Positions 1-59,804 of a stretch of 59,804 nt of DNA are shown here, piece by piece. Each line of letters starts with the position of its first letter. The first letter of the stretch is position 1. Where the stretch lies: positions 1-59,804 of the forward strand of contig JBMFMV010000005.1 of assembly GCA_049970495.1 (NCBI GenBank), written 5' to 3'. This DNA is from a bacterium (GTDB lineage Bacteria > DUMJ01). The notes beneath the pieces are model-generated. The model saw only the letters and a list, made by a program, of their open reading frames with translations. It ran no database searches and was not told the origin of the DNA. The translations under genes and the position numbers were made by a program.

Positions 1-79
1 CAACCCCCAGTGGCGGATATTTTAGACCAAGTCTATGATAATAACTTGCCATTGGCGGATTCACTAAGAGTATCTTCAT
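1..79 (-). CDS. 5' end of a probable B12-binding radical SAM protein (runs off the window; not in the ORF track)
   Basis: Manual translation gives MKILLVNPPMASYYHRLGLKYPPLGV, the typical 'ILLVNPP...PPLG' N-terminus of cobalamin-binding radical SAM proteins. Its ATG overlaps the rfbD stop (ATGA). Confidence 0.7.
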   Translation of the reverse strand, partial: MKILLVNPPMASYYHRLGLKYPPLGV

Positions 80-918
80 ATATCTTCCCCCCTTAAAAAT
101 TCTTCCATCGCTGATTCCCAGTCTCTAGCATAAAAGACTCCTTCCAATTCTAAGAGATAATTTTCTAATGGAGTGTATCTAGGTCTTTTTGCTAATGTGT
201 GGTAGTCCTCACTTTTTACCGGAAGGACCTCTACATTTAGCCCTAGATTTTTTACTATAAATTTAGCCTCTTCAAATCTAGACACTATCCCTTTATTTGC
301 ACAGTGATATATACCATATGCTCCTTCTTTTACAATATTTAACAATGCTTTGGCAACATCGTAGGTATAAGTTGGAGAGCCAATTTGGTCATCTACAACT
401 TTAAGGACAGTATCTTTTTTAGCTCTTTCTATTATCTTTCTTACAAAATTGTTTCCGTCACCATAGAGCCAGCTTGTTCTTACTATAGTGTATCTCTTTG
501 AAAATCTTTCTACAAAATGCTCCCCTTCTAGTTTGCTCTTACCATAAGTATTTATAGGATTGGTATTATCAAACTCAATGTATGGGGTGTCTTTCTCTCC
601 ATCGAATACATAGTCAGTACTTATATGTATAAGATGTATGTTGTACTTTTCAGAAGTTATTGCTAGATTTTTAGGTCCCAAGGCATTGACCCTATATGCC
701 TTATCCTTTTCCTCCTCACACTTATCTACATCTGTAAAAGCAGAGCAATTTATAACTATCTCAGGCAGATAAGCCCTTATGATATCTTCTACCGCCTGCC
801 TATTAGTGATGTCTAACCTAGAGTGCGGTATAGGGTAGACGTCAGCACCATTTTTGAAAAAAAACTCTACCACTGCTTTACCTAATTGACCAGAAGACCC
901 AGTTATTAATACCCTCAA
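76..918 (-). CDS. rfbD: dTDP-4-dehydrorhamnose reductase
   Basis: ITGSSGQLG, HISTDYVFDG, YGKSKLEGE and DDQIGSPTY motifs. Confidence 0.95.
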   Translation of the reverse strand: MRVLITGSSGQLGKAVVEFFFKNGADVYPIPHSRLDITNRQAVEDIIRAYLPEIVINCSAFTDVDKCEEEKDKAYRVNALGPKNLAITSEKYNIHLIHISTDYVFDGEKDTPYIEFDNTNPINTYGKSKLEGEHFVERFSKRYTIVRTSWLYGDGNNFVRKIIERAKKDTVLKVVDDQIGSPTYTYDVAKALLNIVKEGAYGIYHCANKGIVSRFEEAKFIVKNLGLNVEVLPVKSEDYHTLAKRPRYTPLENYLLELEGVFYARDWESAMEEFLRGEDI

Positions 919-1964
919 TTATCTATGACCTCTCTAGGGATTCTACAGTATACCCCGTCAACTATATAACTCTCTTTTAATACCCTTGTATTATCACCAA
1001 TTACAGACCTAATTATTGTAGCTGATTCTTCGATATGGACATTATTCCAGATGATAGAACCCTCTATTCTTGAACCTTTTTCTATCTTTACAGAGTCTCC
1101 TATGAATGAAGGACCTACTATAGTTACCTCTTCTTTAAGCTCTACCCCGTTACCAATAAAAACGCTACCAAAGAATTTTGCCTTATCCACATAAGTTCCG
1201 AGCCCTATCCTTACGTTGTCTGTGAACAGCTCTCCATAATGGGGAATCTGTAATTTACCATCACCTATATCATTGTGGACTTTCTTATAATCAACTATAC
1301 TACCTATGTCCATCCAGTAGCCACTAGATAAATAACCATATAGAGGTGCCTGCTTTTCCATAAGAGCAGGGAAGAGTTGTTTACCAAAATCATAAAAAAT
1401 CCCTTGTGGAATTTCTTTTAGAACTTCTTTTTCTAATACATATATCCCCGCATTAACAATAGGGCTGAATACTTTATCTCTCGATGGCTTTTCTAAAAAT
1501 TTCTGTATCTTACCGTCACTATTTAATGAGACAACTCCATACTTTGTTGGGTCATCTACTATAGTAACGGCAAGTGTAACTAAGGCATTTTTCTTTTGGT
1601 GAAAGGCTATCATCTCTCTAATGTTTATGTCAGTTGCAATATCTCCGCTTATAACGACAAAGGTATCTGGAAGTAGGTCTTCAACCCTTTTTACTCCACC
1701 AGCTGTGCCTAACAGAACTTCTTCTTCTGAGTATGTTATATTTACTCCAAAATCTCTGCCGTCACCTAAAGCTTCTTTTATCTTTTCTTTTTTATAGTGT
1801 AGGTTTATTATAATATCTGTAATACCATTAGTCTTTAGAAGAGATATAATCCTAGTAATTATAGGTCTATTGCCTAATGGAACTAAGGGCTTTGGTCTTA
1901 TATAGGTGAGAGGACGAAGTCTAGTCCCTTCACCTGCCGCCATAATAAATGCCTTCATCCTCAT
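915..1964 (-). CDS. NDP-sugar synthase / mannose-1-phosphate guanylyltransferase-like nucleotidyltransferase
   Basis: MAAGEGTRLRPLT..PKPL, GTAGG, FLEKP and WMDIG motifs; C-terminal hexapeptide-repeat region. Confidence 0.9.
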   Translation of the reverse strand: MRMKAFIMAAGEGTRLRPLTYIRPKPLVPLGNRPIITRIISLLKTNGITDIIINLHYKKEKIKEALGDGRDFGVNITYSEEEVLLGTAGGVKRVEDLLPDTFVVISGDIATDINIREMIAFHQKKNALVTLAVTIVDDPTKYGVVSLNSDGKIQKFLEKPSRDKVFSPIVNAGIYVLEKEVLKEIPQGIFYDFGKQLFPALMEKQAPLYGYLSSGYWMDIGSIVDYKKVHNDIGDGKLQIPHYGELFTDNVRIGLGTYVDKAKFFGSVFIGNGVELKEEVTIVGPSFIGDSVKIEKGSRIEGSIIWNNVHIEESATIIRSVIGDNTRVLKESYIVDGVYCRIPREVIDN

Positions 1965-3061
1965 CTCTCCAATATATCAGGCCTTCTATATATTGTTCCT
2001 TCCACCTCTACGTCTATCATTGGCCAATCAAAGGTTGGGGTTATTATCTCCGAAGACTCTTCACCAACTAGGATTGTGTCTTCAGACTTAGTTCCAGTTA
2101 TAGAAGGATTCCAAGCGATTGGTTGCCACTTACTTACAGAACCTTGAGTCTTTGGATTTACTGTAAACTCTCTACTCTGATAACCAGTAGGTCCACCCTG
2201 ATGATGTTTTTTCCACTCTTCAGGGTATCCAACTTCTCCATATGTCTTTATGGCTTTTTCTAGTATATCGCTCCATTTATTACCCACCTTTGTGTTGTGT
2301 ATAAGGACGGAGTCCACCTTTACTACCGCATTGTGCTTCTTCTTTAATTCTATATCCACCTTTCCAAAGTGTACCAGCCTAGTAATCGCTACTTGTATTC
2401 CGTCTTTCATTGCGCATATGACCACCATAGCATAACGAGATACTTTATTTTCTGTAGGGATAGGATGTCTAAAACTAGAGACCCTCTCATCACCAGCTAC
2501 TAAAAGTACGCTAGGATACATTCCTTTAGAAAGGAGGCTCTCTGCCATCATACCCGATATCTCTAGCTCTGTCTGTCCCGGCTTTATCAATTTACAGACC
2601 TCTTCCATACATAGACTAGCAGACTTACCAAGTGATTTTATCCTTTCAATCTCTTCTTCTACTAGTGGATATCTAAGTGGATACAAATTAACTACTCTTG
2701 CATTGCCAAAGGACGCATCAGTAATAAAGTTACCTCCAGTGATCTTTTCAACTATATTTAATTTTTCATCCGGGTCATGCCAGGGAAAGACGACAAACTC
2801 ATAATGTCCTAAAGCACCAACTTCTTCTTTTTCTATCCTCGGAGCCTCTATTGAATTGGCTATAATATATGAATTGTTCTTGGTTATAAGTAGGCTTGTT
2901 GGTCCTAACTCGGTGATAAGACCAACGTGGTTATATCTTCCGCCTGTTGCCCATGAAAAGTTATACTTTAAATTTATAAGAAGCCCATTAGAATTATTTT
3001 CTTCAAGAAATCTCCTTACTCTTTCTTCTTTTATCCTTATCTCTCTATTACTTCCTCTCAT
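1961..3061 (-). CDS. M24 (pita-bread fold) peptidase/creatinase-like protein
   Basis: PGQTELEI, HHQGG..GY..RE, AWNPS and KSEDT motifs; the canonical metal-binding Asp residues appear to be replaced. Confidence 0.8.
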   Translation of the reverse strand: MRGSNREIRIKEERVRRFLEENNSNGLLINLKYNFSWATGGRYNHVGLITELGPTSLLITKNNSYIIANSIEAPRIEKEEVGALGHYEFVVFPWHDPDEKLNIVEKITGGNFITDASFGNARVVNLYPLRYPLVEEEIERIKSLGKSASLCMEEVCKLIKPGQTELEISGMMAESLLSKGMYPSVLLVAGDERVSSFRHPIPTENKVSRYAMVVICAMKDGIQVAITRLVHFGKVDIELKKKHNAVVKVDSVLIHNTKVGNKWSDILEKAIKTYGEVGYPEEWKKHHQGGPTGYQSREFTVNPKTQGSVSKWQPIAWNPSITGTKSEDTILVGEESSEIITPTFDWPMIDVEVEGTIYRRPDILER

Positions 3062-3072
3062 CTTTTTCCTCC

Positions 3073-3543
3073 TTATTTAGAATGCTTATCAGCGACTTTA
3101 CTAGCCCCAAACGATTCTGGTTTTATCTTTGCAGAATATCCACTTGATGTAATCATTCCTACCACCTCTTTTATTAGCTGTCTTGTCTCTCCTTTTGTCC
3201 CTATGTCAACGTGTATCTCAATAGGAAGCTCAGATACTCCATTTTTAGCTAACTGAGAAGTTATCAAACTTGCAGTCTCTAGGCTTAAAGTAGCCTCATA
3301 AAATATTCTCTGTCTTAGAGATTTTATATGTTTGTTTGTGATTTTTCTATAAAAGTATCTACCGCCACTACCTATCCTATGAATGATTACAGCAGTAACA
3401 AAATAGACTTCTTCTCCGGGAAGTGAATCTGTACCAACTATAAGGTGATAAGGATTCTTAGGTTCCTCCCGAATGAACGATATAATTTCTCTAAACATCT
3501 CATCAAAAGTAAGTCTTCCCTTTGTAGGGCTTATAAATTCCAT
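3073..3543 (-). CDS. Ribonuclease H-like YkuK family protein
   Basis: IVGTDS, GGRYFY, EIHVDIG, KP.SFGASKVADKHSK. Start moved to the ATG at 3543 because upstream sequence is a terminator/promoter. Confidence 0.88.
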   Translation of the reverse strand: MEFISPTKGRLTFDEMFREIISFIREEPKNPYHLIVGTDSLPGEEVYFVTAVIIHRIGSGGRYFYRKITNKHIKSLRQRIFYEATLSLETASLITSQLAKNGVSELPIEIHVDIGTKGETRQLIKEVVGMITSSGYSAKIKPESFGASKVADKHSK

Positions 3544-3549
3544 AGTTCT

Positions 3550-3558
3550 ATTATAGCA
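3550..3558 (-). promoter_or_regulatory. Extended -10 promoter (TGCTATAAT) 6 nt before the ykuK-like ATG; likely leaderless transcript
   Basis: Minus strand reads TGCTATAATAGAACTATG with no SD sequence. Confidence 0.6.
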
Positions 3559-3597
3559 TAAGACAAGGAGAGACAATATATGCCTCCCCTTGTCTTA
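3559..3597 (-). terminator. Stem-loop after HU gene
   Basis: TAAGACAAGGGGAGGCA-TATAT-TGTCTCTCCTTGTCTTA; 17 bp stem including G-U pairs. Confidence 0.7.
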
Positions 3598-3605
3598 ATA
3601 GATTA

Positions 3606-3887
3606 TTACTTTACTGCTTCTCTTAGCTCTTTCCCAGGCCTAAATACTGGTACAGATTTGGCTGGAATGTTTATAGGCTTTCTTGTTCTGGGATTGATCC
3701 CCTTCCTTGCTGCTCTCTTTCTTACTTCGAAACTTCCAAATCCAATAAGCTGAACCTTTTCACCCTTCTTTAGGGCTTCAGCTATAGCATCTAGTGTTTG
3801 GTCTATAACCTGAGCAGTAAGCTTCTTGGTCTGTCCCACCTTCTGGGCAACTACATCCACTAGATCAGCTTTTGTCATCTTACTCAC
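3606..3887 (-). CDS. hup: DNA-binding protein HU
   Basis: VQLIGFGSFEVRKRAARKGINPRT...VPVFRPGKELRE signature. Confidence 0.96.
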   Translation of the reverse strand: MSKMTKADLVDVVAQKVGQTKKLTAQVIDQTLDAIAEALKKGEKVQLIGFGSFEVRKRAARKGINPRTRKPINIPAKSVPVFRPGKELREAVK

Positions 3888-3920
3888 CCCCTTTCATCTC
3901 TAATAATTCTCTACTATTCC

Positions 3921-3949
3921 TTATTACCACTAAATTTGTATTTTGTCAA
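3921..3949 (-). promoter_or_regulatory. sigma70 promoter of hup
   Basis: TTGACA-17 nt-(TGG)TAATAA on the minus strand. Confidence 0.55.
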
Positions 3950-4083
3950 TAGGTTAACCCCAATTATAACTGATTTTTTACGAAATTGCTAGGGATTTTC
4001 GTAGGGGGTGAATAAGTTTATCTATCTATTTCTCTATATCTTATGGTATTACCGTCACAACTGCATAGTAAGAGATTTATACC

Positions 4084-5142
4084 CTATTTTGACATTACTC
4101 CAAATCTATATATTGTTGTAGATGTAAATATTTCTCCGGGTCTTAGTATGGTGTTTGGAAAATTGGGGTGATTTGGAGAGTCGGGGCAGTGTTGTGTCTC
4201 AAGACATAATCCTGAATATCTGGTATAGAACTTTCCACCTTTTCCTTTTATATTTAGCCAATTCCCTGTATATAAGACTATCGCTGGTTCTGTTGTATAT
4301 ATCTCCATCTCTCTTCCACTACTATATTCTCTCAGTCTTCCTGCAAAGGCTAATTCACCTTCTTTTTTGTTTATTAGGAAGTTATGGTCATATCCACCAA
4401 ATGGATAATCCTTATACTGTTCTATCCTTTCTCCTATCTTTCTAGGTTCTGTAAAGTCGATTCCTGTTCCTTTTACTGGTGATATCTCCCCTGTAGGAAT
4501 TAGGTTTTCATCTGCAGGAGTATAGTAATCGGCATTAAGCAGAAGCTCATGCTCTAAGATTGTTCCTGAACCTTCCCCTACAAGATTAAAATATGTATGA
4601 TTAGTTAGGTTAAGTATGGTAGGCTTGTCAGTAGTAGCAACATAATCTATCTTAAGCTCGTTCTTGTTTGTAAGTGTGTAAGTTACAGTTACATCTAAGT
4701 TACCTGGATAACCTTCTTCACCGTCATGGCTTAAGTATTTCATCCTAAGACTAGGACCATAGGGGGTCTTCATTGGTATTGCTTTAAAGACTACATCCCT
4801 AAAACTCTTGAATCCACCGTGAAGATGGTTAGGTTTCCCTGGCTCGTTTAGAGCTAGCTGATAAGTTATACCGTCAATGGTAAACCTCCCTTTAGCTATA
4901 CGATTACCATAACGTCCAACAATACATCCAAGGTATGGAGTATTATTTTCATATTCACCTATAGTATCGAATCCGAGGACTATATCTGCCAATTCTCCAT
5001 TTTTATCAGGTACCCATAGTTCAGTTATGGTACAGCCATAGGGGATGACCTTCATCATAAGTCCATTGTCATTTATTAAAGAATACTGATAGATGGAAAT
5101 CCCATCTTTTGTCAAACCATAAAGTGTCCTTTCAATTTCCAT
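4084..5142 (-). CDS. galM: Aldose 1-epimerase (galactose mutarotase)
   Basis: GRYGNRIA, HLHGG, GYPGNL, NLTNHTYFNL, GYDHNF and CLETQ motifs. Confidence 0.95.
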   Translation of the reverse strand: MEIERTLYGLTKDGISIYQYSLINDNGLMMKVIPYGCTITELWVPDKNGELADIVLGFDTIGEYENNTPYLGCIVGRYGNRIAKGRFTIDGITYQLALNEPGKPNHLHGGFKSFRDVVFKAIPMKTPYGPSLRMKYLSHDGEEGYPGNLDVTVTYTLTNKNELKIDYVATTDKPTILNLTNHTYFNLVGEGSGTILEHELLLNADYYTPADENLIPTGEISPVKGTGIDFTEPRKIGERIEQYKDYPFGGYDHNFLINKKEGELAFAGRLREYSSGREMEIYTTEPAIVLYTGNWLNIKGKGGKFYTRYSGLCLETQHCPDSPNHPNFPNTILRPGEIFTSTTIYRFGVMSK

Positions 5143-5233
5143 GAAAACTATCCCTCCTCTTTATCTTATTATTGTCTTTAATATTATCACATATTTAGGT
5201 TTATTAGTGTATAATATTTCTGTCACTTTAGAT

Positions 5234-5259
5234 GGAATATTTTCATGTTTTGATACGTC
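5234..5259 (+). promoter_or_regulatory. Putative ECF-sigma autoregulatory promoter
   Basis: GGAATA-16 nt-CGTC, about 40 nt upstream of the sigma ATG; matches the ECF -35 (GGAAy) / -10 (CGT) pattern. Confidence 0.55.
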
Positions 5260-5300
5260 ATTTAAGTCAGAGGTCAGACAAAAGGCAGGTTATATTAGAT

Positions 5301-5882
5301 ATGGAAGAAAAGGAAGAGTTACTAATTGAGAGGGCCAAAAAAGGGGATGTATCGGCATTTAGCGAACTGATTAAAAGGTATGAGAGGTATGTATTAAACC
5401 TTGTCTATAGGACTCTAGGCAGAGCAGAAGATGCAGAGGATATAGCACAGGAGACTTTTGTAAAAGCTTATCTGAACATCAAGAAATTTAAAGGAGAGAG
5501 TAAGTTTTCTACATGGTTATCTAAGATAGCTATGAATTTATGTATGGATAAGATTAGAGAAAGGTCCAATAGAGAAGAAAATTTGGAAGAAGGGGTTTGG
5601 TTAACTATTCCTCAGGATAATTATTATAGTCCTGAAGAGACCGTAGAAAGATTAGAGATACAGGAAAAGATAAAGAATGCGGTATCGAGTTTACCTGAGG
5701 ACCTTAGAATGGTTTTTATACTTAGAGAGTTTGAAGACCTCTCTTATCAAGAGATAAGTGAGATATTGAACATACCTATGGGTACGGTAGAATCGAGATT
5801 GCATAGGGCAAGGATGAGACTTAAGTCACTTTTGAAAGACCTCAAAACCGTAGAGGAGGTAACAGAAAAAAGTGAGGTGTAG
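5301..5882 (+). CDS. ECF RNA polymerase sigma factor (SigW/RpoE-like)
   Basis: GD..AF.EL, DAEDIAQETF, FSTWL, LSYQEIS..L..P.GTVESRLHRAR; probable start is ATG 5301. Confidence 0.93.
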   Translation: MEEKEELLIERAKKGDVSAFSELIKRYERYVLNLVYRTLGRAEDAEDIAQETFVKAYLNIKKFKGESKFSTWLSKIAMNLCMDKIRERSNREENLEEGVWLTIPQDNYYSPEETVERLEIQEKIKNAVSSLPEDLRMVFILREFEDLSYQEISEILNIPMGTVESRLHRARMRLKSLLKDLKTVEEVTEKSEV

Positions 5883-6327
5883 CGAGGTAAAGAGATTACT
5901 TTCAGCATATTTTGATGGGGAGATCCCTACTGATAAGAGTATTAAAGTAAGGGAACATCTTAAAAGTTGTAAGAGTTGTGCTATAGAGCTTGAGAACATA
6001 GAAAAGATTCATAGATTGATGGGCGCTTTTCCAATCCTTGAGGTTGGTCCCTACTTTGAGTCTCAGATTATAGATAGGATAGAAAAGGAGAATAAGAGGA
6101 GAAAGTTTTCTTTTGGTTTAAAGTTAACAGCCGGGTTTGCCATTTGTGGACTAATATTCTTTTTAATGACCTTTAGATATCCCCCTAAGGAAGATATGAA
6201 TTTACAGCCAACCCCTGTTTTAAATACATACATACAAGAGTATATGGAGACTTACAATGGACACATAGGTAGGAATAATCCTGGTTTAATTGTATCTGTG
6301 AGCTCTCTAGGAGAGAACTCTAGATGA
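5872..6327 (+). CDS. Zinc-binding (zf-HC2/ZAS) transmembrane anti-sigma factor
   Basis: C...LSAYFDGE...HLKSCKSC motif, one TM helix, overlaps the sigma gene. Confidence 0.9.
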   Translation: MRCSEVKRLLSAYFDGEIPTDKSIKVREHLKSCKSCAIELENIEKIHRLMGAFPILEVGPYFESQIIDRIEKENKRRKFSFGLKLTAGFAICGLIFFLMTFRYPPKEDMNLQPTPVLNTYIQEYMETYNGHIGRNNPGLIVSVSSLGENSR

Positions 6328-7325
6328 AAAGATATCTGATACCCTTATCTCTTTTGATATTAGTATTATTGATAGTATTTTCGACCTTTGCTAACGAGAG
6401 AAGCCCTGTAGAGATTCTAAGTGATGCTTGGGATGCTGAGGGAAAGATAAGCTTTGTTGCTACCGAAACTAGTGGAATGTATATAAGGGGAAGACTTAAC
6501 GTTACCGTAAGTAAGGTCTTTGCTCTTGCTACAGGCAAATTCAGAAGGGAGTATTTATTTCCTTCATTCTTGGCTGGAGACCTATTAATAGACGATGGAC
6601 ATAGTAGTTACTACTATCAGCCTAATAAGGGCTTAGTGACTATAGGACCTTCTCTCTACGATCTACCTTATAGAGATATACATAGTAAACTATTAGAACT
6701 CATACTCAAAAATTATGATGTAAGTAGTCAGCCTGATAAGTTCCTAGGAAGAGATGTAACTAAGGTATATATATCACCAAAAAATAGTAAGAATGTCTTA
6801 CTTGTCTTTTGGATAGATAATCAGACTAATCTTATTCTTAAAAGGGAAAGGTACTCCTCTGATGGAAAACTTCAGGAGTATTCATTTTATACAGACATAG
6901 ATTTCAGTACTGTCACTAATGAGAGACTATTTGTGTGGGTAAAACCAGGGAGAGATTTTAGAATATTAGAGCGTAGGGAAAGATTTATTCCGTTAGAGAA
7001 GAGTAAAAGAAAGGATGTTATTTTAGTAAAACTTTCTCCTCTTCAGGAAAAGGGATATGAGTGCATAAGCATAAAGGAAGTTCCGGGTGGTATAGCTTAT
7101 CACTTTTCTGATGGAATCAACAATATTATGTTCTTTGACCTTCAGGATCTTCCCTCTATGCCTCCATCTGTTAGAAAGGTTACTACTGATGGGATAAGGT
7201 ATTCTTATTGGCAGTTCGATGGTATGAGTGGTTTTGCATGGAGTTATGATAGAAAGAACTTTTTAATAATAGGAGTTGTAGAGAGAGATATAATAGAAAA
7301 AATTATAAAAGGATTTAAATACTAG
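6324..7325 (+). CDS. RseB/MucB-like (LolA-fold) periplasmic sigma regulatory protein
   Basis: Signal peptide; RREY..P...G.L.IDDG, ILKNY, LGR and FWID..T.LILKRERY..DG pattern; position in the operon. Confidence 0.75.
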   Translation: MKRYLIPLSLLILVLLIVFSTFANERSPVEILSDAWDAEGKISFVATETSGMYIRGRLNVTVSKVFALATGKFRREYLFPSFLAGDLLIDDGHSSYYYQPNKGLVTIGPSLYDLPYRDIHSKLLELILKNYDVSSQPDKFLGRDVTKVYISPKNSKNVLLVFWIDNQTNLILKRERYSSDGKLQEYSFYTDIDFSTVTNERLFVWVKPGRDFRILERRERFIPLEKSKRKDVILVKLSPLQEKGYECISIKEVPGGIAYHFSDGINNIMFFDLQDLPSMPPSVRKVTTDGIRYSYWQFDGMSGFAWSYDRKNFLIIGVVERDIIEKIIKGFKY

Positions 7326-7337
7326 AGGAGGAATAAT

Positions 7338-8405
7338 ATGCGTAAGATAATAACATTTGCAGTAATTTTAGCTTTTTTAGGAGGAGTTGTTCTAGGGTAT
7401 CTAGGAAATAGTGTATTGAAAGTAGATACTGTGTTGGCTCAACAAAGCTATCTGACAGATACAGAAAATATCTATATGAATGTGGCAGAAAAAGTAGGAC
7501 CTAGTGTTGTAAATATAAGTACAGTAAGCATAGTTCAGTACTTCTTTCAAGCTGTGCCAACTGAAGGGGCTGGTTCAGGTGTGATAATAAGTAAAGATGG
7601 CTATATAATTACTAACAACCATGTAATAGAGGGAGCAAGAAGTATAAGAGTTACCCTAGGGGATGGAAAGACTTTAGAAGGAAAACTTATTGGTAGAGAT
7701 CCATTTACCGACCTAGCAGTGATAAAAGTAGATGCAGATAATCTACCGTATGCAAGACTAGCAGATTCAGATAAGCTCAGGGTAGGTCAGATTGCTATAG
7801 CTATAGGTAATCCTTTTGGGCTTGGTAAGACTGTGACTGCAGGTATAGTAAGTGCCTTGGATAGGAGTATTCAACCAGAACAAGGAACTCTCATAGAAAG
7901 ACTCATACAGACAGACGCTGCTATAAATCCTGGTAATAGTGGAGGGGCTTTGGTTAGTAGTAATGGAGAAGTTATAGGTATCAATACTGCTATATATCAG
8001 GGAGCGCAAGGTATAGGATTTGCTATCCCAAGCAATACTGCTAAGAGGATTGCAGATAATATAATAAAGAAAGGATACGCAAGTCATCCTTGGTTAGGAA
8101 TAGGAGGTGAGACTTTATCTAGAAGGATGGCTTATTACTACAATCTTCCTGTAGACTATGGGGTGATTGTAGGAGAGGTGGTTAAGTTTAGCCCTGCAGA
8201 TAAGGCTAGAATTCAGGTAGGTGATATAATAGTAGGAATAGATAATGAGAGGGTGGAAGATTGGAATACTCTGTTATTGAAGATTCTTAGGTCTAAAAAG
8301 AACCAGGTGATTTTGAATGTGATAAGAAAGAGTACTAAACTGGATATAAAGGTAGAATTAGAAGAGAGACCAAGACAATTTTCTACCACTGGAGATTATA
8401 TCTAA
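7338..8405 (+). CDS. htrA: HtrA/DegP-family serine protease with one PDZ domain
   Basis: GSGVII, TNNHVI, DLAVIK and QTDAAINPGNSGG catalytic triad motifs. Confidence 0.95.
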   Translation: MRKIITFAVILAFLGGVVLGYLGNSVLKVDTVLAQQSYLTDTENIYMNVAEKVGPSVVNISTVSIVQYFFQAVPTEGAGSGVIISKDGYIITNNHVIEGARSIRVTLGDGKTLEGKLIGRDPFTDLAVIKVDADNLPYARLADSDKLRVGQIAIAIGNPFGLGKTVTAGIVSALDRSIQPEQGTLIERLIQTDAAINPGNSGGALVSSNGEVIGINTAIYQGAQGIGFAIPSNTAKRIADNIIKKGYASHPWLGIGGETLSRRMAYYYNLPVDYGVIVGEVVKFSPADKARIQVGDIIVGIDNERVEDWNTLLLKILRSKKNQVILNVIRKSTKLDIKVELEERPRQFSTTGDYI

Positions 8406-9724
8406 TGAAAAGGATAGTAATCTTATTAACCTTCTTTTTCCTATTACCCGGATTGGTATCTGCAGAGGAGGTATGGACACTTAATAAGGCCCTTAGCACT
8501 ATTGATAATGCCCCTGAGTTAAAACTTCTTAAAGCTCAATTAGATGCTGCTGAGTCGAAGTTAAAACAGGCAGAATCTCTATTTACTACTCCAAGGCTCA
8601 GTAGTAATATGGGGTACACCAGGGGAGAAAGTACAACAGTTTCTGGAGTTACCACCACAATTGATCAACCCTCTGCTACATTGCTCTTAACTTATAATCT
8701 TAGAGAGGATTCTCCAGCTGGAGCATCGTTATTGAGTGCAAGGTTAAATTGCTATAGGGCTAAAAACAACTATATAAATGGTTTGAGAAATCTAAAACTT
8801 AAGATAACCAAACAATTTTTCGATGTCCTCTTTGCTCAGAGACAACTTGAAATAGCAGAGAGAAATCTTTCTCTAATAGGAGAACAGGTAAGGATAGCGC
8901 AGGCTCAGTTCTCTCGGAAGGTTATAACCGAAAATAGTTTTATGGATGCACAGTTGAACCTAAAGAGCGCTCAGATTTCTTATGAATCTGCAAAGAATAA
9001 TCTTAAGATTGCAATGCTTACATTTTTTAATACCCTAGGTATTCCATATAAGGATGTTATATTTAAAGAGGATATATCTTACTCTAAGATAGAGTTTTCT
9101 CTGGATGAGCTTATAAAGGATGCTCTCCAGAATAATCTAGATATAAAGAACGCTAGTTATAATTTGATAGAGGCGGAGAGAAATTATATAGATTCAACTA
9201 AATCTAGCATTACCTTGGGATTGAGTGGGACTTACTCGGTAAATGGACAGAGTCTCAAAATGAGTATAGATAATCAAAATTATCAGTTCAGTCTTTCTTA
9301 TTCGTTTCCTCTAAAGAGTGCTTCTAGTAGTTCTAAGCCAGATTGGAGTGTAGCCTTTACAGTGAGTGTCCCTATTATTGATGGTGGTAGTAAAAGTGAG
9401 AGTATAAAACAGGCTTCCCTTAGTCTGGATCAGGCTAGAATAAACTTGGAGAATACGAAAAAAAGTGTAGAATTAAGTGTAAGACAGTATTACAACACTG
9501 TTATGCAGGCTATGGCTAATATAGAAAAGGCTCAGCTTAACTTGCAGCAGAAAGAATTGTTGGTGAAGAATCAGGAGATAAGGCTTAACCTAGGCCTTAT
9601 CACCCAATTGGATTTGGAACTTGCTCAGCTTCAAAGAACTCAAGCTCAACTAGAGCTAGATAAGGCTATAGTCGATTATAATATAGCTTTAATGCAATTA
9701 GATATAATTTTGGGAAAGGAGTGA
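8405..9724 (+). CDS. TolC-family outer membrane protein
   Basis: Signal peptide, two-fold repeated long amphipathic helices, beta-strand segments and P..DGG motif. Confidence 0.85.
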   Translation: MKRIVILLTFFFLLPGLVSAEEVWTLNKALSTIDNAPELKLLKAQLDAAESKLKQAESLFTTPRLSSNMGYTRGESTTVSGVTTTIDQPSATLLLTYNLREDSPAGASLLSARLNCYRAKNNYINGLRNLKLKITKQFFDVLFAQRQLEIAERNLSLIGEQVRIAQAQFSRKVITENSFMDAQLNLKSAQISYESAKNNLKIAMLTFFNTLGIPYKDVIFKEDISYSKIEFSLDELIKDALQNNLDIKNASYNLIEAERNYIDSTKSSITLGLSGTYSVNGQSLKMSIDNQNYQFSLSYSFPLKSASSSSKPDWSVAFTVSVPIIDGGSKSESIKQASLSLDQARINLENTKKSVELSVRQYYNTVMQAMANIEKAQLNLQQKELLVKNQEIRLNLGLITQLDLELAQLQRTQAQLELDKAIVDYNIALMQLDIILGKE

Positions 9725-9730
9725 GACTAG

Positions 9731-10768
9731 ATGAATTTAAAGAGGTATTCTATTTTACTAGTAATTACCCTACTACTAATGAGTAATGTTGTCTATGGGG
9801 AAAATGCGGTTCAGCTTACTATGGAATCTGCCATAGAGTTAGGGTTAAAGCAGAATCAGAGTGTAATAGATGCCAAGAGAAACCTTGAGGATGCAAGACA
9901 GTCTCTATTAGAGAAAGAAGGAGATCCTACTACACTTATAGTGGCATTAACGCAAGCTAGAAATAATTTTTCCTATGCTCAGGCTCAGTATAACTATGTT
10001 AGACTTCAGGTTACTCAAACAGTAAGGAGTAACTATTTTGCTGTATTAGAAGCTCAGAATCAGTTGAACCTAGCAAAGAAACAGTTAGAAGTGGCAAATG
10101 AGAACCTTAAGGCGGTAAAAATTAGAAGGTCTTTGGGTAATGCTACAGATACAGATGTGCTACAGGCAGAAAATAATGTTACATCTGTTCAGAATACAGT
10201 AGCTTCTTCTGAGGCTAATCTAAGGTCTGCAATTGATAAGTTACTACTCTCTATAGGAATGGATATATCTACCCCAGTTGTTTTAACAGAGCCAAGTTTT
10301 AAGGAGGTGAAAATTGATATAGAAGCCCTGAAGAAGCAGACACAGAGTAATCTTCCTACTGTAGTTCAGGCTAAGAATAGCTATGAACTAGCCAAGCTTC
10401 AGTATGATTTGGCTAACAACGAGTATACTCCTCAGAGTCAGATAAGGAGTGCTCAGCTTGCTCTAGAAAGTGCTCAAGATTCTTTAAAGCAGGTACTTGA
10501 TAATTTAGACCTTTCTATAAATACTGCCTATCAAAGTGTCCTTAATGCATTGAATCAGGTGAAATTACAAGAAAAGAATCTAGCCTTGGCAAGAAAGAAC
10601 TTAGAGACAGATAATGCTAGACTTAAGGTAGGAACAATAACTAAACTTCAGCTTATGAGTACAGAGGCTTCGCTCCTTAGTGCAGAGAATAGTTATAAAT
10701 CTAGTATATATAATTATCTAAAAGCCTTAGATGCTCTTTCAGTAGCAGTAGGGGTTCAGTTATTTTAG
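9731..10768 (+). CDS. Short TolC-family protein
   Basis: Signal peptide; two OEP-like helical repeats (V...Y..VL.A......A...L......R...G..T...) with little beta-barrel sequence. Confidence 0.8.
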   Translation: MNLKRYSILLVITLLLMSNVVYGENAVQLTMESAIELGLKQNQSVIDAKRNLEDARQSLLEKEGDPTTLIVALTQARNNFSYAQAQYNYVRLQVTQTVRSNYFAVLEAQNQLNLAKKQLEVANENLKAVKIRRSLGNATDTDVLQAENNVTSVQNTVASSEANLRSAIDKLLLSIGMDISTPVVLTEPSFKEVKIDIEALKKQTQSNLPTVVQAKNSYELAKLQYDLANNEYTPQSQIRSAQLALESAQDSLKQVLDNLDLSINTAYQSVLNALNQVKLQEKNLALARKNLETDNARLKVGTITKLQLMSTEASLLSAENSYKSSIYNYLKALDALSVAVGVQLF

Positions 10769-10777
10769 TTAAAATTT

Positions 10778-10803
10778 AAGACGGGGCTTTACCCCGTCTT
10801 TTT
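10778..10803. terminator. Bidirectional Rho-independent terminator
   Basis: AAGACGGGG-CTTTA-CCCCGTCTT then TTT, between convergent genes. Confidence 0.85.
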
Positions 10804-11554
10804 ATTTCCATAGACCTAACTCTTCTAGTATCTTTTTTAGAGTAGAACCCGCATTATCTCTTATTATTACGTTTGCCTTCCAGTCATAGGGAGTAGGGGT
10901 TTTATTTATCATTATTAGTCTGTTTTTCCTATAATACTCTATAAGCCCTGCCGCTGGGTATACTACTAAACTTGTCCCTATTACTATAAGGCAATCCGCT
11001 TCACTTATATATGTTATGGAGTCATCTATAATCTCAGGGTCAAGAGGTTCCTCGTATAAAACAACATCAGGTTTTATAATGCCACCACATCTATCACATT
11101 TGGGGACAAGATCCTTACTGTTTATCACATAATCTAACTCAAAAGACTTTTTGCAGGAGGTACAGTAATTTCTGTATATAGAACCATGAAGTTCTAAGAC
11201 ATTTCTAGATCCTGCTTTTTGGTGAAGACCATCTATATTTTGAGTTATAACAGCCTTAAGTTTTCCTATCTCTTCTAGTCTTGCCAGTGCTATATGGCAA
11301 GGGTTTGGTTGCGCATCCTTATGAATTATCTCCCTTTTATAAAATGCATAAAACTTGTCTGGATGTTTCACAAAAAAGCTATGACTCAACATTACTTCGG
11401 GAGGATAACCGTACTCTTCTTTTTCTTTCTTATATAATCCTTTATCTGACCTGAAATCTGGTATATTGCTTTCAGTAGACGCTCCTGCCCCAGTAAATGC
11501 CACTATATAGTTAGAGGAGTTTATAAACTCTATAGCCTGCTTTAGCTGCTCCAT
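10802..11554 (-). CDS. cobB: NAD-dependent protein deacylase (sirtuin)
   Basis: FTGAG.STES.IPDFR, ITQNIDGLH, ELHG, two CxxC and GTSL.VYPAA motifs. Confidence 0.95.
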   Translation of the reverse strand: MEQLKQAIEFINSSNYIVAFTGAGASTESNIPDFRSDKGLYKKEKEEYGYPPEVMLSHSFFVKHPDKFYAFYKREIIHKDAQPNPCHIALARLEEIGKLKAVITQNIDGLHQKAGSRNVLELHGSIYRNYCTSCKKSFELDYVINSKDLVPKCDRCGGIIKPDVVLYEEPLDPEIIDDSITYISEADCLIVIGTSLVVYPAAGLIEYYRKNRLIMINKTPTPYDWKANVIIRDNAGSTLKKILEELGLWK

Positions 11555-11647
11555 TATTTTCCTCCATTTAATATCTTTTTATTTATTCTAACATGATTTA
11601 ATGGTGTATTATAATGTAAAATAAAATCTTGTAGAGGTGATGATGCT

Positions 11648-13093
11648 ATGCTCAAAAATATACCATATGGTAAGATATTCCTTTTTATAACACTTGGTAT
11701 CTCTACTATTTGTATGGCTTCAATAGCTTATTCTTATATTTATAGGGCTATCTGTGCAATTAGATATCCTCAGCCACTAGACTATGGAGAAGGACCTATA
11801 CTCAACCAATTGAGGTATATACTCCAAGGAAGAAACTTCTACAAGGATATAAATTCTCCACCATACATTATTGGGAATTATCCACCTGTTTTCCATTTGT
11901 TTTCGCTCCTATTAGTTCCTGTATTTGGTATATCCTTTGGTACTGGTAGAACTATTGCTTTTTTGGCTGTTTTAGCTACTGCTTATATAATCTACAAGAT
12001 TGTTCTACACTTTACAGGAAATAGGATTGTTTCTCTTTTAAGTGCTCTGTTTTATTTAGCTATAGATTATGTCTACGTTTGGGGAATATATATGAGGATA
12101 GACACCCTATCTATATTCTTCAATATGCTTGGTATATATTGGGTAATAAGATATGAGGACGACTATAAAAGACTTAGGTGGTGCATACTGTTCTTTTTAC
12201 TTGCCTTATATACAAGGCAATCTATGATTGCTGGAGCCGCTGGGGCATATCTATATCTTCTAACAAAGGATAGAAAGATTGCTGGTAAACTTATAGGTTA
12301 TACAACATTATATGGTGCATTGATATTTCTTTTTCTTACAGCTATAACAAAGGGGCAGTTTTATCTGCATGTGGTAAAGTACAATAATAATATATTTACA
12401 ACAAGACAGCTCCTGTTCTTTATGTCAAAGGAGTTATTTACTTATACTACTTTTATAATGGTAAGCTTGATTACCTCTATCTTCTGGTTACAGGATAAAA
12501 AGAAGAGAATTATCAGTCTATATTTTATTTCTGCCTTTTTTGTCCAGCTTACTGTTGGTAAAGTCGGCTCTATGCTGAACTATCTTATAGAACCGGTAGG
12601 TATAATGGGTATAATTGTTGGGATACTTGTAGGAGAGGTCTTTAAAAGAAAGGATCAATTTGTCCCAGTAGTGGTATCGCTTTTAATATTACTTCAATTA
12701 ACAAATTACTACTATGGGCCCAATACCTTAAGTTGGGGTTGGAGACCTTCTCCTCCTCCAACTGCTCTCGATGAATATGTAGAGGAAACGAAAGGACTTA
12801 TTCTAGCAGAAAATCTAGGTATTCTGCCAGCACACAATAGAGATATATACTTCGATCCGTTTATATTTACACAACTCTACTATCAGGGGCTTTGGGATCA
12901 GACTAGGATAGTTGAGGAGATTAAAGAGAAAAAGTTTGACCTTATTATGTTGGAATTTAATCTTTACTATGACCACTGGAGTGATTCTGACAGATGGACA
13001 AAAGAGATGAAACAGGCTATGTATGAGAATTATTATCTGGTAGATACTCAAGGGTATATAAGGGTATATAAACCGATAAAGGGAGGATATTGA
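11648..13093 (+). CDS. Polytopic GT-C fold glycosyltransferase (GT39/ArnT-like)
   Basis: DYGEGP loop after the first TM, YPP, R.D motif, ~11 TM segments and a soluble C-terminal domain. Confidence 0.7.
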   Translation: MLKNIPYGKIFLFITLGISTICMASIAYSYIYRAICAIRYPQPLDYGEGPILNQLRYILQGRNFYKDINSPPYIIGNYPPVFHLFSLLLVPVFGISFGTGRTIAFLAVLATAYIIYKIVLHFTGNRIVSLLSALFYLAIDYVYVWGIYMRIDTLSIFFNMLGIYWVIRYEDDYKRLRWCILFFLLALYTRQSMIAGAAGAYLYLLTKDRKIAGKLIGYTTLYGALIFLFLTAITKGQFYLHVVKYNNNIFTTRQLLFFMSKELFTYTTFIMVSLITSIFWLQDKKKRIISLYFISAFFVQLTVGKVGSMLNYLIEPVGIMGIIVGILVGEVFKRKDQFVPVVVSLLILLQLTNYYYGPNTLSWGWRPSPPPTALDEYVEETKGLILAENLGILPAHNRDIYFDPFIFTQLYYQGLWDQTRIVEEIKEKKFDLIMLEFNLYYDHWSDSDRWTKEMKQAMYENYYLVDTQGYIRVYKPIKGGY

Positions 13094-13094
13094 T

Positions 13095-14120
13095 ATGAGG
13101 GAGTTAGTCGCAATAGAGCCTGGTAAGGCGATTCTAATAGATTATGAAGATGGAGAGTTAAAGCCCAATGAAGTCAGGATAAAGAGTGAGATTTCTGCAG
13201 AGAAGCATGGTACACATCTATCTTTCTTTCTAGGTAAGGTTCCAAATGTAGATAAAGAGTGGGATAAAGAATTAGAACTATTTGTTCCTAGAGAGGGTAA
13301 GTCTTCACTTTTTCCTTTCCGTCTTGGCAATATTACCATAGGAAGGGTAGTGGAAGTAGGGAAAGAGGTAAAGGGATTTGATGTAGGTGATAGGGTATGG
13401 GGTTATCTTCCTATAAGAGAGACGCATACTGTAGATGCTACTCGTGTAAACCATATACCTGAAGGTTTAACTGATGAAGAGGTCCTCTGTATAGACCCTG
13501 CTACTGTAGCATTAATGTCTGTTAGAGAAGGAAAATTTTCTCTTGGAGACAAGGTAGCAGTTTTTGGTTTAGGAGCTATTGGTCTTTTAACTGTTCAGAT
13601 GGCAAGATTGAATGGCGCTACCTTTATAGTAGCAGTGGACCCTATAAAAGAAAGGAGAGAATTGGCTCAAAGATTTGGTGCTGATCTAGTGTTGAGTCCA
13701 GATATTGATGTGGGTCTAGAAATAAAATTAGCTACAAATAATAAGGGAGTAGATGTCAGTGTAGAGACTAGTGGTTCATATAGAGCTTTACATCAAGCTA
13801 TAAGGGGAACTAGATACGGAGGAACTATAGTAACAACTTCCTTATATCATGGAGAAGCTCTTGGATTAGATTTAGGAGAAGAGTGGCATATAAATAGACA
13901 TACTATGGTTTCAGGTATTCGTGTAGAGAGTGAACCCTATAGAGATTATCCTAGATGGGATAGACAGAGAGTCTATGATACTGTGATCGATCTATTTAAG
14001 AAGAAACTTCTAGATGTAAATGGACTTTTGCATATTGTTCCTTTTGAAGAAGTTTTATCTGCCTACGAGACTCTAAAGGATAATCCTAATAGATGGATCA
14101 AGTTAGGGGTTAGATACTAA
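13095..14120 (+). CDS. MDR-family sugar dehydrogenase, YcjQ-like
   Basis: KHGT, LGN..IG, CIDPA, GLGAIG, ETSG and SEP..DYPRW.R.R motifs resemble E. coli YcjQ (from memory); no GHE motif. Confidence 0.75.
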   Translation: MRELVAIEPGKAILIDYEDGELKPNEVRIKSEISAEKHGTHLSFFLGKVPNVDKEWDKELELFVPREGKSSLFPFRLGNITIGRVVEVGKEVKGFDVGDRVWGYLPIRETHTVDATRVNHIPEGLTDEEVLCIDPATVALMSVREGKFSLGDKVAVFGLGAIGLLTVQMARLNGATFIVAVDPIKERRELAQRFGADLVLSPDIDVGLEIKLATNNKGVDVSVETSGSYRALHQAIRGTRYGGTIVTTSLYHGEALGLDLGEEWHINRHTMVSGIRVESEPYRDYPRWDRQRVYDTVIDLFKKKLLDVNGLLHIVPFEEVLSAYETLKDNPNRWIKLGVRY

Positions 14121-15344
14121 GATCTCCTCTTCTTTCTTTTCTTCTCTAACTATAAATAGCTCTTTTAGTCCCCTTAGAGATATTATTTTCCAGCTTGTAA
14201 ATAGGATAACAACTGCGCAGATTGTGAATATTATAGGTATCCTTACAGATTCAGCAATAATTCCTGATAGGCTCATAGAAATTGGTTGTAGTCCACCTAC
14301 AAAGAGTCCCAAAAGCCCGAAAAATCTACCCCTTTCTTCGCTAGGAACCATCAACTGAAGAGCAGCATTTATGTATATGTTGACGAATATATTTAAAAGC
14401 TGGATAATGAAAAAGAGTATAACAAGCTGAAGACTACTTAATGGGAGGGCAAGAAAACTAATAGTAATACCTTGTCCCATAAGTGAAAACTTAAACATAC
14501 TGTATTTTTTGTCTCCAGAAGGAGATATGGCAGATGTGATAAGAAGACCTACAAGACTTCCTATACCTCCTGCCCCAAGAACAAAGCCATATATAGATGC
14601 GTCTAAGTGGAGATAGGTCTTTATATAAACTGGAAGGAGTATAAAGAATGGGACGTAAAAGAAATTAAGCACTGCTGCTGTTATGCCTAATGTCATCAAA
14701 TTTTTGTCTTCTTTTAGTCTCTTTAGTACTTCCCCTATATCTCCAATAAAATTTATCTTCCCTTCCTTATATCTCTGTGGTATTTTAGTAAATATTGTAA
14801 ATATAGAGGCTATAAAAAAGGAAAATGAATTGAAGGCGAATAATAACCCAGCCCCTATAAATTTATAGAGTACTCCTCCTACCGATGGTCCTATTATCTC
14901 TGTAACCCTACCAGCTATAGAGAATAGGGAGTTCGCTCTAGGAAGGTCTTCTTTATCTACCATCTCAGGGATCGAAGAGGGGATACATGGATTAAAGAAA
15001 GCCGAACAGATACCTAAAAGAACAGTAAGGATAAAGATTTCGGATATGTCTAAGCCGTTTGTAAAATAGAATAGAACTAGAAGAGAAACTATAAGACCTC
15101 TTATAAGGTCAGTTAGAAATATAATCCTTTTCCTCGAATACTTATCTACAATTACCCCTGCAAATGGTCCTAGCACAAGGGAAGGGATATAGGCAAGGGC
15201 GGAGAGTGTTCCCATGATAGCGCTAGAGCCTGTTTTTTCAAGTATAAACCATATAAGAGCTATATAGTGAGCACTATCTCCTAGCCTTGATATAGATTGC
15301 CCTATCAATAAAAACGTTAGATCTTTATTCCAAATCTTTTTCAT
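14103..15344 (-). CDS. MFS transporter (DHA3/macrolide-efflux-like)
   Basis: GQSISRLGD, GPFAGVIVDKYSRK motif A, 12 TM, RGRFFG. Confidence 0.9.
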   Translation of the reverse strand: MKKIWNKDLTFLLIGQSISRLGDSAHYIALIWFILEKTGSSAIMGTLSALAYIPSLVLGPFAGVIVDKYSRKRIIFLTDLIRGLIVSLLVLFYFTNGLDISEIFILTVLLGICSAFFNPCIPSSIPEMVDKEDLPRANSLFSIAGRVTEIIGPSVGGVLYKFIGAGLLFAFNSFSFFIASIFTIFTKIPQRYKEGKINFIGDIGEVLKRLKEDKNLMTLGITAAVLNFFYVPFFILLPVYIKTYLHLDASIYGFVLGAGGIGSLVGLLITSAISPSGDKKYSMFKFSLMGQGITISFLALPLSSLQLVILFFIIQLLNIFVNIYINAALQLMVPSEERGRFFGLLGLFVGGLQPISMSLSGIIAESVRIPIIFTICAVVILFTSWKIISLRGLKELFIVREEKKEEEILVSNP

Positions 15345-15376
15345 CTAAACCTCCACTTTAAAATTTTATAACGTAT

Positions 15377-15405
15377 ATTATAATTTTATCAATTTTATTT
15401 GTCAA
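15377..15405 (-). promoter_or_regulatory. Consensus sigma70 promoter of the MFS gene
   Basis: Perfect TTGACA-17 nt-TATAAT on the minus strand. Confidence 0.8.
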
Positions 15406-15423
15406 TATTCAAAGATAGATTTC

Positions 15424-15452
15424 AAAAATTAAAGGCGAGCAATTCGCCCGCC
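15424..15452 (-). terminator. Terminator ending the sugar-catabolic operon
   Basis: GGCGGGC-GAATT-GCTCGCC-TTTAATTTTT. Confidence 0.75.
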
Positions 15453-15478
15453 ATATATTGAGATGTTTTTGTGGTGAA

Positions 15479-16531
15479 CTAGTAAAGCCAATTCCAGACA
15501 GTCTCAAAATACGCCATTATATTTTTAAAAGGCATACTATTGTCTAATTGGCCTGAAGATGAAGCAGATATTAAACCTCCACCCTTACCAGCTATTTCAA
15601 GGAAGCGTTTTGTCTCAGAAATAACTACCTCAGGTGTTGCAAATGATAGAATCTCTACTGCATCTAAGCCACCTACTAAAACTATTTTATTTCCATGTTT
15701 TTCCTTAAATGATTCATAATCCATTCCTGCTGATATCTCAAGAGGATTAAAACCATCTATGCCACAACAGATAAGAGCATCCATAGCTTTGCTTACATTC
15801 CCATCAGAATGAAATATAACCTTTATTCCCTTTGAATGAAGTGAATGACAAAATTCATATATAGATGGGAATAAAAGTTTCTCCAATAATGGAATCGGAT
15901 ATATTAAATTCTCTTTAAAGGCTATATCGTTCCATATAATAGCTACTGGAGAATCAGTTGGATCTGCCACTGCTTCTATCCACTGTAACGTAGCTTTATC
16001 ACGTGCTCTTGCCCAACGTTCAACCAACTCAGGGTAGTCAGCATATAGGTATATGCCTTGTTCTATTGTTCCTGGGAGAAAAGCAGCACTTATGCCTATA
16101 TGTATATATACCATACCATCAGCCCATTCATTTACTTTTTTCACATGCTCCTTATAAGCCATTATTTCCTCAGGTTTAGGCTTATAAGCTTCATATTCTT
16201 CTATCTCTTCTTTAATCTTTCTCGTAAGATTTTCCTGTGTCCAATCATAAGGCGGTATATCCCAAAATGTCCACCTTTCGTATACCCTACGCGTGCCATC
16301 TGGTAACAGTACTTCAGCAGGTTCGAAAGGTATTCCCTTTATTATTGGATGGCATAAATCAAGACATTTTGAGCAAGCTCGTATCCAAGCCTCCTCATCA
16401 CCTATAGGGATAGGTTTCCCTCCAAAATGTTCGAGAATATCATCATTGATAAGATAATCAAATATTGGTACCCTATCAGGTATCTCCCTATTTAATACTG
16501 CCATTACACGGTCTTTTTTAGTCCAACTCAT
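15479..16531 (-). CDS. Uroporphyrinogen decarboxylase-fold (URO-D-like) protein
   Basis: KDRV.AVLN.EIPDRVP N-terminus; NDIAFK, IFHSDGN, GFNPLE, GGLD and GGG motifs; probable start MSWTKK at 16531. Confidence 0.85.
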   Translation of the reverse strand: MSWTKKDRVMAVLNREIPDRVPIFDYLINDDILEHFGGKPIPIGDEEAWIRACSKCLDLCHPIIKGIPFEPAEVLLPDGTRRVYERWTFWDIPPYDWTQENLTRKIKEEIEEYEAYKPKPEEIMAYKEHVKKVNEWADGMVYIHIGISAAFLPGTIEQGIYLYADYPELVERWARARDKATLQWIEAVADPTDSPVAIIWNDIAFKENLIYPIPLLEKLLFPSIYEFCHSLHSKGIKVIFHSDGNVSKAMDALICCGIDGFNPLEISAGMDYESFKEKHGNKIVLVGGLDAVEILSFATPEVVISETKRFLEIAGKGGGLISASSSGQLDNSMPFKNIMAYFETVWNWLY

Positions 16532-16538
16532 ATATAGC

Positions 16539-17707
16539 CTACCTATAATGTTCACGTAATTCCTTGTGATAAGGAAGAGCAAATATATCATCAATAAGTT
16601 TATTTGCCTGCTCTACAGATGTTACCCATTTGTCTATTAAGACCAATTGAACTAGTAACTCTCGGCTTCCTCTGTTATAGGCTTCTAGTTCGAGCTCAAC
16701 AGGAGCAACTCTATCCCTTAAAATATGGGCAATTATAGGCTTAGGCAATCCTTTAGTCCGGATCCCCTCGATACCACGCTTACTTACGAGGGCAGGGATT
16801 TCAACCTCAAAGTCTCTTGGAATTCCAGGTATATATTCGCCGTCGTTCTGTATATTTACAATAATTACTCTAGGAATATCACAGGTAATAGATTCTATAA
16901 TAGGTATCATTGGTTCACCAGTAGACTGTTTTATATCTAACTGAAATGCTTTGGCAATCTTTACTGATTGGTCCTCCGCTACAGCTCTCAGTCTATTAGG
17001 AGTATTAGAAATATAATCAACATATTTCCACCACCACTCCCTTGAATCAGTACCCCATCGTTCTTCAACACTCTTGTCAGAATGGTACCACCATGGCCAT
17101 GAAGCACCGGTTATACTAGCGGTATCACCAATAGGAATAGCTCCCAACTTACGATATAAATCCATTTTCTTCTTGCCTAACGTGCCTTCTGGGTGGGTCT
17201 TCCAATATTCTTCTGTCTTGGTTTTGAGCCACTCATCTATCATAGGGAATATGTCCTGTCCTTTGTAATATGCGTGAGTAAGCCATATAAAGTGGTTCAC
17301 ACCTGCTATCTCAAAAGTCATATACTCCCTTTCAAGACCTAATACATCAGCAATTTCGTAAACTCCAGCAAAACCATGGCAAAGACCAACTAACTTTATA
17401 TTAGGGTACTTTCGATAGAGATGGGTTGTGCCAGCTAATACAGGATTTGAGACTAATAAGTGCCACGCATTAGGACAAATTTCAAGCATATCTTCAGTGA
17501 TACTTTCAAACAATTTTAATTGATAATAATTTAGCCAGAATGGTTCATCGTATAGAATATGTTATATGCTGAATTTAATCGCTCTTCATTTATATCCATA
17601 ATGCTTATAGTAGATCCATATAGATTCGGTGTTAGGCATAAGTCATGTATCAATCCAACAGTAAAAGACCCTCCAGCTCCTATAATACTTATCTTAATAT
17701 CACTCAC
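16539..17707 (-). pseudogene. GH4 glycoside hydrolase with internal deletion and frameshift
   Basis: N-terminal KISIIGAG...MDINEERLNSAY joins out of frame to HILYDEPFWLNYYQLKLFES. About 62 codons present in the paralog at 19249-20595 are missing. Confidence 0.88.
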
Positions 17708-17748
17708 AGCAAAATGCGCCTCCTTTTTTATCACCTTAGCGATGAGGT

Positions 17749-19239
17749 CTATGTCCTACAGTAGTTGTACAGTTTCTTATATAGAGAAAGGTAGTCCTGA
17801 TATACTTTTTCATAAAAAATAGAGACCTTAGGATCTGGTTTAAAGACTCTGACAATTTTTACTGCCCTCTCAACTGCATCTTTGTAGTTAGAGAAGATTC
17901 CGCATCCAATACCTGCTAATATCCCTGCCCCTAAGACAGAAGCCTCACTATAAAGGGGAACTTCTACTGGTAGATTTAATACATCTGATTTCATCTGAAG
18001 CCAAATATCGCTCTTAGAAGCTCCACCTAGAGCTCTCACCCTCTCTACAGGGATAGAGAGAGACCTTAATAGGTCTATATTCTCCCTTAGCATAAATGAA
18101 ACCGCCTCGACTATGGCCCTTATAAAATGAGCTCGGCTATGATTCAAAGTTACACCAACAAATGCTCCTCTAGCATTAGGGTTGAAGTTTGGGCAAAAAC
18201 TTCCGTTAAAATATGGAATAACTATGAGTCCATCAGACCCAGGTGGTATTTGATTTGCAAGGGATAACATCCTATCATAATCCTCTATTCCATTGATGGA
18301 GGGGAAATTGTCTCTAAACCATCTTAATAGAATTCCTGCTGTCTCTGTATATGGCATAAGAATATATTTGTTCGGTATACAATGAGGAGAGCATGGAACT
18401 CTTCTTTGAGGATCAAAGATAGGTTCATCGGTAGTAGCTATTATAGCTAAGGCAGTGCCAGTAGTCTCCGTTATAATACCTGGTTTAATATTCCCTGCAC
18501 CTAAGGCACCTACCATTTGATCCATACCCCCATTTATAACAGGAATACCTGAGGGTAAACCAAGTTCCTTACTAACCTCTAAGTTAATCCTCCCTATCAG
18601 AGTATGAGATTCCATAATACTAGGCAGTTTTTCGTGTCCTATACCCAAGATATTTAGCGCATCATCCCACCAATCCCTCTTTACAATACTAAGATAACCA
18701 GTAGAGGATGAAACTGAAGGATCAGTAACAAATTCACCTGTTAGCTTCCAGATGAGATAGTCTTTTAGCACAAGAAACTTCGAAGTCTTACCAAAGATAT
18801 CTGGCTCATTTCTTTTGATCCATAAGATCTTACATATAGGCCACATTGGAGAAACTTCAGGTAATCCGGTAGTTCTATACCATAGTTCGATAGGAATTTC
18901 TCTACCAATAATCTCTGATTCTTCCACTGCCCTCGAGTCTAACCAAACTATCACATTTCTTAGTACTTTCCCTTCCTTATCCAAGCAGACTAAGGTCTCT
19001 CCCTGACTAGATAGGCCAATTGCAACTATTGAGGCAGAAGAAACGCTAGATTTTTCTAACACATCTCTTATCCCAGCTTTGCAGCTATTCCAGTATGTAT
19101 CAGCATAAGATTCTACTCTGTTATTTGAGGAAGTCTTCAGTGAATACTCCTGGATAGATAAAGAAACAAGCCCCCCTTTTTCATTAATCAATCCAACTTT
19201 AATCGAAGTAGTACCTATATCTATCCCCAATAGATACAT
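17749..19239 (-). CDS. FGGY-family carbohydrate kinase (xylulokinase-like)
   Basis: LGIDIGTTSIK, SSQGE, WLDSRA, GGMDQ, TGT and LGGASKS motifs. Confidence 0.92.
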   Translation of the reverse strand: MYLLGIDIGTTSIKVGLINEKGGLVSLSIQEYSLKTSSNNRVESYADTYWNSCKAGIRDVLEKSSVSSASIVAIGLSSQGETLVCLDKEGKVLRNVIVWLDSRAVEESEIIGREIPIELWYRTTGLPEVSPMWPICKILWIKRNEPDIFGKTSKFLVLKDYLIWKLTGEFVTDPSVSSSTGYLSIVKRDWWDDALNILGIGHEKLPSIMESHTLIGRINLEVSKELGLPSGIPVINGGMDQMVGALGAGNIKPGIITETTGTALAIIATTDEPIFDPQRRVPCSPHCIPNKYILMPYTETAGILLRWFRDNFPSINGIEDYDRMLSLANQIPPGSDGLIVIPYFNGSFCPNFNPNARGAFVGVTLNHSRAHFIRAIVEAVSFMLRENIDLLRSLSIPVERVRALGGASKSDIWLQMKSDVLNLPVEVPLYSEASVLGAGILAGIGCGIFSNYKDAVERAVKIVRVFKPDPKVSIFYEKVYQDYLSLYKKLYNYCRT

Positions 19240-19248
19240 AGGGCTACT

Positions 19249-20595
19249 CTACCTGTAGTGTTCTCTCATCTCTTTATGATATGGTAGAGATAGTATTTCT
19301 TCTAGAAAAGCTCTTGCCTGTTTCTCACTCTTTGTCCAGGGGTCCATAAGGATAAGCTGAAGGAGTTTCTCTTTACTACCCTCTATATAAGCGGATAATT
19401 CCATCTCTACCGGTGCTACTCTTTCTCTCAGTATGAGACCAATGATTGACTTTGGTAACCCATTAACCTTTATCCCCTGAATTCCTTTCTTACTGACCAG
19501 CGCAGGTATCTCTACTTCAAAGTCCTGTGGAATCTCCTCTATGAACTTTCCAATGTTTGGTATATTTACTTGCAATATTCTTGGTATATCAAGGGCTATA
19601 GATTCTACAAGAGGGATAATAACTTCTCCAGAGCTCTTTGGTGGATAGACTTCGGTTAGCTTCACAGAACTATCTTTGGCTAACCTGTTCATTTCTTCTA
19701 TACGTTGTTTCCCATCCACAAAATATCCTTCATACCAAGTCTTAGGGTCTTCCTTCCATCTCTTTTCTGTCTCGTCATCTATGTGATACCACCAAGGCCA
19801 AGTCCCTCCACCAGGTGTTGCGGTATCTCCAATTGGATATAATCCAAATCTCTTATACACATCTACTGGCTTAGGTCCCATATGATCGCTGAATCCACAA
19901 GTCTTCCAATAGTCTTGTGCCTTTTCTTCAATCCATTTATCTAGCAATGGATAAGCATTCTCCCCTTTATAAGTAAAATGAGTAAGAAAGACAAAATGGT
20001 TTACACCAGGAATCTGAAAGCTTATGTACTCTTTCTCTAGACCAAGGACACTTGCTATATGGTATATACCAGTAAAACCGTGACAGAGTCCTACAAGCTT
20101 TATATCTTTATACTTTCTAGATAAGTAAGTTATACCTGCTAGAACTGGATTTGCAACCTGAATATACCAAGCTGACGGACATAATTCTTGCATATTATCT
20201 AATATAGATTCAAATAATTTAAACTGGTAAAAGTTTATCCAGAAAGCCTCATCATGGACTATATGAAAACTTCCGCCAAATCTATAACCGTACTTAAATG
20301 CTATAGACCAACCTTCTCTAAGTCTATCGTGACTAGCAGATAGAGCAGAGTTTATAACAAAGTCTGCACCTCTTAGAGACTCTCTTAGGTCTAGTGTTTT
20401 TTCTAAATTTAGTCTAACCCCAAGTTCTTCAGCATACCTCTTACATAGGGTATATACAGTATCTAGTCTCTTCTCATTTATATCCATAAAACTGATCGTA
20501 CTTCCCTCAAGACTTGGTGTGAGGCATATATCTCTAACAAGTCCAAGAGAAAAGACTGCACTTCCTGCACCTATAATACTTATTTTTATACTCAT
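19249..20595 (-). CDS. GH4 NAD+/Mn2+-dependent glycosidase (alpha-glucosidase/galactosidase/glucuronidase type)
   Basis: IIGAGSAVF, ANP, VGLCHG, GVNHF and PIGDT motifs. Confidence 0.92.
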   Translation of the reverse strand: MSIKISIIGAGSAVFSLGLVRDICLTPSLEGSTISFMDINEKRLDTVYTLCKRYAEELGVRLNLEKTLDLRESLRGADFVINSALSASHDRLREGWSIAFKYGYRFGGSFHIVHDEAFWINFYQFKLFESILDNMQELCPSAWYIQVANPVLAGITYLSRKYKDIKLVGLCHGFTGIYHIASVLGLEKEYISFQIPGVNHFVFLTHFTYKGENAYPLLDKWIEEKAQDYWKTCGFSDHMGPKPVDVYKRFGLYPIGDTATPGGGTWPWWYHIDDETEKRWKEDPKTWYEGYFVDGKQRIEEMNRLAKDSSVKLTEVYPPKSSGEVIIPLVESIALDIPRILQVNIPNIGKFIEEIPQDFEVEIPALVSKKGIQGIKVNGLPKSIIGLILRERVAPVEMELSAYIEGSKEKLLQLILMDPWTKSEKQARAFLEEILSLPYHKEMREHYR

Positions 20596-20608
20596 ATCTT
20601 TCCCTCCA

Positions 20609-21919
20609 TCACTCTACTGTTGTAATGGTAAATATACTCTTAGGTGGAACAGTAAAAAATATGCCATTATACGGGTAATTATGAGTTTTCATCCTAAGTT
20701 CCTCAACCTTCACACAATTTTCCTCTTCGCTAGTTCTATAGTAGGATAAAACCTTATCCTCTATCTCCCCCTCTATAGAACCGTTAAGATATAAACTCTC
20801 CGAGGAAAAGTTCATACCAACTATTGTTAATTCCTTCTTGTCATCATCTGTAAATGCCAAGATTCTTATTTTATCAGATCCTAAGATAGTTCTTACCTTT
20901 ACAAAACTAGGTCTAACAAATCTATATACCTGCTTAGCGGAGTAGTATCTTTTCTTCGGGGTAAAGACCCTCTGCCCTCTCCTTATTAGACCATATATAG
21001 TCCAGGCTTTATCATGATCATGATAGTTGTCGTAGGCATCCCAGTATATTGCTCCGTTAAATCCTCCCTCTAAGATATTAAAGAGTCTATAGGTAGTTAT
21101 CCATGCTACATACCATTCCATCTCTCCAGATTGGTCTAGATCTCCATACTCACCCATCCAGATGCTACATTTCTTACAGAGACTTTCCTTTACCGTATCA
21201 ACGAACCCTTTAAGGGTCTCTACTGGTATATTAGAGTACATATGCATAGATATTACACCAATCTTTTGAGAGATCTCTGGATCATTTATTAGGTGCTTTA
21301 TATAGTCAGTATTGAAGAATGCCTGCTCAGTTAAAACAAGTTTTATATCTCCTAGCCCATCTTCAAATCTATTAATTAGAGCCTTAATGATCTTAGCAAA
21401 TTCTCCAGAGTCTACCTTCGGACCTTCTGGAGGTCCTATGTCTGTCTCATTTAGAGGACCAAAGAGAGTAAACTTTATACCTTCTCTATTCTTTACCCAA
21501 TCTAAAAAAGAGTACATCATTTCTACAAAATAGTCATATCTAACTAAAGTCTTTCCATCACTAGTCATCCAAGAAGGGACTATTCCACTAGCGGTTATGT
21601 AAGGGCTTATCCCCCTTTCATTTAGGTATCTCATCATACCCCATCCATTCTCAAAATCTTTACTCTTATAGACCTTTTCATAGTTCTTTTGGTTTAGAGA
21701 AGATGGTCCTAATGTATCATCAGGATCTATCCAGTTAGATTTGCCATATACATCAATTCTAAAGAGCCTAGCTCCAAGATCATCGATTAAAAGATCTAAT
21801 ACTGGTTTTAGAGATCCATTTTCCCAGTATTTAGAATTTATATTTACACCAAAACCATCTATCTTCTGATATTTCTCAGATAGATCTATTTTGAAAGGGA
21901 TAACCTCTAAGGGTTTCAT
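20609..21919 (-). CDS. Clan-A glycoside hydrolase, GH30-like
   Basis: YQKIDGFG start, PLNE acid/base motif, WMGEYG nucleophile motif, RFVRP and C-terminal beta-sandwich; no signal peptide. Confidence 0.7.
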   Translation of the reverse strand: MKPLEVIPFKIDLSEKYQKIDGFGVNINSKYWENGSLKPVLDLLIDDLGARLFRIDVYGKSNWIDPDDTLGPSSLNQKNYEKVYKSKDFENGWGMMRYLNERGISPYITASGIVPSWMTSDGKTLVRYDYFVEMMYSFLDWVKNREGIKFTLFGPLNETDIGPPEGPKVDSGEFAKIIKALINRFEDGLGDIKLVLTEQAFFNTDYIKHLINDPEISQKIGVISMHMYSNIPVETLKGFVDTVKESLCKKCSIWMGEYGDLDQSGEMEWYVAWITTYRLFNILEGGFNGAIYWDAYDNYHDHDKAWTIYGLIRRGQRVFTPKKRYYSAKQVYRFVRPSFVKVRTILGSDKIRILAFTDDDKKELTIVGMNFSSESLYLNGSIEGEIEDKVLSYYRTSEEENCVKVEELRMKTHNYPYNGIFFTVPPKSIFTITTVE

Positions 21920-21936
21920 AATAACCTCCCATTACT

Positions 21937-23061
21937 TTAATATTTGTAAGGGTCCATAGCATCTCTTAAACCATCCCCCATAAAATTGAAGGCAACAACA
22001 GTAATTATCACAAAGAAGCTTGGAATGAGTAACCAAGGGTGCAATACTAGTGTTCTGAAATTTTGTGCTTGTTGTAGGAGAACCCCCCAGCTAACTACCG
22101 GAGGACGAAGTCCTAAGCCTAAAAAGCTTAGAGCAGTTTCTCCTAAAATCATACCTGGTATAGACATAGTAATACTAACTATTAGTAAACTGGCTGTAGA
22201 GGGAAGGATATGCCTTAGTATTATTCTTGATTCACTAGCTCCAGCAAGTCTAGCAGCAGTAACAAAATCCTCTTCCCTTAACTCTAAAACTTTTCCTCTA
22301 ACGGTTCTTGCAGTTCCACACCAACCAAAAAGTGAGAGTATTATAGTAATGCCAAAGTATACTTTAACTGCAGACCAGTCTGGAGGCAGAGCAGCTGCTA
22401 AAGCCATCCAAAGAGGCAAAGTAGGTAAAGAGATAAGAAAATCTATAATTCTTTGAATAGCCATATCTACTGTTCCACTATAATATCCGGATATTCCTCC
22501 TAGTATAACACCTAAAGTGAATGATAGAAAAACTCCAATAAGTCCTACAGATAAAGAGATTCTAGAGGCCATAATGATTCTAGAGTAGAGATCTCTTCCA
22601 AGATTATCTGTTCCAAATGGAAAGAGAATATTAGGTTCGTCTATACCAAATAGATGTATGTCCGATTCAAATATACCCCAAAGCCTATACTTATTTCCTC
22701 GAACGAACAATCTTATAGGATATCTCTTTGTCTTATCCTCTGTGTAGACCTTCTCCCAAGTAATCGGGTCTCTCTCAAATTTTAAACCGTAGACAAATGG
22801 GACTAGATGAAATCTTCCATTTTCATCTACAAAATGTATCTTAGTTGGAGGTAAGAATACTCGATCTTTATCCTCTTTGAACGGGTCTTGAGTACAGAAA
22901 AACTCTGCAAATATGGCTATTGTATATAAAATACAGAGTATAATCATTCCTAAAACAGCCAACTTATGTTTTTTAAACCTCCACCATATAAGTTCCCACT
23001 GACTAGCGGTATATATATCTTCACCTGTTTTATTAATTCTTCTTTTCCACATAGATATCAC
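21937..23061 (-). CDS. Opp/Dpp-type ABC permease (DppC-like, oligosaccharide type)
   Basis: GTDNLGRDLYSRI, EAA loop, ETALSFLGLG, GDGLRDA.DP. Confidence 0.92.
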   Translation of the reverse strand: MISMWKRRINKTGEDIYTASQWELIWWRFKKHKLAVLGMIILCILYTIAIFAEFFCTQDPFKEDKDRVFLPPTKIHFVDENGRFHLVPFVYGLKFERDPITWEKVYTEDKTKRYPIRLFVRGNKYRLWGIFESDIHLFGIDEPNILFPFGTDNLGRDLYSRIIMASRISLSVGLIGVFLSFTLGVILGGISGYYSGTVDMAIQRIIDFLISLPTLPLWMALAAALPPDWSAVKVYFGITIILSLFGWCGTARTVRGKVLELREEDFVTAARLAGASESRIILRHILPSTASLLIVSITMSIPGMILGETALSFLGLGLRPPVVSWGVLLQQAQNFRTLVLHPWLLIPSFFVIITVVAFNFMGDGLRDAMDPYKY

Positions 23062-23064
23062 CTA

Positions 23065-24060
23065 CTATCCATACCTTATCCTTGGGTCTAATATAGCAAG
23101 GAGCATATCAGAGATGAATGTTCCAAATACTGTCATACCAGCAAGTAATAAAACGATGCTACCTCCTAGATACATATCCTGAGTTATAAGACTCTGAAGT
23201 AGAAGGGGGCCTAGGGTAGGAAGATTTAGGACTATACCTACGATACTCTCCGAAGATATTACCCAAGGGATATCCCATCCTATTGTACTTACTACAGGAT
23301 TTAGAGCTATCCTTACCGGATACTTCCAAAGTAATTTCTTCTCTGGAACGCCCTTAGCTCTGGCAGTAATTACATACTGTTTTCTTAACTCGTCCAATAG
23401 ACAGCCTCTTAATACCCTTATTACTGAGGCAGTGCTAGATATAGCCACTATCACTATAGGTATCCAGAGGTGTTTAACCATATCTAAAAACTTGCCTATA
23501 CTCCAAGGTGCAGTGGCGTACTGAGGTGAGAAGATACTGCCGATATTCAGGTTAAAGTATCTATAAGCTAGAAACATTAATATGAGAGCTAGAAGGAATT
23601 GCGGTATCGACATACCTAAAAAACTTATCCCAGAAAATACAAAATCTCCAATAGAGTACTGATGAGTTGCAGAGTATATCCCTACAGGAATAGATACTAG
23701 GTATATAAATATGACACTTAAAAGAGCGATACTAAGGGTAATTGGTAATCTCTCTAAAATGAGATCTTTTACAGGTTTTCTCCAGGCCAGAGATTGTCCA
23801 AGATCTCCATAAAAGACTATACGTTCCATCCATCTTAAATAACGTATATATTCAGGTTGGTCTAGTCCATATAGCCTTCTGAGTTGAGCCTCATAGGCTA
23901 CCCTGTCTGCAGGACCCCTTCCGCTCTGCACCAACCTATTTACATATGTAGTTACAAAATCTCCAGGTGGTAGTTCAATAATGATAAATGTTAGAAGAGA
24001 TATTATCCAGAGTGTAATAACCATATAAAGGAGTCTTCTTATAATGTAACTTAGAAACAT
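23065..24060 (-). CDS. Opp/Dpp-type ABC permease (DppB-like)
   Basis: YIIRRLL, LPPGDF, TARAKG and LDPRIRY motifs. Confidence 0.92.
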   Translation of the reverse strand: MFLSYIIRRLLYMVITLWIISLLTFIIIELPPGDFVTTYVNRLVQSGRGPADRVAYEAQLRRLYGLDQPEYIRYLRWMERIVFYGDLGQSLAWRKPVKDLILERLPITLSIALLSVIFIYLVSIPVGIYSATHQYSIGDFVFSGISFLGMSIPQFLLALILMFLAYRYFNLNIGSIFSPQYATAPWSIGKFLDMVKHLWIPIVIVAISSTASVIRVLRGCLLDELRKQYVITARAKGVPEKKLLWKYPVRIALNPVVSTIGWDIPWVISSESIVGIVLNLPTLGPLLLQSLITQDMYLGGSIVLLLAGMTVFGTFISDMLLAILDPRIRYG

Positions 24061-24087
24061 AGCGTTCCTCCTCCAGGATTATAAGAA

Positions 24088-24109
24088 GGGGGCTCCAGTA
24101 CGAGCCCCC
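24088..24109 (-). terminator. Stem-loop between the binding-protein and permease genes (partial terminator or mRNA stabiliser)
   Basis: GGGGGCTC-6 nt-GAGCCCCC. Confidence 0.7.
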
Positions 24110-24116
24110 AGGGAGA

Positions 24117-26207
24117 CTACTTCTGCCAATCAAAGAGTGGAGGTTCAAGATATATGGCTTCTGTATAGTAGTAATCGATCCAAGCGGTTCCAGCTATACC
24201 TCCTCCAAGTCCGGTTGGTGGAAAGTTTCTTATATTCTTCCTTATAACAATAGGACCTGGGACCATCCCCACAAGACCAATAGTTAATAGTTGTTCAGTG
24301 CTCCATCTAAATATCTCTTTACCTAGTCGAGCCATATCAGAGAATGACTTGGCGACTTCGAGTTGTTCCCACTTCTTAGTGACTTTTAGTATATCCTCTG
24401 GTGGTTTCTCTCCAATCTTACCGTCAGTTAAATACCACTTTACCCATAGAGGACCCCAGGCGCCATCGCTCCAGTCGTGATAGAGGACATAATGGTTAGG
24501 AGCCATAAAGAGATTATCATCTGTGCAAGCAGCTCCACCTCCTAGGGATAACTGATGAAGATTCCCTATAACTCTCTGATCCCAGAGCTCCCAGCTAGAA
24601 CTCTTTATAGTTACATCTAGGCCTATAGCCTTCCAGTATTTGACTAAAAGTTCTGCTGTGGCAGAAACATCGTAACCTTCCGCAGTACCTGCAGCAATAT
24701 CAAGTATTAAAGATAGTTTCTTACCATCTGGCCTTAGTCTAAATCCATCTGGTCCCTTCTTTAGACCCATACTGTCTAAGAGTTTATTCGCCTTAGCAGG
24801 ATCGTACTGAGTATATGTCTTTTCTAACCCCTTAGTGTAGAACATAGAGATAGGTAAGACAGTACTTGCAGTTGGAGTTCCTTTTCCGAAGAAGAGTATG
24901 TCATTCATCTCATTCCTATTAATAGCAAGAGATAAAGCAATCCTGAATCTCTTATCCTGGAATATCTTTCTTAGGGTCAAGTCATCCTTGTATGTCTGAT
25001 TTACAGATACACATAATCCCCCAGCCCTATTTGCATATGGATAAATAAGAACTTTGTACTGACCCTTTTCTGCATTTTTGGCTAGGGCAGGATAGTTTGC
25101 AGTAGCTATTCCAGGGGCAAAATCGAGTTCCCCTGCTATTGCCATACTCTCGTAGACTTCACTACTAGAGACTACCTTTATAATGATTCTATCTAGATAT
25201 GGTAACTGCTTTCCCTCGGTGTCTATCTTCCAATAGTAAGGATTCCTCTCTAAGACTATCTGAGTCTGTGATCTCTCCTTAAGTATATAAGGAGAGAGCG
25301 TCGGCATCTCGCATACACCACCCCACCCATGCCTAGCCTTTTCTCCAAAGAGTTCGTACCAGAATTTAAATCCTGCTTTTTTTACCATCTCGTCTAGTTT
25401 CTTGGGATCTGTATACTTGGGATGGAATTGCCTTAGATAATGCTTAGGATATTGACACATCTCTTCAGGACCCCAGGTAGCGAGTTTATAAAGTATAGCT
25501 GGATTTGGCGCAGCAAACTCTATTCGAACAGTATAGTCATCAACCTTCTTAAACTTCCACACCTGTCCCCCTAATATCCATCTCCTATCTATCGTCGGTG
25601 TAAGATCTTTGTTTAGAAGTATATCTTCATACCAGAACATTATGTCATCTGCAGTGAATGGTTCTCCATCTGACCATTTTAGACCTTTTCTTAGATATAG
25701 CGTTATAGACTTTAGGTCCCTAGATATATCCCAATTCTTTATTACATTTGGAACATTTGGTCTAGGACGTGCCTCTTCTAGAGTTAGTCCCACATTTGGT
25801 CTTAAAGGTGCCTCCATGTTGTTTATATGTAAGGCATAACCCTGCGAATCTGAAGCAGAAGAAGCGGTAGTTACAGCTCCTCCGTAGACACCAGATTTTT
25901 CAAAGGGGTTTACAACTAAGGGTTCTTCAGGAAGTCTCTTTTCTACTGGAGGAAGTTTTCCCTGTTTTACAAGTTCTGCTAACATAGGAGATTCTTGATA
26001 CTTACTTATCTTCTTTCCTGTAAGTTCTGTGTACTCTTGGGGTGTATTATAGATCCATCTATGGGTCTTGGCCTTTACATACTCTTCATCACTGGCAGGA
26101 ACCCAGGTATAGGGATAACTCTTTTTAGCCTGGGCAAAGGCACTAACCTGCCATAAACTAGTTAACAAGATACTCAATACCACTAATAATGATGCTAACT
26201 TCCTCAT
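24117..26207 (-). CDS. ABC family-5 substrate-binding protein (oligosaccharide-binding type)
   Basis: Signal peptide AFA|Q; ESPMLAELVKQGKLPPVEKRLP, LRKGLKWSDGEPFTADD and RNPYYWK.D.EG.QLPY motifs. Confidence 0.92.
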   Translation of the reverse strand: MRKLASLLVVLSILLTSLWQVSAFAQAKKSYPYTWVPASDEEYVKAKTHRWIYNTPQEYTELTGKKISKYQESPMLAELVKQGKLPPVEKRLPEEPLVVNPFEKSGVYGGAVTTASSASDSQGYALHINNMEAPLRPNVGLTLEEARPRPNVPNVIKNWDISRDLKSITLYLRKGLKWSDGEPFTADDIMFWYEDILLNKDLTPTIDRRWILGGQVWKFKKVDDYTVRIEFAAPNPAILYKLATWGPEEMCQYPKHYLRQFHPKYTDPKKLDEMVKKAGFKFWYELFGEKARHGWGGVCEMPTLSPYILKERSQTQIVLERNPYYWKIDTEGKQLPYLDRIIIKVVSSSEVYESMAIAGELDFAPGIATANYPALAKNAEKGQYKVLIYPYANRAGGLCVSVNQTYKDDLTLRKIFQDKRFRIALSLAINRNEMNDILFFGKGTPTASTVLPISMFYTKGLEKTYTQYDPAKANKLLDSMGLKKGPDGFRLRPDGKKLSLILDIAAGTAEGYDVSATAELLVKYWKAIGLDVTIKSSSWELWDQRVIGNLHQLSLGGGAACTDDNLFMAPNHYVLYHDWSDGAWGPLWVKWYLTDGKIGEKPPEDILKVTKKWEQLEVAKSFSDMARLGKEIFRWSTEQLLTIGLVGMVPGPIVIRKNIRNFPPTGLGGGIAGTAWIDYYYTEAIYLEPPLFDWQK

Positions 26208-26238
26208 AATAATTCCCTCCTCTTCTATAAATTTTCAA

Positions 26239-27582
26239 TTAAACTAATTCAATATTAAGGACCTTACAGAGATCACGGATCTCTTCTTTATGGTCCCCGT
26301 AAATTACAAAGTAATGCTGAGAAGCAATCTTCTGGGCAAATTCTTCTACTGGAACATCTAGTTTGATTTCAAGGCTTGGGAAAAATGGAGCAGGGGCTTC
26401 CCAGCCAAGTTCTTCCCATCTTCTCGGAGGTAACCCCTCACCGGTTACTATATGGAGTTTGTAGTTATCCCCTTTTGAGAATAGCCTAACTAAAGTTAAA
26501 GGGCCTGTCTTCATTCTTGACACATTCATAGCTCCCTCTGATAGTCCTCCCCATCCAGCATACCTAGCAACACAAACTTTACCCTCTGTAGCCCCAGGCG
26601 GAACGAAACCGCAGATACCTACCAAGATCCTATCTTTCATAAACTCATACATCTCTACATAAGGGGCGGATTGGCCAGTGAGATAGTGTATCATAAGCTG
26701 GGTAACTGCACCCAAGGCATCATCCTCACATATAACAGGTAGTTCTTCTGATAACATCGTAAGTATCATACAGGGCGGAAAATTCATATATTTTTTCATA
26801 CCTTCGACGCATTTTATAGAGATAGCGTTATAAGATCCTTCTTTTATCCTTTCTTTGATTGCTAAATATATTCTGATAGCATTTACGAGAGCCTCTTCTC
26901 GAACATCTGGATTAATATTCCAAAACTTTTTCTTCTCTTCAAGAAGATCTTGGACATCTCTATGAGAGACCTTCTCCATTTTTTGGACTATCTCAAGCAT
27001 ATCGAATACCTCTATCTCAGGTCCTATCTTTGCTCTCAGAGACATTCCGTCAAACATACAGACGTAGAGGCCCATATCTGCATATCCCATCATACCAACC
27101 TTAGAATGTCTCAACTTTTTGATCGTTTTAGCAACCTTAGAAAAGGTAAGGACCTTATCTATAGACATCGGCGAATCAGGGAAATCATATATGTACTTAA
27201 ATTTGTAACCCATAGCCTCTAATGTCCATCTTAATCCACTAGTTCCAGCCTGGGAGGCTGGCGAAACTAAAGAGCCGTCTTGGGTATATCCACCTAATCC
27301 CCAAAGAAGTATCGGTTTATCTCTGAACTCATCAGTAACTCTTATAACTATAGGGGATTCGATCCAGCTAGCTATACAGAGGATTAAGAAATCGAAGTCT
27401 TCTTTCTTTAAATCTCCTATAGCTCTATCCGCTTCTTCGAACGTTCCTACAGGAGGAGTATAGACTAACTCTAATCCGGCTCTTTCTAATTCTTCTCTAG
27501 CTTTTTCCGATCTTTTCTCTATCACTTCCCTAGGATATGACACACAACCAAAACCTACAAAACCCGCCTTTACCCTATCCAT
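26239..27582 (-). CDS. L-fucose/L-arabinose isomerase-family protein
   Basis: KVGMMG, AISIKC, CEDD..GA, TLVRL and QH....YGD motifs of the FucI/AraA-like family. Confidence 0.75.
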   Translation of the reverse strand: MDRVKAGFVGFGCVSYPREVIEKRSEKAREELERAGLELVYTPPVGTFEEADRAIGDLKKEDFDFLILCIASWIESPIVIRVTDEFRDKPILLWGLGGYTQDGSLVSPASQAGTSGLRWTLEAMGYKFKYIYDFPDSPMSIDKVLTFSKVAKTIKKLRHSKVGMMGYADMGLYVCMFDGMSLRAKIGPEIEVFDMLEIVQKMEKVSHRDVQDLLEEKKKFWNINPDVREEALVNAIRIYLAIKERIKEGSYNAISIKCVEGMKKYMNFPPCMILTMLSEELPVICEDDALGAVTQLMIHYLTGQSAPYVEMYEFMKDRILVGICGFVPPGATEGKVCVARYAGWGGLSEGAMNVSRMKTGPLTLVRLFSKGDNYKLHIVTGEGLPPRRWEELGWEAPAPFFPSLEIKLDVPVEEFAQKIASQHYFVIYGDHKEEIRDLCKVLNIELV

Positions 27583-27591
27583 AGAGACCTC

Positions 27592-28413
27592 CTATTTTAG
27601 TTCCTTCATCGCGGACTCTACTGAGGCATCATCATGGACTATCTTACATATAGCTCTAAGGATAGGTACGGGGTCTTTCGCTTCCCATATATTACGTCCC
27701 ATAGAGACTCCACCTGCTCCACAATCCATAGCCTCCCTGATGAATTTTAAAAGTACTTCTGGATCATCTGAGGCTGGACCACTAAGGACTAAGTATGGAA
27801 CAGGACAATATTTCACTACTTCTTTGAATGATTCAGGATCACCAGTATAGTATCCCTTTACGATATCTGCCCCTACTTCAGCTGCTACCCTGGCAGAAAA
27901 TTTTATAACTTCAGGATCCTTTGGCCATTCCCTTTCAGCCTTTGTCTCAAACTGATGGATTAATATATCTGGAGGTATCATCTCTATCATAAGGGGCATC
28001 CCCCACAGATCGCATAATTCACTTGTCTTGCCATTCTTTTCGGTAAGCTCTGCCTCTCTAGGCACACCTATAACCCCAAAGGTAGCTACTGCATCTGCAC
28101 CAAATCTAAGAGCTTGCTCTACTGAGGAGATTAAATGATCGTTAGTTAGGTCTGGTCCTATCGATGTAGCGGTTCCATCTATCCTTAGCATAAATGAAAT
28201 ATTTCCTGCGACCTCTTTATATACCTGCTTAGCTATCCCAGGGGTAATTAGAACAGCATCTGCGCCTCCCTCTATTGCTATCTTTACTATCCTCTTTGGG
28301 TCTTCTAGACCCTTCATAGGCTTGATACATATTCCATGGTCAAGAGTAACTAAAACAAGCCTTTTAGTTTTTGAATTGAATAATCTTGCCAGCCTAATTT
28401 CTTTGCCTATCAT
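27592..28413 (-). CDS. Class I aldolase (DhnA/LsrF/ADH-synthase family)
   Basis: LDHG, GADAV, R.AAE.GADIVK (Schiff-base Lys) and GRNIW motifs. Confidence 0.88.
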   Translation of the reverse strand: MIGKEIRLARLFNSKTKRLVLVTLDHGICIKPMKGLEDPKRIVKIAIEGGADAVLITPGIAKQVYKEVAGNISFMLRIDGTATSIGPDLTNDHLISSVEQALRFGADAVATFGVIGVPREAELTEKNGKTSELCDLWGMPLMIEMIPPDILIHQFETKAEREWPKDPEVIKFSARVAAEVGADIVKGYYTGDPESFKEVVKYCPVPYLVLSGPASDDPEVLLKFIREAMDCGAGGVSMGRNIWEAKDPVPILRAICKIVHDDASVESAMKELK

Positions 28414-28438
28414 AAAATATACCTCCTAACTTAAAATT

Positions 28439-29215
28439 TTATGTCAAGATGACTTCTATTCCCTTTTCCTTTAGAATAAGGACTTTTTCAGGTTCTAATT
28501 CTTTATTTGTCACTAATATATCTATCTTTTCTATCGGAGCAATAGGGACTACGCCTCTAGTTCCTATCTTTGTATAATCTGCTGCAACTATTACTGTTTC
28601 TGCATTTTCAGCTACAAGTTTTGTAACTCCGGCATTTTCTGGATCATGCGAAGTAACTCCTTCTTCAAAAGAGAAACCATCAGCACCAATAATGGCTTTA
28701 TCTACTCTGTACCTACTTATATACTCTTCTGCAATTGAGCCCACAAAGCATTGCTCGTTGAATTGATATACTCCACCTATGCCAATAATCTTTATATATG
28801 GGGATCTTTCTAGCTCTTTAATAACCGGAATTGAGTTTGTTATTACCATTATTCCTTTTAATGTTTTTAATTCCTTTGCTACATAGACAAGAGTAGAACC
28901 AGTGTCTAAAAAGAGGGTATCCCCTTCTTTTACTAAACCCGCTACTCCTTTAGCTATTCTCTTTTTTTCAGAGACATTTATTGTCATTTTCTTTTCGAGA
29001 CTTGGTATTGGAAAATCCTTTTTTATCAACTGAACATATCCATAATCCCTTTCTACTGTTCCTTGAGCTTCTAGAATCCGTAGGTCACGTCTTATGGAGG
29101 CTGGAGATACTCCTTTAAAAGTGTTTATTAATTCATTAACAGATATTTTGCCCTTTCTTTCCAGTATTTCTAACAGTTTTTCTCTTCTTTCTACTGAATT
29201 AACTATCCTTCTCAT
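28439..29215 (-). CDS. DeoR/GlpR-family transcriptional regulator
   Basis: SIRRDL HTH, FLDTGST, VITNS and AD.TK motifs; probable start 29215. Confidence 0.93.
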   Translation of the reverse strand: MRRIVNSVERREKLLEILERKGKISVNELINTFKGVSPASIRRDLRILEAQGTVERDYGYVQLIKKDFPIPSLEKKMTINVSEKKRIAKGVAGLVKEGDTLFLDTGSTLVYVAKELKTLKGIMVITNSIPVIKELERSPYIKIIGIGGVYQFNEQCFVGSIAEEYISRYRVDKAIIGADGFSFEEGVTSHDPENAGVTKLVAENAETVIVAADYTKIGTRGVVPIAPIEKIDILVTNKELEPEKVLILKEKGIEVILT

Positions 29216-29253
29216 CTCTAATACCTTTATATTAGTTAGTGTCTTTTGAATAA

Positions 29254-29282
29254 AATATAACATAATATTTCCTAAATGTCAA
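29254..29282 (-). promoter_or_regulatory. sigma70 promoter of the DeoR-led operon
   Basis: TTGACA-17 nt-TATATT with TG extension. Confidence 0.75.
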
Positions 29283-29324
29283 TATATTGTGAATTAAATT
29301 TACATTAAATGTTAACCTAAAGAT

Positions 29325-29364
29325 AAAAAAATAAAAGGTGGACAGCTGTCCACCCTTATTTTTT
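29325..29364. terminator. Rho-independent terminator
   Basis: GGTGGAC-AGCT-GTCCACC flanked by A and T tracts. Confidence 0.85.
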
Positions 29365-30505
29365 AGTACTCGCATAACTTTAGGTATTCATCTACCATAG
29401 CCATAAAATTGTCATACTTTGTCCCTACCGCTATTGTATGGGAAGTGCCAAATATATAACCTCCATTTGGTTTTAGTATCTCCATCGCTTTCCTTACATC
29501 TTTTTTTACATCATCAGGAGTACCACTTACTAGATTTTCTACATTTACCCCTCCCCAAAGGGCAAGTTTGTTACCATAATTTTCTTTCAGCCATCTTAGA
29601 TCCATTCCTGCAGTTTCCTGAATAGATTGGTATGCATCATAACCGGCCTCTACAAACATATCCATAAGTTGGGTATTGTTTCCGCAGGCATGTTTTAGAA
29701 CCTTTAGTCCGAAACTTTTTACATTTTTGACCCTTTCTTTTATTGCTGGTAGACAGAACTCTCTAAACATCTTTGGAGAGATAAAGGGACCTTTATTTGA
29801 GGCAAAATCAGTACCCCACATTACTCCATCCTGACCATCTCTTATATAGTACTTATCGAGTTTATTGGCTCTATATACAGCAACATCTATAGCCCTTTTG
29901 ACCACCTCAGGATTAGTTATATATTCTATGAGTCCCCTTTCCATATCTCCCAATAATATTAGACTGACCTCTCCTCCGCAGGGACCAAGTATGAATTTCT
30001 TACCTCTAAATTCTTTTATAACTACATCTACAACTTCAAACTGGGATTCATCAGGAGGTTCTGGGTCTTCATATTTAAAGTCTTCAAGTCTAAATTCCCT
30101 AGTCCATTTTTGAGGGTCATAAACTAATGTGATGTCCCCTGTTATAGGAGAATATTTGTATATTCTTCCATCTTTAAATTCCCACGTATTTTCATCTATC
30201 TTTCTAGGTTTCTCAGGTTTATAATCCTTTGGTGGGAGTACCGCCGTACACATAGCGGATAGGTTTATTATATCCATAAAATCTAGCTTTTTATAGAGTT
30301 CGATAAGGTCCTCTTCCCAACTTTGGGCAACCTCATCCCTTCTTCCTTCCCATAGGGCTATTTGGGTTTTTGCTTTAGCCCTAAGATAAGTTTCGTGTCC
30401 TAGTATCTTTTCTACCGTATCATAATCTATTGCGTACTCTCCCCAAGGGACTTTATCTGGTATTTTATGCTCTAATACTAGTAATACTCTTTCTCTAGAG
30501 TTCAT
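29363..30505 (-). CDS. URO-D-like protein (second copy; H-x-C motif as in MtaA/CmuA)
   Basis: MNSRERVL...PDKVP, GTDFA..GPFISP, KHACGN, WGGV and GGYIFG.SH motifs. Confidence 0.87.
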   Translation of the reverse strand: MNSRERVLLVLEHKIPDKVPWGEYAIDYDTVEKILGHETYLRAKAKTQIALWEGRRDEVAQSWEEDLIELYKKLDFMDIINLSAMCTAVLPPKDYKPEKPRKIDENTWEFKDGRIYKYSPITGDITLVYDPQKWTREFRLEDFKYEDPEPPDESQFEVVDVVIKEFRGKKFILGPCGGEVSLILLGDMERGLIEYITNPEVVKRAIDVAVYRANKLDKYYIRDGQDGVMWGTDFASNKGPFISPKMFREFCLPAIKERVKNVKSFGLKVLKHACGNNTQLMDMFVEAGYDAYQSIQETAGMDLRWLKENYGNKLALWGGVNVENLVSGTPDDVKKDVRKAMEILKPNGGYIFGTSHTIAVGTKYDNFMAMVDEYLKLCEY

Positions 30506-30996
30506 AGATACCCTCCTAAATAAACTATCTTAATATCTCTCTGGCTATTAATTCGTGTCCCTTTCCTATTCGGATGATTTGGCCAGGAAAGAAGGTCCAT
30601 AATGTCTCCCCCATCCCGTATGTAGTTTTCAAATACCGAAAAGCAATCTACTAGACCAACTTCATATTCTTCTGCAAGCTTTCGAATCTGTTCGGCGTGT
30701 TTTCTTAAAAGATTCCACTGGTCTTTATTCTCCTCAAAGAGGCCACTTGAATCTAGTGTTGGAGTTAATAATAGTACTTTTATATTGTTCTCTAAACACT
30801 TTTCTATCATAGACTTCCACGCCAATTTGGCTTTTTTTAGCCCTATCCTTCTATCATTTAATCCATAATCGATAATTACGATCCATGGATATAATGACAA
30901 GACATCTCTTTCAAATCTTAAAGCTCCCCACTCTGAGTCTTCTCCACCTATCGCAGTAATAATAACATTTAGGTATTTTTTCCTATCTGCAATCAT
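30502..30996 (-). pseudogene. Degenerate SGNH/GDSL esterase
   Basis: Has AIGG, DYGLND and HPN blocks but lacks block I with the catalytic Ser. An extra G at 30559-30561 hides the expected HPNRKGHELIAREILR ending. Confidence 0.75.
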
Positions 30997-31017
30997 GGAT
31001 GCCTCCTGATAAAAATA

Positions 31018-31036
31018 GGGGGACCTTAGGTCCCCC
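31018..31036 (-). terminator. Stem-loop/terminator after the binding-protein gene
   Basis: GGGGGACC-TAA-GGTCCCCC-TATTTTT on the minus strand. Confidence 0.8.
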
Positions 31037-31052
31037 TTTATTAAATATTAAT

Positions 31053-33023
31053 CTACTTTTTAAAGAAGAACTGTTCTGGGTTAAAGTTCTTCGGTGAATG
31101 TAATACCCAACTATAAATCCCTGTCTCAGGGACATTTCTCATATTGTTTTTCACGATGCAGATATCTGGAGGTGAACTAAGCGTCCCTATAACCCAGAGG
31201 TTTTTAGCATTTAGCTTTAATATCTGTTGGAATAATTCTTTTTGCTTTCTATCGCTAGATGTCTTCTTTATCTCTTCATAAAGTTCAATGGTCTTTAACA
31301 GATCTCCTGTAGGTTTTTCTCCAATTTTCCCTCCAGATTGATACCACTGTGCGTAGGCTATAACATGATTAGATTCTGTGCTCCAAGGCATATACCATCT
31401 AGGGTCGATAAGTGGTTGCATTCCAACAGACCCTGTCCATATAGCCACATCATGTTCTAGTGCTGCTTTACGTGTATAGAAAAGCGACCTCTCCTCACTT
31501 TTTACAGCTGTCTTGACTCCAACTGCAGTCCAATATTTGGCTACGAGTTCACAGGCATCGGTCCAAGGACCAAAGGCGGGCGTAAATTCGATTGTAATCA
31601 GTAGGGGTTTACCATCTGGTCTAAGTCTAATCCCGTCCGGACCCCTCTTTAGTCCCATTTCATCTAATAGCCTGTTTGCCTCCTTTGGATTGTAGTCTAT
31701 ATATGCATAGGCGAGCTCTTTAGAGAAGTATCCTGATTCAGGTAATGGTACTACTTGTCTAGGCTCTTCACACATCCCTAGATAACAGAGTTGGTTTATC
31801 TCATTTCTATTTATAGCCAACGACAGAGCTTTACGGAACCTGTCGTCGTTAAAGATCTGTCTAAGGACGGGGTCTTTGTGATTAAGGTTTAATGCTATAG
31901 CCATATTAGTTTCAAAATCATCCTTATACTTGATTACTCTGTAGTCTCCCTTATCTTTATTCTCCATGAAGAGGGTATAGTTTTGCCAAAGGATGTGACG
32001 CGCCTGCATATCTATCTGTCCTGCTACTGCCCTCATATTTATTATCTCTATATTTTCTACAAATTCATGATCCACTCTATCTATATATGGAAGCTGATTT
32101 CCTTCTATGTCTATCTTCCAATAGTAGGGGTTTCTCTCAAGCACCATATGGGGTCTAGTTGACGGTACTACACACTTCCAGGCAGATAATACAGGAATAT
32201 CTGTGTTTAAAAATCTGTCGGTCTTAGTAGAAAATAATTGATACCAGTACTGTACTCCCGCCTCTTTTACTAACGCATCTAGTTTTTCTTTTGGAGTATA
32301 TTTAGGATGGAACTGCTTTAGATAATGTTTAGGATAGTAACATATACCATGCCCTGGAGGACCAGCTAAGTATCTAAGAAACAGTCCATAAGGTTGATCG
32401 AAAACAAATTTAACCACGTAAGTACTAACTTTCTGGACCTTGCCTAATTTTCCTCCGATTGTAAGCCAGGCAGGTTTTGTAGGTGTCAATTCATCATTTA
32501 GAACTATATCCTCATACCAAAAGAGTATATCATCTGCAGTAAACGGTTGGCCATCAGACCACTTCATTCCTCTTCTCAGATAAAATGTAAATTCTTTTCT
32601 ATCGGCGCTTATCTTCCAACTCTTGGCAATATTTGGGACTAGATCCTTTCCATCTGGTGAAAAATAGATAAGTCTCTCTGTAGTTATTCTATCTGGTCCT
32701 GGCCCATCTGCTCTACCTAACCATGCCCTACGCCATGTTCCTCCATACTGCCCTACCTCTTCTACTGGGACTATCACAAGAGGCTCATCCGGTAATCTTT
32801 TTTCTACAGGAGGTAGCTTTCCCTGTTTTACCAACTCTGCTAACATAGGTGCTTCTTTGTACTTTGTAATCTTTTTACCGGTCGCTTTAGTGTACTCTGC
32901 TGGCGAATTGTAAAACGCTGGAGAAGGCATCTTTGCTTGAGAATAAGCAGATTCAAGTGAGGTTAAGAAAAAACAAATAACTACTAAAACTGAAAAACCG
33001 ACTATTAAAAATTTCCCTTTCAT
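31053..33023 (-). CDS. ABC family-5 substrate-binding protein (paralog of 24117-26207)
   Basis: Signal peptide; EAPMLAELVKQGKLPPVEKRLP, WSDGQPFTADD and RNPYYWK motifs. Confidence 0.92.
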   Translation of the reverse strand: MKGKFLIVGFSVLVVICFFLTSLESAYSQAKMPSPAFYNSPAEYTKATGKKITKYKEAPMLAELVKQGKLPPVEKRLPDEPLVIVPVEEVGQYGGTWRRAWLGRADGPGPDRITTERLIYFSPDGKDLVPNIAKSWKISADRKEFTFYLRRGMKWSDGQPFTADDILFWYEDIVLNDELTPTKPAWLTIGGKLGKVQKVSTYVVKFVFDQPYGLFLRYLAGPPGHGICYYPKHYLKQFHPKYTPKEKLDALVKEAGVQYWYQLFSTKTDRFLNTDIPVLSAWKCVVPSTRPHMVLERNPYYWKIDIEGNQLPYIDRVDHEFVENIEIINMRAVAGQIDMQARHILWQNYTLFMENKDKGDYRVIKYKDDFETNMAIALNLNHKDPVLRQIFNDDRFRKALSLAINRNEINQLCYLGMCEEPRQVVPLPESGYFSKELAYAYIDYNPKEANRLLDEMGLKRGPDGIRLRPDGKPLLITIEFTPAFGPWTDACELVAKYWTAVGVKTAVKSEERSLFYTRKAALEHDVAIWTGSVGMQPLIDPRWYMPWSTESNHVIAYAQWYQSGGKIGEKPTGDLLKTIELYEEIKKTSSDRKQKELFQQILKLNAKNLWVIGTLSSPPDICIVKNNMRNVPETGIYSWVLHSPKNFNPEQFFFKK

Positions 33024-33280
33024 CTCTTTATCCCTCCTAGATTTATCAATATTACTTTTTAAATTTCTACCCCTATTTTTAGAGGTTTTACTAGACTTAA
33101 GCCTTTCTTTTTTAATCTTAACTTAACCTACTTCTATATATCTTCCTCCTTTCCTTAGGGATTTACTATGAAATTTTACTATAATGATAACCTTTGTTAA
33201 AGTTTTTTCCGAAGGTTTATCAAAAAAGCTTATTCTAATCTATAATTAAAAATTCACCTTTAAAAGCTTGTAGTATAATT

Positions 33281-33417
33281 TTACAAGAGACTTCTAGAAG
33301 TTTCTGTAAAGCAGAATTAAATTAGCTAGGATTACCCATCGTACTAGAATGTTTCAAACGGTCTTTGGAAAGGGGGTGGGTAAAATGATTACAGATCAGC
33401 TTTATAAATAATTGTGA
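33281..33417 (+). ncRNA. Candidate structured RNA or leader, family unknown
   Basis: Nested stems with plus-strand G-U pairs (TGTAAAGC/GCTTTATA, TTACCCATC/GGTGGGTAA, TTCAAA/TTTGGA), just downstream of TATAAT at 33274-33279. Confidence 0.25.
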
Positions 33418-33440
33418 TAATGTTTACTATGTGGTATAAT
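33412..33440 (+). promoter_or_regulatory. sigma70 promoter of the dpp operon
   Basis: TTGTGA-17 nt-TATAAT with TG extension, then an AAGGAGG RBS. Confidence 0.7.
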
Positions 33441-33477
33441 CAATAATAAATTTACAGAAATAAGGAGGTCTTACAAG

Positions 33478-35025
33478 ATGAAAAGGTTTTTAGGCGTATT
33501 ATTAGTTCTGTCTTTATTAGTAGTACTTTTCCAGCCTATAAGTATAGGTGCTACTAAGAAGTATGGTGGTGTACTTAGGACTGCTGTAACATCTGACCCG
33601 CCGACGTTAGACCCTGCTCAGATAACAGATACAACCTCTGATATGGTTGCTAGGCAGATCTTCGATGGTCTTGTAGACTATGATGAGAACCTAAAAATTG
33701 TTCCAGTCATAGCTAGGAATTGGTCCATTTCTAAGGATGGGAAGGTTTATACTTTTAATCTACGTCAAGGAGTAAAGTTCCACAATGGCCGTGAAGTTAC
33801 CGCTGAAGATTTTGTCTATTCTTGGAAGAGGGTTATGGACCCAGCCACTAAGAGTAAAAGAGCTAATTTTATGGAAGACATAGCCAAGGTAGAGGCTCCA
33901 AGTAAGTATGTTTTCAGAGTAACCCTTAAGGAACCAAGAGGTTACTTCCTCCAGATGTTACCCTATTCTTGCTTCTGGGTAGTTCCAAAGGAAGAGGTCG
34001 AGAGATTAGGACCTGACTTTGGCAGTAAACCAGTAGGTTCTGGTCCATTTAAGTTCGTAAGCTGGACCCACGATGATAAAGTTATTCTTGAAGCCAATAA
34101 AGATTATTTTGCTGGCAGACCATATGTAGATAGATTAGAAATAAGAATTATACCAGATGAGACAGTTGCTATAATGGAATTTGAAAAGGGTAATTTGGAT
34201 TGGTATGAGAATGTTCCTCCTAGCGAATTAGATAGACTAAAGAGTGATCCTAAATGGAAGGATAACATTATCGAGAAACCAGAGTTAGGGACTTACTATA
34301 TTGGTATGAACTGTCAGAAACCACCTCTAAATAACAAACTTGTCCGTCAAGCTATAAGTTATGCTATAAATAGAGAGCAAATTGTTAAAGTTATTATGAG
34401 GGGTTCAGCAATGGTTGCAACTGGTATCTTACCTCCTGGTATACCCGGATATAGTAAGCGTCCACCGATTCCATATGACCCTGAAAAGGCAAGGAGACTC
34501 TTAAAACAGGCAGGTTATCCAGATGGAAAGGGATTACCAACTTTAGAATTGGCATTCAATAAGAGTGCTACCCATCAAAGAATATGTGAGGCTATCCAGT
34601 CCGATTTGAAGAAGGTAGGTATAAATGTAGAACTGGTTCAGATGGATTGGGCGCAGTATCTAGAAAAGGTCGATAGGGGAGAGACACAGCTATTTAGATT
34701 AGGATGGATTGCAGACTATCCAGATGCAGACAACTTTCTCTGGGTCCTATTTAACTCTAAGAACTGGGGTCCTGGTGGAAATGGTGCGTACTATAAGAAT
34801 CCAATAGTAGATGAGCTTACTGACAAGGCTAAGACAATGGTGCCAGGAGCAGCAAGAAATTCTCTGTATAAGAGAGCCGAGGCTATAATCTTAGAGGATG
34901 CTCCTTGGGCTCCTATATACTTCTATATAAGTAGGGCTATTAAACAGCCATATGTTATGGATTTTGACTTTTCTGGTATGGGACCATTTACTGCTAAGCT
35001 AGAGAAGGTATGGTTAGATAAGTAA
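33478..35025 (+). CDS. dppA: Dipeptide/oligopeptide ABC substrate-binding protein
   Basis: DPPTLDP, FDGLV, LRQGVKFHNG, PVGSGPF and GWIADYPD motifs. Confidence 0.9.
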   Translation: MKRFLGVLLVLSLLVVLFQPISIGATKKYGGVLRTAVTSDPPTLDPAQITDTTSDMVARQIFDGLVDYDENLKIVPVIARNWSISKDGKVYTFNLRQGVKFHNGREVTAEDFVYSWKRVMDPATKSKRANFMEDIAKVEAPSKYVFRVTLKEPRGYFLQMLPYSCFWVVPKEEVERLGPDFGSKPVGSGPFKFVSWTHDDKVILEANKDYFAGRPYVDRLEIRIIPDETVAIMEFEKGNLDWYENVPPSELDRLKSDPKWKDNIIEKPELGTYYIGMNCQKPPLNNKLVRQAISYAINREQIVKVIMRGSAMVATGILPPGIPGYSKRPPIPYDPEKARRLLKQAGYPDGKGLPTLELAFNKSATHQRICEAIQSDLKKVGINVELVQMDWAQYLEKVDRGETQLFRLGWIADYPDADNFLWVLFNSKNWGPGGNGAYYKNPIVDELTDKAKTMVPGAARNSLYKRAEAIILEDAPWAPIYFYISRAIKQPYVMDFDFSGMGPFTAKLEKVWLDK

Positions 35026-35050
35026 AATTTTTAAGATAAAAGTTTTGTAA

Positions 35051-35079
35051 AGCCTGGGGCATTTCCCCCAGGCTACTTT
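35051..35079 (+). terminator. Stem-loop after dppA
   Basis: AGCCTGGGG-CATTTC-CCCCAGGCT-ACTTT. Confidence 0.75.
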
Positions 35080-35096
35080 GTGGAGATTAAGGAGAG

Positions 35097-36017
35097 ATGA
35101 CAAACTATATAATAAGAAGATTACTTTTGACTATACCAACTCTTATAGGTATAATCACGATAACTTTTTTACTTATGTATGTAGTTCCTGGGGACCCTAT
35201 AAGGATCTTGATGGGACAGAGGGGGGATCCAGCAACTATAGCTATGATAAGAAAGCAGATGGGATTGGATGATCCGCTTCCAGTTCAGTATATTAGATTC
35301 TTGACTAATGTATTAAAGGGAGATTTTGGTCGTTCTTATGCAACAAATAGACCTGTGTTATCGGAAATTTTAACTAGATTTCCTGCTACCTTAAAGCTGG
35401 CATTAGCTTCGATGTTAGTAGCTTCTGTTATAGGTTTATCTGCTGGTATTATTTCTGCAACTAGGCAATATTCATTTTTCGATTATTCTAGTATGGTGGT
35501 AGCCCTTATGGGTGTATCTGCCCCAGTTTTCTGGGTGGGCTTATTGCTCATGTGGTTATTTGGTTATACCTTAGGTTGGCTACCTATATCTGGTTATGGT
35601 GATATTTCCTATCTAATCCTCCCGGCAATTACTTTAGGTATAAGACCAGCTGCCTATATAGCTCGTATGACTCGTTCAAGCTTTTTAGAGGTCCTAAGAC
35701 AAGATTATATAAGAACAGCTAGGGCAAAGGGGCTTCCAGAAAAAAGGGTTATATATATTCATGCTATGAGAAACACATTGATTACAGTAGTTACTATTTT
35801 AGGGATGGAGTTAGCCAGCCTCTTGAGTGGAGCAGTCTTAACAGAGACGATATTTGCCTGGCCAGGTATTGGAAGGTTATCTGTAGATGCTATAATAAAG
35901 AGAGATCATCCTATGGTTCAGGGTACTGTTCTCTTTACTGCTATCATATTTATATTTGCTAATCTTATAGTAGATATATCTTATGCATTTCTTGACCCGA
36001 GGATAAGATATGAATAA
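35097..36017 (+). CDS. dppB: Peptide ABC permease
   Basis: PGDP, GDFGRS, DYIRTARAKG and LDPRIRY motifs. Confidence 0.93.
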   Translation: MTNYIIRRLLLTIPTLIGIITITFLLMYVVPGDPIRILMGQRGDPATIAMIRKQMGLDDPLPVQYIRFLTNVLKGDFGRSYATNRPVLSEILTRFPATLKLALASMLVASVIGLSAGIISATRQYSFFDYSSMVVALMGVSAPVFWVGLLLMWLFGYTLGWLPISGYGDISYLILPAITLGIRPAAYIARMTRSSFLEVLRQDYIRTARAKGLPEKRVIYIHAMRNTLITVVTILGMELASLLSGAVLTETIFAWPGIGRLSVDAIIKRDHPMVQGTVLFTAIIFIFANLIVDISYAFLDPRIRYE

Positions 36018-36879
36018 AGAGTCAGTAATTATAGAATCAACTTCATACTGGAAAGATGCATTTAGAAGGTTGAAGAAAAATAAGTTGGCAATGGTAGGTC
36101 TTTATATAATTATTGGATTGATATTAGTTGCTATCTTTGCCCCTTGGCTTGCCCCTTATGATCCATACGAGGTTAGTTATGAGGAATACTTACAGCCTCC
36201 ATCTCTTAAACATCCTCTTGGAACTGACGAATTTGGAAGAGATATCCTTTCTAGAATAATATATGGTTCTAGGATATCACTAGAGGTAGGAATTATAGCA
36301 GAAGGTATAGCAACGGTAGTAGGGGTTCTATTGGGTAGCATCTCTGGTTATTATGGGGGCTGGGTTGATCATTTGATAGTAGAGTTAACCAATATAGTCT
36401 TTGCTTTTCCATTTCTCTTATTTGTTATCGCTATAGTGGTAAGTTTAGGTCCTAGCCTATCTAATGTATTCCTTGCAGTAGGCGCTCTTAACTGGGCTGG
36501 AACCGCTAGACTTATAAGGGGGCAGGTGCTTAGTCTGAAAGAGTCAGAATATGTAGAGGCAGCTAGAGCTCTGGGAGCTAGCAATATTAGAATCATATTT
36601 AGACACATACTACCAAATTGTATAGCTCCGATAATCGTATCTGCCACTTTGGGTATGGGGGGAGCTATTATGATAGAATCTAGCTTGAGCTTTTTAGGGT
36701 TAGGTGCGCAGCCACCCACGCCTAGTTGGGGTTCTATGATTGATTATGCTAAGGATTTCTTAAGAACCAATCTGTGGTATTCGTTTTTCCCTGGATTGGC
36801 TATTATGATTACTGTTTTTGGTTTTAATCTTTTAGGTGATGGATTAAGAGACGCTTTAGATCCGAGGTTGAAGATATGA
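36010..36879 (+). CDS. dppC: Peptide ABC permease
   Basis: [22 protein letters not shown] and LSFLGLG motifs. Confidence 0.93.
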
Positions 36880-37874
36880 GTAATGATATATTGATAAAAG
36901 TGGAGGATTTGAAAACATATTTTTACACAGAAGATGGGGTTGTTCCAGCTGTTGATGGGGTTTCATTTTCTATAGAGGCTGGTAAGACATTGGGATTGGT
37001 TGGAGAAAGTGGATGTGGTAAGAGTGTTACATCTCTCTCAATAATGAGACTTATTCCTCCCCCTGGAAGGATAGTTGGAGGGAGGATCCTCTTTGATGGG
37101 GTAGACCTCCTTGAGCTTCCAGAGGGTGAGATGAGAAAGATTAGAGGGAATAAGATATCTATGATTTTTCAGGAGCCTATGACGTCTTTAAATCCGGTAT
37201 TTACTGTAGGAAGTCAGATAGCCGAGGCTATACAATTGCATCAAGGTTTAGGCAAAAACACTGCTATGGAAAGGGCTATAGAGTTGATGAGACTTGTTGG
37301 TATTCCATCTCCAGATCTAAGAGTTAAAGATTATCCACATCAACTGTCAGGTGGTATGAGGCAACGTGTAATGATAGCTATGGCTCTTGCCTGTAATCCA
37401 AAACTCCTTATAGCAGATGAACCAACTACAGCTCTAGATGTTACTATCCAAGCTCAGATACTGGAATTAATAAAAGAACTTAGAGAGAAATTAGGGATGT
37501 CCGTTTTGCTTATAACTCATAATCTTGGTGTAGTTGCCGAGACAGCAGATAATGTGGCGGTTATGTATGCAGGTAGGATAGTAGAGTATGGTACGGTAAG
37601 AGATATATTTAAAAATCCGTTACATCCTTATACTTGGGGGCTCTTACAGGCAATCCCTAGGCTTGATGTTACTAGGGAAAGACTCTTAACTATTGAAGGG
37701 ACAGTTCCAGATATGGCATCACTTCCTTCGGGATGTAAATTTGCTCCTCGTTGTATGTTTGTCCAGCCGAGGTGTGAAGAGTCAGAACCTATCTTAGAAG
37801 AGATAACCTCTGGTCATTTTTCCAGATGTTGGAGATCTAAAGAGATAGATTTTAGTAAGATTGAGGTTGTTTGA
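36876..37874 (+). CDS. dppD: Peptide ABC ATP-binding protein
   Basis: [24 protein letters not shown]; HPY/Cys-rich C-terminal domain. Confidence 0.95.
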
Positions 37875-37875
37875 T

Positions 37876-38847
37876 ATGGAAGATAATATACTTTTGCAGG
37901 TAGAAAATTTAACAAAGCTTTTTCCTATAAGAGGAGGGATCTTTCAGAGGCCTATAGGATATGTAAGGGCGGTAGAGAACGTCTCTTTTACTATATATAG
38001 AGGAGAAACCTTAGGCTTAGTGGGAGAGAGTGGTTGCGGTAAGACTACTACAGGTAGAAGTATTCTAAGATTAATTGAACCTACCTCAGGTAAGGTCTAT
38101 TTTAACGGAATAGAGATTACTGCTCTCAGTAGAAAAGAGCTTGCTCCACTAAGGAGGGAAATGCAGATTATATTTCAAGACCCTTATGGATCTCTTAATC
38201 CTAGGATGACTATAGGAGATATTATTGGAGAAGGATTAGAGATACATAAGATAGCTAGAGGTAGAGAGAAAGAAAAGAGGATAATGGAGTTGTTAGAAGT
38301 GGTAGGTTTACCTCCTGCCTATATAAAAAGATATCCACATGAGTTTAGTGGAGGACAACGTCAGCGTATAGGTATAGCGAGAGCTTTGGCGGTTAATCCT
38401 AAATTTATAGTCTGCGATGAACCTGTCTCTGCCTTAGATGTCTCTATCCAGTCTCAGATCATAAACCTCCTTAAGGATTTACAGAGGCAGTTTGGACTAA
38501 CCTATCTATTTATAGCCCATGACCTTAGCGTCGTTAAACACATGAGTGATAAGATTGCGGTTATGTATCTAGCAAAGATAGTAGAATATGCCAGTACAGA
38601 AGAGTTATTTAATAATCCTAAACATCCATATACACTAGCTCTTATGTCTGCAATTCCCATCCCTGATCCTGATGTAAAGAAGCAGAGAATACTTTTACAG
38701 GGGGATCTTCCCAGCCCTAGTAATCCTCCTAAAGGTTGTAGATTTAATACCAGATGTCCTAAGGTTATGGATATATGTAAGGAGGTAGAACCTGAGCTAA
38801 AAGATATAGGAAAGGAGCATCTAGTAGCATGTCACCTATGGAGATAG
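37876..38847 (+). CDS. dppF: Peptide ABC ATP-binding protein
   Basis: [28 protein letters not shown]; probable start ATG 37876. Confidence 0.95.
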
Positions 38848-39857
38848 AATTAAACTCAATAAGATTAGAGGCTCTAAGAGAGGTCTCTAACGTAGAGAAT
38901 TTAGAGGCTTTAAGGGAGCTAGAGATTAAGTATCTGGGTAGAAAAGGTTTGATAAATCAGCTCCTAAAGGGATTAAAAGATGTTCCTCTAGAAGAAAGGC
39001 CTGAAGTAGGTAGACTTATAAATCAACTTAAGTTAGAGCTCTCTAGAGAGATAGAGACTAAGAGAATCCTTTTAGAAGAGAGGGAAAAGGTTAAGAAACT
39101 AGAAGAGGAAAGGATAGATGTTACCTTACCTGGAGTAAGACTACCTAGAGGCAGATTACACCCTCTTACCTTAATTATAGAGAGGGTAGAAGAGATATTT
39201 AAAGGACTTGGTTTTACTGTTGTAGAGGGTTTTGAGATAGAGAGTGATTATTATAACTTTGAAGCCCTTAATATACCCTGGTATCATCCAGCTAGAGATT
39301 CTCAAGATTCCTTTTATATAACTGATAAGTTACTCCTTAGAACCCAGACATCTCCAGTACAGATAAGGGTTATGGAGAAAACAAGACCTCCATTTAAGAT
39401 AATTGCACCGGGGAGGGTTTATCGACGTGACCAACCAACTGCAAGACACTCTCCTGTTTTCCATCAGATCGAAGGAATGGCGGTAGATAGAGACATAACA
39501 TTTGCTGATTTGAAGGGCACTTTGGATGCTTTTGCCCATGCCCTCTTTGGAGAGGATGTCTCTACTAGATTTAGGGCAGATTATTTCCCATTTACAGAAC
39601 CAAGTGGAGAGTTTGCTATAAGCTGTATATTCTGTAAAGGTAAGGGATGCAGTGTATGTTCTTATTCAGGATGGATTGAAATACTTGGTTGTGGTATGGT
39701 TCATCCAAAGGTTTTAGAAGTTGGTGGTATAGACCCTGAGGAGTATTCTGGTTTTGCCTTCGGTATGGGATGGGATAGACTTGCTATGCTACTATACGGT
39801 GTAAATGATATAAGGTTCTTCTTAGAGAATCACCCTGAATTCTTAGCACAGTTCTAA
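38838..39857 (+). CDS. pheS: Phenylalanine-tRNA ligase alpha subunit
   Basis: [25 protein letters not shown] and GFAFGMG motifs. Confidence 0.97.
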
Positions 39858-39866
39858 GGAGGAATT

Positions 39867-41888
39867 ATGAAGATATTATACTCTTGGCTTAAGGATTTTG
39901 TTGATATTGATGTTCCGTGTGAAGAGATAGCCAGAAGATTAACTATGGCTGGATTAGAGGTGGAAGAGCTAGAGACGGTAGGTAATGACTATCTTATGGA
40001 TATAAGTATCCCCGCAAATAGGGGGGATTGCCATAGTATTTTAGGGATTGCTAGAGAAGTCTCAGCTCTATTTGATGTTCCATTAAAGTTGCCAATAAGA
40101 CCAGAGTTTAAAGAGATAGAAGAAGGATTAGGTGTAGAGGTCCTTTCGCCCGAATTGTGTCCAAGATATACGTTGAGGTTTATCAAGGGCGTAAAGGTTG
40201 GTCCATCCCCAGGGTGGCTTAAAAATAGACTAGAGGCAGTTGGAATAAGGAGCATAAATAATGTAGTAGATGTGACAAATTATGTAATGTGGATGCTTGG
40301 TCAACCTTTACATGCCTTTGATGCGGATAAAATCTCAAGTAGAATCATAGTTAGGAGGGCTTATAATGGAGAAGAGATTGTAACTCTAGATGGAGAGACT
40401 CGTAGACTTACCACTAATGATCTAGTTATTGCCGATGAAAGACATCCTATAGCAATAGCTGGAGTTATGGGGGGAGAGGAATCGGAGGTCTCTTTCTTTA
40501 CCAAGAATATAGCTCTTGAATCTGCTTGTTTTGACCATATCTCAGTTAGAGGGACTTCAAAGTCTCTCGGACTTAGAACAGAAGCCTCTATAAGATTTGA
40601 AAAAGGGGTAGATATTGGTATTACCAAGTATGCGTCTGATATAGCAGTAGAAATGATATTAAAGTTGTGTGGAGGCGAGGTGGGTAGAATAAGCGAATTT
40701 TATCCTGTAAGATATGAACCTGTTGCCATCAGGTTCAGACCTGAAAGGTTCAACAAAAGGATGGGTCTTAAATTGTCGCTCGAAGAGATGGAATCTGTAT
40801 TTGTTAGGTTAGGATTTAAAGTTGATAAAAATGCTGATACCTGGCACGTTACCCCTATATCCTCCAGAAGAGATATATCTTTGGAAGAGGACCTTTATGA
40901 AGAGATAGTAAGGATAATTGGATATGACAAGATTCCATCTACTCTTCATGAAAGGATAACAGGGGTAGTCTCTCTTCCACCTGAATGGGAAAGACGAAAG
41001 ATAATAAGAAGAAGGTTAAATTCTCTTGGTTTTAGTGAGGTTATTACTTCTAGTTTTATACCTGTTCAATTTAACAGTTATTTTGGAGAGTTTTATCAAG
41101 ATCCAGTAGAAAGTGTAAAGGTTATAAATCCCCTTAGAGAAGAAGAATCTGTACTAAGGATGTTACTCTCGCAAGCTCTCCTTACACTATCTATAAATAA
41201 TACAAGGTGGGGCTATGATGATTTTAGCCTTTTTGAGATAGGTAAGGTGTTTTTTAAAAGAGGAGAAGACTATATAGAAAAGGAGCACCTGGGTATAGTT
41301 CAGACAGGTAGATTTATCTATTCTTGGGATAAAGAAATAGGTGCTGACTTCTTCCTAGTTAAAGGAGTGTTAGAATCTTTGTTTAATAATAATAACTTAT
41401 CTTTTATCCCTGCTTATTACTCAGCACTTCATCCAGGAAGAGCTGCCAATATATTCTACAAAGGAGAGATGGTTGGATTTATAGGAGAATTACATCCAGA
41501 TATGGCTAAGGCTTTGAAGCTTCCTAGAATATATCTAGCCGAGATAGATATAGAGAAATTTCCTCTTGAATTCTTTAAGACAGGTCTAGTAAGGGAGCCT
41601 AATAGACTTCCACGGCTAAAGAGGGATGTAGCGGTAGTAGTTCCGGAAAAAGTCCACTCTACAAAAGTGATAGGGATTATCAGAGAAGTTTTTGGCGATA
41701 TACTAGAGAGATACGAACTCTTTGACCTATATAAAGGGCCCAATATCCCAGAGGGTATGGTGAACCTTGGTTTTTCTCTAGATCTTAGAGCTAAGGACAG
41801 GACTTTGACTCAGGAAGAAGTTGAGGAAAGGGTGAAGTACCTAAAGGATAGATTAGCCGATATAGGTGGGAGGTTGCGTGAATGGTAG
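39867..41888 (+). CDS. pheT: Phenylalanine-tRNA ligase beta subunit, short form
   Basis: NRGDC.S..GIARE, INNVVD.TNYVM...GQPLHAFD, RFEKGVD, C-terminal FDX-ACB domain; B2 domain absent. Confidence 0.95.
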   Translation: MKILYSWLKDFVDIDVPCEEIARRLTMAGLEVEELETVGNDYLMDISIPANRGDCHSILGIAREVSALFDVPLKLPIRPEFKEIEEGLGVEVLSPELCPRYTLRFIKGVKVGPSPGWLKNRLEAVGIRSINNVVDVTNYVMWMLGQPLHAFDADKISSRIIVRRAYNGEEIVTLDGETRRLTTNDLVIADERHPIAIAGVMGGEESEVSFFTKNIALESACFDHISVRGTSKSLGLRTEASIRFEKGVDIGITKYASDIAVEMILKLCGGEVGRISEFYPVRYEPVAIRFRPERFNKRMGLKLSLEEMESVFVRLGFKVDKNADTWHVTPISSRRDISLEEDLYEEIVRIIGYDKIPSTLHERITGVVSLPPEWERRKIIRRRLNSLGFSEVITSSFIPVQFNSYFGEFYQDPVESVKVINPLREEESVLRMLLSQALLTLSINNTRWGYDDFSLFEIGKVFFKRGEDYIEKEHLGIVQTGRFIYSWDKEIGADFFLVKGVLESLFNNNNLSFIPAYYSALHPGRAANIFYKGEMVGFIGELHPDMAKALKLPRIYLAEIDIEKFPLEFFKTGLVREPNRLPRLKRDVAVVVPEKVHSTKVIGIIREVFGDILERYELFDLYKGPNIPEGMVNLGFSLDLRAKDRTLTQEEVEERVKYLKDRLADIGGRLREW

Positions 41889-42363
41889 TAATATAAGCCT
41901 TGATATAGTAAGTATAATCCTTATTATTCTAGGATTGTTCTGGGGATTAAGGAGAGGCTTTATACGTTCTTTCTTTTTTCTTATTGGAATTTTAATAGCT
42001 ATCTATTTTGGAAATCTAGGGACTAAATTCTTTACAAAGGACATTGTAGATAGATTTAACATCTCTAAAGATATTGCTGCTTTTATAGTCTTTATGATTG
42101 TATTTTTTGTATCTCTTACTTTAATAAATGGTATTGGCTTCCTTATTAGAAGACCAAAGAAGGGTTTTGGTAAATTTTTAGACAGACTTGGTGGTTGCGT
42201 CTTGGGAATAGTGTGGGGGCTGGGTATATGTGGTTTTTTGGGCATTATCCTTTCTAGGTTTGAATATACAAGAGGTTGGCTATCTAGTACAATAATACTT
42301 GGAATAATGGAATCTTGGGTAAGAAGAATAATAGAGAGGATTCTCTCCTATGGAATTAGGTGA
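41878..42363 (+). CDS. cvpA: CvpA (colicin V production) family membrane protein
   Basis: D.........G..RGF, LDRLGG..LG, 4 TM; typical pheT-cvpA-polX context. Confidence 0.85.
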   Translation: MNGSNISLDIVSIILIILGLFWGLRRGFIRSFFFLIGILIAIYFGNLGTKFFTKDIVDRFNISKDIAAFIVFMIVFFVSLTLINGIGFLIRRPKKGFGKFLDRLGGCVLGIVWGLGICGFLGIILSRFEYTRGWLSSTIILGIMESWVRRIIERILSYGIR

Positions 42364-43966
42364 TATAAACGAAAGGATATCAGAGATATTGTCTGCTATA
42401 GCAGACTTCTTAGAGATGAAAGGAGAAAACGTTTATCGTGTTATGGCATTTAGAAAGGCAGCAAGAACTATTTCTGGTTTATCTAAAAGGATAGAGAGTA
42501 AAGATGATGTGATCTCTCTACCTGGCATAGGTAAGGTAATTGGAGATATGGTAGAAGAGATATTAAAAAGCGGGACCTCTTCACTTTATGAAGAGCTTAC
42601 TCGTGAGATTCCAGAAGGGGTGAGAGAGTTCCAGCAGATACAGGGTATAGGACCAAAGACTGCCTTTAGTATCTATAAAGTAACTGGGGCCTCTTCATTA
42701 GAAGAGTTATATGAGTTAGTCTCAAGTGATAGATTAAAAGAATTTAATGAACTCAAGAGTAAGACCTTAGAAAAGATTTATTCTGGTATAGAGAAGGCGT
42801 TAGAAAAAAAGAGGATGCTAAGATTAGATCAAGGTTTTGCAGTTTATCTAGCAGTAAGGGATATACTTAAGTCAAATTCCTATGTAAGAGACGTAGTATT
42901 GGTTGGAGGTTTAAGGAGAGGAAAAGAGATAAATAGTGATGTAGATATACTAGTAGCAACGGATAATATAGAAAAGGTTACACCTATTTTGGAGACTAGG
43001 CTAGATACCTATAAGATAGATATAAAGCTTACCACCCCAGACATGTTTTTCTACAATATGTTCCTATATACTGGTAGTGATTCTCATACAAGTAAAATCC
43101 TGAAACTTTTAGGGGAAAATAGGTTCTTTGAGTCGGAAGAAGAGATATACGAAACTCTTGGCTTACAATATATACCCCCTGAGATCCGAGAAGACCTAGG
43201 GGAGATAGAGTTGGCAAAAGAGCATAAATTACCGTCATTAATCTCTCAGACTGATATAAAGGGAGATCTCCATATACATTCCCTTTGGAGCGATGGAACT
43301 GCAAATATCTTGGATATGGCATCTTCTTGTATAAGGCGTGGATATAGATATATGGCTATAACTGATCATTCTGGTTCATTGAAGGTAGCTGGAGGTTTAA
43401 GCCCACAAGAGATAAGAGAACAGCATAAAGAATTGGAGTTAATAAAAGAAAAATTGGATGGTTTTACTATACTTAAAGGGATAGAGGTTGATATCCTTCC
43501 TGATGGAAGCTTAGATATGCCTGAGGAGATACTTAAAGAGCTAGATATTGTTATAGCATCTGTTCATACTAATTTTAGGATGGAAGAGAAAGAGATGACC
43601 GATAGAATAATAAAGGCTATATCGAATCCTTATGTAAATATACTGGCTCATCCTACTGGGAGGATTCTACTTGAGAGAGACCCGTATAAGGTGGATATGG
43701 ATAAGGTATTAAAAGTTGCAGGAGAAAGAGGGGTCATTATGGAGATAAACTCTTCTCCTGAAAGGTTAGACCTTAATGAAACTCTTATAAGAGAAGGAAA
43801 AAGGTATGGTGTTAGATTTGCAATCAATACAGATGCACACAGTCCTGCCCATTTAGATAACATTATATACGGAGTTATTACTGCTAGGAGGGGTTGGTTA
43901 GAGGTTAAAGATGTAGTAAATACATACAATATAGAGGACCTTGTAGAGGTGTTAAGGAGGGATTAG
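42350..43966 (+). CDS. polX: DNA polymerase X family protein with PHP domain
   Basis: HhH (GIG, GIGPK), LRRGKE...DVDIL, YTGS and IPPEIRE; PHP motifs DLHIHS..SDG, TDHS, HPTGR and TDAH. Confidence 0.92.
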   Translation: MELGDINERISEILSAIADFLEMKGENVYRVMAFRKAARTISGLSKRIESKDDVISLPGIGKVIGDMVEEILKSGTSSLYEELTREIPEGVREFQQIQGIGPKTAFSIYKVTGASSLEELYELVSSDRLKEFNELKSKTLEKIYSGIEKALEKKRMLRLDQGFAVYLAVRDILKSNSYVRDVVLVGGLRRGKEINSDVDILVATDNIEKVTPILETRLDTYKIDIKLTTPDMFFYNMFLYTGSDSHTSKILKLLGENRFFESEEEIYETLGLQYIPPEIREDLGEIELAKEHKLPSLISQTDIKGDLHIHSLWSDGTANILDMASSCIRRGYRYMAITDHSGSLKVAGGLSPQEIREQHKELELIKEKLDGFTILKGIEVDILPDGSLDMPEEILKELDIVIASVHTNFRMEEKEMTDRIIKAISNPYVNILAHPTGRILLERDPYKVDMDKVLKVAGERGVIMEINSSPERLDLNETLIREGKRYGVRFAINTDAHSPAHLDNIIYGVITARRGWLEVKDVVNTYNIEDLVEVLRRD

Positions 43967-43968
43967 AG

Positions 43969-44799
43969 TTGAAATATAGTATAGAAAAACTGCCTGAAAT
44001 TGCTCGAAGGGTAAGGTATAATACATTATATATGATTACTAAGGCTGGCTCAGGACATCCAGGTGGATCCTTGAGTGCAGTTGATATTATGGTCACCCTA
44101 TATTTCAACATCATGCGCTATAAATTAGAAGACCCCTACTGGGAAGATAGAGACAGATTTATACTATCAAAGGGACATGCATGTCCAGCCTTGTATGCTA
44201 TCTTTTATGAGCTAGGAATAGTAAAAAAGGAAGAATTAGATACTCTTAGAAAGCCTGGTAGTAGACTTCAGGGACATCCTGATATAAAGAAACTCCCTTG
44301 GGCTGAATTCTCTTCTGGTTCTTTAGGACAAGGATTGTCTTTTGCTGTTGGTGTTGCTCTTGCTGGAAAAATAGATAAAAGAGACTACTATACTTATGTC
44401 TTAATTGGGGATGGTGAAAGCCAAGAAGGTCAAGTATGGGAAGCTGCTATGTCTGCTAGAAAGTTTAAATTAGATCATCTAATAGGAATAACTGATAGGA
44501 ATGGACTTCAGATAGACGGAGATACAGAAAGTATTATGCCTCTTGATCCACTGGTAGATAAGTGGAGAGCCTTTGGTTGGAATGTGATAGAGATAGATGG
44601 GCATAACTATTCTCAAATATTATTAGCAGTGGAAAAAGCTAAAGAAAATAAAGATTCTCCCACCATGATAATAGCGCATACTATAAAAGGTAAGGGTGTA
44701 TCCTTTATGGAGAATGTAGTAGACTTCCATGGAAAAGCTCCCTCTTTGAAAGAATGGGAATCTGCAATGGTTGAATTAGGGGGTGAGTCTATTGGATAA
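43969..44799 (+). CDS. Transketolase, N-terminal subunit
   Basis: GHPGGSLS, DRFILSKGH, GSLGQG and GDGE TPP motif. Confidence 0.95.
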   Translation: MKYSIEKLPEIARRVRYNTLYMITKAGSGHPGGSLSAVDIMVTLYFNIMRYKLEDPYWEDRDRFILSKGHACPALYAIFYELGIVKKEELDTLRKPGSRLQGHPDIKKLPWAEFSSGSLGQGLSFAVGVALAGKIDKRDYYTYVLIGDGESQEGQVWEAAMSARKFKLDHLIGITDRNGLQIDGDTESIMPLDPLVDKWRAFGWNVIEIDGHNYSQILLAVEKAKENKDSPTMIIAHTIKGKGVSFMENVVDFHGKAPSLKEWESAMVELGGESIG

Positions 44800-45730
44800 A
44801 CTAGCGATGAGAGATGTATACGGAGAGACTCTGCTAGAGCTAGGTAAACTTTATCCTAATTTAGTTGTTCTGGATGCAGATGTATCAAAATCTACTAAAA
44901 CCATTAACTTTGCAAAGGTATTTCCAGATAGATTCTTTGATGTTGGAATTGCAGAGGCGAATCTTATGGGTATCGCTGCCGGTGTAGCATCTACAGGTAA
45001 GATTGTTTTTGCCAGTACATTTGCAGTATTTGCATCAGGAAGGGCATATGATCAAGTTAGGCAATCTATAGCCTACCCTAATAGAAATGTCAAGATAGTA
45101 GCGACTCATTCTGGGGTTACTGCAGGAGAAGATGGCGCTATGCATCAGGCATTCGAAGATATAGCCCTTATGAGAAGCATTCCAAATATGAGAGTTATAG
45201 TGCCTTCTGATGGGGTAGAGACTAAGGAAGTGGTTAAGAAGGTAGCAGAGCTCCCTGGACCTTTCTATGTAAGACTTGCTAGACCTGCTACCCCTGTTAT
45301 ATTTGATGAATCTTACAAGTTTGAGCTTGGTAAAGGTAGAGTGCTTAGAGAAGGTAGACATGGGGTAGTTATAGCATGCGGCATTATGACTTATATTGCA
45401 TTAGAGTCAGCAGAGCTTCTTCTAAAAGACGGAATAGATATAGGGGTAGTGAGTATGTCTAGTATAAAGCCTATAGATGTCGATTTGATATCAGAATTAT
45501 CTCAGAGGTATGAATATGTATTCTCCTGTGAGGACCACAATATTATTGGTGGCTTAGGGAGTGCTATAGCAGAAGTCTTACCCCCTACTAAAGCTAAGCT
45601 AATAAGGATAGGCATTAATGATGAGTTTGGTGATTCTGGCAAATTTGAAGAGTTATTAAGATTTTATAGACTTGACTCTATTTCTGTAGCCGAAAAGATA
45701 AGAAAAGTGATGTTAGATGATAGAGTTTAG
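44783..45730 (+). CDS. Transketolase, C-terminal subunit
   Basis: GIAEA, RAYDQ, GEDG..HQ..ED and EDH...GGLGS motifs. Confidence 0.95.
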   Translation: MSLLDKLAMRDVYGETLLELGKLYPNLVVLDADVSKSTKTINFAKVFPDRFFDVGIAEANLMGIAAGVASTGKIVFASTFAVFASGRAYDQVRQSIAYPNRNVKIVATHSGVTAGEDGAMHQAFEDIALMRSIPNMRVIVPSDGVETKEVVKKVAELPGPFYVRLARPATPVIFDESYKFELGKGRVLREGRHGVVIACGIMTYIALESAELLLKDGIDIGVVSMSSIKPIDVDLISELSQRYEYVFSCEDHNIIGGLGSAIAEVLPPTKAKLIRIGINDEFGDSGKFEELLRFYRLDSISVAEKIRKVMLDDRV

Positions 45731-46394
45731 GAATGTAACTAAATATTATGATAATGGAGTCCTGGCTCTTGAGGATGTCTCCTTAAGAATAGAAAAAGGA
45801 GAGTTCGTCTTTATAGTAGGACCTACAGGGATGGGGAAGTCTACCCTGTTAAAACTTATATATAGAGAAGAGCTACCGACAAAAGGCGAAGTCATAGTAG
45901 GAGGAGTTAATGTTGCAAAATTGAAGCCTCATCAGGTAGCTCTCCTAAGAAGAAGGCTGGGAGTCGTTTTTCAAGACTTTAAACTTCTCCCTAATAAGAC
46001 TGTCTATGAGAATGTTGCCTTTGCTCTTGAAGTAATGGGATACTCTAGTAGAGAGATAAGAGCTAGGGTTGGAAAGGTTTTAGATATTGTAGGACTTCTC
46101 CATAAGAGTAATTGTTATCCAAGCGAACTCTCTGGAGGAGAACAGCAGAGGACTTCTATTGCAAGGGCTTTGGTCAATAATCCGGCAATACTTATAGCTG
46201 ATGAGCCTACAGGTAATTTAGATATGGCTACTTCTTGGGAGATTATGGACTTTTTTAAAAGGATAAATGCTAGAGGAACCACCATAGTGATGGCTACACA
46301 TAACAAAGAGATAGTAAATACTATGAGACAAAGAGTTATAAGTCTTTATAAGGGAAGGATAGTTAAGGATGAGTATAAAGGGAGCTATGAATGA
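45717..46394 (+). CDS. ftsE: Cell division ATP-binding protein FtsE
   Basis: GKSTLLKLIY, VFQDFKLL, LSGGEQQR and DEPTGNLD; upstream of ftsX. Confidence 0.95.
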   Translation: MIEFRNVTKYYDNGVLALEDVSLRIEKGEFVFIVGPTGMGKSTLLKLIYREELPTKGEVIVGGVNVAKLKPHQVALLRRRLGVVFQDFKLLPNKTVYENVAFALEVMGYSSREIRARVGKVLDIVGLLHKSNCYPSELSGGEQQRTSIARALVNNPAILIADEPTGNLDMATSWEIMDFFKRINARGTTIVMATHNKEIVNTMRQRVISLYKGRIVKDEYKGSYE

Positions 46395-47272
46395 GAGTAT
46401 ACTCTATAGCGTTTATTGTTAGAGAGGCGTGGAAGGGACTTACTAGGGCTAGGATTTCTACCTTTGCTGCTATAGGAATTATAGCCTTTATGCTCGTACT
46501 CTTAGGTGTAGTAAGTTATACATTTGGTATTGTCCGTAGCGTATTTACTGGGATGAGTAGTCAGCTAGAGATAGTCTTATACCTTAAGGATAACTTGAGA
46601 CCGGAAGATAGAGAGATGTTAAGGAATAGAATAGTTAGTATGGAAGGAGTAAAAGAAGTAGTTTATGTCCCTAAGGATGTAGCTTGGAAAAGATTTAAAG
46701 ATACCCTTAGAGGTAATAAGTTTGTTCTAGAGATGTTAGGGAAAAATCCTCTCCCTGATTCTTTCGAGATTAAGGTTGATAGCCCGGAGTACATAGAGAC
46801 TTTAGCTAAGGCAGTGGCGAGTTTACCTGGAGTCAAAGACATCGATGTCCCTTTAGAGATAACTAGAATGGTGAATAAACTTATAACTTGGGTAGAATTT
46901 GGAGGCGGTATAGTAGTTTTAGTATTTATTGTTGTATCTCTTTTTGTGATATCAAATGTTATAAGATTGAGTTTTGTTTCAAGGATAAGAGAGTTAGAAA
47001 TCATGCAACTAGTGGGTGCTAGTAGATTTTTTATAAAAGGCCCATTTATCTTTGAGGGGATATTATGTGGTTTCTTTGGAGGTATTTTAGGATCAGTATT
47101 ATTTAATGTGCTAGTCTTTTTATTTAATAAATATGTCCTATCTAGTTTCCCTTTGTTTACAGGATTTATAACATATAATACTATAAAACTTACTCTTTCT
47201 CTTATAACTTTTGGTATGATAGTGGGAGGGATAGGAAGTGTTATCTTCTTGGAGAGACATCTTAAAAGATAA
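46391..47272 (+). CDS. ftsX: Cell division permease FtsX
   Basis: NPLPDS, ISN.IRL, EIMQLVGA and PF..EG motifs. Confidence 0.93.
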   Translation: MRVYSIAFIVREAWKGLTRARISTFAAIGIIAFMLVLLGVVSYTFGIVRSVFTGMSSQLEIVLYLKDNLRPEDREMLRNRIVSMEGVKEVVYVPKDVAWKRFKDTLRGNKFVLEMLGKNPLPDSFEIKVDSPEYIETLAKAVASLPGVKDIDVPLEITRMVNKLITWVEFGGGIVVLVFIVVSLFVISNVIRLSFVSRIRELEIMQLVGASRFFIKGPFIFEGILCGFFGGILGSVLFNVLVFLFNKYVLSSFPLFTGFITYNTIKLTLSLITFGMIVGGIGSVIFLERHLKR

Positions 47273-47273
47273 G

Positions 47274-48389
47274 ATGAAATATTTTCTTGTACTCCTGCTT
47301 GTTTTATCTATTTTAGAGGGTGCTTTCGGTAAGGATACAATTACACAGAAACAGGAAGAGCTAAAAGATATAAAACAGAAACTAAATATGCAGAAAAGTC
47401 TTGTAGAACAGACGAGGAGCAAAGAACGAAATCTTGTTAGAGAGATAAATACTATAGACCAAGAGATAGAGATAACATCTAAAAGGATAGAAGAATTGGA
47501 AAGACACTTAAATCAAGTCCTTGTGTTTAAAAAGGAGGCAGAGAGAAGATTAAATATTGCACAGAGTAATTTAAGGTCCTCTAGGAATAGATTAGGAGAA
47601 AAATTGTTCCTCATATACAGATATGGAAATGCAGAGTATCTAGAGTTGTTGCTAGGTGCTAGAGATCCCTATGACTTTCTTACACGCTGTAGATTCTTGA
47701 ACCAGTTAGCCAAAGAAGATGCCTTACTTATAAAGTCTATTCAAGACGAGATGGCTAATGTAGATAGGTGGAGAAAAGAATTAAATGATAAAGAAAAGGA
47801 TATTAAGGCTACTAGGGAGGAATTACTTTCTAAACAGAAGTTTTTAGCAGAGAAAAAAGAGGAGAGAAATAGGCTCTTAGCCCAGACGGTAAGTGAGAGA
47901 GTTTCTTATGAGAGGGCTTTAAAAGAGCTAGAAGAAAGTTCTAGGGTGTTAGAAGCTTTAATTAGGCGATTACAGCAAACTACTCAAGGTCCAGGACTTG
48001 TTGGTAACTTATACTGGCCAACTGCTTGTAGATTAATAACTTCTCCGTTTGGCTATCGCATACATCCTATATGGGGAATAAGGATGTTTCATTCTGGGAT
48101 AGATATTGCTGGAAGTTATGGGGACCCTATATATGCTGTGAATGATGGTAGAGTAATATATTCTGGTTGGCAGAGTGGTTATGGAAAAGTTATTATTATT
48201 GATCATGGTAATGGGATGTCAACATTATATGCCCATTGTTCTCAATTATTAGTGAATGAAGGCGATCAGGTAAAAAGAGGACAGATAATAGGTAGAATAG
48301 GCTCTACAGGCTGGTCTACAGGAAACCATCTCCACTTTGAAATAAGAAGAGATGGGACCCCTGTAAATCCTCTCTCTGTGATAAAATAG
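47274..48389 (+). CDS. EnvC-like coiled-coil M23 peptidase / murein hydrolase activator
   Basis: Signal peptide, coiled coil, intact HSGID and HLH M23 motifs. Confidence 0.9.
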   Translation: MKYFLVLLLVLSILEGAFGKDTITQKQEELKDIKQKLNMQKSLVEQTRSKERNLVREINTIDQEIEITSKRIEELERHLNQVLVFKKEAERRLNIAQSNLRSSRNRLGEKLFLIYRYGNAEYLELLLGARDPYDFLTRCRFLNQLAKEDALLIKSIQDEMANVDRWRKELNDKEKDIKATREELLSKQKFLAEKKEERNRLLAQTVSERVSYERALKELEESSRVLEALIRRLQQTTQGPGLVGNLYWPTACRLITSPFGYRIHPIWGIRMFHSGIDIAGSYGDPIYAVNDGRVIYSGWQSGYGKVIIIDHGNGMSTLYAHCSQLLVNEGDQVKRGQIIGRIGSTGWSTGNHLHFEIRRDGTPVNPLSVIK

Positions 48390-48424
48390 AATTGATAATA
48401 AAATGATGATTGGAGGATTGATTT

Positions 48425-49576
48425 ATGAGGCGTAACTTTGTAATTTACAGTTTAGTGGCCTTGATAACAGTAGTTATATCATTCTTACTAGGAATAAACT
48501 ATGGAGGATATATCTCTGCCCAAAATAATGTAGATAGAAATCTGCAGATTTTGACTCAGGCGTATTACCTTATTACAAATAACTATGTAGAAAAGGTTGA
48601 CGGAAAGAACCTCTCTTATAAAGGGATAGAGGGTATGATATCAAGTCTGAACGACCCTTATTCATATTTTATGAAGCCTGAAGATTATAAGACTATGGGA
48701 GAAGAATTTCAAGGTAGCTTTGAGGGTATTGGAATAGAGATAGGAATGAACGATAAAAAACAGATAGTAGTTATATCCCCTATAGACGATACACCAGCAC
48801 AAAAGGCGGGATTAAAGACAGGAGACATAATACTTAAAGTAGATGATAAATCTACAGAAGGGATGAACCTAGATCAGGTAAGTAGGCTTATTCGTGGTCC
48901 TGCTGGAACAAAGGTTAAGCTTACTATCCAGAGGGAGGGAGAACAAAAACCTATAGAGATTACTATTACTAGAGCAGTTATTAGGCTTTTAACAGTATCT
49001 AGTAAGTTGTTAGAGGATAATATTGGCTATATAAAGATAAAGGCTTTTAGAGAGCCAACCTCTGATGAGCTTGATAATGCTTTAAATCAGATATTGCCAA
49101 AGGCAAAAAGAGGAATCATCCTTGATTTAAGAAACAATCCTGGTGGCCTACTTAGTTCTGCTATACAGGTAGCTAGTTACTTTATTCAGAAAGGTCCTAT
49201 ATTATATGCTGAAGATAGGAATGGGAACAGGGATCAGTTTGATGCCATTTCAAGTCTTTATAGGGTAAAAGTTCCTGTAGTTGTACTGGTAAATGAAGGT
49301 AGTGCCAGTGCTTCAGAGATTGTTGCTGGAGCTTTACAGGATTATAAGAGGGCGACTTTAGTTGGTACAAAAACTTTTGGTAAGGGACTTGTGCAGAGTG
49401 TAATTCAGTTAGCCGATGGTTCTGCCATAAGTCTAACTGTACAGAAATGGCTTACTCCTAAGTTGCGTTATATTCATAAGGAGGGTATAAAGCCTGATAT
49501 TCAGGTTGATTGGGATCAGAAGGGAACAGATATCCAATTAGAAAGGGCTAAAGAAGTTTTACTTGGGAAAAAGTAG
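48425..49576 (+). CDS. ctpA: S41 carboxy-terminal processing protease
   Basis: DPYS, GIG PDZ, DLRNNPGG, SASASE and TFGKG motifs. Confidence 0.93.
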   Translation: MRRNFVIYSLVALITVVISFLLGINYGGYISAQNNVDRNLQILTQAYYLITNNYVEKVDGKNLSYKGIEGMISSLNDPYSYFMKPEDYKTMGEEFQGSFEGIGIEIGMNDKKQIVVISPIDDTPAQKAGLKTGDIILKVDDKSTEGMNLDQVSRLIRGPAGTKVKLTIQREGEQKPIEITITRAVIRLLTVSSKLLEDNIGYIKIKAFREPTSDELDNALNQILPKAKRGIILDLRNNPGGLLSSAIQVASYFIQKGPILYAEDRNGNRDQFDAISSLYRVKVPVVVLVNEGSASASEIVAGALQDYKRATLVGTKTFGKGLVQSVIQLADGSAISLTVQKWLTPKLRYIHKEGIKPDIQVDWDQKGTDIQLERAKEVLLGKK

Positions 49577-50759
49577 AAGAAAGAAAGTTTCTTTTGACAT
49601 AACTTTACTCTTTTCTATAATATTCATATTGATTTGTCTCTATGCCGTATGGAGTATAAGAGAGGTTGGGATGAAAGAAGATACCTCCCAACCTCAAGTT
49701 GTATTACCTGAGACAAAGCCTACCCCTATCTATGAACCGCTAAAACCATTATCTAAAGAAAAAACTAGCATTAAGGAGACACCTGCTGAGAAAACACCTA
49801 CTAAAGGGAATGAGGATACTGTTCTAGAAACTAAGAAAGAGGTTACCACAGTGGTTGAAGATAATGTTGTAACATCTGAGGAAAGATTAGATCCAAAATT
49901 AGAAGAATCTATAAAATCTCTTTTAATAGAGTTAAACTGTAAGGTTCAAAAGGACTGGAATATAGAGGTCCCCACTTTTTGTTCTATCGAATGGTTAAGG
50001 CGTAGATTAAATGCAGAGCTTCTCAAACTTGGATATAGACTAGAAGGTAATATCATTTATGAGAATAATAAAGAGATAGTCGAGTTTAAATTTAATAAGG
50101 CTCAGCCTCGAGGAAAAATCGCCATTATAATAGATGACGTGGGAAGATCTACTAGGCTTAATAGAGTGCTAGAAGGTATTAATCTGCCCCTTAACATCTC
50201 TATACTCCCGAAACAGAGTAAGTCTAGGGAGATGAGTATTCTTGGGAAAAAGATGGGTTGGGATGTCCTATTACATCTTCCTATGGAACCAATTGGAAAA
50301 GGTTGGGTAGACGATACTTTTATAAGGATAAATATGGATAAGAAGCAGATAGAAGATAAAGTGACTTCTTATCTTCAAGAATTACCATATGTCAATGGGA
50401 TAAACAATCATATGGGTTCTCTAGCTACTACCAATGAAGAGGTAATGAGAACAATACTAGGTATAGTCAAAGGTAGGGGTTTATACTTTGTTGATAGTCT
50501 TACTACTTCAAATTCTGTTGGGGAGAAGGTTTCTAAGGAAATAGGACTAGAGAGATTTGCCAAGAGAGATGTATTTTTAGATAATATAGATAATAGGGGT
50601 TATATAAACTCGCAGATAGATAAACTTGTCGAGTTTGGCATAAAGAATGGATTTGCTATAGGGATAGGACATCTAAGAGAAAATACATTGTTGACTATAA
50701 GAGACTATAGTTGGGAAGATAAGGAAGTTGAGTTAGTTCTATTGAGCGAGATACTATAA
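49563..50759 (+). CDS. Divergent polysaccharide deacetylase family protein
   Basis: [33 protein letters not shown] and AIGIGH motifs. Confidence 0.9.
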
Positions 50760-51478
50760 TGATACTTAAGACTGTAAACTTAGTAAAGAGATTTGGACAG
50801 AGGGTTGTTGTAAAGGATGTATCTATAGAGATAAGATCTAGAGAGATAGTTGGTCTTCTGGGACCAAACGGAGCAGGAAAGACTACCACCTTCTATATGA
50901 TAACTGGCCTTTTAAGACCGAATGCGGGAAAGATTTATTTAGACGAAAATGATATAACGGATATGCCTATCCATAGGAGAGCTAGACTTGGAATAGGTTA
51001 CTTGCCTCAGGAACCTTCTATATTTAGAAAACTTACAGTGGAGGAAAATCTGTTGGCGATACTGCAGTTTCTTCCAATGACAAATAAAGAGAGGATAACT
51101 AAAGTAGAGGAGCTCCTGGAGGAATTTGGCATAGTACATCTAAGGAAATCTTTAGCATCTTCTCTCTCTGGGGGTGAAGCAAGAAGACTTGAGGTTGCTA
51201 GGTCTCTTTTGACTTCTCCTAAGATTATTCTTTTAGATGAACCATTCTTAGGTATAGACCCTATAACTGTTGCCGATATACAGATAATAATACATCAGCT
51301 GAGGGAAAAAGGTTTAGGTATACTAATTACAGACCATAATGTTAGAGAGACTCTTTCTATAGTTGATAGGGCGTATATAATAAATGAGGGAGAAGTAATA
51401 GCGAGTGGCGAACCTAGTGAGATTGCTAATAATGATAAGGTAAAACAGATATATCTCGGGGAGAGATTTGTCCTATGA
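50759..51478 (+). CDS. lptB: LPS export ABC ATPase LptB-like
   Basis: [34 protein letters not shown] and [10 protein letters not shown] motifs. Confidence 0.92.
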
Positions 51479-52536
51479 AGAGATTAGTAGTAAAGATAGG
51501 TACAGCAACATTATGTCCTGAGGATGGTTTAGATGTCAGTTTTTTAGATAACATAGCTAGACAGGTGAAAAATATACAAGATTTAGGGATATCTACCACT
51601 ATTGTCACTTCAGGGGCTATTGGACTTGGTAGGTCTATAGTAAAAAATATCAATAAGAATCTAGGGCTTGTGCAAAAACAGGCTTTGGCAGCTGTAGGAC
51701 AGGGAAAGCTGATAAACTATTACAGTTTAATATTTGAATCTTATGGGCTTATAGTTGCTCAAATCTTACTAACCAGAGAAGACCTTGCAGACAGAAAGAG
51801 ATTCCTTAATGCACGTAATACCCTAGAAGAGCTGATAAGACTTGGCATAATTCCAGTAATAAATGAAAATGACACTGTGGCAACAGAAGAGATAAAGTTA
51901 GGAGATAATGACCAGTTGTCTGCTTTAGTTGCAACATTAATAGATAGTGATTTACTCCTTATTCTATCAAATGTAAATGGCCTTTATGACAAAGATCCCA
52001 GGCTTTATCCCGATGCAAAACTAATAAAAGAGATACATAGCTTCGATGAGATTCCAAAAGACTTGGGAGGACCTTCAGAGAAGGGTTCAGGTGGCATGAT
52101 AACCAAGATACTTGCTGTTGAGATAGCAGCTAGAAGGAATATACCTACTGTGATAGCGTCTGGTAGAGAGAATAGAGTGTTAGAGAGAATAATTAGTGGA
52201 GAGTCTATCGGCACCTTGTTTCATATAGAGGGTGATAAGTTGTCAAAACGCAAGATATGGATAGGTTATGGGGTAACCCCAAAAGGGAAATTATACGTAG
52301 ATCAGGGCGCATATGAAGCATTAGTATTTAAAAATAAGAGCCTCCTATCTCAGGGGATTAAAGAGATAGAAGGTGAATTCTCATCAGGAGATGCGGTTTC
52401 TGTTATATCTCCTACTGGAGAAGAATTTGCTAGAGGAATAGTGTACTATTCTAGTAGCGAGTTAGAGCAACTGAAGGGGAAAAGAGGATATCATGAGGTA
52501 ATCCATAGGGATAATCTAGTTATACTCCATCAGTAG
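51475..52536 (+). CDS. proB: Glutamate 5-kinase
   Basis: VVKIG, SGAI, NENDTV, GDND.L, GGM.TK and PUA domain. Confidence 0.95.
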
Positions 52537-52580
52537 TCTTTTGCAATCTAAAATCTGTTTGCAAAATTTATACCACCCTC

Positions 52581-52609
52581 TTGCATTTAGAATTAGATTA
52601 TGCTATACT
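52581..52609 (+). promoter_or_regulatory. sigma70 promoter of groESL
   Basis: TTGCAT-17 nt-TATACT with TG extension. Confidence 0.75.
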
Positions 52610-52617
52610 TTTAGATG

Positions 52618-52644
52618 TTAGCACTCTATAGCCATGATTGCTAA
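52618..52644 (+). promoter_or_regulatory. CIRCE element (HrcA operator)
   Basis: TTAGCACTC-N9-GATTGCTAA, one mismatch from consensus, immediately upstream of groES. Confidence 0.93.
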
Positions 52645-52667
52645 AAATATAGAAGGAGGGTGATAGA

Positions 52668-52958
52668 ATGAAACTAAAACCATTAGGTGATAGAGTATTG
52701 GTAAAGCCAATAGCAGTTGAAGAGAGAACAAAGAGTGGTATTGTGCTTCCAGATACCGCTAAAGAAAAGCCTCAACAGGGTAAAGTTTTAGCTGTAGGGC
52801 AGGGTAGGTTATTAGATAATGGGCAACTTGTCCCTCTCCAGATAAAAGAAGGAGACAAAGTCCTCTATTCTAAGTATGCTGGGACAGAAGTAAAAATCGA
52901 AAACGAAGAATATCTTATCCTTAGTGAGAGAGATATTCTAGCCATTATAGAAGAATAA
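52668..52958 (+). CDS. groES: Co-chaperonin GroES
   Basis: [22 protein letters not shown] and YAGTEVK motifs. Confidence 0.98.
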
Positions 52959-52973
52959 GGAGGTGAATGTTAG

Positions 52974-54581
<1,608 letters not shown>

Positions 54582-54592
54582 TAGGATGCAAT

Positions 54593-54625
54593 AAGGGGCG
54601 CCGATTGGCGCCCCTTTAGTTTTTT
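54593..54625. terminator. Rho-independent terminator between groEL and mntP
   Basis: AAGGGGCGCC-GATT-GGCGCCCCTT followed by a T-rich tail. Confidence 0.88.
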
Positions 54626-55178
54626 ATACCAAATGCTCTATAAGTATCTTTATTCCGATCCCTATAAGTATTAATCCGCCAAATATCTCTACCTTAGCAT
54701 TTTCAAAAAAGTGTCTTAAACCATTTCCCATCAAGATACCAATTGAAGAAAGTGTAAATGTCACTATTCCTATTATTAATACAGGAAGAAGAATAGAGGT
54801 CTCAAGAAATGAAAAAGTTACTCCAACTACTAGTGCATCTATGCTTGTCGAAATTGAAAGAAGGATTAATGTCTTATTGTCAAATGGATTGATTATTTGA
54901 CTTTCGCCCCTTAGAGATTCATAGACCATTCTTATTCCTACAAAAGACAAAAGCACAAATGCTATCCAGTGGTCTATACCAGAGATATAAACTTTTAGAC
55001 TTGAACCAGCTAACCAACCTAGTAGAGGCATAAAAGTCTGAAAGAGGCCAAAAGAAAATCCCATCTTCAGCACCTGATAGTATTTTATGTTCCTTGTAGT
55101 TATCCCACTAGTAACTGATACACTAAAGGCATCCATAGCCAAACTAAAAGCTATAAAGATTATAGATGCTATATCCAT
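54624..55178 (-). CDS. mntP: Manganese efflux pump MntP
   Basis: LAMDAFSV, FQ..MP..GW, TSIDAL.VG and E..GG.ILI.IG motifs. Confidence 0.92.
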   Translation of the reverse strand: MDIASIIFIAFSLAMDAFSVSVTSGITTRNIKYYQVLKMGFSFGLFQTFMPLLGWLAGSSLKVYISGIDHWIAFVLLSFVGIRMVYESLRGESQIINPFDNKTLILLSISTSIDALVVGVTFSFLETSILLPVLIIGIVTFTLSSIGILMGNGLRHFFENAKVEIFGGLILIGIGIKILIEHLV

Positions 55179-55272
55179 AGCAAATTTAGTCTATCTTAAG
55201 ACTCTCCTTAATTTTTAGATTCTTACTTATTATACTATAAAAGACGAGAGTATAAAAATCTCTTAGTTCCTT

Positions 55273-55476
55273 CTATAGGAATTGCTCAATTAAATTAGCC
55301 CCCTCTGGGGGATATCTTTTCATTACTGTAGTCTTTTCCCAACAGATTGGATATAAGTCGTCTCTAAAATGCTCTTTACAGCACAATTTACCACAAATAC
55401 GACATCTTCCTCCTACATTCGAGTTTAAAAGACCAACATAAAGCTCTTTACCACATATTTCACATTTATCTAGCGT
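55273..55476 (-). pseudogene. Small zinc-finger-like ORF with ACG start (likely decayed; not in the ORF track)
   Basis: AAAGGAGGTG RBS, 8 nt, then ACG. Translates (T/M)LDKCEICGKELYVGLLNSNVGGRCRICGKLCCKEHFRDDLYPICWEK... Confidence 0.6.
55280..55325. repeat. Direct repeat copy 1 (~45 bp)
   Basis: AATTGCTCAATTAAATTAGCCCCCTCTGGGGGATATCTTTTCATTA; near-identical to 56400-56444. Confidence 0.9.
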
Positions 55477-55578
55477 TTGAACTCCACCTCCTTTAACTTG
55501 TTAAAATTTCCTAATAAATCCAGTCACCTTTCAGTCAAAACTCTTTACAAATGGCTACATCAACCCAATCCCTTTTTA

Positions 55579-55648
55579 TAGTAATGAGTCTTGGATAAAA
55601 GAGATTATCAAAGGCAATTTAGACTAAGCCTTTTATCCACTGTTAGAC
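55579..55648 (-). other. Degenerate attC-like (integron cassette recombination site-like) hairpin
   Basis: GTCTAAC (RYYYAAC) 13 nt after the toxin stop; TGGATAAAAG...CTTTTATCCA inverted repeat; ATTA where the GTT core is expected; 70 bp. Confidence 0.4.
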
Positions 55649-55661
55649 GATATTAATCTCT

Positions 55662-56084
55662 TCATAGAGACAATTCTGACGGTTCAAAAACTAGAGTGCC
55701 CTTTAAAGCCTTCTTCTTCATTTCTTTATCTTTGGTCAATAAAGGGATACCGTATTGCTCAGCTACTTGTAATACAATAGCATCTCCTCCTCTTAGTCCA
55801 GTTTTGCTGCCTATTATGCATGTACTTTCTGCTACATCAACAGTTATATCCAGCCAAGTAATAGAAGGCAACCGACTCAAATTTTTATAAACTGCAATGG
55901 CGATTGTTTCACTATTTGTTCTTCTTCGTATAACACATGTTGTTTCAACTAATACAAGAGCTGGGCATAAAGCTTCTAATTCAAAGTTTAACAGCTTTTC
56001 AAAAATAGGGTAACACTCTGAATGGAATATATCTCTAGGGTCAACACTACTAATAAAAATTTTACTATCAATAACAAATTTCAT
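55662..56084 (-). CDS. PIN-domain (VapC-like) toxin
   Basis: VID, conserved E, DA and T.D acidic PIN residues; ATGA overlap with the upstream small gene. Confidence 0.88.
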   Translation of the reverse strand: MKFVIDSKIFISSVDPRDIFHSECYPIFEKLLNFELEALCPALVLVETTCVIRRRTNSETIAIAVYKNLSRLPSITWLDITVDVAESTCIIGSKTGLRGGDAIVLQVAEQYGIPLLTKDKEMKKKALKGTLVFEPSELSL

Positions 56085-56329
56085 CTTTCTCGCTCTATTT
56101 TAATGTCCTCGATGCTATTTCCACCAGAAGATTGTTGTCCAATTAACGTGATCAATTCTGAAAATACCTTTTTCCATTCTTGTGGATTTAACCCTTCAGC
56201 AAGTAAAGAGGGTCTCGTTACTTCATACTCTAATGCTTCTAATACTGCAAGTTGAGTTTTCTTTAAATAAAGCTCCCGTTCGATCTTTTTAATTTCCTCA
56301 ATTATCTGCAATTTTTGTTTTTTCTCCAT
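56081..56329 (-). CDS. Putative antitoxin of unrecognised family
   Basis: 82 aa, charged, translationally coupled upstream of the PIN toxin; extended -10 TGATATAAT nearby. Confidence 0.7.
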   Translation of the reverse strand: MEKKQKLQIIEEIKKIERELYLKKTQLAVLEALEYEVTRPSLLAEGLNPQEWKKVFSELITLIGQQSSGGNSIEDIKIERER

Positions 56330-56399
56330 GATATACCTCTATCTTTTCATTATATCATAAAATAGGTGTCACTTTCTTGTTGCTAAAATTTATCCCAGA

Positions 56400-56444
56400 A
56401 ATTACTCAATTAAATTAGCCTCTCTGGGGGATATCTTTTCATTA
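56400..56444. repeat. Direct repeat copy 2 (~45 bp)
   Basis: AATTACTCAATTAAATTAGCCTCTCTGGGGGATATCTTTTCATTA. Confidence 0.9.
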
Positions 56445-56447
56445 TCT

Positions 56448-56735
56448 CCAAGAGAAAGCCCAGTTATAGAGTTACCTGCAAGCCAAAGGTTACTTGAGAG
56501 ATTCTTACAGACATATGGTAGAGGTTTTGTAGATTTTATGGTTGGAGATGGATTATATGCTACTAGGGGACTTCTTTTCTTTCTGTATCAAGGAACTAGG
56601 CTGTCATGGGTAGTAAAAACGGATAAAAGAAGCTACAGGTGGTAGAATTTGCGGAGGGGATAGACTCTCTAAGAAAGGAGGAATATGAAGTCTGGGCTAC
56701 TTCATACATCTATTGGGATGGACTACCTTATCAGC
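56448..56735 (+). mobile_element. Frameshifted DDE transposase fragment (IS4/ISNCY-like)
   Basis: Frame-corrected reading: ELPASQRLLERFLQTYGRGFVDFMVGDGLYATRDFFSFCIKELGCHGVVKTDK. The 'E..A..RLL...V.DGLY' segment is typical of the second catalytic Asp region. Confidence 0.6.
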
Positions 56736-56915
56736 ATGGATAATTATAGATATTCTCCCTTTCATAGTGTATACTTTTTCTGGAATAGTTGTAACCATCC
56801 TGTAGCCTCCTTTTTTAGAATAAATATAACATAAGCTACAGGATGGTTCTTCTTTTTACTAATTTTGAGGAAACAATCTAATTTCAGGTAGATTATTTTT
56901 GAGGAATGTCGATCC
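56735..56915 (-). mobile_element. Probable IS left-end remnant with RBS-sequestering hairpin and truncated ORF start
   Basis: Perfect 14 bp inverted repeat AACCATCCTGTAGC (56793-56806) / GCTACAGGATGGTT (56835-56848). One arm covers the ATG after AAGGAGG; a TG-TATATT -10 lies in the loop. Confidence 0.45.
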
Positions 56916-56916
56916 C

Positions 56917-56946
56917 TTGACACAAGATATGTAGATAGTATAAAAT
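56917..56946 (+). promoter_or_regulatory. sigma70 promoter of the SorC regulator
   Basis: TTGACA followed by TATAAA (16 nt spacer) or TAAAAT (18 nt spacer). Confidence 0.6.
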
Positions 56947-56991
56947 AAAAGTGCATCACAAAAGTAGAGATTTGGGAGAAAGATTATTTAG

Positions 56992-57951
56992 GTGGATGAG
57001 AGTAAGATTAAATTAACAGCTAAAATAGCTCGACTCTATTATGAAGAGGGGAAAACCCAAGAAGAGATAGGCAAGGAGTTGGGTATTTCGCGATTTAAGG
57101 TATTACGTCTTCTCCAAAAAGCTAGAGAGGAAGGAATAATTTCAATAAAGATTATTGATCCTTCATCTACATGCAAAGACCTAGAACAAGCCCTTGAGAA
57201 GAAGTTTAACTTAGAGAGAGCAATAGTTGTCTCTAGTGGATATCTCCCTAAGTCTTTAATCCTTCAAGAAATGGGTAAATGGGGGGCTTTACTTTTGCAA
57301 GATGTAACCCAAAATGGAGATATTATTGGTATAGGTTGGGGATCGACTGTGTCTGAATGTATTAGACAATTAAATCCTAATCATAAAGAAATAACGGTAG
57401 TCCCTCTAGGAGGGGGAACTGGACAGTTAGATCCTATTTTTCAAGTCAATGAACTCTCCAAGTGGGTAGCAAATAAATTTAAAGCAAAATGGTATTCCTT
57501 AGATATCCCTATATTTCTAGAAAACAAGGAGACCAGAGACACATTATTTAATGAGCCTAGGATAAAGAAAGTTGTAGATTTATGGGATAAATTAACGATG
57601 GTGTTAGTGGGGATAGGAAATATCCCATCATTATGGAAAGATTATTCTCCGCTGGTAGCTTTTTCAAAAGGAGCAATTGAAACCTTAAAGAGAGAATTAA
57701 TCTTATATAAGAGTGTAGGGGATATAGTTCAGAATTACTTTGATATTAATGGCAATATATCTCCTATATCTATAAGAGAGAATATAGTTGGTGTCTCTAT
57801 AGAACAGATTAAAAAGGTTAAAAAGATCATCGCTTTAAGTGGAGGAGAAGATAAGAAAGAAGCGGTTCTTGGTGCATTACGGTGGGGATATATTACTCAT
57901 TTGGTCACAGACGAATCTGTAGCTAATTACTTGCTAGAATTTGAAGACTAG
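56992..57951 (+). CDS. SorC/DeoR-family sugar-binding transcriptional regulator
   Basis: IARLYY...TQ.EI...LGISR..V.RLL..AR..G, GIGWGST, GIG and LVTDE motifs. Confidence 0.93.
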   Translation: MDESKIKLTAKIARLYYEEGKTQEEIGKELGISRFKVLRLLQKAREEGIISIKIIDPSSTCKDLEQALEKKFNLERAIVVSSGYLPKSLILQEMGKWGALLLQDVTQNGDIIGIGWGSTVSECIRQLNPNHKEITVVPLGGGTGQLDPIFQVNELSKWVANKFKAKWYSLDIPIFLENKETRDTLFNEPRIKKVVDLWDKLTMVLVGIGNIPSLWKDYSPLVAFSKGAIETLKRELILYKSVGDIVQNYFDINGNISPISIRENIVGVSIEQIKKVKKIIALSGGEDKKEAVLGALRWGYITHLVTDESVANYLLEFED

Positions 57952-58231
57952 ATGAGATGTTTACCTTATGCTCCTAGAGGATATCGATACTATATAGGGA
58001 TGAAAGGATACGAAAGGAGAGTGATGCTTGGAGAGAATAATAAAAGGATTATAAGGTTTTGAAAGGTATTTCAGTCAAGTTAACCCGAGAGGGTAGTTTT
58101 AGCTGGCAGTCTAACAAAGATTAAAGACAGGCGGTATTTTAAAGGAAGTATTTTAGGCTCCTCGCTGGTTAGGATTAGAAGAATTTGAGAGTTTACACAA
58201 GGAAAAATAAAGTTTTGGAGGTGAATAAGTT

Positions 58232-59533
58232 ATGATAAAGGTTTTTCTTGGGGTATTTCTAGGAATAGCTTTAATGATGACTACGGTGGCAATGGGTGCG
58301 GTGAATCTAAGAGGGGTAGAGATTTATGTAGCAATCAGATCGCTACCAGAAACAGATTTTATCATTAGTCATACACCTGAATTTACTAGGCAAACGGGGA
58401 TTAAGGTCCACTATCTTCTATATCCTGAGCTTCAATTAAGAGAAAAAGAAGTTATGGACTTAGCTAGTGGTCAAGGAGCATATGATGTAATCGCTCTTGA
58501 TTGTGTATATGTTAGTGAATTTGCTGGGAAGGGTTGGCTTGTTCCCCTAGATAATTTGCTGAAACCAGCTTACGATACGAAGGATTTTATGCCAAAGGTC
58601 CTTGATCTATTTAGAGAGGGGGGAAAGCTCTATGGTTTACCTGTTTACTCAGAAATTACCCATCTTATGTATAGGAAAGATATCTTTGCAGAAAAAGGGA
58701 TTAAAGTCCCAACAACCTTTGATGAATTAGAGCAAGTGGCTGCCAAGCTAAATAACCCTCCTCAACTCTATGGAATTGCTATGAGAGGATTACGTGGTGA
58801 TGGCATGAACGTGTATACGTGGGCAAGTTTCTTCCGAGGTTTTGGTGGAGAATTTTTCGATAAAAGTTGGCATCCAATTTTCAATAATGATGTGGGAGTT
58901 AAAGCAACAGAATACTATGCCAATATTTTAAGAAAATACGGACCTCCTGGAGTTTCTTCTTATAGTTGGGACGATGTCCAATCCGCTTTTACTTCTGGGA
59001 AAACTGCTATGATAATTGATGCTAATAACTTTATGACAAGAATTGAAGACCCTACTAAATCTCAGATAGTTGGGAAGATTGGTTATGCACTTATTCCTGC
59101 TGGTCCTGCTGGTAGATTCCCGGGGATATATTCGATGGGGTTAGGTATTAGCGCAGTTGGAGCAAAGACAGAAAAAGAAAAACTTGCTGCAGCTGAATTT
59201 GTACAATGGGCGACATCATATGATATTCAGCTAGATAGTGCACTACAGTTAGGTGTTGTAAGTTCAGCTCGAAATAAAGTTTTCAACAACCCTGCATTTA
59301 TAGCAAGATTTGATGATAAAAGTTATCCAGGTTGGAGGTCATCTACAGTCAAAAGTTATGAAATAGCGATGCCTCAATTTCGCCCACTTATTCCAGAATG
59401 GAGAGAATTTGGTAACCTTCTTGGCATAGCTATTGAGCAGGTAATTTCTGGTCAGAAGACGGCAAAGGAAGCACTTGACTGGGCGGCAGAGGGAACTGTG
59501 AAAATCATGAAAGATTCAGGAAAGCTCAAGTAG
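58232..59533 (+). CDS. Sugar/polyol ABC substrate-binding protein (CUT1)
   Basis: Signal peptide; YDV, G.LYGLP, MYRKD.F, P.T.DEL and G..AM motifs. Confidence 0.9.
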   Translation: MIKVFLGVFLGIALMMTTVAMGAVNLRGVEIYVAIRSLPETDFIISHTPEFTRQTGIKVHYLLYPELQLREKEVMDLASGQGAYDVIALDCVYVSEFAGKGWLVPLDNLLKPAYDTKDFMPKVLDLFREGGKLYGLPVYSEITHLMYRKDIFAEKGIKVPTTFDELEQVAAKLNNPPQLYGIAMRGLRGDGMNVYTWASFFRGFGGEFFDKSWHPIFNNDVGVKATEYYANILRKYGPPGVSSYSWDDVQSAFTSGKTAMIIDANNFMTRIEDPTKSQIVGKIGYALIPAGPAGRFPGIYSMGLGISAVGAKTEKEKLAAAEFVQWATSYDIQLDSALQLGVVSSARNKVFNNPAFIARFDDKSYPGWRSSTVKSYEIAMPQFRPLIPEWREFGNLLGIAIEQVISGQKTAKEALDWAAEGTVKIMKDSGKLK

Positions 59534-59565
59534 TTTTTTAGCAGGGAGATAAGAGGAGGATTGTT

Positions 59566-59804
59566 ATGAAAAACCAGCGAGGAGCATTGTTTTTATTCCT
59601 TACCCCTGCTTTCTTGATTATGTTTTTTATAGCAATAGTCCCTTTTGTATTCGCTATAATAATGAGTTTAGTCAATCTTAACATAATGTATACTTCTCCG
59701 CTTCACTTTGTTGGTTTAAATAATTATTTGACTCTTCTTACTGACGAAAGGGCATTAAATGCTTTTAGAAATACAGGAATTTTTGTCGGGGTAGCTGTAA
59801 GTAT
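59566..59804 (+). CDS. Sugar ABC permease (partial, runs off the window)
   Basis: GGAGG RBS, then MKNQRGALFLFLTPAF...PF...MSL...FVGLNNY..LL.D......F.NT. Confidence 0.88.
   Translation, partial: MKNQRGALFLFLTPAFLIMFFIAIVPFVFAIIMSLVNLNIMYTSPLHFVGLNNYLTLLTDERALNAFRNTGIFVGVAVS

Follow-up and report, generated by a model that had tools for sequence, protein, structure and literature searches.

Closest described systems

Fucose and rhamnose are degraded by a common scheme (FucI-FucK-FucA; RhaA-RhaB-RhaD), in which an aldose isomerase, an FGGY ketose kinase and an aldolase act in turn to give DHAP and an aldehyde. The sugar cassette considered here (Module B) resembles this scheme and, as is common for those pathways, comes with a DeoR-type regulator, but its isomerase, kinase and aldolase miss the FucI, FucK and RhaB models, and its aldolase is a class I DhnA-type protein, not class II. 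The sulfo-EMP pathway, with an isomerase, a kinase and then a class I aldolase, is closer in this last respect, but its kinase is PfkB-type while that of Module B is FGGY. Excerpts of a report on the SFT pathway name SftI as its isomerase (PMC7491151), and among named models SftI alone spans the whole Module B isomerase. That match scores 91.3 bits against a cut-off of 700, and Pfam searches of the cassette revealed neither a GH31 sulfoquinovosidase nor a sulfolactaldehyde reductase or dehydrogenase.

Thermotoga-type oligosaccharide loci share large family-5 binding proteins and Opp-type sugar permeases with our locus, whose GH4 is nearest to T. maritima AglA; unlike them, the cassette has no ATPases. 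The portions of the literature available on such loci gave no description of a downstream isomerase-kinase-aldolase route, and excerpts on Thermotogales rhamnose regulons report a canonical RhaD (PMC3870299). The Lsr (AI-2) system also pairs an FGGY kinase with a DhnA-family enzyme. However, Module B falls short of the LsrK (249.7 vs. 528) and LsrF (150.1 vs. 297) cut-offs, lacks LsrG and a ribose-type transporter, and adds an isomerase and glycosidases.

The two URO-D-fold proteins of the locus share their fold with the corrinoid methyltransferases (MtaA/MtbA, CmuA, O-demethylase MT I, CdmBCA), among which CdmB is a chloromethane methyltransferase according to excerpts of PMC13222342. The genome encodes a corrinoid protein and a RACo activase, and docking of URO-D2 with the former could be modeled. 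Nevertheless, scores with the MtaA/CmuA models are 58 and 28 (cut-off 235), a His occupies the position at which two of the most canonical paralogs of this genome (C73 and C24) have an aligned Cys, and no corrinoid gene lies nearby; the context is glycosidases and sugar binding proteins rather than C1 or aromatic metabolism.

Layout of the block and its accessory cassette

The block (15479..33023) lies within a window of 59,804 nt, the whole stretch of DNA analyzed, and ORF calling gave 15 co-oriented minus-strand ORFs. Pfam and NCBIfam searches, together with the ORF calls, upheld the gene list of the initial annotation with some corrections: two family-5 binding proteins, two Opp-type permeases, a GH4 with both domains, an FGGY kinase, a DeoC/DhnA class I aldolase, a DeoR regulator, a FucI/AraA-like isomerase, a GDSL/SGNH protein and two PF01208 proteins. 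No ABC ATPase gene lies within the block; the closest OppD/F pair belongs to a divergent Opp operon (36876-38847). The features of the block and its left flank, in transcriptional order, are as follows.

31053..33023, minus strand: family-5 binding protein SBP_B, 656 aa, signal-peptide-like N-terminus (Pfam SBP_bac_5, 6.3e-65)
31017..31037, minus strand: terminator-like GC-rich hairpin and T-run just 3' of SBP_B (9 pairs, 7 GC; consensus scan only)
30502..30996, minus strand: SGNH/GDSL esterase remnant, 164 aa (PF13472 match from profile position 33 of 178)
29363..30505, minus strand: URO-D2, URO-D-fold protein, 380 aa (PF01208, 88.8 bits)
29334..29357, minus strand: terminator-like hairpin after URO-D2, left edge of the accessory cassette (consensus scan, junction alignment)
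29254..29282, minus strand: promoter-like site before DeoR, TTGACA-17-TATATT with extended TG (11/12 matches, consensus only)
28439..29263, minus strand: DeoR-family regulator (DeoRC and HTH_DeoR domains)
27592..28413, minus strand: DhnA/archaeal-type class I aldolase, 273 aa (PF01791, 7.7e-42)
26239..27582, minus strand: FucI/AraA-superfamily aldose-ketose isomerase, 447 aa (weak Fucose_iso_C and AraA_central matches)
24117..26207, minus strand: family-5 binding protein SBP_A, 696 aa (Pfam)
24088-24109, minus strand: hairpin after SBP_A (consensus scan)
23065-24060 and 21937-23061, minus strand: two Opp-type permeases (BPD_transp_1 and OppC_N domains)
20609..21919, minus strand: GH30-like hydrolase, 436 aa (PDB 7n6h AcXbh30A, E 8e-12, full length)
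19249..20595, minus strand: GH4 NAD-dependent glycosidase, 448 aa (both GH4 domains)
17749..19239, minus strand: FGGY sugar kinase, 496 aa (XylB TIGR01312, 384.7 vs. cut-off 380.25)
16539..17707, minus strand: second GH4 (GH4'), a pseudogene (out-of-frame loss of 184 nt compared with L108 and L112)
15479..16531, minus strand: URO-D1, URO-D-fold protein, 350 aa, Module B add-on (PF01208, 43.1 bits)
15434..15452, minus strand: terminator-like hairpin after URO-D1, right edge of the cassette (consensus scan, junction alignment)
15377-15405, minus strand: perfect promoter-like site before the MFS gene (12/12 matches, consensus scan)
14103-15344, minus strand: Module C, MFS efflux-type transporter (MFS_1 and MFS_3 domains)

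Although the genes are co-oriented, as annotated, they probably do not form one operon because terminator-like hairpins and promoter-like sites sit between units. These signals were called by consensus scan alone, and the promoter-like sites as a whole were not enriched relative to shuffled sequence. From gene order and these signals, the block is probably three neighboring modules rather than one pathway: Module A (SBP_B, the decayed esterase and URO-D2), Module B (DeoR, aldolase, isomerase, SBP_A, two permeases, GH30, GH4, FGGY kinase, GH4' and URO-D1) and Module C, an MFS transporter that would have its own promoter. We lean slightly toward this mosaic, with the roles proposed below, as the best account of the locus.

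Comparison with related genomes indicates that Module B, a cassette of about 13.9 kb (about 15455-29350), is an accessory insert. A related locus without the cassette (L001) carries UROD2-MFS-ZnADH-PMT2-SIR2 in the order of the window at 84–92% identity, with the MFS gene directly 3' of URO-D2. In the junction alignment, the cassette lies between the stop codon of URO-D2 and the hairpin preceding the MFS gene, and the hairpin at 15434..15452 is homologous to the one 3' of URO-D2 in L001. The terminators and promoters found by the consensus scan coincide with these joints. In four genomes of the same genus (G002-G005) there is no isomerase ortholog (best match 24–26% identity), yet all four retain URO-D2 at 88–92% identity.

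These linkage patterns bear on the proposal that the 17.5 kb is one integrated system for a decorated glycoside, in which both URO-D proteins perform steps of the isomerase-kinase-aldolase pathway. Adjacency and co-orientation speak for it, as does the A+B order, which is kept in full in L108 and L112 and also in L110 (80–96% identity), the latter lacking SBP_B in the stretch fetched. L120 and L130 have URO-D genes close to the cassette as well, but these are other paralogs at 25–30% identity. Against it, the isomerase, aldolase, DeoR and GH30 occurred at none of 80 URO-D2 homolog loci, and URO-D2 persists without the cassette in the sister genomes and adjoins the MFS gene in L001. The cassette of G001 (L102) has no URO-D1, that of G006 (L101) has a copy with an internal deletion, and terminator and promoter pairs mark the joints. 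Moreover, at a density of 29 URO-D genes in 2 Mb, adjacency by chance is common. The neighborhood analysis thus largely refutes the single-system reading, which we consider very unlikely, and does not support a system built around two URO-D enzymes: the URO-D genes lack the conserved linkage whose absence the initial annotation named as refuting its proposal. The linkage that does recur is that of the isomerase with the FGGY kinase.

Decay of peripheral genes was observed in both A and B. The SGNH gene is present as annotated but incomplete: its L108 ortholog has 218 aa, and the 54 aa missing here hold the N-terminal block. L002, L006 and L008 have no such gene between SBP_B and URO-D2. Likewise, only the 448-aa protein survives of the two reported GH4s. 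GH4' is reduced to an N-terminal piece (17531-17707) and a C-terminal ORF (16539-17513), with the deletion junction near 17561, whereas L102, L108, L110 and L112 have it intact. The genome is in 143 contigs, and the deletions in peripheral genes could be assembly artefacts.

Predicted sugar route of Module B

All substrates and chemistry proposed for the locus are inferred. In our scheme, DeoR would control the cassette; its true start is probably an internal Met near 29215, since homologs align from residue ~41 onward. SBP_A and the two permeases would take up an oligosaccharide or glycoside, drawing on ATPases provided in trans. The nearest solved structures to SBP_A are 5ipw, SPH1118 (7ver) and an alpha-galactoside binder (6epy). 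The GH30-like hydrolase, which has no visible signal peptide, and the NAD-dependent GH4, nearest to AglA (1obb, 2.3e-102), would cleave the import in the cytoplasm; the GH30 call is on weaker evidence (Pfam GH59 at 23.3 bits, under the cut-off of 27). The isomerase, presumably metal-dependent, would convert one released aldose to a ketose: its family invariants E286, D288, E310, E313, H377 and H423 align with the acidic motifs of AraA, and AraA-like acidic and His invariants are kept across the family. The XylB-like FGGY kinase would phosphorylate the ketose, and the DhnA-type aldolase (PRK07226, 249.5 vs. cut-off 241; nearest solved structure MJ0400, 2qjg, 1.6e-62) would split the ketose phosphate into DHAP and an aldehyde. 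We tentatively favor a sugar with gluco or xylo configuration, for example a pentose or a hexose in its 6-deoxy or 6-substituted form.

The recurrent unit, as gene neighborhoods indicate, is the isomerase plus FGGY kinase, often with an aldolase, GH4 or DeoR. Among eight distant metagenome loci of at least 4 kb (isomerase 47–69% identical), six have an FGGY kinase, three an aldolase of at least 67% identity (one more at 31%), two a GH4 and three a DeoR. FGGY occurs in three and the aldolase in one of four genome loci with the isomerase, and a paralogous cassette in the same genome (C22) carries an aldolase 71% identical to that of Module B. Because several isomerase-kinase loci (L126, L127 and L104) lack the aldolase, aldol cleavage may not belong to the conserved route. 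By profile scores, the pair appears to define an uncharacterized aldose-to-ketose-phosphate route that reaches no named pathway's thresholds: every equivalog cut-off is missed except XylB, which the kinase passes marginally while failing all other equivalog models. A full-text literature search found no description of such an isomerase-kinase-aldolase locus. The annotated failure to match a named pathway therefore stands, as does the broader assignment to carbohydrate import and catabolism with an isomerase-kinase-aldolase chain. The XylB pass itself fits a pentose route needing no aldolase and counts against the aldolase scheme.

This observation invites a second reading, in which Module B is a xylo-oligosaccharide (acetyl/glucurono-xylan) locus with a non-orthologous xylose isomerase, a xylulokinase and an aldolase with some other function. 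Kinases of the cassette elsewhere score 352–383 with XylB, canonical XylA (TIGR02630) was not found in this 95.5% complete genome, and isomerase-kinase pairs exist without the aldolase. The best solved relative of the GH30 is a xylobiohydrolase, and GH4 relatives include TM0752-type enzymes, which we take to be alpha-glucuronidases. But the GH30 match is a weak one, the GH4 has its nearest relative in the alpha-glucosidase AglA, and a better XylB candidate (430.7 bits) lies elsewhere in the genome. Moreover, aldolase and isomerase are immediate neighbors not just in this locus but also in L117, L130 and L105 (L120 has the kinase and GH4 between them), and distant isomerase loci adjoin aminotransferases, GFO oxidoreductases or GH28 rather than xylanases. 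On balance, we judge a xylan locus unlikely.

We give even less credence to a route of the sulfoglycolysis or 6-deoxyhexose type assembled from non-orthologous components, the least probable of the readings considered. It would assign an alpha-glycosidase role to the GH4, an SftI-like role to the isomerase and C1 phosphorylation to the FGGY kinase, with the aldolase releasing a C3 aldehyde and the MFS protein exporting the end product. SftI is also the sole full-length named match for the isomerases of L104, L105 and L113, and the aldolase falls in the Pfam family DeoC/LacD, presumably shared by the sulfo-EMP aldolase YihT. The SftI score and the absent sulfoglycolytic enzymes noted above weigh against this, and the efflux-type gene 3' of the cassette belongs to the backbone.

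URO-D-fold proteins and corrinoid machinery

The preferred mosaic treats Module A as one of many pairs of an orphan binding protein and a URO-D-fold protein in this genome: SBP_B would deliver a ligand to a shared permease, and cytoplasmic URO-D2 would process it. An SBP_B ortholog lies directly upstream of the URO-D2 ortholog in L002, L005, L006 and L008 (66–93% identity). Genome-wide, the expansion of the URO-D family came as a surprise. This genome (~2 Mb) has 29 PF01208 matches in a Pfam search, and genomes of its family (f1) have 19–29 each. By reading of the Pfam table, with no background control, 20 of the 29 have a glycoside hydrolase or sugar-type ABC component no more than three ORFs away; five adjoin a large SBP5 paralog against 0.8 expected, a number reached in 1 of 5000 permutations. 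There are 34 binding-protein paralogs but about 7 cognate permease pairs.

Both models are confident (pLDDT 94.8 for URO-D2, 95.0 for URO-D1) and adopt the URO-D fold, with HemE and an MtaA-like methyltransferase as top Foldseek matches (TM 0.62–0.70; 4ay8 first for URO-D1). By model score, neither protein is HemE or a canonical MtaA/CmuA. URO-D2 has invariant H272-x-C274-G-N and H356 in a 32-sequence alignment, the former aligning with identical letters of the MtaA-like chain 4ay7, and its best PDB sequence match is CdmB (9rui). In URO-D1, which starts at the ATG at 16531 rather than 16594, the family invariant H241-S-D243-G replaces H-x-C. The metal motif varies among paralogs (H-x-C, H-x-D, D-x-D and H-x-H), which leaves room for more than one chemistry in the family.

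For URO-D2, the most likely activity would be Zn- and corrinoid-dependent methyl transfer (O-demethylation) through the genome's single stand-alone corrinoid protein (212 aa, D-x-H-x-x-G). The genome encodes RACo and a MetH-like protein with Hcy-methyltransferase and pterin domains (C77). RACo occurs in 15 of 15 genomes with at least five URO-D matches vs. 12 of 46 others, and a stand-alone corrinoid-protein homolog in 14 of 15 vs. 4 of 46; seven of the 15 expanded genomes come from a single family and are therefore not independent. Stand-alone corrinoid genes adjoin URO-D genes in six genomes (G003, G006, G012, G024, G059 and G034). Both RACo and the URO-D expansions may simply go along with anaerobiosis. 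Of the three steps suggested in the initial annotation, demethylation gains some indirect support from the motif register, RACo, corrinoid co-occurrence and the complex model below, while decarboxylation and hydrolysis gain none but may still apply. Anaerobic removal of methyl groups from sugars by URO-D enzymes is plausible but unproven; if correct, a hugely expanded, uncharacterized family may strip methyl groups from sugars without oxygen.

Alternatively, the paralogs could be non-methyltransferase sugar enzymes, either independent of cofactors or dependent on a metal (for example, a decarboxylase, hydrolase or epimerase), with the corrinoid machinery serving only methionine synthesis. A tblastn search (E ≤ 1e-5) of the 80 URO-D2 loci, the 23 isomerase loci and the window detected no corrinoid-protein homolog, one corrinoid protein would have to serve 29 paralogs, and the C77 protein resembles the N-terminal half of MetH, with which the lone corrinoid protein could form a split MetH. 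The H-x-D and D-x-D variants fit hard Lewis-acid metals rather than thiolate chemistry, and the MtaA/CmuA scores lie far under their cut-offs. Classical methyltransferase operons, unlike URO-D2 loci, carry their corrinoid protein. Set against this are the shared H-x-C-G-N register, the tracking and adjacency of stand-alone corrinoid genes with URO-D expansions, and a complex model that passes its controls; we hold a non-methyltransferase role to be a real but lesser possibility.

The complex of URO-D2 with the corrinoid protein, built on our own alignments, scored 0.79, against 0.42 for the best of three controls; 58 of 80 solved complexes and 2 of 110 mismatched pairs attain the mark that it passed. 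Resemblance to methyltransferase-corrinoid complexes of known structure may account for this pass. Runs showed at least 94% contact agreement with partner pLDDT of at least 85, and residues 274-275 of URO-D2 and 103/106 of the corrinoid protein are part of the modeled interface.

Gene content of the block

The block at 15479-33023 is filled by 15 ORFs, all on the minus strand, whose domains were assigned with Pfam and NCBIfam. On the strength of these calls, and of confident models of the two URO-D-fold proteins (pLDDT 95.0 for URO-D1 and 94.8 for URO-D2), the gene inventory of the initial annotation is essentially right, although corrections were needed.

Genes of the block and the gene that follows it. 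Assignments are from Pfam/NCBIfam unless otherwise stated.
31053-33023, minus: SBP_B, family-5 binding protein
30502-30996, minus: GDSL/SGNH protein
29363-30505, minus: URO-D2, PF01208 URO-D protein
28439-29263, minus: DeoR
27592-28413, minus: DhnA-type class I aldolase (PF01791)
26239-27582, minus: FucI/AraA-like isomerase
24117-26207, minus: SBP_A, second family-5 binding protein
21937-24060, minus: two Opp-type permeases
20609-21919, minus: GH30-like protein (PDB 7n6h, E 8e-12)
19249-20595, minus: GH4
17749-19239, minus: FGGY kinase
16539-17513, minus: truncated GH4 (C-terminal ORF of the second copy, GH4')
start ATG at 16531, minus: URO-D1, second URO-D protein (corrected start)
14103-15344: MFS gene, after the block (Pfam)

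The GH4 protein at 19249-20595 has both GH4 domains over the Pfam cut-offs (PF02056, 134.6; PF11975, 120.5). The second copy is a pseudogene, consisting of a 58-codon N-terminal remnant (17531-17707) and a 324-aa C-terminal ORF; compared with L108 and L112, two loci found via the isomerase, 184 nt are deleted between the two parts. A short CATAT repeat flanks the deletion, and the gene is intact in L102, L108, L110 and L112. The SGNH ORF is 54 aa shorter than its L108 orthologue (218 aa), and its Pfam match starts at profile position 33 of 178; in SGNH hydrolases, the block with the catalytic Ser lies in this missing N-terminal part. The 7n6h match of the GH30-like protein spans residues 11-423, yet no Pfam family scores over its cut-off. 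Three separate internal deletions thus affect peripheral genes, namely GH4' (16539-17707), the SGNH gene (30502-30996) and URO-D1 in the genome G006 (L101, 953-1557), and they may reflect real decay or assembly artefacts.

No ABC ATPase was found in the block by Pfam, so that an Opp/Dpp-type importer, which comprises two ATPases besides a binding protein and two permeases, is incomplete there. A complete system of this type lies at 33478-38847, divergent from the locus, and is conserved (94-97%) beside SBP_B in L002, L108 and L112; its ATPases might also serve the cassette. The genome of the window (G000) has further OppD/F-type genes at other sites. Farther along, at 43969-45730, a housekeeping operon downstream of pheST encodes a split transketolase, with its N- and C-terminal halves as separate ORFs.

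Mosaic structure and linkage of URO-D2

A consensus scan, which yields pattern matches only, placed GC-rich hairpins with T-runs directly after URO-D2 (29357-29334) and URO-D1 (15452-15434), further hairpins after both binding-protein genes, and strong promoter-like sites ahead of DeoR (11/12) and the MFS gene (12/12). Comparative loci are consistent with these joints. In L001, a locus found via URO-D2, the MFS gene (87%) comes right after the URO-D2 orthologue (92%), and ZnADH, PMT2 and SIR2 (84-86%) come next, in the same order as in the window, and the intergenic DNA aligns with the window just past URO-D2 on one side and with the hairpin, promoter and MFS start on the other. Because this junction matches the window on both flanks, the ~13.9 kb from DeoR through URO-D1 (roughly 15455-29350; hereafter the cassette) is an indel. 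Of the 61 genomes searched, only G001 and G006 have an isomerase orthologue (92-97%). The same-genus genomes G002-G005 have isomerase paralogues only (24-26%) and carry URO-D2 at 88-92% in 4/4 cases, a count of which L001, L002 and L005 are not independent because, judging by coordinates, these loci probably come from the genomes G005, G002 and G004, respectively. URO-D1 is absent from the cassette of G001 (L102), where GH4' adjoins the MFS gene, and is internally deleted in G006 (L101). The DeoR proteins of L101 (13465-14193) and L109 (601-1329) are only ~55% identical to that of the window, while the rest of these cassette copies is 94-99% identical, as if recombination had a boundary at DeoR.

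A search for loci related to URO-D2 matched 127 stretches, of which 88 encode relatives and 80 were kept (41-92% identity, many phyla; 64 of at least 8 kb). Scanned by tblastn with the 15 block proteins (E ≤ 1e-10, at least 50% query coverage), these loci contained the isomerase, the aldolase, DeoR and GH30 in 0/80 cases each, FGGY in 3/80 (29-33% identity), GH4 in 5/80 (24-25%), and SGNH and MFS in 1/80 each. The co-occurrence check proposed in the initial annotation therefore gave no conserved linkage of URO-D2 to the isomerase or aldolase. SBP_B was found at 49% identity or more in 5/80 loci, all five among the closest relatives, and a binding protein is the constant partner of URO-D2 in the closest loci, with SBP_B orthologues directly upstream in L002, L005, L006 and L008. 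More distant loci have recurrent glycan neighbors: sulfatase (at least 9), GH38 (at least 8), GH42 and GFO/IDH/MocA (at least 7 each), DUF6807 (at least 6), GH4 (at least 5) and SSF transporter (at least 4), all of which are lower bounds because annotation was limited to clusters present in at least 3 of the 80 loci. In Anaerolineae/Chloroflexia (L009, L012-L016), URO-D2 orthologues (~60%) share a recurrent gene block with sulfatase, GH38 and GH42.

With the cassette an indel, and with URO-D2 loci free of the isomerase, aldolase, DeoR and GH30, the earlier reading of the whole block as one sugar-catabolic system built around two URO-D enzymes is not borne out. The locus is an ordinary sugar utilization locus in an unusual variant, in which an uncharacterized isomerase-kinase-aldolase cassette is inserted beside one of many pairs of a binding protein and a URO-D-fold enzyme. 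Co-oriented neighbors in these genomes should not be read as one system.

The isomerase-kinase-aldolase cassette

A metagenome scan with the isomerase returned 23 loci, and neighbors were examined in the 12 of at least 4 kb, leaving out 11 shorter ones. The four close loci (89-95%) retain the cassette order; L108 and L112 carry the cassette together with SBP_B, the SGNH gene and URO-D2, and L110 matches this order beginning at the SGNH gene. Of the eight distant loci (47-69%), six have an FGGY kinase beside the isomerase; a DhnA aldolase is present in three at 67% or more and in one more at 31%, DeoR in three and GH4 (70-83%) in two. Four genome loci with 27-43% isomerases contain FGGY in 3/4 cases and a PfkB kinase in 2/4. 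Based on these neighbor counts, the isomerase and an XylB-like kinase are the conserved unit, often joined by the aldolase as a third gene. Other isomerase contexts include an aminotransferase, a GFO oxidoreductase and SIS (L104, L113), and GH28 with an esterase (L126, L127). A paralogous cassette on contig C22 of G000 (L105, 5152-12871) comprises GH38 pieces, an aldolase (71% identical to that of the window), an isomerase (32%), GNAT, FGGY (33%) and a creatininase-family gene; another is on contig C8 of G006 (L107).

The isomerase family has invariant E286, D288, E310, E313, H377 and H423, and in an alignment with L-arabinose isomerase (4r1o) its acidic motifs fall on motifs that contain Glu, the residues of catalysis and metal binding in AraA. 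The nearest relatives of the aldolase, GH4 and SBP_A are MJ0400, the alpha-glucosidase AglA and sugar-binding family-5 proteins, respectively. From these similarities, together with that of the kinase, we propose that the cassette probably serves glycoside import and breakdown: a glycoside would be imported, cleaved in the cytoplasm by GH30/GH4, and the released aldose isomerized to a ketose, phosphorylated and split by class I aldol cleavage.

As initially annotated, the gene set matches no named pathway; the defining models were all missed except for a marginal XylB score. For L-fucose and L-rhamnose, the isomerase scores 22.5 on the fucI model TIGR01089 (cut-off 850) and has no RhaA match, the kinase reaches 169.5 on the fuculokinase model (470.9) and 71.9 on the rhamnulokinase model (527.95), and the sole aldolase of the block is a PF01791 class I DhnA-type protein rather than a class II FucA/RhaD. 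The Thermotoga rhamnose regulon was ruled out as a match, since Thermotogales use a canonical RhaD according to the available part of the source (PMC3870299). The Lsr AI-2 pathway also differs, with LsrK (249.7 vs. 528) and LsrF (150.1 vs. 297) both below cut-off.

A xylose route is unlikely. The FGGY kinase does pass the XylB model TIGR01312, but marginally (384.7 vs. 380.25); cassette kinases elsewhere score 352-383, and of the two G000 FGGY kinases that pass, the other is the better candidate (430.7 bits). Canonical XylA (TIGR02630) was not matched in the 95.5% complete G000, in a search whose control matched 5 of 14 reference genomes. A sulfoquinovose or 6-deoxyhexose route is very improbable: sulfoquinovose isomerase SftI (NF048012) is the only named model that spans the whole isomerase, but the score is 91.3 bits against a cut-off of 700, no sulfolactaldehyde-converting enzyme was found in the block, and the 15 ORFs include, by Pfam, no GH31, dehydrogenase or reductase as in sulfoglycolysis (SFT/sulfo-EMP). 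An isomerase and XylB-like kinase cassette, with or without the class I aldolase, recurs in uncultured lineages and fits no named pathway, and one enzyme assay series could therefore assign a new sugar route.

URO-D-fold expansion and the methyl-transfer reading

The best fold matches of both URO-D models are HemE and an MtaA-like methyltransferase (TM 0.62-0.70, 14-17% identity). Although the fold is shared with HemE, scores on the HemE equivalog TIGR01464 are far below its cut-off (URO-D2, 26 vs. 302.95; URO-D1, no match), and those on the MtaA/CmuA model TIGR01463 are 58.3 for URO-D2 and 27.9 for URO-D1 (cut-off 235.4). URO-D2 orthologues have invariant H272-x-C274-G-N and H356. In a profile alignment, H-x-C-G-N is in register with the same letters of the MtaA-like chain 4ay7, the zinc motif of MtaA. 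The zinc site of MtaA/CmuA is H-x-C...C, and at the position of H356 the paralogues on contigs C73, C24 and C45 have Cys. The URO-D1 family has invariant H241-S-D243-G, and G000 paralogues vary at the metal motif (H-x-C, H-x-D, D-x-D, H-x-H). The best PDB sequence match of URO-D2 is CdmB, described in the available part of its source as a chloromethane methyltransferase component (PMC13222342).

The most interesting lead lies outside the frame of the initial annotation: URO-D-fold proteins of glycan loci are expanded throughout this lineage. G000 (1.99 Mb) has 29 PF01208 matches, 28 of them over cut-off. Among the matches listed, with at most 28 candidates scored, the seven ~2-Mb genomes of its family have 19-29 each and the 54 other sampled genomes mostly 0-2, with further expansions in unrelated anaerobes (outliers among the matches listed: G058, 28; G050, 26; G043, 11; G042 and G012, 10 each; G024, 9). 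By a raw count from the Pfam table, not an enrichment, 20 of the 29 G000 genes are no more than three ORFs away from a glycoside hydrolase (GH2, 3, 5, 29, 38, 42, 78, 116, 130, GHL6, GH4 or GH30) or a sugar-type ABC component; three more are by other sugar enzymes, and six have no sugar neighbor, in contexts that include FTHFS, methionine genes, CobW and DUF1638. G000 also encodes 34 large (~650-700 aa) family-5 binding-protein paralogues vs. ~7 permease pairs of the cassette's type. URO-D genes adjoin a gene for such a binding protein in 5/29 cases vs. 0.8 expected, a number reached in 1 of 5000 permutations on crude ORF calls. Many of the binding-protein genes are solitary and have a URO-D-fold gene as neighbor (e.g. 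on C21, C22, C27, C28, C32, C73 and C90, and at 29363-33023 in the window). At ~1.5% of called ORFs, tied to sugar binding proteins and glycosidases and modeled in complex with a corrinoid protein (below), the family is a directly testable candidate for dealing with methylated sugars in strict anaerobes.

Conservation of URO-D2 is unusually high (~60% identity across phyla). A word-indexed search found 1767 proteins at E ≤ 1e-3; among representatives of 50% clusters, a profile search matched 302 at E ≤ 1e-30 and 4805 at E ≤ 1e-10. Database records name these relatives only 'URO-D family' or 'hypothetical', ESM Atlas matches were unnamed URO-D clusters only, and a literature search returned nothing relevant on URO-D in sugar loci or on this gene set.

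G000 encodes one RACo corrinoid activase (C25, 13645-15447), one stand-alone 212-aa corrinoid protein with D-x-H-x-x-G (C48, 7204-7839) and a MetH-like protein with Hcy-methyltransferase and pterin domains and no B12 domain (C77, 1716-3431), scattered over three contigs. Two points speak against a methyltransferase role: the corrinoid protein could simply be the cobalamin module of a split MetH, and a search of the 80 URO-D2 loci, of the 23 isomerase loci and of the window found no homologue of it. In the set of 61 genomes, all 15 with at least five URO-D matches have RACo vs. 12/46 others, and 14/15 vs. 4/46 have a homologue of the corrinoid protein as a separate ORF (under 300 aa, 45% identity or more), counts in which 7 of the 15 expanded genomes come from one family and anaerobiosis is a confounder. 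A Wood-Ljungdahl sink for methyl groups was rejected, as CdhC/ACS was not matched in G000; FTHFS lies beside one URO-D gene.

When URO-D2 and the corrinoid protein were modeled together, the complex reached 0.79, compared with 0.42 for the best of three controls, with at least 94% of contacts agreeing between runs and partner pLDDT of at least 85. The mark for this score was reached by 58/80 solved complexes and 2/110 mismatched pairs, figures that hold only roughly because our own alignments were used. The modeled interface takes in residues 274-275 and 359-361 on the URO-D2 side and residues 103/106 and 178-180 of the corrinoid protein, and would bring the two cofactor faces together. Because methyltransferase-corrinoid complexes have already been solved, this pass indicates likeness, not binding.

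These results lend indirect support to corrinoid-dependent methyl transfer by URO-D-fold proteins. We tentatively suggest, as a possibility that is less than even, that the URO-D paralogues are a new class of carbohydrate-processing enzymes, namely substrate-specific Zn/corrinoid-dependent O-demethylases, each paired with a dedicated binding protein or glycosidase and all handing methyl groups to a common corrinoid protein/RACo/MetH-like module, with URO-D2 as the most widely conserved member. Of the demethylation, decarboxylation or hydrolysis step initially proposed, methyl transfer thus gains indirect backing from the H-x-C register with 4ay7 and the complex model, but a dedicated step of one shared pathway is not supported, given the lack of linkage in 80 loci.

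Methylated sugars block ordinary glycan breakdown. If the suggestion is true, URO-D O-demethylases would be an anaerobic counterpart of the P450 route for such sugars. The oxygen-dependent P450 was the only sugar demethylation route described in the literature found, as far as the available part of the source extends (PMC6292453). The mlp clusters concern methyl-sulfur/selenide, and sugars are not mentioned in the part of that source available (PMC10418091).

Corrinoid-protein genes adjoin URO-D genes in G012, G024, G059 and G034, as well as in the sister genomes G003 and G006, where the URO-D gene that they abut is MtaA-like. A ~595-aa ORF that fuses URO-D and B12 domains is present in G002, G005 and G006.
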